Shown: piece by piece, positions 1 to 64,000 of the stretch | How the letters are laid out: the number at the start of each line of letters is the position of its first letter | Position numbering within the stretch: the stretch's first letter is position 1 | Origin: Trichoplax sp. H2 | Taxonomy: Eukaryota | Length of the DNA: 64,000 bases | NCBI GenBank assembly: GCA_003344405.1 | Contig: NOWV01000016.1 | Location: forward strand, 1 to 64,000 | Direction: 5' to 3' | The notes under the pieces: model-generated | Seen by the model: only the letters and a program-made list of their open reading frames with translations | Database searches by the model: none | What the model was told of the DNA's origin: nothing | Position numbers and translations under genes: made by a program

Positions 1-260
1 ACCGGGTCTTAAACACCATCTTCACTAGTACTCGTGTTCCTAACTAAGTTAGGGACCTATCGTAGTTGAACTAACTCTCAGCTACACAAATAAGCTACTA
101 ATGAGTAATAGGTTTAAATACTTTACTTTATTTTCGTTAATCTTAGTCGTAAAATGTACTAAAGAAAAACGTAAGAATATTCTTAGCAATAATAGTCAAA
201 AGATCCTGCAAGTGACTAACTGGAACTGAGCAGCTAAGCTAGTGCTCGGCTTTTTATAGT
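1..260 (-). promoter_or_regulatory. Probable 5' end of a minus-strand gene running off the left edge (TATA box, possible 5'UTR intron, candidate ATG at 19)
   Basis: Minus strand reads CTATAAAAAG at 250-259; a GTAAAG donor near 127 and ATAG acceptor near 57; then GAAGATGGTGTTTAAGACCCGG (M-V-F-K-T-R). Too short to identify the product. Confidence 0.3.
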
Positions 261-3200
261 CTCGACCAACGCCGATGGTGCACTTGTGAATATTCTTGAT
301 ATAGCGACTTACACTGTACAGTATACATATCCTAGTAAAGCAGTTAGAGCCTCAAGGCTCTGCAAAGTAATTGCACCTTACACTTAAGGTGTTATTAATT
401 AACGTTTACTGACTAATTCACATCGAGTTTAGATCGTTTATAAATTTTATGATTCATTTTGGAAATGACTTAGAAGATTACATCATTGATTTTATAATGA
501 AGTTTTCCTCTGTCATACGCATATCTATTAAATAAGCAAAGCATAGGCTCTTCCTGATACTTTTTTAAACGAAGTAGTAGTATCTATCAATAACAATTAA
601 ATAATTGACCTCTCAACATTAACTAAATTCGATTTCTGCTATTTTAGAATCATTCTCTTCCCTACTACGATAAATGTTTACAGTTCATTTGAACTATATT
701 TAAATGAAACTTATAGTTTTATCATTAACTATAGTAATGCATTATAAATATCAGCCCATAATATGATGTTAGTGATTAATTATCAAGAGAAGTTAGTTAT
801 TAATTTCATTTAGCATTGTGCACCGGTAGACAACAGAATTATTCTCTAAATAGAAGGATAACAATCCATAATTAGAAATGGATGAAGGTGTGAAATTTCA
901 GGGTCTACTTCCATAGATACTGCAAAAGGGAGGAGTAGTGAAGAGGCTTTGACAAGGGTAAAAATTTTTGATAATATTGCATATACAGTCGATAATATCA
1001 TTCTTTCATTGTTGAATTAATAAGTTGGTCTTTGTCAAAAATTAGATATAAAATGCCTCCTAGGCTATCTCAGTTTAGATAGGGACTTACCTTAATCTGC
1101 TATGTGACGATTATCGCAAGTATTGGCTTTTGCTTGGCTTAAATACAATATCTAATTCATCCAGATTTATGTTGTTGAGTAATTCGATTTGGACATGTTT
1201 GGTAGTTCGTTTAATCATAAAATTGTTTTACCTGCAATGAAAGGTAAGATATCTGATAGTGGCTTGCCTTTTGTGCCGTTACTTTATATGCAGGTTTGAG
1301 ATATTTTTATTTCAGAGTTATGATAAATTTTTTTTATTTTAATCGATGACGCATTTATTGCTATTATCTGAGTCAAAAGGGACGATGATCTATCAATATT
1401 ATTCAATAATAACGTGCTTAAATTACAGTAATGTTGTTCAATATAGAATTGAGTCTTCCATTTATAACACTTTGGACAAATGGTATATAACTTTTTTTTG
1501 TTTTATACTATAAATTAAATATGAGTATCTTTGAAGGTAAAATTTACGATTCTATAGTATTAAGACATGCAATAGAAAGTTTTCATTTTATCATTACTTT
1601 AAAGTAAATAAAAATTTTATCCGTGTTGAGAAATCCGTAATAATTTACAAAGAAAATTTTCATCAATTGACTATCTTTCCAATAACTGTTTATCAGTTTT
1701 CTAGTTCGTAAATTAGCAAGTGAAGAGACTCTATTATTTCTTATCGCCGCTATATTAAGCCGCTAATAGAAAGAATTAAAAGTTGACGACCTCAAAGTAT
1801 GTAAGCAGGAGGAGTTTCTACATCAAGATCTACTATTGATCTCTAGTCAAGTCCTATTCTTGCAGCGATGTAACACCATTTTTAGAAATGTTTTATCATA
1901 TTGAATACACCGATTATTGAAGTATTTTACTGGTGATAGCTATTAGTGTTCTGCATCAAAGACTACTTTAGAAATGTTTGTTGATTGATGATACAATCTT
2001 AATTTTAATTCTGATAAGTGTTAATTATTTTAGTTGAAGGAGCAGGAGATATTCAACACATACATACACCGATACAAATACTTTTCTACTTTTCTTCTAT
2101 GACAGTGTTTACTGAACCTGATAGTTGATCAGATGTTTATTACTGGTTCTTTGTTCCGATAAGAATTCGGAATTATAGGTTTTAGCTTAGAATATTGCAC
2201 ATTATTTCAATTTACATTATCGCCAATATAATTGCTAACTATTATAACTGCGGGTTTCTATCATAAAATGTATGATCATTTACAGCATGCTCTAAGTTGA
2301 TCTTTTACAGTATTACTAGACCTAATATTTGAGCTACAGAGCTGGAAACACTACTACATCGATACTTTTAATGTTCAATACAACATCGAGTTTAAAATGG
2401 ACTACAGTTAACCTTAATATTGAGCACTAGAGTTTTTAATGTCTACCGAATACTATATCTAAGATGGACAACATCAGCGTATTATTTTATGCTAAAGTAA
2501 ACTGCTGCGATAGCCAAAATGAGATTTTATCCAAGTTCACGCTAATGTCTGGAAATAAATGAAGTAGAGTCGAGCCGAAGTATCATAATTATATATTTCG
2601 GTAGTGGATTAAAAAGTGAAATGATCGATCTACGACTACAGTATAGCCGACGAAGGAGAATTTGACATATTGTGCAGTATATCGTTTTAGTTTTGTCCAT
2701 TTGAAATACTAGTATTTCTAAAGTTGACGTAGTCTAGAGTTCTGCTTTGCAAGCTTGCTTTCATCCCTGATTAAAATAGGATGTAAAGCCCTGAGTCGAT
2801 TTCATTAAAAGTAGAGTGTAGTCCACCGTGATGTTTGCTTACAACTCTCCCCCATGGCTTATCTGATCACGGTTATGGTTGTTAATTTAGAGTATTTTGG
2901 ATATTTTCGAGCTCGGATACGTGATAATTTAACGTTTATAATAGTTACATATGGATAAAATTCTGCTTTTACAAGATCGAACATTATTTCTATCGTACAT
3001 CCTTTAATTTGGCGTGTAGTAAAATTATGATATAATTGATGATCTTCATTTGAGCTGGCTACATTTTAAGCGAGCTCGTATTTGAGATATTTTGAATGAG
3101 TTAGCGCGTTGTGATTCGTGCCTAACTGTCCACCTTATCGTCTACTTTTATCCTTTTTGGGATAATTAATTAAATCAAATCTATCTACATCTGCGAAGAT

Positions 3201-4309
3201 GTGTTTTATAAAGGGATGTGTATGTTTGTGTACTTGTTAGAGTACTGCAAAGCAGCTTGAATTCTAATATCTAGAGGAGTATATTCATTTTAAGTGCTAG
3301 ACTGTACGACTAGTGGATATGTAGTAACCTCATCGACCATGTTACTGTAACTAGCCTTACTTTACAGACGAATTTGTAAGACTGCCCCCGCACTTATACA
3401 CCAGTGGATTATACCACTACATTTCGATTTTCTGTACCTAGTGCTCTATTCTATATATTAAATTCGGTCAATGTAGTCGTATTTAGGAGATGTTCTTGAC
3501 CATCGTCTCAAGTATAAAGTGCTAAAATGATGTTATTTAAATTACTATCGGAAAAAGATGCTACTAATGATACGGCTTCACCTTTAAAATCGACGTGACT
3601 GTTGTTAAAAATGGACATTCTTTCTCAATCCTAACTATCAATGAATGAAATTGACGATATTGCTCCTGTATTCCCCCATTTTTGTGGCTCATGCAATATT
3701 TTTAGTCAGTCAAATTATACACATTGGCTTCAAAATGGAAGGAATTTTGTATGAATACAGTCAATCTGTATCTTGGACATTGTTGCGAATATCTTGAATC
3801 CATATTATTGTATTTTATAATAGCCACTGTTACAAATGAAATTTGTATCATTTGAGTGCACTTTGTTGAACTGGAATAACTATATCAATATTGTGCAACA
3901 TTTCAACATTGATTGGGGCATACTGTGGCTAACTTTAGGGATTGATCAGAATAACTATGCAGCACCCTTCCGTGCCTACCGTAGTATCCAGCTTCTCTCT
4001 GTCTAGACTGTAACGCTGTTGTAAGAGAAGATTCCTTCAACAATTTTGCATGGAGGTACGCCTATCTTGACGGGTAGGGTACTAACAGGCGAATGAAAAG
4101 TCCATTTTAGTTTCTAGAAAGTGATTTCCTAATGTATGGTGGTACCATACATTATAACTTCCTAAGCGGCAAAGTAAAAGTGTCAAGAATGTGTATCTAA
4201 ATCTACATTCTGAATGTGTGTGGATTGCAGTGTTGAGTCTATTGAGTTGTGACTTGGCAAGGCAAGATAGAGGTTCAAAATCAATCCAAGATCTGCAGAT
4301 CGGAAAAGC

Positions 4310-5120
4310 AAGTACGGTACTGTAGAGTATACAGTACTGTATACAGTACAGTAGGGTTAGGGTTAAGGTTACTGTGTACAGTACTGTATACAGTATAGCA
4401 GTTGCCATTCGTTTGCACAGTACAAACTACACAGTCCTTTTTTTGATACTGTAGAGCTACAGTACAGAGCTCGTTTTAGACACTTTTCAACTGGGAAATG
4501 TCACTAAAACCATACTGTAGACTACACCTAAACTAAAACCATACTGTTGACTACGCCTAGACTTTACCATACAGTACTGTAGACTGTAGACTACTGTACA
4601 GTACACCTTTGTTTTACAGTGTACAGTGTACAGTACAGTGGGTCAAACATTGTAAAACCCTGGGTGTCCTTTCGGGCCGCTGTACAGTACACTACACTGA
4701 CTACAGTACAGTAGAATAGCCATACTGTAGCTGTCTGTCTCTGCCATGGACCACAGTACTGCAATGCGAGTACTGTAAGCTTTTGCTTTACGTTGTACTG
4801 TACTGTACGTTTTGAGTCATCCAATACAGTCGAATGTCCGTTGTCCAGCAAACTTTTTCATTTTTGGCTATTAGCGTTGGACTTTGAAAGTTGCTCTTCT
4901 TTTCTTTCACAAGGACAGTGTATGGACTGTAGGGTACAATACTATTCACTGTCCAGTACAGTACACAATACTGTATGAGGTCAGCAGGAGATTGCTGACT
5001 TACGTACAGTACAGTACAGTACAGTACAGTACAGTACAGTACAGTGTCATGTAGTACAGTACTGTAGTATAATGAGGGACTTCACTAAAGTTTCCTTTTT
5101 AGTACTGTAGTTCCTGTACT
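4310..5120. repeat. Low-complexity TACAG/CTGTA-rich tract with a pure (ACAGT)8 microsatellite at 5006-5045
   Basis: Dense ACAGT/ACTGT pentamers throughout; they generate the spurious Y/T/V/C-rich ORFs at 4082-4978. Confidence 0.85.
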
Positions 5121-5541
5121 GTGTTCTACACAAACAACATCCAGTTCAAAACTATCACAACGCTCACTGTTGTATACAAATTCCTAATCGTACTAAGTAG
5201 AAAATGAGTACCTCAGCTATGGCACTACAACGCGTTCACGTGACCTCTGACTGAAAAGAAAAAAGACTTGACCAGTCCATAGCGACACCGCGCTCATTTA
5301 GGGACTTTTTCACTAAAGTCTACATACATCGTCGTTGCGGCAGACTTGGAACAAGACATTTTCAATTTTAGGTATCTGGCGTTTATCGTCTACATCCTTT
5401 CAATTTTGTTGGTAGTTTTAGTCAGGATAAGCATGCTGGCTGTTAGCAAAAGATTTAGTCATATAATGGCAAGAACTAAAGTAATATTTTTCCACTATCG
5501 CAGTACCCGATTGAAGAAGATCTGTTATCAATTCATCCATT

Positions 5542-9630
<4,089 letters not shown>

Positions 9631-10464
9631 TGACCGAGTACTTGTCCTATTTGTATTTTTATCGGAGTCCAGTATGATAGGACTGTTTATTACAATAGTA
9701 ATTTCCTGTAATTTACTTTACAGTGTAGCAGTCTTCATAATTTAATTTGTGATTTAGCACACTGTTTACTGTACTGGTAGTATCGAATTATCATCCCTAC
9801 GTATACTGTATTGTAGTATAATAAAAAGATCTTAATTAATTAATTATCAGCGTATATAGTTCTTCATTTAGGAAAGGAAATAAATTATTGCTGATACATG
9901 GAATTCGCTTAACAGTTAGTCATAGTCTATGATGCACTATCAATTCCTGCAACTAGATATCGTTTTCTTGTATATTAGCGACAATACAAGATAATTTGAG
10001 TTGTTTATATATAGTCCGCGTAACACATTACAAATATGTGGTACTATACTTCAGTTTTTATATAAGTACCCAAAATAAAGCCATTTGAACACTTGAAAAT
10101 AGTGATTGGCAATGGTATGAATTATGTTGAGTTCGTGGTGGTAATAATCATGCATGCAGATTGCTTCATAGGAAGAGTTAGTGCTGTATCCCATCAATAT
10201 TCGTATGCAATAGCACTTGTTTTACTCAAGACACGTTTACAAATTTATGTCTCATACAAATGCGATATTCACGTAGTATCCATGTCAGGATAATAACGGC
10301 TTTTAAAATAATGTGATGACTTATCAATTTTATTATAATAGTAACATTACACTTCCACTTGGGATACAGTAATACTTTCTCGATTCATTGGAAATATAAG
10401 ATCATTAAGTAGATTAAAACGGAAACTAGTAGTAATCCCTGATTAAATGAGACATAAACGCATG

Positions 10465-15009
<4,545 letters not shown>

Positions 15010-16534
15010 TGTGAGCAATTTACAGGTTAATCAAAATGCTCCTTCACTAATTGGCAACACCATTTACTCGAACTGACTCGATCGTTGCAAATGCTGCTCA
15101 TAGGAATACTCAGTATTCGCGGGCAGTGAGACTTTTAAAGAGCTCTTAGGATTTCGGAATTCAAATAGGGAACTCCAATTAACTACTCGGTGTCAATTAT
15201 TTGTTGTATTCGCCAAAAGAAGTTGACAAGACTATCAAGGAGAATGACCAACAATCGCTATCGGTTGCTAGGCGAATGATTGCAGAAGCTTGATTATAAA
15301 ATCCAAATCATTTATTATGACACGAAATCGCATACAAGAGGCTAATCATCGATAAATGAATGATCAGCTTGAGCTTATAACAATAATTAGTGTAGAAATC
15401 GAGACGAGCTAGCAGTTGGAACAGTCTAGTTGGTTTCTAATGTTGATAGAGCACAAATCGGTCGGGAAAATTACTGCTCCAAATGAGCGAATATTTCCAG
15501 TTGTCGTGTAGAAGAAGGTAGCAGCTCGTATCTGCTACCAAAACAGTATAGTGCTCCGGACTGATGTCCGCTATATAGCGTATTGTATTAAAGGGCTTGA
15601 TCATTTAACAACGTATGCAAATGATCTTTTTAAGGAAAGTACTATGCAGTACAGAGCGTGATCGGGCCATTTCATATACACACTCGTAAATTACTTATTA
15701 AGGTAGCAGTTTTGAGGTAAAACTATGGCAAATATAGGGCTGATTAATTATGGAATTAGAAGAGAATAAAAATCACCATGTATAGTATGTAACTGTACTA
15801 ATATCAATCTCTTCAGTGCAGTGTAAAGTAAAGCAAAAGATGCATGTCGACAGTGATATGCCACACTACTGGATGCATCAAGTGCAGCTGTTGTAGTACA
15901 AGTAGAATTTGTGCTCAGCGTTGGAGATGCTATCAAATACCTGCAAACCTAACCGTAGTCCTCAATTAAATACTGTTACAGCTGTTAACTACTACGGGGT
16001 TATCCAGGAGGATGGGTAGCGATATCAAGTTAAGAGCGTGGACAACAGCCAAGAGCAAAAGAGTAGAGCATGTACATACCAAAACATGACTAACGTAGAC
16101 CCTAGTAAATACGAGTCGATGCTGCAGTTAAGGGATACTTTGTATATGGTTAGAAGAATGATTTTCAAACTGTGCAACTAGTGCATCATTATTCTAAATG
16201 GCATATACACGCACTAGCTTAACGTGCAAACGATTCGCTGACAGATACTACATTTAACTTTTCAATTTCGTATATAATGATTGTATCGATTTACGTACTT
16301 TGACAGGTTCATATTCTACAGAGTACTGTAGCCTACTTTAAATGCAAATTAGTCAATACACCATAAATTATAGGTTACAGTTAGTGATTGATTGTAAAGA
16401 TTCATAAACGAAATGATGGAATTGCACAGTTACTAAAGTACTAGAGTTGAAACGCGATACCGTTCTTTATTTTCCAATTCAACATATACAGGTATAAAAT
16501 GTGTTTTACATAATTCACATTTTAATGACAATAT

Positions 16535-17283
16535 TTAAGCGCTCTTGATTTGCTTTCTGCGGGATTTTCTCTTTTTACCCAAGTTCTTTCCAGATTGACT
16601 ACGGAGAATGGCGCTAGTACGACGGATGGCGTCCTATATTATAGTAAGGCAAAAGATTACAACTGGTGAGATGCTAATGTTATTTGACGGCACAGAACGT
16701 ATAAAATTCAATGCAGTGGAAAAAGTAACTACGGTATCTAATTTTATATTATACTATGATTATAGAGAATATACATACAAGCAAACAATCAATAAATTGA
16801 CAAATTATTAAAGATATTCGTTTACCTGCTCTAAGTCCACTCTGTAAGATCCGCTTCTTAAAATCTTTCTAACGCTTGATATTGAGCGGCGTCCATTGCT
16901 ATCAATCGTTGTGGATGATTGCAGCCTAGCTGGCTTGTTAAAACCTTTTGATTTTCTTAATGATAGGACAACACCTTTACCATCCTTGTTGGGTGCAATG
17001 CCAACGGTTTTTTTATTCACGAGGCCGCTACATCTGTAAGTGTGCCTGTTCGTCAGGTTGTTTGATTCCTAAGATTGCATTATAAATCATTGAAGCATCA
17101 AATTAGTGTTTATGAGTGATAGGTAAGAGAACTCTTGATTAACGCTTACTATGACCCTAGAACTACATTGAGCATCGCAAATAGTCGCGCTTTGTAAGTT
17201 ACCTTAGTGAATGTAGTGCCTTGGTTCTTGACGGTAAAAGCGGTATGCTTGCGAAGAACTTCCCACAATAAATCTGACGACAT
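16535..17283 (-). CDS. RPL28: 60S ribosomal protein L28 (eL28)
   Basis: Exons 17283-17203, 17068-16826, 16633-16535 give MSSDLLWEVLRKHTAFTVK...ESNNLTNRHTYRCSGLVNKKTVGIAP...SYRVDLEQDAIRRTSAILRSQ, 140 aa. Confidence 0.95.
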
Positions 17284-17366
17284 GTTTACTGCAAGAATTT
17301 TGTGAGCTATTAGATAAGATTTATATTGTACTAAAATTAGTGGCCGCAAGTTTTCATCGAAATTGG

Positions 17367-17388
17367 TATATATATATATATATATATA
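17367..17388. repeat. (TA)n microsatellite in RPL28 intron 1
   Basis: Run of about 11 TA dinucleotides. Confidence 0.9.
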
Positions 17389-18370
17389 ATTGTAAACTCT
17401 TTACAAAGCACAATCATAGAATAGTAAATGGAAATTATTCGTAGTAGCCACATTCAAGTAAAGAAATTATAGTTGAAGAGCATACTACACATACGCTATA
17501 GCTATCACACGCAAGGATAAAATGTGAGTGCAAAATTGTTGAATCTGTAGCATAAGTAGTAGTAGGTAAGCCATCATTAAGAATTCTTTGCGGTAATAGT
17601 TGTACAATATTAATTGTGGCATGTTTTCAGCATTCGTATTTCAAAAATGATATCAGTTCTCGTTGATTGCATTTGAATTATAACGATTGAGACTGTCCGA
17701 TGCGATCAAGGGCATGATTGAAATGTATTCTACTACTAGTGAGACATCTTGGTACTATTACTAATAATTAATAGAATCAAGACTACACGCAGAATGCTTC
17801 CACAATAACAAAAAGTAATAAAATCACCATGTAGCATCCTATAACAGGCAATTACAAGCTTTAAAATTGGAGGCCAGTTTCCTAGACATAGCTTTAAGTT
17901 AATCAGTTTACGTGGTGGACTAGCATCATGCTGTCCATAGAATAAGTAACACTGTCAGGGGTAGGATACGGTAGTAGAATGCTGTTCAGGCGTAGTGCCT
18001 ATAAGCTACATTAGAATATAGTAAAAGTACCAAGTGCTATCGATTACTGACGAATGTTTCTTCGAAACTGATCATGATCTTGATTTTAGAATTATCCCAT
18101 CATTCTTTAATATTAATTACAAACGCTATACTATAAGAATCGATCGCAAAAGGCGTCTACTAGAGTACTCGTTGACCATTCTACCAAGTCGTATTGACAA
18201 TAATATCGTCAAGGCTTTTTAAAATGAATCCTTAGTATAAATTATAACTAGTCATCTCACCCTTTTCTACATTATAGGGTAGTCTATCATATAAGGAATC
18301 ATTATAAAGAGAGAATAGAAATAAAATGTCTTTTAATCTTGCGAATATTAGCTTACAACGACGAACTTAC

Positions 18371-18425
18371 CAGTTGATCAGAGTAATGGCGTAGCGACCA
18401 CGAGGCCAGAAAAAAAGAAGGATGC
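18371..18425 (-). promoter_or_regulatory. RPL28: RPL28 non-coding first exon starting with a TCT/5'TOP pyrimidine tract
   Basis: Minus strand CTTCTTTTTTTCTGGCC...CAACTG|GTAAGT; intron 18370-17289 ends CTTGCAG just before the ATG. Typical ribosomal-protein promoter architecture. Confidence 0.8.
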
Positions 18426-18578
18426 GAAAACTGCCCAATGCGCAAGTCACCAATTTAGCAGGAGTCGATGACGCTTAGGCGAGTGTGCGTATTGAGGTCG
18501 TGCGTTGTCTGTATCTTACCTACTGTACTACGCAGATTCGTGGTATAGTACAGTAGTAGGATGCATACACATACCAGC

Positions 18579-19938
18579 GATACAGTAGAGTAAAGTGACC
18601 AGAAAAAATTTCTGATCCTTGAATTTTCCACACACGGTATAATGCATAGTTAGCTAATGCATGACTATAGTAATAATAACTATTTAATTAATTATTAATA
18701 ACTACTGCACTTAGCTTCCACGAATATTTAATTAGTAGATCTGTAGATACAGTAGAGTAAAATGACCAGAAAAAAATTTCTGATCCTTGAATTTTCCACA
18801 CACGGAATGATGCATAGTTAGCTAATGCATAACTATAATAATAATAACTATTTAAATAATTATTAATAACAGCTACTGCACTTAGCTTTCACGAATTAAT
18901 TAGTAGATCTGTAGATACAGTAGAGTAAAATGACCAGAAAAAAATTTCTGATCCTTAAATTTTCCACACACGGAATGATGCATAGTTAGCTAATGCATGA
19001 CTATAGTAATAATAACTATTTAATTAATTATTAATAACTACTGCACTTAGCTTCCACGAATATTTAATTAGTAGATCTGTAGATACAGTAGAGTAAAATG
19101 ACCAGAAAAAAATTTCCGATCCTTAAATTTTCCACACACGGAATGATGCATAGTTAGCTAATGCATGACTATAATAATAATAACTATTTGAATAATTATT
19201 AATAATAACTACTACATTTAGCTTCCACGAATTAATTAGTAGATCTGTAGATACAGTAGAGTAAAATGACCAGAAAAAAATTCCTGATCCTTGAATTTTC
19301 CACACACGGAATGATGCATAGTTAGCTAATGCATGACTATAGTAATAATAACTATTTAAATAATTATTAATAACAACTACTGCACTTAACAACAACTGCA
19401 CTTAGCTTCCACGAATTAATTAGTAGATCTGTAGATACAGTAAAGTAAAATGACCAGAAAAAAATTTCTGATCCTTGAATTTTCCACACACGGAATGATG
19501 CATAGTTAGCTAATGCATAACTATAGTAATAATAACTATTTAAATAATTATTAATAACAACTACTACACTTAGCTTCCACGAATATTTAATTAGTAGATC
19601 TGTAGATACAGTAAAGTAAAATGACCAGAAAAAAATTTCTGATCCTTGAATTTTCCACACACGGAAGGATGCATAGTTAGCTAATGTATGACTATAATAA
19701 TAATAATAACTATTTAAATAATTATTAATAACAACTACTACACTTAGCTTCCACGAATTAATTAGTAGATCTGTAGATACAGTAGAGTAAAATGACCAGA
19801 AAAAAATTTCTGATCCTTGAATTTTCCATACACGGAATGATGCATAGTTAGCTAATGTATGACTATAATAATAATAACTATTTAAATAATTATTAATGAC
19901 AGCTACTGCACTTAGCTTCCACGAATTAATTAGTAGAC
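18579..19938. repeat. Tandem array A: 8 copies of a ~168-bp unit
   Basis: Unit starts (GATACAGTA...) at about 18579, 18746, 18914, 19082, 19250, 19434, 19605, 19776; copies nearly identical. Confidence 0.97.
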
Positions 19939-21230
19939 CTGGATAGTATGATGATCAAAGTAGAGTATGCGTAAAAGTCTGCAACTCAAAAATTCCAGTT
20001 TTTATCGCTATTCCTCGAATCGATTCTCCGCCTCGAACTACCCTGTGTCTACCCGCGTCCACCTATTTTAATTAAATAAGTTCTCAATTTCGTAATTTCA
20101 GCAACTCTTGACGTACAGTATGTGGCCCCAATGGGTGCTGCTCATCACCAAGACAACGCTTGAGCAGCAAAGTGGCGTTCAGAGGCTCAACACTGCAGTA
20201 AAATCTAAGTTGAAAGTTTGCATGATATTGAAGTCAGTTAAATGACGTCGTATTATCGCAAATTGCCTATTGCACATAGGCTATAAGTATTCTAATATAG
20301 TTAGAAGTCAGCCAGAGTTGGCATTAGATGTTACTATTTCAATCGGGTAATCGCCCCATTTTAGAACTGCTATCGAAAACAGCACCTAACTAGGCTTGGA
20401 GGATGACTAAGTAGAAGTATAGTTTCTCAGGAATTCCGTTGCATTTGTAATCTTAGTATGATGAGAAAAAAATCGAATTATGATTAGCATCCACTGAAGA
20501 TGGACTACGATCTTGCATGCGTACACAATTACACACTATTATGAAAGAGTGATTAAGTAGAGCAGCCCTTTAGAAATCTATTTCGTCTGCTAGTGGTGAT
20601 AGTACAAGCTAGTAACAAGAATTTTGGTAATCATCGTTATTAAAATTAGTTTATTATTATTATTTAACATATTATGTAAGGATATCTTCTATGTGCAATT
20701 TTATATTTTGCACTTGCTTTCCTCCTTCTTAAACTAACTAGTCAAGCAAAAGGTAATGTAACACTGTAAAGTTATACCGTCAATAAAAGATATTTCCTAA
20801 CAATTAGTTGCATATATTTTAAAGCTCCTTTTCAATTGTATCCATTGGTAAGGTAAGGAATTATCTTATTCAACGTTAAGATAAACTGCATCTATTCAAC
20901 AATGTAACTTACAGTGCCAACATTAAGTTATTAACAATTTATAATTCTATGATCAATTTCAAGGTATGGCAATTCATGAAGTATCTTAATATAAAATTGA
21001 AAAACTACACAAAACTCGAGTATTTTTAAAGAAATAAAACTTTAATGACGCCTTTTAAATTTCGTACTCTTTAAATGGTCGGATAGCTTGACTTGAAATG
21101 TGGATTTAAGTTACCAAAACCACGACTTCTTGTGGCTGTCAAGTAATGTAGTGGCGAATGTAAATAAACGTTTATATTAAATGTATTAAACTAAATACAG
21201 GTTAAAATACTGAAAATACATGGCTTGCAT

Positions 21231-24200
21231 TTATTGACGTTCAGTTAAGGTTAGCTTCATTGGCCTATCTGGAGTTAAAGTTACTCTATTGATCGCTTCT
21301 ATTTCATCAAGGTTATTGCAGCCGATGACAAACCTTTTAACCATCTAATAAAATATTTCGATCAAAAATTTTGTAAATTTCTTTTATTATAACTTAAAAT
21401 GAAAAATTGTTGTGTATGTTATATTAATACTTACTTTACCGAGAATGGATCATACTGTACTATGTTAATTAAAGAGCTCTAGTAATCTTCGATGTATTAA
21501 CTATCTGTATCATTTCCTGCTAATTTAATTACCTTAGCCAGTAGAAGATGCATCTCTAGTTCTGCAATACGTCGTCCAATACACATTCGAGGTCCAAAAC
21601 CGAATGGAAGAAACTTAAATCCAGCTCTTCCGATACTTTCTGGGTGGGTTCCTTTTATCCAACGTTCAGGTTTAAATATTTCGGGTTCCGGGTAAATTGA
21701 TTCATTATGAAATGGTTCGTATACGTTAGTAATAACTGGCGTCTAATAAAACAAATTCTTAGTTATTGTACGTACGAATCATGTATATCAAAGGATTATT
21801 TGTTTTATTTTGTAGGATTAAATTAAAAAGAAAGAATCAGCTTTTCTTAAATCATTTTCGAGAATTTACATTAGCAGGAACATGATAACCACTTAATACC
21901 ACATCTTCTTTTACTATTCTAGACAGATTAATGAGTACCGGATACAGCCTAAAAATGAGTAGAGGAAATCTCAGTAATATATTAATATAAAACTGAGCTT
22001 TGTATAAAATTATACGTCTTGAAATTATTATTGGAAATCTATACCATTGACTAAGTACGTAATAAAAATTTTAACATAGTTCAATCCATATACAGTATAC
22101 CTCATCGATTCTTTGATACAGGCTCTTAAATATGGTGCGTTATGTACGGTTACGGCATCTGGTTCTTCTCCGTCTTTTAATACTTGTGAAATCTCTTGGT
22201 AAAGCTTTTCTTGGGCTTCCGGATACTGCGATAGTAGTAACATAGTCCAACTAATAGTATTTGCCGTCTGATTTCATATAATATAATAACAGTACTTTTT
22301 ATTATGTATATTATATCATAGTTGTATATAATACAATTATGAGTATGGTGAGAGAGAAACAGGTTAGATTGAAGAAAGAATATCGTTTACTTTTGAAAAT
22401 ATTAGTAAAATTCATTACCGTATCAGAGGCTCCTATCATTAGTTCTAATAGTGTTATATTTAATTGTACGTCCGATAAATTACTTCGACGTAATACATCG
22501 GTTAAGAAATCGACATTATCATCGTCGTTGATGTTTGTATCCATAGATTTTAATTCTTCCTTTCTTTCTTGGATAATTTGTAGACCTATTTCATACATAG
22601 TATCCCAATGGCCACAAAATTCTTTCCAGAAACGTGTCTTTATATACTTATAATAAGGGGGGAAGATAAGCAATGATGCACTTTTTTCCATCATATTCGT
22701 CAGAGCTTTATAGAATGCTTCACCGCGTTGGCTAGGCGGATAGTCGAGGCAACCAATTCGTTTATCGAATATTATACTTAGAACGGCTATAGTGAGATTA
22801 AGTGTTTAATTAATAAAATTTTACAGATTTGTATGAATTTTTAGCATCATTTTCTACAATTGGAAGTATACGAGTAAATTACAAATGTAACATTATACAA
22901 ACATTATACAAACTAAAATAAAACGTTATAAGATAAAAACATGGTGAATGACTTAGGCGAACGTGCGATTCATAGATTTCCTATTCTAATTTAGCGGAGT
23001 ATTTGCATCTCGAGATTATATTCAGAATATGAACTGGCTATAATTCATTTATCTACATCGCGAATAGCTCAATAAATAGCAATAACTCAATTATAGAATA
23101 ATGCCGGATTGTAATACCGAGCTATGTTAACTTACTTTCTAACGACCATCTAAACGTTTGGCTTTCAAAACCGAGAATCTCATTATCGACGCCGTGTTTA
23201 CCTCTTATATGCAGTAAATAATTAATGAAATCATCGATAACTTGATTCATAGTTTTAGCGTAGCTTTGGACATCCTTCAATTTGAGCAATCTCTTATCGA
23301 CGGCGCTACGAGTTTCTTTCCATTCCTCGTCATTCCTACATTCGTAAATTGAAGGAATTTAAATTATAAATTAATGTTATGAAATCTGATGTAGTATCGG
23401 TAGAAAGTTCAGTTATGCTGAGTATGATTATGCTTTATAGGTTATTATTAGATTGAAGGTATCGATATATGTGTTATTGCCATTACTGATTGTAGGTAAT
23501 ACTACCTCCGAAGTTAGTATACCGCTTTCGAGTTACCATCTATATCATATATAGTACAAATAGAGTTTTAGCGAGCTCCGTGGACACATAAATATAACTT
23601 TGAAAAGCATATCGCAGTAGTAGTTATTATTAACAATATGATAGCATTACTAGCTCCATGGATTATCCGAATTTTCATTAATTGATGAGACTATAGCTTA
23701 GTACTTGAATTTACTTCGTTGTTGTCGTTATAATTATACGAGTACATTGTCAACAGAAGGAGCTCAACGTAGTTCAATATCTAAATGTCTTATTTCATTT
23801 TATTTCCTAATCGAATTCTCGAAAAGATTGCAGGGTGTGATACTTTAAAATACAATATGAGCACTATTCAGTGTAAAATTAATTTACGCATTGCCGGTTG
23901 TGTCTCTAGTGAAGTTTAGAAATTGCACTTTAGTAGACTATTAGTATTCTTCTTCTTCTTATTGCACTACGTTTATACCCGGAGTTCAAACTATCTGGGT
24001 CTACTCGTTTATTTAACGAACACATTGCATCCAGAATAAAGTTTGAGGTGATGATTGATTACTTAGAGATGATAGCAGTAAAGAAGTCCTCAAATGGATA
24101 CAGTGATGCAGTGAAACTCCAAGGCAGTAGATGAGGGAAATTACTTACGCTAATAGTACACCCAATGGTAATTTCCTTTCTTCTCTGTAATATGACCAAG

Positions 24201-24609
24201 GACCAATATCGAACCTTCTAGGATATTTTCCCTCGGCTCGATAAGCACGTTCAATATCTTTAGGATCGGATACCAGAACGAATTCAGTTCCACCAAAATT
24301 ACTTTTTACGATGGGCCCGTTAGCTTGAAACATATCTCTTACAGCAAGATGCGCTTTCTGTGTCATGTACTTAAAATTACGTATCGCGAATATTATATTT
24401 CGCAGTGATGTAGTATCTGATCCCGGTATTTGATCGAATGGCTTAATTCCATCGTTGGATGTTGGAGAGGTGTGAACTTTAGGATCAACTTGGTGTAGGT
24501 TTAACGACATATGCAAATAACAAGGCAAGATTCTTCCATGGAAACGATGCTGTCTATAGATCTGCCTTGACAGAATATCAACGCCTCTATCCAACGACAA
24601 CCGTAGCAT
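21231..24609 (-). CDS. Cytochrome P450, mitochondrial clan (CYP24/27-like), multi-exon
   Basis: Arg-rich N-terminal transit-like peptide; KPFDQIPG; AEGKYPRR; WKETR C-helix; GASDT I-helix; KESMR (ExxR); FKPERW; heme motif FLPFGFGPRMCIGRRIAE; stop at 21231-21233. Confidence 0.92.
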
Positions 24610-25599
24610 TTTCTATAGTTTTTTTCCCCTTTTGGGCTAATTAGTAGTCGACTAGAAAGATTATTTATTTATACAGAGGTTGTAATGTAAAAGTTGCCAA
24701 GTGTAGCTGATATGAAACCTTTATAAGTGTTCACTAACGTTTACTAACTGTAAATATACCTTGTACAGGGATGGGCAATATCTCGTCGTATAACTAATTA
24801 TCGACTGTTTTATAGTACAGTATGTAGTGTAAACAGTAGTGAGGATAGATCGTGAAGAGAATAACCCCTTGGAATGACTATAGACAGCAGAAATCGATGG
24901 ACTTTAAATGGATAACAAATGTCTAGAATACATTAGTATATGACTGTATACTAAAGAAGAGCTTGCCACTGTATCCGTACAGCAAGCAGTATAGTGTATG
25001 GTTCAATGCTGTACGGATATGATTTTGTACGGTATAATAGCTAACATTACAATGCTTGGATTAAATGATTAGCAAGATGGCTACTCGTTCTCTAGTCTCC
25101 CGAACGGTTTTATTAATGTTTTAAACATTGCTAATTTTTGAGTAATCTAAGATAGTTCACTGCAGCTTGATATCAGTCAGCCTAAAATCAATAGGGTTCT
25201 TAAGTAAGACAGTAGTATGTTTCAAGATTGCTTTTACTACTTATCGTCGTTGGCCGATTAATTATCTCCTTACGTAGGTGAAAGTTTTCTGTTTTTGTAT
25301 CGAAAGCCTTTAAAGACTTCAAAATTCAGTTAAAATCTCTCCATGAATATGTTCGATAATCGTGAATAGCGACGGTGAATTCTTCCTTTATAGACTAGTA
25401 ATCGGGTATAATAAGCCTACAATTGTTAATGTATTACTTGCAGATCAAAATTAATTACACCTCATTGAAAAAATTTCGAAGATTGATGCTCTTGTCGATT
25501 TTAAGTATGTTTATGATCATGGTAGACTTCAATGTCTTTCCTTATCCAAGAATAAATAGCATGCTAAAATATCAGGCACATACAATAACTTAATAGTTC

Positions 25600-26280
25600 G
25601 TTGGCAAAGCTAACTTTATTTAATTCGTAGAATAACGGAAAAGTGTGTATTGAAATATTAAGCGCATGCGATAATTGAGCAGTTTATGAACAAGGCCAAC
25701 TTTGTCAAATTCTTATAGTGAAGTAAAATTGTATTTAAAACATGAAGCATGTGCAATAAATAAACAGTTTACTAATAAGGTTAACGTTACTAAATAGAAC
25801 TTGTATTTGAAGATAGGGAGTATATGCAGTTCATTAACGATTTACTAACCGGAGTGAGATATCAAATTCTTAGTAAGGTTAAGATTGCAAAAAATGTGCA
25901 ATATCTTCTGCTTATATTAGTAGAAATTATATGTCAAAGGATTAAGCGCACGCATTACATTAACGATTTACATGTTAACCAGGATTAACTTTATCAAATT
26001 TTAAGAAGGTTATAATTTTAAAAATGCTGTATAATATCTCCTAAGCGTATTAATGAAAAATTGTGTATTAAAATATTAAGCACATGTAACAGATTAGTAG
26101 GTTTATTAGCAAGATTAACTTTAGCGGATATTTAGTATGGTAAGGATTTTAAATGCAATGCCACTTGTGAATAGAAAATGTATATTAATATACTAAATAT
26201 GCAATACATTACAATGTCTCTCCTACTTAATGAAAAACTGTATATAAAAGATCAACATATGGGATAAATTAATATTACCT
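25600..26280. repeat. Heavily decayed tandem repeat, roughly 130-140-bp spacing
   Basis: Recurrent degenerate blocks TGT(G/A)T(A)TT..AAATATTAAGC(G/A)CA(T/C)G...ATTAACTTT(A/G)TCAAATT near 25645, 25800, 25930, 26060. Confidence 0.5.
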
Positions 26281-27253
26281 AAAATTACCGAGATATTACC
26301 ATACACAAAAATAGATTATTTATTTATCAGTAAAACAATAATATGTATACCTTGAAAGACAAATACAATCTATTTAATTAAATTATGATCTAAACAGTAA
26401 AGGATATTATTGACTTTCTCTGCAGTAAGCGCTACAATACCTGCTTTCGAGAGTCTTCCAAGTAGTGATTATACATTGATAATTTTGATATTGTTTCAAT
26501 TATTGTAGCTGGCGCCTAACAATATTGTTATTATTGTAAATAAATAACTGCATTTACACATACATTTAAATAGTCTTACGTACTATTCTTTCATAAATCG
26601 ATAGCAGCCTATGCCTATATACTGTACGCTGATATGAAAATACGAGACAGCCAAACCCTTTCAGCAGACAAATGCATTACATTGAATAGATGGAAGAAAA
26701 ATAGATTTCCATTTATCTAAATATAAAATTTCTTTATTCAATATCAGGAATTTTACTTTTGGTCATGCATACAAATTAAATATCTCTAGAATTGGTATCT
26801 ATACACGCATGGATAAGAGCATTCTTCTTTGAATGTTGGAATATTGCTAAGTATTGTGATGCACGAGCATATACAATAGTTTAATTGATTTCTTAATTAA
26901 TTATTGGGAACAGTTGCGACTTGGAGAGAATGTGGGCTGATTTCTTTTGAACTGTAGCTTATTAGTAAGCGCTTAAATAGTGGTAATTGGAAGGAAATTG
27001 TTACAGTTGTTTTAGATCATATAGATTACCATAACGTAGATTAGATATCTATTTCACAGTAGTAAGAATGTAGTAATAAATGTTCTTTCCATTAGAATTA
27101 TATTTTTAAGTCTACAGAGTAAATGGATTTTAGTCCTCTTTTGTAGTATTTCTCAGTTATACAGAATCGATACCATATTTAACAGTTTCTATCTCAAACT
27201 TAATCTTTCACCATAGTTTGTAAATTGAAGTCTTAATTAGGTTATGTGGTAAC

Positions 27254-29239
27254 ATGGTTAAATCGCTGCGACGATCTATTTCAATCATTGTATCGGTAAT
27301 TATTGCATTTACTTTTGAGCAAAATGCTGATGCCCTCCAGATTTTTAACCAAGCCGTTAATAATTATTGCACAGAAAGTAACTCCGCAACAGACTGTCCT
27401 AGTAATATACCAGTTCAAGTCGGTTCAATTCGTTCAGATAAATCGATTCTCAATATAGACTATTTTGATCTCAATTTATGTCTTGTACAATCATCCTATT
27501 TACCAGTTAAAAGCGTCGGTCAGGGATTACTAGCGCACTTTTATCATCGGCCATCATTTAATATCTCATTTGGATTGAATCAAAGAAATGTTCAAATATG
27601 TAATGTAACGTACAATCACAATAACTCAATCAGCAAGAAAAAATTTGATAAATTATTATATGCCATCCGGAATAACTATATGTTATACTGGTCAATCGAT
27701 GATATGCCGCTTCGTTGGTGCTATCCTGTTATAGCTGGAAACAAGAGATTTTGTACCGATGGTTTTCCTATTGGATGTCATATCGATAAGCGAGGAAAAA
27801 TGACCACGGGTTGCTATTTACTTGATTTACCTTCATTAAATGATGTATATGTTATTTTTAATCATTTAGATATAGAGATATCATATACAACTAATTATAT
27901 GTCCGAACGTTCAATGTTAATTGCAGCTGTGGTCCGACCACGTAGTCAAACTAATAATATTAGAAAAACAAATACCGTTATTTCTCCAATTTTATCAAGA
28001 GATAGTAGCAAGAGAAATTCAATCGTGAGTTGGTCGTATACTTATTCAATTAGCTATAAACGCATAATATCAAATAGGATAACGCGACGAGATTTTTTCG
28101 CCAGCTACAGCCCGTATTCTTTTAGGCAGTGTAGTAGCCTATTTAATATCTTATTAATTGTTACATTTCTGACACTTATGATTGTTAGAATATTTTACTA
28201 TTCTTTTGGTAGAAGCGATGCAATGATTTCATCAGTAAGAAGCAATCAAATTATGCTAAAGCATGGATGGAGAGCAATTCGTGGCGATGTATTTAGATCT
28301 CCAAAATATTCCTTGTTATTATCTGTTTTAACTGGTTCAGGTATACAGTGTTTGCTGGCAACTTTTTATACGCTAGCACTAGCATGGATTGGCTTTATAA
28401 GTTTTAGTAATCCTTCAGAATTGCTATCGTCGGCTATTTTATCATATGTTTCATCTGCAAGTACTGCTAGCTATATATCCGCAGTTACTTATAAGACTAT
28501 TGATGGCAAAGATTATATTCTTAGTTTTATTATGACACCAACGTTAATACCTGGCATTTTCCTTGCTATTCTCTACATACTGAACTCTATATCACTTAGT
28601 ATGCTTACTCTATCAACCCCACCACAAACATTTATATTATTGCTAATAATGTGGCTATTGGTATTATGTCCACTATCTTGTATTGGATCCTACTTCGGTT
28701 TTAAACGAGAAGCATTACAGTTACCTGTCAAGCCAAGTAAAACGCCACGACAAATCCCTGAGTATAAGTTCTATAAATATCCTCTACTTGGTGTTGCTAT
28801 AGCTGGTGCTTTAATTTTTTCTGTAGTTGTAGTACCGATATCTGTCTTTCTAGATTGCCTTCAAACACATAATATTAACGAATCTTACGGCTATTCTATT
28901 CTCTATTTTATTCTAACAATATTATTATGCATTCAGATATCAGTTTATTTATGTCATTTATATTTATGTGCTGAAAATTATCACTGGTGGTGGAGGGCAT
29001 TTCTAGCTGGTGGATCAGTCGCTATATTTATTTTATTATATAGTTGTTATTTTTATCTTACTAGAATATCGTATAGTTCTAATGCATATAGTATGACATA
29101 TTTCATAGTCTACTTTGGCTATTGTACCGTCTTAGCAATCTATTTTAGCCTAATGACAGGTAGTATTACTTTCATTGCTGCCTTTATATATGCCAAGTTT
29201 GTTTATCAATACGCTAATATGGATATCATTCAAGTCTGA
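27254..29239 (+). CDS. Transmembrane 9 superfamily (nonaspanin) protein, divergent TM9SF2-like, single coding exon
   Basis: 661-aa ORF with signal peptide; IDDMPLRWCY...FCTDGFPIGC (TM9SF2-like Cys motif); IFNHLDI; GWRAIRGDVFRSP; PRQIPE; ENYHWWWRAFLAGG; multiple C-terminal TM helices. Confidence 0.9.
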   Translation: MVKSLRRSISIIVSVIIAFTFEQNADALQIFNQAVNNYCTESNSATDCPSNIPVQVGSIRSDKSILNIDYFDLNLCLVQSSYLPVKSVGQGLLAHFYHRPSFNISFGLNQRNVQICNVTYNHNNSISKKKFDKLLYAIRNNYMLYWSIDDMPLRWCYPVIAGNKRFCTDGFPIGCHIDKRGKMTTGCYLLDLPSLNDVYVIFNHLDIEISYTTNYMSERSMLIAAVVRPRSQTNNIRKTNTVISPILSRDSSKRNSIVSWSYTYSISYKRIISNRITRRDFFASYSPYSFRQCSSLFNILLIVTFLTLMIVRIFYYSFGRSDAMISSVRSNQIMLKHGWRAIRGDVFRSPKYSLLLSVLTGSGIQCLLATFYTLALAWIGFISFSNPSELLSSAILSYVSSASTASYISAVTYKTIDGKDYILSFIMTPTLIPGIFLAILYILNSISLSMLTLSTPPQTFILLLIMWLLVLCPLSCIGSYFGFKREALQLPVKPSKTPRQIPEYKFYKYPLLGVAIAGALIFSVVVVPISVFLDCLQTHNINESYGYSILYFILTILLCIQISVYLCHLYLCAENYHWWWRAFLAGGSVAIFILLYSCYFYLTRISYSSNAYSMTYFIVYFGYCTVLAIYFSLMTGSITFIAAFIYAKFVYQYANMDIIQV

Positions 29240-31081
29240 CTTTACAGCATATCTTATATGTATGTAATATACGTGTACTGTTAGCTGTGTGCAATGAGAG
29301 TTTAATTGCAGGGTTCACTTAAATGGCATTGTGTGAAAAACTGATTCATACAGGGTATAGAGCTATTCAAAGTATTAGTTCCAATTATTTGGTTGTTTTA
29401 TCAACAATATTTCCACTAGAGATAGTTTTACGTACTGTATCTTATGTGGTAGTATTTGCAATGATTAATATGCTATGTTAAATGTTACTAACGTCAAGTA
29501 TATAATTTGAAGTATTTTGTAAGTGAGTATAATTATTGATTGAATTATTGATAAACTTAAGATTAATCTATGCACATACACGTATCATCAACTGATTTTT
29601 AGATATCTAGAAGAGGCGTAGCCATTGTTGACATGATTTATAAATTTGTTGGGATACGCCGTAGTTCAGTCAAATAAAATACTGTACTGCAGAGGTGGTT
29701 CTTAACTGATTGCTTGTAGAATCTGCTAATAATTGGATAACGGTATGTTTTAAAATTTTAAATCGTGAAATGCTAACTAGTGCTTTATGAATAAAATTCT
29801 TTCCAACGAATGTCTTATTAAATCTTTTACAAGTTACTTGATCGAAATTTAATTGATGTACAGTATTATCATAATGCATACATAAAGTAGTGACATTACC
29901 CATTATTGTGGTTGAATGATTTTAATTACTGTACGTATAAATAGTATGGATGCAATCATTGCCCTAATGCAGTATGAACTTAAATTACCTCTCCTAAGTA
30001 GTTTACTTTATTATTATTTTATACACTTTCAGCGGTAGTATGTTTCAGTTAGGGGCTTTCCTGATATGGGTTCGTTTCAAACGACGTAATTTTCAGGTAG
30101 ACAGAAGTGATGGCTAAGCCCTTCATACTGTCGCAACTATACTTATAATATGATATACGGGCTAATTTAAATGTCAGTTCCATTTTGAGCTATTCGAACT
30201 TCGATTGGTAGCGTTATTAAGGCCTTTATAACCCTTTTATATGAGTATATCTCCCGGAGTGTCTACTTAGGGATCATTATACTCTGCGTCAAAAAGAAGC
30301 AAAAATTTGAAAACTAAAACTTTCAATATATTTAAATTTTTGATAATAAGAAAGCTTGTAGTATAAATCAAAAATGTAGTTTGTATATAAACGAAAGGAG
30401 AACAAAGTTACTTAATCTATATCCAGTATTATAATCAATAGTTAAATGTACGTAAATATGCATCATCGATGACTACATATTTGATTAAATGTATATAAAT
30501 GTAAAATTTTTGTATTTTTAGCTAAGTACATCAGGTATATTTACGCTTTATGAACGATATTTATACATGAAACATTTGCAAAATGCTATCTATTACTTGT
30601 ACATATGTAACTCGTTAACCGCAGCGATAAATAACATGATAAATAGATAACCGTATTAGTTTTATATTTATTACTAAAAGGTACTGTATAGGCATATAAG
30701 AATCAAATATTTAAAACAAACACGGTTTGAGGTGATGTATCGGTAATATAAAATTGTCATAAATGTATCGATCTACACTTGCAACGTTACTAAGCTTGAG
30801 CTGATATACGTGATTATCGACCGAGATATTTTTATTTGGTTATACATAGGACGAATAACATTGATATCACGTCTAACATACATGCTAATTGTGAGTACAA
30901 GCAATGCCGTCTTTCAGTAAAATAAATGTGCAGGATGACAGCAAATATTTATAGAATGAAAGTATATAATCTAGTTGAGTTATCTGATTATATGATAACA
31001 TATTCACAAGGTAGAGTTGTTACACTTATTGCAAGCAAGGATAATAGTCTATTGTATATGGAGTAAAAAGGATCTTGAGAA

Positions 31082-33468
31082 TTAGTCTTCAATCCTATCG
31101 CAACGCAAAATGTACCTTTTATGGAATAAAAAGATTGATAGAGATTTTAGCCAAGTAGAATTCTTAATAACAATAATCATGATTAGCTTACCCTTTGCTC
31201 TTAATTATACCGCGATGCTTAATGAGAGCAGTATATCTTGCAACCCAAATAGGTTGCCAATTGTCATTCTCGGAAGAAAAATAGTTGTTTAAAGTTGTTT
31301 TTACGTAATCGGCATCTAGAATATCTATAAATCAGATTAGCGTTATACATAAAGATTGCACAAATAAATAATATCGGTACAGTATGTCGATGCATGACGC
31401 ACCTCTAAGATCGGCATGAGTTAAAAGACGCACATTGTTTTCTTTTGCATATGATACTAATTCCTGTAAAATAATTATGTAATAAGTAGTACGGAAGAAA
31501 AGTATGTTACATTAATAAGCTAATCCTTTAATTTACCGGTGGTATTACGCAGCAGGTTGAGAGATTAACTGAATTTGTAGCTGGCTTAATCTAAAAAAAT
31601 TAACAAAAATGAAAAGATGTAGGCACTACAATCGCAGATATTAACATATGTTCGTACAAATGGCGGTACTGCATATTTAGTTTTAGATATGATACAGTTA
31701 GGTTAATAAAATTTTGGCATATAGTGATCGTCAGATAGCATCATTCACTGTACCTTGGACCAATCATGCAACTGTGATAGTTGATTCAAATCGAAATCAC
31801 ATATCCCAATCTCTTGAATATGTCCATTATCGACAAATTGTTCCATCATCTATATACGTATTACATATAATTATTATAGATCCATATATCAAGACAATAT
31901 GATAACAGGCATTCTTTTAGCGTAAAGTTCTGTTATTGTCTCTGATATGTAAATCATTATTTTACCTGCCATATATCTTGAACGTCACTGCTGAAATCTG
32001 TAACGGATGGTGGCAGAGATAATGTCGCGTTATCCACCTTGGTAATACCAAGTTCCTGGATTACTACCGATATATGAGAGAGCGGGTTAGAGAAAGATCA
32101 AATGTTGTAATGGTAATGGTAATTTCACTCCATATTTAGGGGATGAGTAACATAAGTTTGAGTCATGCGATAATTTACAATTTAATCATCGCATTTATAT
32201 AGTATTTACTGAAGAATTGATAAAATCATTTAGCGGCTAGTTGAATTGTTTGTATTTATTCAGAAAGGGAATGAAATGAAGTACACCAACTAGAGAAGTA
32301 TTAAAATTGTGACTTCACCTTGTTCGAGGGCGTCTTTTACATCAAAAGATTTTCCACTTAAAGCAAATATTTTAGCTAAACAAGAGAGGATAAGAATTTG
32401 AGCTATTTTGTTTAATGAAGTTTGTTGTAATAACAAGGGTATCATAGAATTAAGATATTTATTAATATTTGTACATTTATATTAACATTAAAAGTAGTAA
32501 GTAAGCCTTACCGGAAATCTCGAAGTCATTGAGACTATCGCTACTAATTTTAGATGGAAATTGTTCATGCCGGCAAGTCAGAATCTCTTGATCCTAAATA
32601 TCAGGCAATATGTTGAGACATTTGCATAAACTAGCAATGATATGATCTTCAGTTACAGTCATCAACTGATGACGTAATATGCAGAGAGATAATTTGCCTG
32701 CAAGCTATACATTACCATACAACATGTTTTCTCTAGGTGTTATCGACTACTATGTTAATAGATAGAGTAAGTACAGTAGTAATCTTTTCGTTTATCACAA
32801 AATAATTTCATTGCTTTATCTCGTACTTTATGTACAGATTGCTATTACGATAGGCTTTAAAGCATGTTTTTAAGTTTCTCTTTATTTCGCTCATTCTACG
32901 TGAACGCTGCAACAGAAAGGGTGATCTGTATTTGTCTTGTATTGTATGATATAATGCACTACTATTTACTAGCACATTGAGATCAATTTTTTGATACAGT
33001 ATGTTCAATATCCAGTAGTGAGATGATATTTGATTATAGTATAAATAAGTCTATGTTCGAAAACATAGATATACCTTTAAAGATTGGATATCGACCGATT
33101 CCTTCCAAGCAGTTAGAGTACCATCGACGCATTTCTGAAGCTGTAAACCACAGAAGAAAGAAATTATTCAATTTTGAATAGACCTATTTCATGATTGAAA
33201 GAATTAATACAATTATTTTCAATCCATCGCTGCCACCGGTTTATAATACTGTCAACACTAAACAGTGATGGCAGTTTATTGGATTGGAAGCTCGATCGAT
33301 ATAACAAGTATTGGATAAGGTGATTGTTGCATATTGACAGATTTGAAGCAATGGCTGAATTAGATTAACCTCGCTTTTGGAAGACTGACTAAATTTTCCT
33401 TTTAGTCTGTTCCATTCGGTTAAATTTCCAGTGTTGATGTATAATTTTTGCGTTGCTTGACTGACCAT
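31082..33468 (-). CDS. GCLM: Glutamate-cysteine ligase modifier subunit, multi-exon
   Basis: Spliced translation: MVSQATQKLYINTGNLTEWNRLKGK...LQKCVDGTLTAW...FEISAKIF...IGICDFDLNQLSQLHDWSKIKPATNSVNLSTCCVIPPELVSYAKENNVRLLTHAD...WVARYTALIKHRGIIKSKGYILRCDRIED*. Probable 5'UTR intron 33916-33491. Confidence 0.93.
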
Positions 33469-34216
33469 AGCTCAATTTAGGTGGAATCGCCTACAGAAGA
33501 GATCGAAGCGATTGAAGATTATTTTGATTGCCGATAATAGTCATTGAAGATCGTATTTTACATCAACGTATAAAGAGCATGGATATTATCCATTAACGGA
33601 ATGGATGATTGATATCGATGACTATGTTACCTCCATAGAAAATGTGAAATTGATACATTCATTTATGAATTCATTGAATACTCGTATGACAACAAAATCA
33701 ATTAGGACATTAATCCATCGTTGCAAGCTCGAGTTGCCCAAGTATCGTGCTCGTATTATCAAACAAAATCACGAAGTAAAGTCAACAGCAGTTCTGGCTG
33801 GTTTAAAGATGAGCAAAAGTTTGCAACAAACCAAGTTATTCACACGGTGAATTACTGTCTAAGAATGACGATTGCATGTATATTTATATATGGATAGAAA
33901 TGGAGATTGAGCTCACCTTGGCGTAGGGTTTGGCAAGTTGGAACTTCTTCAGAATAGACTACCGGTAAACCTTTTGCTTCGACACTTTATACTGACCATC
34001 TCTAGACCACACTCCCGTCCTGCGCTGAGACTGCGTACTGTACAGTGTACAGTACCTAGATTCGGCTGCAAAATTGTATCGTCATGCTGGCGGCAAGGCT
34101 ATACGATTGTAACAAAGATCGGCTGAAGGAGAAGAAAAGTGCTGCGTGTGCTACAGTACCAAGAGTTGCAGCAACACTGTACACTGTAAGAAGGAATCAT
34201 CCTACTGTAACATTAC

Positions 34217-35081
34217 GAGTCGGTAGAGACATCATGGACTGCCAAGAAACTTCCTTTTTTTAGTCCCTAGGGACCACTAAAGAGAGAAAATTACTAATTC
34301 ATTCATTATTACAGTGTATGTATATGTATATAGATTAGCAGTCGGTAGAGGCATCATGGACTGCCAAGAAACTTTCTTTTTTTAGTCCCTAGGGACCACT
34401 CTTTAAAGAGAGAAAATTACTAATTCATTCATTATTGCAGTGTACTGTATGTATATGTATACAGATTAGGAGTCGGTAGAGGCATTATGGACTACCAAGA
34501 AACTTTCTTTTTTTTAGTCCCTAGGGACCACTCTTTAAAGAGAGAAAATTACTTATTCATTCATTATTGCTGTGTATGTATATGTATATAGATTAGCAGT
34601 CGGTAGAGACATCATGAACTACCAAGAAACTTTCTTTTTTAGTCCCTAGGGACCACTAAAGAGAGAAAATTACTAATTCATTCATTATTGCAGTGTATGT
34701 GTATGTATACAGATTAGGAGACGCTAGAGACATTATGAACTACCAAGAAACTTTCTTTTTTTAGTCCCTAGGGACCACTAAAGAGAGAAAATTACTAATT
34801 CATTCATTATTGCAGTGTATGTATATGTATTACAGATTAGGAGTCGGTAGAGGCATTATGGACTACCAAGAAACTTTCTTTTTTTAGTCCCTAGGGACCA
34901 CTAAAGAGAGAAAATTACTAATTCATTCATTATTGCAGTGTATATACTGTATATGTATATAGATTAGGAGTCGGTAGAGACATCATGAACTACCAAGAAA
35001 CTTTCTTTTTTAGTCCCTAGGGACCACTAAAGAGAGAAAATTACTAATTCATCCATTATTGCAGTGTACTGTATGTATATA
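34217..35081. repeat. Tandem array B: 7 copies of a ~122-130-bp unit
   Basis: Unit GAGTCGGTAGAG...TTTTTAGTCCCTAGGGACCACTAAAGAGAGAAAATTAC...; each copy carries the palindrome GTCCCTAGGGAC. Confidence 0.97.
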
Positions 35082-35203
35082 CATTGTAAATTGAATAGAA
35101 TTCCTCCACGTCCATTTCACGTGAAATTCTCTATAGTCAATCATAATGAGAGGAGGAAAGAAAAGAAAAAGGCGATGTAATGAAGGGGGATCCTAGCTAA
35201 GAC

Positions 35204-35775
35204 ATACAGTATGTAAAAAGTTTTTAAAAATTCAAAAACCATAATAACCCCTATGGTAACTCCAACCATCCACTGTCGCCATAAGACATTGAGACCCTGG
35301 AGAATAAACAGTGACCGTAATCATAGTACAGTACAGTATGTAAAAACATTTCTAAATTCTAAAAGCATAATAACTCCCATAGTAATTCTAACCATCAACT
35401 GTCGCCATTAGACATGGAGACCCTAGGGTGTAAAACAGTGACAGTAATCATAGTCCAGTGCAGTATTGTAGTGATTTCAGCTAATTACAGTAGTTTAGAG
35501 CTAATAACCCGTACACTACAAGTATGTAAAAACATTTTTAAAATTCCAAAACCATAATAACTCCTATAGTAACTCTAACCATCAACTGTCGCCATTAGAC
35601 ATTGAGATCCTAGAGAACAAACCAGTGACAGTAGTCCTTCTGTACAGTATGTAAACCAATTTTCAAAATTCGAAAGCCATAACAACCCTTATAGTAACTC
35701 TAATTATGAACTGTCGTCATTAGATATTTAGACGCTAGAGAATAAAACAGTGACAGTAATCATAGTACTGTACTC
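35204..35775. repeat. Tandem array C: 4 diverged copies of a ~128-bp unit
   Basis: Unit TACAGTATGTAAAAA...CCATAATAAC...ACTGTCGCCATTAGACATTGAGACCCT...AAACAGTGACAGTAATCATAG starting near 35204, 35332, 35517, 35643, with a spacer at about 35460-35516. Confidence 0.9.
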
Positions 35776-35794
35776 TGTACAGCATAGTATCATG

Positions 35795-35838
35795 GTCATG
35801 GGCTGCTAAATTCACCGGTGAATTTAGTAGGCCATGAC
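35795..35838. repeat. 44-bp loopless inverted repeat
   Basis: GTCATGGGCTGCTAAATTCACC|GGTGAATTTAGTAGGCCATGAC; central 22 bp perfect, 2 mismatched pairs overall. Confidence 0.9.
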
Positions 35839-36505
35839 AGTATATTATTTGCTCTACTAAAAAAGAAATAATGTCTGTCTGCTTCAGTGGTTTACAGACA
35901 AATGCGCAAGCTTGTCATTATTCTACTCTATTCTATTCTACGTACTCTATCGCTCAAATCACATCACGGACAGTACGAAATCAATTCGGCAGCGAATACA
36001 GTAGGCTTTCTCATTTTGAGCATCTCTTCTTTCTTGAATAATCTCTATTTCCAGTCTACTGAATGATTGATTATCCATTTCCTGTCCCTCTCTCTTTTTA
36101 CTATATTAAAAGATGTTTTTACTACGAAGAAAGATGATATGAACAAGTAGCGTGCAAAATAATTGTCAGCAATGGGGAGCGATGAAGAACCACAGTACTG
36201 TACTGTATAGGGTACAGTACAATACACTCTACACTACAGTACAGGACATTACAAGAAAGGCTTCTAACTAGTGTGCAAAACAATTGTCATCAATCACCAG
36301 CGATAAAGAACTACAGTACAAGAAGGGCCTCTTCTACACTGTAGAATCTACAGTAGAGTACTGTACAGTACAGTAGTAGCCACATTATACTGTACACTGT
36401 AGCAGAATAAAAGGTAGAAACTGAGGTGGTTTCCATCAAGAGTTAAAGCCGGATAGGATATAGCTAGATGCTTCTTCATTTTGTTAATCACCACTGTTAA
36501 AGCTA

Positions 36506-39500
36506 ATGTGGAGAAATTATATCTGTCGTATTAGCCGATCCTCGGTATCCAACTGTATGCTTGCATATCGCAAGATTACAACTCCAGGCATAAGATGCTG
36601 CAGCAGTTTAGGTCGGCTGGACAATCTTGCATCTTACTTAATACTACCTGTAATTTTGCACAATATTTCGCAGTCAAATATTCGAGTGTAGCACGGTAAA
36701 AGGATATAGTAATATCAAATTTTCCTAAATACTTTAATGCTTTTAATATACGTATATATAGGTATAGTGAGACTGCATGCACACTATACACTAGTACTCA
36801 ACTCGATCACCTTCAATGGAGACTAAAAAGATGCATTTCCAGATGTTGTACTGTACGATACTATACGAGTATCCATGTGCTACACTTAGGATCAAGATCT
36901 GCAGATGTCATGGCATTTCATTTATGGCTGTCAATACTAACATTGTGCTCACATTATCGGACTATTTACAGCCAAATATTGCTCTAGAAGTCATACATGT
37001 GGTCAGTTACGTAAAGAAGATGCAGGACAGGAAGTAAAATTATACGGATGGGTTCGCCATATTAGGTATGGATGAATACTTCCAATCAGCCATAAATTCA
37101 CAATGACTGATCAATGACACTCATGAACTGCTGAAATGATACTTATTAAAATTCAATCTACGCTTTCTGATAGCCTATAAATTCCATTTAACGCTGCTAC
37201 TTATATTTCTTGTACCATGAATAAAGTCTTAATCTGTTAGTGAGTGTATACAATTATAATTGAACGATATACAAGTATGATGAACAAATGAATTAAGAAT
37301 AACAGTATTTCAAACCTGTATACAAGTAGCATACAGGATGACCGTAGCACAATTATTCAGCAGTTGAGCAGTTACATCTTCGAGCCTAAATAGCCCAATA
37401 AGAATGCATAAATTGACTTATGATAATACTCGTATGGAGGTAGCGTAATGGGATGGTTAATGTACTCGTACACATATTTCCCCAAAATAGAAGATCAATA
37501 ACTTATTGAACAGTGTTTATTTTGTACTTACAAGCAGATTGCACACTGTGATACTAACAATTAATTCAAGTTTTAGTTGTTGAAGCTGAATTAAAATCGT
37601 TTCTCAAAATTGGATATTATATCGTGTATGGCAATATTTATAGGCGATTTGTCGATGGTCCATTCTTTCTAACTTTGCATGACGCTTATGGCAGCACTCA
37701 GCTCTTCGTCAAGGTATTTAGAATGATTTACGTCAATTATGCTAACTATCGATATGGTTATAACTGAGCGTCTTTGCGTATCTTTTCGAATAGTAATTCT
37801 AATTACAGCTAATCAGTATATTGATTTGTATATTAGCATGCAGTCTTGAGCTATCTGCTATATTAACGTAGCATTTAAATACTTACAATTATTTCAGTTG
37901 CATAAAAATGCATAATCAATCTATAAATAAAATATAATTGCATAAAGAAATTAAAGTGAAACTATCTATTTCAGAATAGTCTTACCTTAAATACTGTACA
38001 CTATGCAACTGGGTGATATTTAGTACTGTAATTTTACGTGGTAATAGTGTGCTGCATTGCAATTATCTACATTGGGATTTTATCTGATGCTCTTCAAAAA
38101 CTACGTGTTGCATTTGTAGAAAACTTCCCCAGTTTACAATATACTTGAAAAACTGTCGGTGGAGAGTGTGATTGGTATCACTGGAACTGTCAATGCAAGA
38201 CCTGAAAATATGATTAATAAGGTGATAATCAATCAATAGCTATAGTTATTGTACATAGATCAAAATCTATCTCAATCAACAATTTTAGGATATGCCTACC
38301 GGAGAAATTGAAGTAGTTGTTGACAACGTAAATATTGTCAACCAAGCTGAAGAACTACCAATTCAAGTATCCGATAAAGGATACAAGGTTTTAACAAATA
38401 TTTTATTTTCAATCAATTTAGTATTAGCTTACTATTAGTCACTGAAAAATTTGCATACATTTCCAATTTTTTACCACTAATTTAGCTGATATTGTTATTA
38501 GCATTTAACCAGAGAAATGTAAAATTTTTTTATTTTGGTAGGCAAAGGATGAGCTTAAATTACAGTATAGATACGTCGACTTACGGTCTTCGAATTTGCA
38601 ACAAAATTTGAGATTAAGGTCCAATATCGTCATGGCAATGCGAAAATTTCTAATTGATCGAGCAGGTATTATAGAGAAGCATACAGCAAATGTAGCCAGT
38701 GACGCTAGGTGGTCTAATATAATACAGTCGAAAATGTTTAAATTTTTTAAATAAATGTCCTATATTAGGTTTTGCTGAAGTTGAAACTCCGACATTGTTT
38801 AAAAGGACACCAGAAGTAAAACTCTCTGACTATCTTTCTAATTAAACCATACTGGATGACACTCGCAATCGAAAATGAAGCTTATACTGTACTTTCACTA
38901 TTACAGGGTGCTAGAGAATTTTTAGTTCCTACCAGGCAGCCTGAATTATTCTATACTTTAGTTCAAAGCCCGCAACAGGTTAATTCTATTTTCGTTTGTA
39001 ATTCTATATACAATAAATGAAATGGATTTACTAATTTTAATGCTATCAAGTTAGAATAAATTCTAATGCACTATCAAACTTGATCAATAGTTCAAACAAC
39101 TTCTCATGGTTGGGGGATTAGATCGGTAAGTATTTTATTCTTTGATGCAGTTTAATAAATTTAATTGCATTTAAAATTCTATTATTATACTGTATTGCAT
39201 ATACACATTTTGATGAGAAACTTTCCATCACGTAGATATTTTCAGTTCGCAAGGTGTTACCGTGATGAGGATTCTAGAGCTGATAGACAGCCAGAATTTA
39301 CTCAGGTATACTATATAAAGTCAAACTAACCGTACATGATGTAAAGAAACTAACGAATTATGTTTTCGTAGCTTGACTTGGAGATGTCATTCGTTAATCA
39401 GTATGACATTCAAAGTCTTATTGAAGATATGATTCACGATATTTGGCCCATTACTGGACATAAGCTCTCGACACCAATTCCATTTCCTAGAATGTCGTTT

Positions 39501-41278
39501 GCCGATGCAGTTACAAAGGTTCCATGTGTTAAATAACTTTTAACTGAGTATCCTTTAAACTCGATACTGCAGAGAAAATTAATATTAATTTTTGTGTTAT
39601 AACTATAGTATGGCTCCGATAAGCCGGACGTAAGATTTGATATGAAGGTTCGCAAAAAAAAATTATGTTGTTATTAAAATGATGCTGTTGTAAATTTTTA
39701 CTATAAAAATGTATAAAATTTCAACTTAGATCCACGATATTACCGAAGCAGTTGGTTATTTATTTGATGTTGACTCTAGTAGTAAGGCAACTGTTAAAGC
39801 GTCGATAATAGTTATACCTGGTGGTGAGGTACAGTATCTATAGAATTTGTACATTATGGAGATAATATGCACAACTAAGAAAAATATCTATGACGTTGTA
39901 TTCGCTAACAGTATGCCTACATGATTTCTTTTAGAACCATTTCAAGAACAAGGAGTTAAACCAAATTCATGATTTCGTTGACAAAAATGACACAGGGGTA
40001 GGCAAATATTAGATTTTTCGTTTGGCGATGGAGTAAGATATAGACTAACGCTGTCATTCTAACATCCTAAATTTAGAAAATTACTATGTTGCGTATACGG
40101 GAAGATGGTAGTTGGAAAGGTAATATCTCATCTGATTTCCAACTCAAGTTGAAGTCCCAGTTACAAAATGAAAAAGCAATCAAACCTGGAGATTTGGTTA
40201 TTTTATCTGCTGGAGTAAACTATAAACCTGTAAGCATATCAATATAAGTAATACGATTTTATCTATTACTTTTTAATATCTTTTCTCGTTAGAATCTTTT
40301 GTTAGGTAAGCTGCGTTTGTTTTGTGCTGATTTATTGGAAGCAAAAGGTTAGACTTTTGATATAAAAACAACTTTTTCAGTTTTCTGTTTCTACTTTTTA
40401 AAATTTTTAATCGATCTTTTTACTATTATAAGGCATCCAACTCCGGGATCCCAACGAATTTAAATTTTTATGGGTTGAAGATTTTCCACTTTTTACACTT
40501 AATGATGAATCAGGTCTACATAAAATTTTCTCTCGCAGAACTAGTAGCTACGCGTTTGCTGATATAGCGTATTAATGCTTTCAGACTCTATGATTGAATC
40601 CACACATCACCCCTTTACCGCACCAGTAGCAGAGGACGTCAATATTCTGTTTACCGATCCCTTAAAGGTTAGTTCTGCTATTTACCTATGCACTCATAAT
40701 GTAATTTTAATAGCCAGTCTATCAGTATTAGATACAAAATAGCACATTTTGCAAACAGTTTTGATGTACATAATTATTGTACTGCTTTAGGTACTGGGAC
40801 AACATTATGATCTCGTGCTTAATGGTAATGAAGTTGGCGGAGGATCTATTCGAGTTCACGATTTCAATCTGCAAACTCAAATTTTTGAAAAGATATTAAA
40901 GGTTTGTAGAAAATTTTCTTAAAGCATATCGATGCTCCTTGTAACGATCCGTATTTTTCTTATAGGTCAATGCCTCTCAATTTAAACACCTGTTAAAGGG
41001 CCTTAAATCCGGATGTCCACCCCATGGAGGAATAGCATTAGGTTAGCTATTAAAATTACTCGGTTGAATCATACAGTAAATGTCTGAACAACGGAACGTT
41101 TTTATTAGGGTTTGATCGTTTTATGGCTGTTCTGTGCAACTCAAGCAGTCTACGGGATGTAATTGCGTTTCCTAAATCTGCATCTGGTAAAGATTTATTG
41201 ACTGAGGCTCCATCTACTGTTAGCAATGAATATCTCTCAGAATATCATATCCGTAGTCTTTCGCTAAAAACAGACTAA
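36506..41278 (+). CDS. DARS2: Mitochondrial aspartyl-tRNA synthetase, multi-exon
   Basis: Transit-like N-terminus; RSHTCGQLR...[108 protein letters not shown]; stop 41276-41278. Confidence 0.95.
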
Positions 41279-42486
41279 TGTAAGAAATCTGCAATGTCAA
41301 TGATTTTACAAAATCTTCGTGATACCTAATATGACATGGTATCCTCTTTCGCAAGTTCGCTGGCCGCAATTTATTGTATTCTTGAGGGCAATTATATTTT
41401 ATTACCAGAATTGAACCGATGTTACTTGAATACTCAAGTTAAGTAGAGTTCAATTTTTACTAATTTCGCTTTATTGCCTTTGTAATTATTTTTCTTAATT
41501 CATTAATAGAGGCACATTGTGTATGTGAAATATTTGGAATATGTACATTTTTATAACATGTTGATATGTGCTGATGTGTATGCATACGTCTGCTATGTAT
41601 TACGGAATACATAGTATAGAACGGTATCATACCACTTTGTTATAAGTTTGAATAACATAGCTTGTTCAAAAATGCAGAATCGCCTCAAAATTGATTTGGC
41701 AATGCTTTAAAGATCAAAAAATTTACCTTGAGTAAATAGTATATTCTTTGCAGTTGCATTTAGTTGATATATTAGATGCAGTTAGCAACGGTTACGAATA
41801 CTTTATTACGACGTCAATTATTCTATATAAGAGTTGGTTATAATTAATTTATATTTATTGTAATAATTTTTATGGTGAAGGTATTTGACGTACGCTTGTT
41901 GTAATGCCGATTTCTGAGTGTATTTTATCTAATATTCAAGTATTTATGTACAGTATTTTAAAAGTCTTTGCACGGTAGAACTTAGTATAGTAGCCTACAT
42001 ATTCAATGAAGATTACCTATTTTTTCATTGGTTGTTTATGAAACGAATGTGATAGATATTTAGTAGATAATTATGGTAAACGCCCTGTATTAATACCCGC
42101 ATTAATACGGATAATGGATTTGAGTTGTCTATTACATTGGTATCAGATTTTTATTTTCTTTTAAACCTTGCATCAATTATTTTTATGCTATTTACATCTG
42201 TATACCGATATCAAGTTAATAAGATAAACTTTAATTCAGGCGTATAATTTTTAGTCCTCGTAGTACTGTAAATGATATAGCTTTGGCTTGTCAGCTATGT
42301 CTATCTGCTATGCTTTCACAAATTAAATGTAATTTCCTTAGTTTTATATTACAGTTTTAAAATAAAGTACAGTACGCTATGGACAAACATTAAAACACAG
42401 CTTCTCTTTACAGCAACAACTGTCTATAAAAAAAATATACTTTGACAATAAATTAATATACGCGTAGAAGTGATTAAGATTTAGGA

Positions 42487-44753
42487 TCAAACGTTAGAAT
42501 TTACATTTGCGCTTTGCATTCCCTTATTTAATAATGCACCCCAATCACGTACTTTAAAACGACATAGAAAATTGAAAACGTTAGCAAGCATTCCTTCATC
42601 AAAGGGGTTCTGATCCTCTTGTAAATGTTTTAAGTACGTGATGCGAGAATGCGAGACAAATTCCCAAGTAGTTTTACCGGAGAAAATGAGAACGGTATGA
42701 CAACATAATAAACTAGCGGAGATAATCATAAAAAAGACTAAGACTACTAAGGCAAAAATGTTGATAATATGAGATCCAAAAGTTGAACTTAAATTGCCTT
42801 TCCACATGATAGATGTCCTATACAGTAGTATAAAAAATTTAAACGTTATTATTTATCTTTAACATCAAGTTATATATCACAGTACTTTATAAGAAACTAT
42901 GGGGCAACATTAGAAAGCGTCGTTGATTGAAAGTTACAGCGTTTGCAACAGACCATTCCAATGCACGCAGAATAGGTTATAAGGTCTACGATTTATTAAT
43001 ATATTGTTATTATTTACTTACCAAGTAATTCGAATTGTCCAAATAATTAACGTTGATTCGACTAATAAGAACGCCCAAAAGAATCGATGATTACGTTCTC
43101 CAATACAGTTAGCTACCCAAGGGCAATGATGATCCCAACGGCGAATACATCTTTTACAATCAGCACAGTGCTTAGCACGGATAGGTTGTATAGTGCGGCA
43201 AAAACCACAACGGCGAGGGACTATAGGCTTTGAGATTTTATTCCGTGTCGTATGCTGTTGATCATTTGCTTTATATTCTTCATTTTCAGAAGGTACTGGA
43301 TCTTGTTGCGGCTGAGTAGTCAAACTGCTATCGATTAACTTGATTATGTCACAAAAAGTACCATAAGAATACTTTATTAGAGGAAGGATGATGTTAAACT
43401 AGAACAGTATCTATCGTATTGTACGTATATCATTAATTTTGTAACTACGAATGACTTTGTCTCTTAGCGGAAAGACTAAGTTTTACGTCGCAAGAGTCTA
43501 CTACATGTTCTCTTCTCTGTTGTTAAACTATATCAGAAAAATTGCTAATTGTTGTCTTATAAACTTATTCAATATAGTTATTACAACACTGTTTATTGCT
43601 TAAAAATTAATTTTATAGGGCTAGAGATTATCGATAATAATTGATTATCTATTCCCTAACTAAAAGTATACTTGTATAGTATACTATAGAAAAGTACTTT
43701 AAGTACATTTTTTGAATAATGAAATCATTTCGATTTACAAGTGTAGTATAAACGTTCTTGATCAAAATTACATTCTACTCTACAGAGTGCTTGATATTCG
43801 TATAACAATCCATCATATCCCTACTACAGCTGATGTCGATAAAAAGATCAAACGCTATGCAGCATGATGTAAAGGGAAAAAACAACTTACATTTTCTTCA
43901 TCAGCATGGTGATTGTACGTCAAATTACAATTATCGTCTCCATCTTGAACATAACCAGGATCAATAAAAGACGTGATAAAGTAAAGAGCAAAAGAGACGC
44001 TTAGCAAGCCAAAATAAAAGCCAGTATATAAGACTGATGAAGTGTCCTCCATTTTCATAGCGTTGCTCAGTTCTGTTTGCCATGATGTCAAAAGAATTCA
44101 AGAAATCAATTACTGCGTTGAGTAGGCTACGCTAGCATATTGTATTAACTATTTACGTAAACTATTTTCTAGTAAAGTAATTAGGTATCTATCACGACAT
44201 TATATCATCACCACTAAGCAAGCAAGTTATGATGATCTTGACAATCGTCACGATTAGAATTGACTAGGATGAAAATATCCCGGTTACTCCTTTCAAGTTG
44301 TAAGCAGTACACTGGGTACAGTATCTACGTATCATCAATTTAAATTTCTTCATATTATTTATTTAACTTGTGCTCGACATATAACGTCGTTCTCCACCGA
44401 TGCTATTGATCCTCGTCATGTAACGCAATGATGATGGCTATTTTAAGTGCTATCATCAGGCAGTAACATTCTAACATTCTTATTCGTTACTTCTATCGCA
44501 TTTCCAACGGTAACTCCAACTTGGGAGTAGCAAAACGAGCGTACTGTTTGGAGTACTTACAGTATAATGGATAGTTTACATATGTAGTCGATTCTTTATG
44601 ACCAATCTTACCTGAATTTTTCAATGTAATAATAATCACGATCGCTGTAGTGATGGCGACATGAATTAATCTCATAACCATGAAAGGCCAGTTAATGGCT
44701 GGACATAATTTCTTTTTCGAGCGGCCTAATTTCTTATACTTGACTTTGGCCAT
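42487..44753 (-). CDS. ZDHHC12: DHHC palmitoyltransferase, ZDHHC12-like, 4 exons
   Basis: [62 protein letters not shown]...NPFDEG; the RRC..C, GERNH and TTWEF/RI.YL pattern fits the ZDHHC12 subfamily. Confidence 0.85.
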
Positions 44754-44905
44754 CTTGTCGTTTGGGAATGGATGACGTCAAGATGACTTCGACAGCATTA
44801 CCGGTACGGTAATGCTGTACTGTACTGTACGTCGAGGTTTTCCTGGTCTGGTCCGGTCCGGACCACTGACTGATACAGTCCGGTACTGGTACCAGTACCG
44901 AGGCT

Positions 44906-45467
44906 GAGGAGAAAGAAGAAACTTTAGTACAGTAGAGTTCTACTCGACGCTTAAGGGAAAACCTCGAAAAGATTATGTAAAGTCTTTGCAAGTTGAAAGG
45001 TTACGAGACTTGATGAGGAGAAAGAAGAACAGTAGTAGATCAGTATGGTTCTACTGAAGACCTAAGAAGGGAAAACCTCGAAAAGATTACGTAAAGCCTT
45101 TGCAAGTTGAAAGGTTACGAGACTTGATGAGGAGAAAGAAGAACTGTAGTAGATCAGTATGGTTCTACTGAACACCTAATAACGGAAAACCTCCAAAAGA
45201 TTATGTAAAGCCTTTGCAAGTTGAAAGGTTATGAGACTTGATGAGGAGAAAGAAGAACAGTAGTAGATCAGTATGGTTCTACTGAACACCTAATAACGGA
45301 AAACCTCCAAAAGATTACGTAAAGCCTTTGCAAGTTGAAAGGTTACGAGACTTGATGAGGAGAAAGAAGAACTGTAGTAGATCAGTATGGTTCTACTGGA
45401 CACCTAAGAAGGGAAACCTCGAAAAGATTACGTAATGCCTTTGCAAGTTGAAAGGTTACGAGACTTA
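44906..45467. repeat. Tandem array D: 5 copies of a ~114-bp purine-rich unit
   Basis: Unit GAGGAGAAAGAAGAAC...GGAAAACCTC..AAAGATTA(C/T)GTAAAGCCTTTGCAAGTTGAAAGGTTACGAGACTT starting at 44906, 45015, 45129, 45243, 45357. Confidence 0.97.
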
Positions 45468-46075
45468 ATAAGGCAGTTGATCGGTTTGCTGCAGCTAATT
45501 TTCAAGGTGAAAGTGGCTAAATGAGCTGTTGCCTGCCGATAGAGTACGGTAGACGTTTTGAGGGGCAGAGTAGAATGACCATAGGAAGGAGAAACCTGCA
45601 AATTTGGAGGGGGGAGCACTATACTGTACTGTACGCTTCTCTTCCTTAGTCGTTCCTACATTACTGTAGAGCTGTGCAAGGAGCTTAGAGGATTTATCCG
45701 CTACACCATTCATGCTATAAGAGGGCTATGGTGACATTAAGTTGCTGTGATCGTTGAATATTACTAGTGTACAGATCATAAATGACATAGTTATTGCTAT
45801 AGCATGGTTGTAAGCATTGGAGAATACCAATGAGCATGATAACAACACGATCATTGTACCGATCTCCCGAATCGAATCGGTAAGAGGAATTGGGTAGAAT
45901 TACTCTATGAGCAGACTGAAATAAAAATCACTCAGTATTGCAATTAGATATTTTACATTTGATCGAGCTCAGAATTCATCCATTGGATAATAGACGTCAT
46001 TAGACTCATTACGGTATTGGACTTAGTATCAACTAGGTCCTATTTACGCCTGAATATACGCATAAAGAGATCAGC

Positions 46076-46981
46076 TATGCAAAATGAGCGCTCCGTCTAC
46101 CTTGCAATGTGCCAAAGTAATACTGTAGTAATGGCCTTGTCAATGGGTAAACGCCATGCAAAATGAGCGCTAAGTCTACCTTGCAATATGCCATAGTAAT
46201 ACAGTAGTAATGGCCTTATCAGTGGGTAAACGCCATGCAAAATGAGCGCTCCGTCTACCTTAGAAGGTGCCATAGAAATGCAGTAGTAATGGCCATCATT
46301 ATCCGTGGATAAACACTATGCAAAATCAGCGCTCCGTCTACCTTAAAAGGTGCCATAGAAATGCAGTAGTAATGGCCATCATTATCCGTGGATAAACACT
46401 ATGCAAAATCAGCGCTCCGTCTACCTTGCTATGTGCCATAGTAATGCAGTAGTAATGGCCATCATTATCTGTGGATAAACACTATGCAAAATCAGCGCTC
46501 CGTCTACCTTAGAAGGTGCCATAGAAATGCAGTAGTAATGGCCATCATTATCTGTGGATAAACACTATGCAAAATCAGCGCCCCGTCTACCTTAGAAGGT
46601 GCCATAGAAATGCAGTAGTAATGGCCATCATTATCCGTGGATAAACACTATGCAAAATGAGCGCTCCGTCTACCTTGCTATGTGCCATAGTAATGCAGTA
46701 GTAGTGGCCATCATTATCTGTGGATAAACACTATGCAAAATGAGCGCTCCGTCTACCTTAGAATATGCTATAGAAATGCAGTAGTAATGGCCATCATTAT
46801 CCGTGGATAAACACTATGCAAAATCAGCGCTCCGTCTACCTTGCTATGTGCCATAGTAATGCAGTAGTAATGGCCATCCTTGTCAGTGGATAAACGCTAT
46901 GCAAAATCAGCGCTCCGTCTACCTTAGAATATGCCATAGTAATGCAGTAGTAATGGCCATCATTATCCTTGGATAAACACT
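46076..46981. repeat. Tandem array E: 11 copies of a 79-83-bp unit
   Basis: ATGCAAAA starts at 46077, 46156, 46235, 46318, 46401, 46484, 46567, 46650, 46733, 46816, 46899. Confidence 0.97.
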
Positions 46982-47679
46982 AAGGTTGTTGCTAACATCA
47001 TACTGTAGTAACATGGATACTAGAACAAGATATTGAGCGTAGTAGATTCCATTGCGCTATCAATTTGCGGTTACAACTAGTATTATACTAGGACATGAAC
47101 TATGTTTTTGGTACTTGGCCTACGGTTGTGAATATCGGCATTCATGACTAACGGCACTTGATTATAGCTTGCATCTTTCTGCTCTTCCTTGTCCTCTTGA
47201 GACCCAGTTTTGTTAAGGATTCCATCTTCCAGTCACAATGATCAAGACTTTCATGGTATAACGATAATTTGGGTCCTAGTGAGAAGAAGGAAACTAGTGA
47301 ATAGATCACAATCAGTAGCGATTATCGTGATTATAGTAAAATAGAGTGCAAGGTGGATCGTGCTCGCTTGCAGTATTCTTAGTCATCCCATCCGAAAGGA
47401 CAAATCGAAAGCTCAACTTTATTCAAGCTAGCGTTAGTAAAGTGGTGTAGAACATCTTTATTTTAAGGCTGTTGCTACATCAAATTACGTCTTAAGACAG
47501 CCATCTCTTCTTGCATCGAGATTGACCGTTGGGTTGTTATTAGATAGCGCCTTTCACTTACTAGTAGAGGTGCTGCAAGTATCATTGATATCCAGCTTTT
47601 TCAGACTGTAGCAAGTCTTGTACCGTTAAATCCTCTATTCTACTAGACGTGTTTTACTCCATCTTGGAAATTGATCTCA

Positions 47680-50600
47680 ATGGGTTTAACTGTTATTGGT
47701 GAAGACAGCGTTGAGAATTATTTATTCTCATTATTTGGTAAAGTTCCACTTGAAATTGGCCTATTAATTGGACAGGTAAATAGGCTCTTATCCAATACAA
47801 GTTCATTCATTTTTATTACAAATGAATGACACTAGACGCTGTTGCACTACACTTTTCGTTGTTGTATCAACTGATGTATAGCAATCGGCTCTATACTTTC
47901 ATTAAAGCTAAGAGTGATAATAGCATTATCAAAGCTAACATATTGCATAGCATTAGTATTATTTTTCACTACTTTTATAGGCGTAATAGCCTTAATGGTA
48001 GTCGGATTGGGATAATGTACATTTCACAGTATCATCGACAATATGGAACTGATTATATTTTACGTACATTTTTATATTGCCCAACAGATTAAATATATCA
48101 TTTATTACTAGCCAATTGTAGATAAATAATGCATTGTTATTTATTCATAAAGTTTACTGTTTGTGTACCTATCGAGTAGTAGACTCTTACTTGAGCAGCC
48201 TTCCAAAATATTTTTATAAATCGTTAACTAATCTTCATCGTGCTATCTAATCTCAAATATACCTGTACTGTACGGAAATATTTATTCTCGATTTCTCTAC
48301 CTCTTAATCCCTGCTAACTTGTAGAATTTCGGTCAAAAAGCCTATATTGTTTCACCTATACGAACACCAGATCCTGAAGAACTAAGTGGTAAGATCTTAA
48401 AATGAAATCTAGGATAGGTTATCATGTTAATCATTATAAATCCATAGATCCAACACAATAGTATCGAGTTGGCATTGCTCTATTTTGCAATACACGTATC
48501 TTTGGCTTTGGCAAACGTGCTACTCCTACGATAGCTTGATACATCTTAAAAATTCTAGTAATTATCTAATTTTTCTATGTGGACTAAGAACAAGTTACTA
48601 CTGGTGCACTTGCCATAAATTGAGTATTAGTATGTCTATTATCAAATAGATTCTGTGTCATAATGAAAACTTGTATAATATTCCAATTTTGATGCATTAG
48701 CTTATACAACGTTATGTACATTCACGAAGATAACTATTCTTTTGATGCTAATGCATGAATGTAGATGAACAGAGTGAAGAGCCTAAAAAGGCACAGCCTA
48801 AATCATTAGATCAGTTTGACATCGGTTGGGTAGCCGAGCACGCTAGACAGGTAATACTGTTAGGGCATCAAGGATGAACATGACGTGCAATGATATATCT
48901 ACTTTAACAGCAATAATTACAGCACGATATTGTTAATCATTTCACTTTAAACATATACTTAGGTAAATAGTTCGTTACCTGGAGGAATAAAGGTTGTAGG
49001 TATCTACGTTTTTGCGTCGCCCGATGTCATCCAGTCAGGTATAAATGGACGGTTAAAACAGATACTCAATGCGGCTTGGAAAGCCAACCGATTAGAGATG
49101 CAACACGCTACAAGTGTTGTCGACAATAAATCTTTATGTCCAGGAAATGGAATCCTTTTATATGTTTCTTCAAATACCAAAAAGTATCCTTGATTCTAAA
49201 ATTTGATCAGTAAACATACGATGTGTACCCATAAATGATAAAATTATATTATTTTATTGTAATATTATCGACTAAAGGTACTATAATCTAGGCGCATTTA
49301 TAATTTGTCAATTAGTAAGACTTTATTACTGTAATTATATCCACATAATTATTGTCTATGCAGAACTCCTAATCCAAAATAATTATAACCTCGAAAGTGA
49401 TATATTATCGACATTTAAAGCTTACAAATTTAATATAATTGCAAATGTTTGTTACCCCTGCAATCATATTTGTGCTTGAAGTTATCAAATTTAACAAATT
49501 TCTAGAATATCATGCAAGAGCTTCGACATTAATAATCCACATGTAAGTTTTGATATGAAAGCATTAATACTCTAGTTTGAAGGTAACTTAAATGACAATC
49601 CACCCATTTGAAGGAAACTTATAATAGACGTAATTAAATTTATCTATAAAACTCAAAGACATCCGCTCAGCCCACGGATTGGAAATGTCAAAATTTTATC
49701 GGGAGGTGTCATTATCTGCGTTGTGCTTTCCTAGCAGATGCATCAATTATGGTTCGATCGTCGAGTTCTGGCAATCTTAGTAACGAAATCATGGTTAGTT
49801 TTAGTTACTTATTTAAAAAAGAAATATTCGCATGTTATGTACGTATGATACTTAATCAATATTTATTTAATTATCTTTAGGTGAGTCTAACGAATGTTAA
49901 TAAGCAATTAACTGCTGCTCATGCAATGATAAACTCCGAATTAAGAGAGCCTAGTCAATTGCTTGTTGTAAGTGATTCTAAGAATTTACTTGTTAAATCT
50001 CAATCGGACTCTATAGTCGTTGACTATTGATAATTATTTTGTAATACTTTTATGCTTCTAAATATACATTTTATTCCCATATTATTTGGGAACTAGACCG
50101 GAAAAAATACAAACACCGCACAAACATTCACTGTTGATTTATACAACTCTTACAAGGTTCTTGCAATAATAACTTACTCAGACCATTCTATTTTTGTCTA
50201 ATATAGCAAATTGAATGCTTATTATATCATTGTCTTCAATGTACTGTATGTTGACACAAGCGTGATACCAAATAACTACTTGAAATTTAGAATATCGCCA
50301 ACGCAACAACGAAGCCCCAGGAAGCGGATTACAAATATGCTATTAATATAAATGGCGAAATGGACTGCTTTGCCTATGTACACAATAAAGCTACTGTTGC
50401 AGAAGCTATTCATGTAATTATTAAAAAATAGGCGGGATAACTCCATTACAATTATTAATATGATCTACCAATTAGTTACTAACAACTCATTCGAATTAAA
50501 ATCACTATCGTACGTTTTGAACTAGGCTATTAAAGTCGACATTATACGAAGTTTGCATGCACGAATTCGTTTACTATGTGAAGATGTTGAGCAAAATGAA

Positions 50601-51337
50601 CCTAAGTTAAATGGTCAGTTTTGTGCCTAAAAATTAATAAATCTAAGTAAAATGGCGTTACAATTATGTTACTTGAAATTTTTAGAGCGTCGTTATCGCT
50701 GGTCAATTCCTAGACGCGTCAAGTATGAGCATCCGAAATTCAGATTAAAAATTTGCGATTATATGTTCAAAGATGAGGACGTCAAGGTAAAATAGACGTT
50801 TTGTATTCACAGTACTATACGTATATTAAGCAATATATAAATTTTATAATCTGTTTGCTGAAATTCTAGCTACCGTATTAAATCTGTCATTCCTCTGTAT
50901 ACCCAATTTCTAATATTTAAATGACATAAAAAATTGACATAGTTATCGTTGGAAAGAATATCTGACTTGTATGGCTCTGAAATGCAAACTTGCAAAATGG
51001 AATCTGCCGAAGAATTTCCTGGTGAGAAAATTTAATTTATTATCAGAATTTATTTAAATAATTACCATTTTATTTTTTATACAGATGAGCAATTAATAAA
51101 AATACCAACTAAGCAAAGCGTTCAACCAGATGCTACCAACCCACCTCAGAAATCTGCAGATAACAGCGAAAGAGGTAATTGAATAATAATTATAGAATTG
51201 ATTCTACACATTCTATAATATTCAATGCTAATAATTATTTTTTAATTTCAGCTTCATCAATGCAACTCATAGTTGCGATACTGATTGGCATAATTGCTAT
51301 AATTATTTTTGCATGGTTTGGATATAATTTGAAGTGA
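47680..51337 (+). CDS. ODR4: ODR-4 homolog (ER GPCR-localisation factor, tail-anchored), multi-exon
   Basis: MGLTVIGEDSVENYL...GLLIGQ...IRTP...WVAEHARQVNSSLPGGIKVVGIYVF...SNTKKISCKSFDINNPHTSAQPTDWKCQ...AIKVDIIRSLHARIRLLCED...IPRRV...CDYMFKDE; C-terminal TM helix; TGA at 51335-51337. Confidence 0.92.
49184..49505 (+). other. U12-type (minor spliceosome) GT-AG intron in ODR4
   Basis: Donor GTATCCTTG; TTTAAC branch-like motif about 10 nt before the AG; no polypyrimidine tract; splicing restores TKK|ISCKSFD. Confidence 0.75.
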
Positions 51338-52802
51338 TTAATGCGAAAAATTCGTCACTACTATTTGTATGAGAAAATGCTACTGGAAGCAAAATATTTA
51401 CCAGGTCCTTAAATGCTATGTAAATTGCAGGAGATATGCTAATTCGTGTTACCGAATTTATTGTTGCCTTGGAACTGTGCAGCATCTTATTCTTTGACGC
51501 GTATTGGCGCAAAGTAAATTAAGGATAGCATTATTAAACCAGCTCTTACTATCATAAATACATACACGGAATACGAGTATTCTGAAAACGTTATAAATTT
51601 CTATTTAGAGTATATGCGGCCTTCGCATCGTTAAAAACAATTGAATTACTCATTATGTAATCGTATAGTACAAAGTCATTGAGTGTTAGCTATAATTTGG
51701 AAATCTATTCAATTTTTCTTAACTGTTAATTCTGCAATCATCTAATGCATGTTACGGTCTTGAAGATACATATTTACAGTAACCTGAAATAAAAAGTTTT
51801 GATTTATCATTTCACTATCGCCTAAGAATTAAACTTCAGAAGTATATTACAAAATAGGTTCTTGCTAATAAAAAGTTCACGGGATATACTCGTATTGATC
51901 TATCTCTTATTCATGCCGTTATGTCAATAGAATAGTAAAAAACGTGCTCTCCCATTAAAGGGGGTAGTTAATAAAAGACGTGTATTATGGTCAAATTTTG
52001 ATTTCTTCATGTTTAAGAGTTTTACTCTAAAAATTTTGACGATAGGAATACGCTAATATGAATTGCAGTACTGCACATTAATAAATATAGCCTATAAACA
52101 TCAAGTGGTCCAATAAATACACGCATTACTTAGAGACATATTCATCCGTATCAAATATTTACAGATAAGAAATAGTACATGTAGAATATTTTATTTTAAA
52201 TGAAAAACTACCTATATATAATTATAATAGTCCATACAGAATAAGAAGTGTTTTAGATATAATAAATTCGACTCAGTAAGTGGTAGATCATTCATTCATT
52301 CAACTATTAATATCAATTGAAATTGAGCGTTCGTTTCCAATGCTAGTTTCGAATACAATGAAATGGTTTACCGTAATATCCAATAACGTCAAACAAATAC
52401 GAATACAGTATAACGGTCAGGAGCAGATCGACCACTATCGCAATTTTTGGTTATCGCATCCTTTCTATTTGCGTACTTTAATATTATATACTTTTGAAAC
52501 TCAATGTACTTAGTATTAAGATATATAACATTAAAACCTTGCATTATACTCAACTGTAATTCCTTTGATATCACTATTTAAAAATTTACGAATCAATTTC
52601 CACACCATATACAAATGAGTTCATTACCTAGACAATTATAAAAATCTTAACGAGTATTCTGTGGTTTTGGAAGTCAATTCTTATAAGACAGGGCATACAT
52701 TGCAAGGAAAGAAATAATACTGTAAAATTTATATTACATACTATCTCTAAAAATACTTGTGTTTTCGTAACAAGCTACTACAAGTATGAATCGAGGTCCT
52801 CA

Positions 52803-55800
52803 TTACAGTTCATCATAATCATTTTCTTCTGACTTCTTTTTCTTTTTTTTATGTTTCTTCTTTTTGTCCTTGTCCTGACTGTCTTCGGTACCTTGACTTT
52901 TTTTCTTTTTCTGTTAAATTAGTACAGCGGATCATATAAATTCGAACAGTGGATACAATTTTGTCTACAGAAATACATCGATATCGTTCAAGAATCCAGA
53001 TACAGAAGAACAGATTACCTTTTTCTTCTTTTCCTTAGTAACTTCTAATAAGAAATAAAAGTTAAATTTTCTAAATAGCTTTAGCAGCGATACTGTATGG
53101 AAGTCTTTCTATATTTAGTTATAATAATACCTGTATTTTCAGGGACTTCCTCTTGTTGTAAAAATTCATCAAGGGAAGTAGGATATTCTATGAATAAAAA
53201 TAACACATATATTAACTTGAAATATGACGAAGATAAAAGCAAGCTTTCCAATTATTAATCGCAATAATTACTAGGAGATAATTGCGTTGTAGGGGAAGCA
53301 GCGTTATCAGGGTAGCTAAAGTCCATAGTATCTTTATTCTTTTTACTCTTCTTAGTTCCTTTTCCTTTCTTGCTTTTAGTAGGTCTGTAAATTTTGAAAT
53401 TTTCAGGACATATTGGTAAACGATCTATTCCTTACGACAATGCTAAATTACCTGTAATTAATCTACACATTTTACGGTACTAAAATATTTTGATGACACT
53501 TACTCATCTTCCGTTTTTATGACATTTAAATCCACATCATCATTTAGCCAGTCATCGAGATTCAGATTTGAAGACTGAGGTTCTGTACCATCAGTCGTGT
53601 CGCTTGCCTGGGAAATTGGAGAAGTAGGTGAACGGGGTTGGGACGATGTCTTTGGAGTATCATATTCGAATTTTAAATCAAACTTTAAGGGTCCTTTCGA
53701 CGACGATTTTACAACAGTCTCTAAGAATGCAATTTAATATTAATGATCACAACGAAAAGTACACCATAGCAGATACTAATATTGATTTAATTACTTTTAG
53801 CTGGTTCAGGTTGTAAAACGAAATCTTCATCTTTTGCAATATCCGGTTCATCACTATCACTAAAATCGTCGTCATCGCTTTCTCTAGTATTGGCGACATT
53901 AGCATTTTCAGTGACGAATTCATCTAAATCGATATCTTCATCGGCAGTAACCAAAGGATTACCGTCAGCTTCATCATCACTAATAAATGCAGATAAAATA
54001 CTTTACATGATTATCATTACAATACACTAGGTAATAGGAGAGAAAACTGTCAGTAATAGAACCAATACCTGCTGTCAACGGGAACCGGAACAGTTGTCGT
54101 TTCAGTTACTTTATTAGAATCTTCTAGGAAGGAGTTATCTAAGTCATCTTCCGGTTTGAAACTATCAACATTTGCACCAGTTTGCCTAGTAGTCCTATCA
54201 ATAACAATTGCTGGCCCTACAAATGTAAGATAGGTCAGTTATTTCATTATCGAGGCAATTAAATGGGCCAGATTAATCCCCTATAGTTTATTTAAAAAAA
54301 TGTAACAAGAAATATTACCATCAGTCTTTGTGTTGCCTGCTGGATTGGGAGAGGATTTAAATAATTTCGCTGTCATTCTCTCTCGCAGGGATAACTTTTG
54401 AGTTGTATTATTGTCTTCACTAGTCGTGACGTTAGTATTGGTTTTACTATTATTAACATTTTGAGATAGCTCCTTCGCTTTAGGCTTCGGAGACAACTTT
54501 TGAGGAGGTGGCGTCGGTTTTTCCACGTTTGCTCTTGCTGCTGCGGGGGCTGGACTTGGCTGCTGACTAGGAATCTCCTTCCTTTGATTTCCTACAGCTT
54601 TAATCCATTTACGAATGTTTTATAAGCTTAAATGTCGAATTTATCAAATATAACATCGTGACATACTCGTACTTGAATTGCTGAGAGTTTGATCTTGCTG
54701 CGCTGGAGTAGCCACACGGGTTCTATCTTTAGCTTTTTTATCTATTTCCTTAAGAAATCTATCCCATGCATACAGTAAACGTAAGTAAGTAGATATAGTG
54801 CATAATTAAGAAGATAACACGAAAGATCTTATAAGTAATTTTAATTAATAAACTAACAATTTATAATTTTGTTCTTCGGATTCTAAATGGATATCTAGCT
54901 CTTCGATTGCAGCCTGTATTTCGTTAGAGAAAAAGATAAAAGGTATGCTAAGGGAATGTTGGGATATAGGAAAATTTCTTAGCAGGAAAAATAATGTATT
55001 GTTAACCGAAATATCATCAGTATTAATTTTTAATTGTTTCAGTAGTGTTTCTCTCTATAAAACGAAAAAAAATCTATGGTTAAAGATATACGTATGATAA
55101 CGCTAAAAGATAATAAATGCATTACTTTTTTAGAATGTCTAACCTGCAGATGCAAATAGGGTAAATTAAAGTATTTGTAGAGATATTTGAGTCCATATCC
55201 GTTCTTCATTGAAGATTCGGCGTATCTAATGGAGGCCGAGTCTTCACGACTAGGTCACCATCGAAAATCGGCAAAATTTTTGTTAAATATGACCCTACGG
55301 TAGTAATGTCAAGGTTATATGCTTACTCGTCGAACTGCCTCAGCCATTCTATAGCTTCTTCTTCGGTAACTAATCTATGATCACCCATATCACGGCAGTT
55401 CGCCTGATGTGTAAAAGGAAATATGTATACAAGCAGATTATTACAGGATTGACAACTATCATATTATATAATATATTTCTATTTAAATAATTGTAAGATA
55501 TTTATAACTACCAGGATTAAAACAGGTAGATGCTTAGGAACTTTTGGTAGCTCTCTTTCAACGTACTGGAAAGTCCTACAGATATTAAATAAATTTAATG
55601 AATGAAAATCACAAAATGTTGTATACCGATTTGATGATCTTATCATTGCATTCTGATATTAAGCATGTTTACTAACCAAGGCTTCGTTATATCAAATAAC
55701 ATAATCACGCCATTCGTTCCCTTATAAACGTCAACAAATTCTGCATCTAGTACTCGTTCGTTCGTATCATCTTTATCCTGCAAATTTGATTTGATATTTA

Positions 55801-58196
55801 AGGGAATATAATTCATTATCGTAATTTCTTTGCAGTAGTAAGAATAATCAACTATTAAAACATCGCTATTAGCTATATGGAAAGAGTGTGAGAAGAAAGT
55901 AGAAACTGTTACGGTATTAGCCTCATTTCGTTACAATTCATATGTTATAGATTTATGTTAGTGCAAAACATACATTCATATAACACATGTTACTTACGTC
56001 TACTTCATTATTTGTTAATTTTAAACTAGCATTTGCTTTCTTCTTTGCACGGCCTTAACAGATTTTAGGGTGATTAGATTGCTGTGTAATAGTAAAGTAT
56101 TACTTGTAATTGTGAATCAACCTTTGTCGACGACGTCCCAAACTTCGACTTTTACGACATCATCACTAGCTGCAATAGGACGTAATGGAAGAGTAGTTCA
56201 GTACTAGATTACTAACAATACTAGTCCAGTATACGAGTATACTATCCACTAATGAAGACCTAAGATTTATCTAATCACTTAATCATGCGATACCCACATA
56301 CGTATAAATAATCAATAAAGAATCAACCTACAAGAATAAAACTCTGTTGCACGTTGTTAATTATATAATTTATAAAAGGGTGTAATTATACTCTAAATCA
56401 ATAAATGCGTGGTAAACATTAGATAAGAATGGACCAGTATTATATCTTATTTATGGACAAGTAAGAATGATTTGCTTTTTAATTATTGTTAGTAAGGCAT
56501 TTCAAAGTTAATCCGCTGTTGATATACCCAAAGCAATTCTAATGTTATGAGTTAATTTTTATCAACTACAGTATATCACCAGTCTTGTTAATATTAATTA
56601 AGAAGAAATAATTGAGAAATTGTAGAAAAAGAAATAGAGTAAATTCAAACAGACAGAATAACTAACTAAATAACTAAATCAGGTATCTATGAACTACATT
56701 GTTGTAATATTCCTAGACATTTACTACTATAAATACTCATAAGTTGTAACAATAAAGTAATATGAAAATCGAGTGTACGAGTATAAGGGTTAGAGTGTAA
56801 AATTTGGGTTGTATACTGTATGAAATTACAGTGGGGGCGATTTGATGAATAATAAAAGGTACTGTTGTGATAAGAAAGACAGCCATCCAGTGCAAATTGA
56901 TCAAATTAACGATAAATTAGATATTCATAATACAGTAGTTGATAGCTTTAATCAGAATAAAGAATACACTTTATCGATTTCAATTAACGCTCATTCCTTA
57001 CCTTTGTAATTCCAGTGTATGTTTGCAACCTATATCCATAAAAATACTTGTCATTAAAATGGTATTATGTCTATTCAATGCATACTCTTTACGTATACTT
57101 ATAGTTGGCTGCACTATGAAGGTAGGGGGATTTAAATAGCAAAGTATAGCCATGATCAATTACTAGTCTAGTACGTGTAGGAAAAATACCTATTCAAAAT
57201 CTTACGAATCGTATCCATGTTACCTGTGTAAAACTGTTTACCGTATTATTTATTGTTGGGTTGTATTATGCAAGTGTAAAAGCCCTTTGAATGATGTAAC
57301 ATGGCTAGTAAAAGATTATGTGAATACTTTCAGCAGGGTCAATTCTATCTACCTGAATCTCGTTGGTAGGTGTATATCCTTCAGCGAAGGGTCGACCTTG
57401 TAATCGATTCCATAAGCAACTCTTGCCAGTATTTCGGTCACCTTTGATAATAACTTTAACTATATGGTATAAGCATTACAAGTAGATAGATTTAGATAGA
57501 GTCACTGATATATGGATTTTATAAGAAGACAATTTATAAAATTGACTCATAATAATATAGTCGATGTACGTGTTTATTTCGATTTATGACAGCTCAATAT
57601 TTTATAAAGTAAGTCTTGCAAGGGGATAGACCATTGCATAGTATGATGAGTAATGAAGGCATCCACCAATTGACTGAGATTACATTTTGAACAGTCTTCT
57701 ACACTCATGTTGAATCTTTAGGAAGAAAAGTAAGTCAAGACCAAATCGGCTAATATCTCTTGACCGATAGAATCATTGGACTATTGATATTAAGTATCCA
57801 AAAAGGATTGATATGATTGGAGGGGCTGCATCAAACTACAGAGAGTCATTAGGCAAGATACTGTACAAGTCGTATTGAATTATTTTTTGATTCAATTAGG
57901 TACAATGCAAATTGACTGCCGTCCACTTGCATAATCATGATTAGTAAGGTAATTAAGGTATCCTTCTATCATGTCCATTTGTCTGTGGCTAAAATCCTCT
58001 TTTGACTGGCAATTGTACAATCGATGAAAAGTAGAAAATTCTTGTGGCTGTCATTGAAATACTCACTGTTATATTGTACTCCACGAGCATATTTCTTTTT
58101 CAAGGTCTGATCCATGACCTGAACACCCGTTGGAGGTGCAGGACGATTCTCTTCATTTGTACTTCTACTAGCAATCTTCTTTAATGCTTGAAACAT
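52803..58196 (-). CDS. RABL6: Rab-like protein 6 (RBEL1/PARF), multi-exon
   Basis: MFQALKKI...[114 protein letters not shown]; Lys-rich tail ending DYDEL*. Confidence 0.93.
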
Positions 58197-58410
58197 CTTG
58201 AATTTTCTGTCAATTTTTTTTTCCTTCTTTGAAAATTGGAAGAGCCACGTAGTTTGAGTAGCTCGAGCTGGTTGACTGAATTTCAATGACATGAACAGCC
58301 TAGTGGAACACTTTGCTCAATATTACAGGAATACTATGGAGTTGATAGCATCGTACTGTATGTACCATACTGTTTTGTTCGCTACCGCTTTCCGTACTGA
58401 GAAGCACTGA

Positions 58411-59655
58411 GACCGGAGACCGGACTGGAGTCCAGTCTAGAGTCATCTCAATGGTAGATCGATCCACGCCATTGTTGTGGTGTTGTCAGTATGGAGTATG
58501 AAGCGACAACAACACACTGCAAAACGCGACACTGGTAGAGTACGAAGCGGTACAGTACTGTAGTGTGACGCCACTACTGATGTCACTCTCTGTAGTTCAA
58601 CGCCACCACTGTAGTGACGTGAATCACGTGATACTTGCACTTCACTTTGGTATGACGTATGACGCGATGACTGCTGTCACAGACTCACAATACTGAGTAC
58701 GTAACCACGTCTAACTGAATTCTATCATACTGTATTACTATTTCTGTCCTGGTGTTGAAGTACTATCCCAAGCTGTCCACAGTTTACAAAATCGACAGCA
58801 TCCGTCGGTCCAGATTTTCTGTAACAGGAAAATCGCGGATGACTCTAGACCGGACTGGAGTCCAGTCTAGAGTCATCTCAATGGTAGATCGATCCACACC
58901 ATTGTTGTGGTGTTGTCAGTATGGAGTACGAAGCGACAACAACACACTGCAAAACATGACACTAGTAGAGTATGCAGCGCTACAATACTGTAGTGTGACG
59001 CCACTACTGATGTCACTCTCTGTAGTTCAACGCCACCAGTGTAGTGACGTGTAATACTTGCACTTCACTTTGGTGTCAGTATGACGCGATGACTGCTGTC
59101 ACAGACTCACAATACTGAGTACGTAACCACGTGTAACTGTATTCTAGCATACTGTATCACTATTTCTGTCCTGGCGTTCAAGTACTATCCCAAGCCGTCT
59201 ACAGTCTATAAAATCGACAGCATACGTCGGTCCAGATTTCTGTAATAGGAAAATCGCGGATGACCGGAGACCGGACTGGAGGACAGTCTAGAGTCATTGT
59301 TGTGGTGTTGTCAGTATGGAGTATGAAGCGATAACAACACACTGCAAAACACGACACTGGTAGAGTATGCAGTGGTACAGTACTGTAGTGTGACGCCACT
59401 ACTGATGTCACTCTCTGCAGTTCAACGCCACCAGTGTAGTGACGTGTAATACTTGCACTTCACTTTGGTGTCAGTATGACGCGATGACTGCTGTCACAGA
59501 CTCACAATACTGAGTACGTAACCACGTGCAACTGTATTCTACCATACTGTATCACATCTTCTGTCCTGGTGTTCAAGTACTATCCCAAGCCGTCCACAGT
59601 CTACAAAATCGACAACATCCGTCAGTCCAGATTTCTGTAATAGGAAAGTCGTGAT
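58411..59655. repeat. Tandem array F: 3 copies of a ~420-430-bp unit filling the RABL6-PTGES2 divergent intergenic region
   Basis: GACCGGACTGGAG at 58418, 58848, 59269; copies colinear with small indels (copy 3 has an internal deletion). Confidence 0.95.
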
Positions 59656-59746
59656 GTAATATTCAATCCAATTTACACAAGACCGTCTTACTTGTGCATA
59701 CTGCATCAGGGTTACCGTCCAATGCAGTAGATAGCAGCCTTACTAA

Positions 59747-61885
<2,139 letters not shown>

Positions 61886-62619
61886 AATTTTCGTACTTTA
61901 TAATAATGTATTTTCGTATGTTGTAACACTAGAATTTTACAAGTTTTTTAAACATAATTATTGCTTACTTAGGGAATTCTATTTATAATTGCTTGCGATT
62001 GTTCGTGTCACTCTGAAGGCAACAATCTCATCCTTATTGCTAGTTCGGTAACGAGTAATCTATAAATGCCTTTATTGAAATATTTATTATTTTTTAATGT
62101 ACATAACTATTTTTGATATCAATGATAGCTGCAGATATACATGCTTGTACGCACAGTCTAGTACACATTTTAATAAACAGTACTTGTTGCTATACCACGT
62201 TATATCATTTCAATGACATGTACTGGTAAAAGTTGGAATATTACCTCAAAGAAATTACCTTATTTTACATGCGCTCTTAGGCATTGGTAATAAATATTCT
62301 ACACTTACCTACTGCTACATATTCACAAAGATTATTCACTGCTACTATACTATCACTTTATTATGCCCATTGATAAGGTGGCATCTACTAGCTTCTAAAT
62401 TAAAGAATTAAAATGAAGCGTCTAGTCTAAGAACATCTCATGATAGATATTAGGATGATACATAACTAAAAGTGTAACTGTGCTGCAATACCTTGATTAA
62501 AACTTTTTAACATAATACGTAAATATACTGTATACTTTCTTAATTGATCAGTGGTAATCCTATAAAATAGTAAAACATAAAAATTGCATGCTAGAGCAAG
62601 TGATCCGTAGGTGGTAGGT

Positions 62620-64000
62620 TTACTTCTTCTTCTTCTTAGATCGGATTTTCTTCTTCGTTTTAGAATCAACTATTAATTGCGACTGTCGTTTAAGCGCATC
62701 ACGTGTTACAATGTCTTCATCTTCTCCACTATCTTCCTCTTCTGCAATGTCAAGTGAATACAGTTATCATAAGTAACAATATAATTACAGCCCAAAATCA
62801 TTAGATATTTTGTTGCACTACTTATAACATGGCACTATGCTATATTAATCGTACGATTGATTGTAACTTCATCTTACCGTCATATACGTCCCCAATGCCG
62901 TAATTATTATAAACTACTGGTAGTTTAATACGAGTATTATGTTGCGGTAATTTGTTAACCAGGGTAGAATGATACTGTAAATAAATAATTAAATTTTTGG
63001 TTAATATTTACGAAATCATTGAATTTGTTTACATAATGATTCCTATAGTCGAATTTTAGTACCTCCTCCAGTTCCATTTGCTTTTCGAGTTCCTTCATAT
63101 CTCTTCCATCTAATTCTTCCATCAACTTAAGCAATTTTTGCTCGCATGTGCCCAGTAAATCTAATGTGTACTCATCTGACGTTGGCGAAAGTTGTGCTTG
63201 TGGCACATGCCCTTTAGGAACTTTAATATGGGCTAATTTATCGGCTAAATGTTCTATTCCAGCTTTAACATTAACTAATACGCGAGCAGCACGTTCTTGC
63301 CTAACTTTAGCATCTTGATATCGAGTTTCTTCTGATCCCAGATGAGCTTGAAATTCTTCAAGCATTCTTTCACCGCTCGATAATTTCGCTTCACCACTAT
63401 ATTTCATGGTCTCAAACTCTTCCTGTAACTTTTCCTTTTCTTCCCGCAAGCGAACTAAAGTTTTCTCATTGTTCGATTTGAGCTGTAGTAAATGTTGCTG
63501 AGTATTTCCTTGCGACAAGAATCTTTGAACAACTTCTTTAATGTCAGATACACCAGTGGCATCTTTAATTTTTCGCATTGCATCTTCATAGGTTGTTATT
63601 TTTCGTTCTTGTTCTTCCATATTGACTGTAGGTCTATCTAGGTTACCAATTAAGTCATCCGATTGAAGAGATGCACGTTGTAGCCGTTTCTCAACTTTTT
63701 CGTGCTGACTCTTCTTTTCTTCAGCCTGTTTCTTGTACTTGGCAAGTACGCCCTCGCGATCACGTCGCGCATCATAAGTTGAACTCTCTAGTTTAGATAG
63801 CTCGGACTAAAAATCGATAACAAAAATATAAGCATATATTAATTGATGCTGAACTAAGTATTGCACAATCAGATGTTTGCGTTTACCTTGGCAGAATCTC
63901 GAGCAATTTGAGCATCCCTGTTAGTGGCTTGAAGTTCATCATAATGCATCTTTTGGTGTTTTATTTGTTTCTCTAAGGTGTCAAGTTCATTTGGAAATGT
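62620..64000 (-). CDS. ODAD3: Outer dynein arm docking complex subunit ODAD3/CCDC151, 3' part (5' end beyond the window)
   Basis: Coiled coil with KIKDATGVSDIKEVVQRFLSQGNT, KYSGEA, AGIEHLADKL; last exons LPQHNTRIKLP...EEEDSGEDEDIVTRDALKRQSQLIVDSKTKKK*; TAA at 62620-62622. Confidence 0.88.

Follow-up and report, generated by a model that had tools for sequence, protein, structure and literature searches.

In Trichoplax, 2.7% of the genome consists of tandem repeats; its 9208 minisatellites account for 2.4%, and transposons for 0.13% (Wang et al. 2010, Biol Direct 5:18, PMC2871265). The catalogued minisatellites were defined with Tandem Repeats Finder (TRF) and have units of 7-1204 bp, mostly at low copy number; the Findings of that paper give their counts and size distributions, and no relation to gene starts or gap types. 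The same genome carries an (ACAGT)n microsatellite, 54% of which lies within 1 kb upstream of genes and which is enriched at ribosomal protein genes (PMC2871265). Elsewhere, about 25% of yeast promoters hold a tandem repeat (Vinces et al. 2009, reviewed in PMC3899988), and common human minisatellite VNTRs are described as enriched within 1 kb upstream of genes (PMC8096271). In placozoans, repeated sequence is also reported at housekeeping promoters (Kim et al. 2025, PMC12221973). By title and abstract, none of the papers listed for Trichoplax tandem repeats, promoters, chromatin loops or ACAGT deals with where long-unit arrays lie.

Here we describe six long-unit arrays (units of 83-421 bp) in Trichoplax DNA. 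Like the yeast promoter repeats (PMC3899988) and the human VNTRs (PMC8096271), they lie close upstream of genes. What defines the yeast and human cases is that their copy number varies and that they affect expression. An earlier note on this DNA had proposed that promoter-proximal DNA is repeatedly amplified locally, either as a promoter or insulator system tunable by copy number or as a footprint of replication or recombination initiation at open promoters. We think it probable that the arrays are ordinary locus-specific minisatellites, positioned by where a compact genome tolerates insertions.

Six unrelated arrays of different ages

Run at default settings on the window (the whole stretch of 64,000 bp that was analysed), TRF returned 16 rows and recovered all six long-unit arrays, A-F, spread over one 41-kb stretch (Table 1). 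The earlier note had described their units as mutually unrelated, and this was borne out: all-against-all blastn of eight repeat blocks gave no match between arrays at E <0.05, and comparison of the arrays with the remaining window gave a single marginal match of 21 nt (E 0.006). Unit matrices resolved A into 8 units of 166-184 bp (pairwise 84-97% alike), B into 7 units of 121-131 bp (86-94%), and C, which is separated from B by 117 bp, into two pairs of 116-126-bp units (71-83%). D consists of 5.0 units of 114 bp (94-96%), and E of 11 units of 79-87 bp (78-98%) with the greatest divergence in the edge units. F has 3 units of 421, 421 and 397 bp (83-90%); an older third copy opens the array, and the period of about 421 bp agrees with the roughly 425 bp given before. 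TRF also detected an additional 371-bp higher-order period in B.

By both TRF and the unit matrices, the arrays are head-to-tail copies with units inside the range of roughly 7-2000 bp that marks minisatellites. Unlike most catalogued Trichoplax repeats, of which 94% of types stay under 4 copies (PMC2871265), four of the six exceed 4. In the 64-kb window no tRNA was found and no Rfam family reached its gathering score, and the reading frames that cross the arrays match no Pfam family.

Unit identities over the six arrays range from 71 to 98%, with C the oldest and D the youngest. A decayed array had also been reported in the divergent gap between the CYP and TM9SF genes. It is real but weak: its two parts have 67% matches under lenient TRF and are absent at default settings with a lowered score. 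Together with this remnant, the identities from 71-83% in C to 94-96% in D look like a birth-and-decay series.

Table 1. Positions of the arrays and of neighbouring features in the window.
Feature	Position	Strand	Description
ACAGT/GTAC promoter microsatellite cluster upstream of DDX39	4310-5120	.	includes (GTACA)8.4 at 5004-5045
Tandem duplication inside DDX39 intron 5747-6631	6216-6578	.	lenient TRF, 176 bp x2.0, 74% matches
RPL28 5' leader exon	18371-18420	-	pyrimidine-tract start, donor 18371; read from sequence alone
Array A	18579-19941	.	TRF 168 bp x8.0, 91% matches
Decayed array, CYP/TM9SF head-to-head gap	25565-25795; 25832-26153	.	lenient TRF, 86 bp x2.7 and 131 bp x2.5, both 67% matches
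GCLM 5' leader exon	33916-34020	-	donor 33916 by RNA joint; start probably near 34020
ACAGT cluster between GCLM leader exon and array B	34037-34210	.	loose-ended contigs of run X1 converge here
Array B	34212-35083 by default TRF; 34212-35085 in all	.	TRF 122 bp x7.0
Array C	35205-35758 by default TRF; 35202-35761 in all	.	TRF 126/125 bp, 2.1+1.9 copies
ACAGT cluster upstream of DARS2-like ATG (36595)	36190-36410	.	within depth bin 36170-36836
ACAGT elements and GGTCCGGACC palindrome, ZDHHC12 promoter, between ATG and array D	44812-44935	.	sequence reading
Array D	44953-45473; 44905-45473 under lenient TRF (5.0 units)	.	114 bp x4.6
Array E	46075-46982 by default TRF; 46074-46982 in all	.	TRF 83 bp x11.0
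Array F	58417-59655 (third copy from 58417)	.	default TRF core 58900-59651, 395 bp x1.9

The arrays are genuine, probably local and old relative to the split of two organism labels

Assembled contigs of public runs provided depth data for arrays B, D and E from two DNA runs that carry different organism labels and belong to different studies. Contigs from both labels break at the same array edges; at the edge of B they end at 34259 and 34252. Depth in the array bins is 2-3.3x that of unique sequence and reaches 5.8-6.6x at single places. The peaks are the summed depths over array B, up to 5.8x and 6.6x in the two runs (at 34376, 361 vs 62 and 232 vs 35 in unique sequence). The bins with ACAGT clusters reach 8-23x unique depth with many loose contig ends. 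For the bin at 36170-36836 the two runs give depths of 1409 and 699, where unique sequence has about 62 and 35. In the cluster between the GCLM leader exon and array B, run X1 has 36, 24 and 67 contigs whose loose ends converge at 34035, 34036 and 34055.

Could the arrays have been mis-assembled, or collapsed or expanded during assembly? In keeping with such an error, the short-read contigs stop at the array edges in both DNA runs and none spans an array. However, in both runs contigs lead into the arrays out of the same unique flanking sequence and depth is raised inside, and the units carry ordered, unit-specific differences. The shared break edges and the two- to sixfold depth inside the arrays under both labels therefore argue that the arrays are no artefact of assembly, an explanation we consider scarcely credible.

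Over about 4.76 kb, the contigs of the two labels show only 11 and 16 differences from the window, whereas units within arrays differ by 2-29%. The arrays are therefore old relative to the split between the two labels, and the data do not suggest fast turnover.

The unrelated units and the low depth, compared with that of the ACAGT clusters, indicate that the arrays probably originated where they now lie and do not derive from a dispersed element. The proposal of local amplification is thus supported: units of different arrays show no relation to one another or to other parts of the window, A-E have no flanking ends, and depth is raised only 2-6x. No other copy of any array occurs in the window, and the DNA-contig depth of B, D and E fits the local copies and argues against many copies elsewhere.

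A transposon origin, in which the arrays would be internal repeats of non-autonomous DNA transposons such as Mutator that insert preferentially near gene starts, was also considered. Mutator insertions are reported to be frequent at placozoan housekeeping promoters (Kim et al. 2025, PMC12221973), and each unit of array F ends in 19-nt inverted arms. However, neighbouring arms in F are 2 bp apart and the junctions have no target duplication. An inverted-repeat search around each array and over the whole window found no terminal inverted repeats and no target duplications around A-E; the whole-window search returned only within-array palindromes and ACAGT matches. A-E thus differ from the Mutator-linked anchors in having no transposon features. 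The anchor motif, published as a figure, is described elsewhere in the literature as repeating ACGG. ACGGACGG-type repeats are absent here: ACGGACGG, CCGTCCGT and their one-gap forms have 0 matches in the window, and 5-mers related to ACGG do not cluster in it. The lack of a second copy of any unit in the window, the depth of B, D and E that local copies account for, and a genome with 0.13% transposons and a single MITE family, present in about 20 copies (Wang et al. 2010, PMC2871265), likewise speak against this origin, which we hold to be very unlikely.

Distances to genes and transcription

Between array A and the CTTCTTTTTTTCT start of the RPL28 leader exon downstream of it there are 159 bp; RPL28 has a Ribosomal_L28e match in Pfam. 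On its other side, array A is about 1.29 kb away from the stop codon of CYP, whose last exon was read from the sequence. Array B is 296 bp from the donor of the GCLM leader exon, which is confirmed by an RNA joint with CT..AC ends (33489>33916; one RNA run, X14). Array D begins 152-200 bp from the ZDHHC12 ATG (44753). Array E ends 699 bp before the ATG of an ODR4-like gene (47681), whose first RNA contig begins about 400 bp beyond the array, at 47380. Array F is 219 bp from the RABL6 ATG (58198, minus strand) and ends 142 bp before the ATG of the following gene (59797, plus strand). It takes up 1239 of the 1599 bp (77%) between the two ATGs, and therefore lies within about 220 bp of both gene starts.

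Gene ends were sought by scanning 149 of 225 frames of 28-54 aa with Pfam and then reading conserved C-terminal frames. Of the scanned frames, a single one, in GCLM, had a weak but useful match (Aldo_ket_red, E 0.0029). Neither step located the stop of GCLM or the final exons of the gene that starts at 59797. DDX39 was identified by a DEAD domain match, with its exon borders read off the sequence.

At least one array region is transcribed, because RNA-run contigs cover array D and the spacer between D and E. An RNA contig of run X14 (44612-45013) runs from exon 1 of ZDHHC12 into D, where RNA depth in the array bin is 18.5. The run whose contigs cover D and the spacer has no depth at all across the 5' part of the neighbouring DARS2-like gene. 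This cover counts against an explanation of array position by tolerance. RNA-contig cover is zero over array B and almost zero over array C, which does not speak for silent arrays. Run X18, labelled 'RNA?', was excluded as RNA evidence because it covers an intron unspliced (33708-34282).

Are the arrays biased to gene starts?

All six arrays lie on the 5' side of genes, as had been reported, in three head-to-head gaps and one head-to-tail gap. Arrays thus occupy 4 of the 6 gaps that hold a gene start and 0 of the 5 tail-to-tail gaps (Fisher one-sided p 0.045), in a comparison for which several gene ends were assigned by reading open reading frames. The same contrast weighted by free base pairs gives p 0.125 for the four gaps and 0.044 if the six arrays are taken as independent. 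With free DNA of 8.5 kb in gene-start gaps and at most 5.8 kb in tail-to-tail gaps, the contrast is borderline (p 0.045-0.125), and 'systematically', the word used for the placement of arrays at 5' ends, is too strong. Tail-to-tail gaps appear to be largely 3' UTR, and RNA contigs cover most of at least one: in the gap at 41278-42487, they span 41434-41787 and 41909-42579.

The contrast with introns is clearer: they hold one of eight long-unit repeats despite making up about 63% of free non-coding DNA (p 0.006; 0.03 by locus). That one, the 176-bp duplication in DDX39 (Table 1), contradicts the statement that introns contain no comparable array. The intron depletion and the gap contrast both count against an explanation by tolerance.

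Long-unit arrays make up 8.6% of the window (5514 of 64000 bp) and 39% of the DNA in the six measured gene-start gaps (5514 of 14062 bp). The share of the window, set beside the 2.4% of minisatellites genome-wide, is a further observation that counts against tolerance.

What sets the distance between arrays and genes? The earlier note had stressed a similar short distance from the gene start for A, B, D and F. The distances themselves were correct; what did not stand is the similarity of position, since array insertion points fall at 0.10-0.61 of free gap length, no different from random placement. Array A hugs its gene start, at 0.11 of the free length of the lone array-bearing head-to-tail gap, and this too counts against tolerance. 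The claim that promoters specifically drive amplification therefore finds no support beyond the location of the arrays in intergenic DNA with a gene start: the contrast with tail-to-tail gaps is borderline, and position within the gap fits chance. The window by itself cannot establish that gene starts attract arrays.

ACAGT clusters and palindromes

A low-complexity tract noted before DDX39 proved to be a dense ACAGT/GTAC cluster, that is, the known Trichoplax microsatellite. Its (GTACA)8.4 tract, about 500 bp before the DDX39 ATG, has 100% matches in TRF and is a perfect 5-bp repeat longer than 12 bp upstream of a gene, as (ACAGT)n microsatellites are. The DDX39 tract and the clusters beside B, C and D all belong to this element (PMC2871265). 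The six arrays, with units of 83-421 bp, are not built from it.

Every array nevertheless adjoins or contains ACAGT-type elements and, where adjoining, starts within about 5-45 bp of them. TACAGTA occurs 150 times in the window, against 16.4 +/- 3.6 in shuffles, is clustered upstream of genes and is present in five of the six arrays. The ACAGT elements found at every array are promoter-associated and, in a sequence-to-contact model, linked to insulation, which is another observation that counts against tolerance.

Amplified ACAGT modules were considered as the source of the arrays and rejected because arrays A, B, D and E have ACAGT densities of 2.2-7.7 per kb, near the window mean of 5.1 per kb. 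Array units mostly have zero or one ACAGT each; array C is ACAGT-rich, at 26.9 per kb. Hairpins were likewise rejected as a general basis, because unusual DNA folds are confined to F (z -4.2), D (-2.4) and two joined E units (-2.4; 20 control segments average 0.2). Palindromes do occur: each unit of array B carries GTCCCTAGGGAC, each junction of array F forms one of about 40 bp, and GTCC/GGAC palindromes are common to B, F and the ZDHHC12 promoter, although these hits come from four independent loci only, vs 2.6 in shuffles.

These features bear on a mutational hot spot at promoters, in which open, highly transcribed promoters with self-complementary ACAGT/GTAC clusters or palindromes would suffer breaks, fork stalling or recombination initiation, and repair would time and again yield tandem duplications beside gene starts. 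Consistent with this are the nearness of the arrays to ACAGT elements, the upstream clustering of TACAGTA, the F junction palindromes, the folds of F and D, the location of array A at the 5' edge of its gap and the depletion of long-unit repeats in introns. However, ACAGT density within A, B, D and E is close to the window mean, single units of A, B, C and E fold ordinarily (z -0.2 to -1.6), and positions within gaps fit chance. Moreover, the DDX39 cluster has the strongest ACAGT density (32 per kb) yet no long-unit array beside it. We therefore regard a hot spot as unlikely.

Discussion

The arrays are real, unrelated and of different ages. They occur under two organism labels and beside ACAGT clusters, and within the reach of the data each is confined to a single locus. 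We propose that each was born at its present site, at differing times, when a tandem duplication was enlarged by unequal exchange or slippage. Apart from upstream spacers, above all head-to-head ones, this compact genome may have no DNA of any size in which insertions several hundred base pairs long are tolerated; selection would presumably act against such insertions where they hit an exon, a short intron or the 3' UTRs that overlap in tail-to-tail pairs. The gene-side edge of the arrays, at 140-300 bp from the gene start, may be where the core promoter and ACAGT module begin, and arrays that stop there would give the look of a fixed distance. We infer that tolerance, through selection, rather than a mutational process specific to promoters, sets where arrays are found.

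Might the arrays instead be kept for a function? They could separate or insulate head-to-head promoters, bear factor sites or tune expression by copy number. Three of the four array-bearing gaps are head-to-head, F fills 77% of its gap and so lies within about 220 bp of both gene starts, and B, F and the ZDHHC12 promoter have GTCC/GGAC palindromes in common. Kim et al. 2025 (PMC12221973) describe contact hubs in which the housekeeping promoters of placozoans carry a common motif, a model of Trichoplax contact maps links ACAGT to insulation, and promoter repeats tune yeast expression (PMC3899988) and are enriched at human transcription starts (PMC8096271). By analogy with yeast, array sites 140-300 bp upstream of gene starts would be compatible with a nucleosome-free promoter. 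Tandem repeats in yeast promoters mostly have short units. Against a function, the unrelated units offer no common binding site beyond short motifs, and the palindrome matches come from four independent loci only, vs 2.6 in shuffles. The decay seen in C and in the 67% remnant is as expected for unconstrained DNA, and there is no sign of copy-number change between organism labels in contigs, which cannot count copies. On balance, a maintained function appears quite improbable.

A combined possibility deserves mention, although we would give it little credence. Head-to-head housekeeping spacers, bounded by the ACAGT or palindromic modules of promoter hubs, might repeatedly give birth to locus-specific arrays that act as length-adjustable buffers, and some of the reported 'Mutator insertions' might be local repeats bounded by inverted repeats, like F.

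We therefore favor locus-specific minisatellites placed by tolerance. For annotation, such arrays should not be taken for genes, RNA arrays or transposons, and they are also relevant for the cloning of placozoan promoters. If the 5' bias held genome-wide after correction for free DNA, some process linked to promoters would seem to make new DNA in one of the most compact and transposon-poor animal genomes, with a connection to the recently described placozoan promoter contact hubs. The window as it stands supports a more modest view, in which minisatellites in a tightly packed genome survive in the spacers between head-to-head genes.

Genes and tandem arrays of the window

At 30-43% G+C in 2-kb steps, the window is AT-rich, and intron-bearing animal genes fill it densely. 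Pfam was run on each of the 209 stop-to-stop frames of at least 55 aa (150 + 59), and gene starts and ends were then read in the sequence. The names GCLM, ZDHHC12, RABL6, NDOR1, DARS2 and PTGES2 are what we take to be putative orthologies, drawn from the earlier note, weak or generic Pfam matches and conserved end motifs. No frame upstream of the ACAGT cluster of DDX39 (1-4300) has a Pfam family, and the window holds no Rfam family or tRNA.

The 12 genes follow the strand order + - - - + - + - + - + -, with four head-to-head, five tail-to-tail and two head-to-tail gaps from DDX39 to ODAD1. The alternating strands give four consecutive head-to-head pairs with spacers of 1.6-3.1 kb each (5000-64000). 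RNA run X14 proves the GCLM leader exon by a joint (33489>33916, CT..AC ends), and the run also shows two further minus-strand introns. The RPL28 leader exon is non-coding and starts inside a pyrimidine tract (CTTCTTTTTTTCT); the first intron, about 1.08 kb long (17290-18370), separates it from the ATG exon. TM9SF (EMP70) is a single unbroken exon of about 2 kb (27224-29236), and the neighbouring genes have many short exons.

Genes, tandem arrays and other features of the window
Feature	Position	Strand	Details
DDX39	ATG 5543	+	DEAD and Helicase_C
176-bp x2.0 tandem duplication	6216-6578		inside 885-bp DDX39 intron 5747-6631; 74% matches, lenient TRF
NDOR1-like flavoprotein	stop 10465, start near 15030	-	Flavodoxin_1 and FAD_binding_1
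RPL28	stop about 16535, ATG 17283, leader exon 18371-18420	-	Ribosomal_L28e
Array A	18579-19941		unit 168 bp; identity 84-97%
Cytochrome P450	stop about 21231, ATG 24611	-
TM9SF	ATG 27255, stop 29239	+	one exon; EMP70
GCLM	ATG 33470	-
Array B	34212-35085		unit 122 bp; identity 86-94%
Array C	35202-35761		unit 126 bp; identity 71-83%
DARS2-like aspartyl-tRNA synthetase	ATG 36595, stop 41278	+
DHHC palmitoyltransferase (ZDHHC12)	stop 42487, ATG 44753	-
Array D	44905-45473		unit 114 bp; identity 94-96%
Array E	46074-46982		unit 83 bp; identity 78-98%, most divergence in edge units
ODR4-like gene	ATG 47681, stop 51337	+
RABL6	stop about 52803, ATG 58198	-
Array F	58417-59655		unit 395-421 bp; identity 83-90%
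F junction palindromes	58417-58447, 58838-58877, 59259-59297
PTGES2-like gene	ATG 59797	+	glutaredoxin/GST_N
ODAD1	stop about 62620	-
GTCC/GGAC palindromes	34263-35024 (7 sites), 44851-44863, 58422, 58852, 15558
DNA contig spans, run pairs	29500-34259 / 29500-34252; 35046-35225 both; 35346-36283 / 35346-36335; 36487-44172 both; 44238-44803 / 44238-45006; 45437-46099 both; 46953 onward both

The six tandem arrays that the earlier note had read from the sequence are all listed by TRF at default settings. Their units are mutually unrelated, as it held: all-against-all blastn of eight blocks gave no cross match with E below 0.05, and the arrays match the rest of the window only once, marginally (21 nt, E 0.006). 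The distances it quoted from four arrays to gene starts are right within a few bases (159, 296, 152-200 and 219 bp), and a third, older copy from 58417 brings out the long period of F (about 421 bp; 425 bp claimed). Lenient TRF (435 rows) adds only three long-unit loci. It recovers the decayed array of the P450/TM9SF gap as two adjoining repeats (86 bp x2.7 and 131 bp x2.5) with 67% matches. It also lists the duplication at 6216-6578, a small counter-example to the view that introns hold no array and the sole long-unit repeat located in an intron.

Array reality, age and structure

Contigs of two putative RNA runs and of two DNA runs, which carry different organism labels and come from separate studies, were mapped on 29500-49499, which covers arrays B, C, D and E. 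In both DNA runs, contigs extend from shared unique flanks into these four arrays and end there, and summed depth rises inside B (361 vs 62 in unique DNA for run X1; 232 vs 35 for run X3; contigs give no copy number). Array bins lie at 2-3.3x unique depth. The shared flanks and raised depth under both labels show that the arrays are real multi-copy DNA, and an assembly artefact is therefore unlikely. At 35196-35370 both DNA runs have a contig whose depth is about half that of unique DNA (34.8 vs 62 and 19.9 vs 35). Relative to the window it shows 11 letter differences and 5 gaps within the first C units, and it may represent either a second allele or a variant unit.

Unit identities, together with the 67% of the P450/TM9SF remnant, grade the arrays from young to almost erased. 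Over about 4.76 kb, the contigs of the two labels depart from the window at just 11 and 16 letters. Set against the divergence among units, this makes the arrays much older than the split of the labels.

Could the arrays derive from transposons? Array F has a palindrome of about 40 bp at every unit junction (19-nt arms with 95% complementarity and a 2-nt space between them), and each of its units is thus bounded by inverted arms, as a transposon origin might predict. However, no target duplication is visible at the F junctions and inverted-repeat searches around A-E found no transposon-like ends, making this origin unlikely. GTCC/GGAC half-site palindromes gave 12 hits, all within gaps holding gene starts, vs 2.6 in shuffles; since the hits come from only four independent loci, the pattern is weak and after-the-fact.

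The ACAGT microsatellite

TACAGTA occurs 150 times in the window vs 16.4 +/- 3.6 in 100 shuffles. ACAGT is concentrated upstream of DDX39 (32 per kb) and in the GCLM/DARS2 gap outside the arrays (21 per kb), with smaller groups at the starts of RPL28, ZDHHC12 and RABL6. These repeats are (ACAGT)n, the most abundant Trichoplax microsatellite, which has 54% of its copies in the 1 kb before genes and shows enrichment at those for ribosomal proteins (Wang et al. 2010, PMC2871265). The low-complexity tract before DDX39 is accordingly a known element. The available part of a 2026 sequence-to-contact-map modelling paper links ACAGT to insulation in Trichoplax, and likewise a repeating ACGG motif 'from a transposable element'.

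The arrays adjoin ACAGT clusters without being built from them: A, B, D and E hold 2.2-7.7 per kb vs 5.1 for the window; only C (26.9 per kb) and F (12.1 per kb) are rich. Depth in ACAGT-cluster bins reaches 491 and 253 at 33502-34168 and 1409 and 699 at 36170-36836, and dozens of loose-ended contigs converge at 34035-34055 and 36357-36375. Within the reach of these data, the microsatellite is everywhere in the genome and the arrays are local, not a dispersed element.

Position relative to gene starts

The earlier note held that arrays sit systematically at the 5' ends of housekeeping genes. Six measured gaps with a gene start add up to 14,062 bp (5,514 bp array, 8,548 bp free), and the five tail-to-tail gaps come to 5,842 bp at most. 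Arrays occur in 4 of the 6 vs 0 of the 5 (one-sided Fisher p 0.045); by free length, the chance that all events fall in gene-start gaps is 0.125 for four gaps or 0.044 for six arrays if counted as independent, with several gene boundaries read by eye. Tail-to-tail gaps consist mostly of transcribed 3' UTR, as RNA contigs spanning 41434-41787 and 41909-42579 of the gap 41278-42487 illustrate. This leaves less truly free DNA as a target and reduces the contrast. Introns hold one of eight long-unit repeats (p 0.006, or 0.03 by locus), taking an estimated intron total of about 24 kb, 63% of free non-coding DNA. The pattern is thus real in this window, but when tail-to-tail gaps serve as the comparison it gives borderline support for a link to gene starts (p 0.045-0.125).

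Insertion points lie at 0.11, 0.17, 0.27, 0.10, 0.52 and 0.61 of the free gap length. This placement is as expected at random except for A, the only array in a head-to-tail gap, where it lies at the 5' edge. The simplest reading of the apparent fixed distance is the combined width of core promoter and ACAGT module.

Why do the arrays lie where they do? We favor, as the most likely and on balance probable account, that they would arise by ordinary minisatellite birth and then decay, with survival confined to spacers that tolerate extra length. Ranked second, and in our view doubtful, is a mutational bias tied to promoters, perhaps via self-complementary ACAGT/GTAC clusters or palindromes. Unusually stable DNA folds of the F unit (single-strand, z -4.2), of D and of two joined E units (both z -2.4) are consistent with such a bias; single units of A, B, C and E have no unusual fold. 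Local amplification, as the earlier note proposed, is supported; that promoters cause it or are served by it is not supported by this window.

Transcription over array D

A spacer, insulator or tuning function ranks third and seems improbable, although RNA contigs of run X14 lie over D (depth 18.5), the D-E spacer at 45737-46106 (19-20) and, weakly, E (4.7). The same run has zero depth for the DARS2-like gene in its first 1.3 kb. One contig passes from ZDHHC12 exon 1 into D (44612-45013). Frames at D and the D-E spacer have no Pfam match and none looks coding. Since contigs give neither strand nor start, three candidates fit the RNA of 44612-46106, between the ZDHHC12 and ODR4-like genes: an extended 5' UTR, an upstream antisense transcript and an independent non-coding RNA.

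Relation to known repeats

Wang et al. list 9208 minisatellites that make up 2.4% of the Trichoplax genome (PMC2871265), and the findings text of that paper draws no relation between these counts and genes. The available text of Kim et al. 2025 (PMC12221973) describes placozoan housekeeping genes with promoter hubs and a common anchor motif, and Mutator insertions at housekeeping promoters. Promoter enrichment of tandem repeats is established in yeast (PMC3899988) and human (PMC8096271). Our search, which covered few subscription journals, turned up no publication about the location of long-unit arrays in placozoan genomes. Altogether, we class the arrays as locus-specific minisatellites of a compact genome, lying beside the known ACAGT promoter microsatellite.
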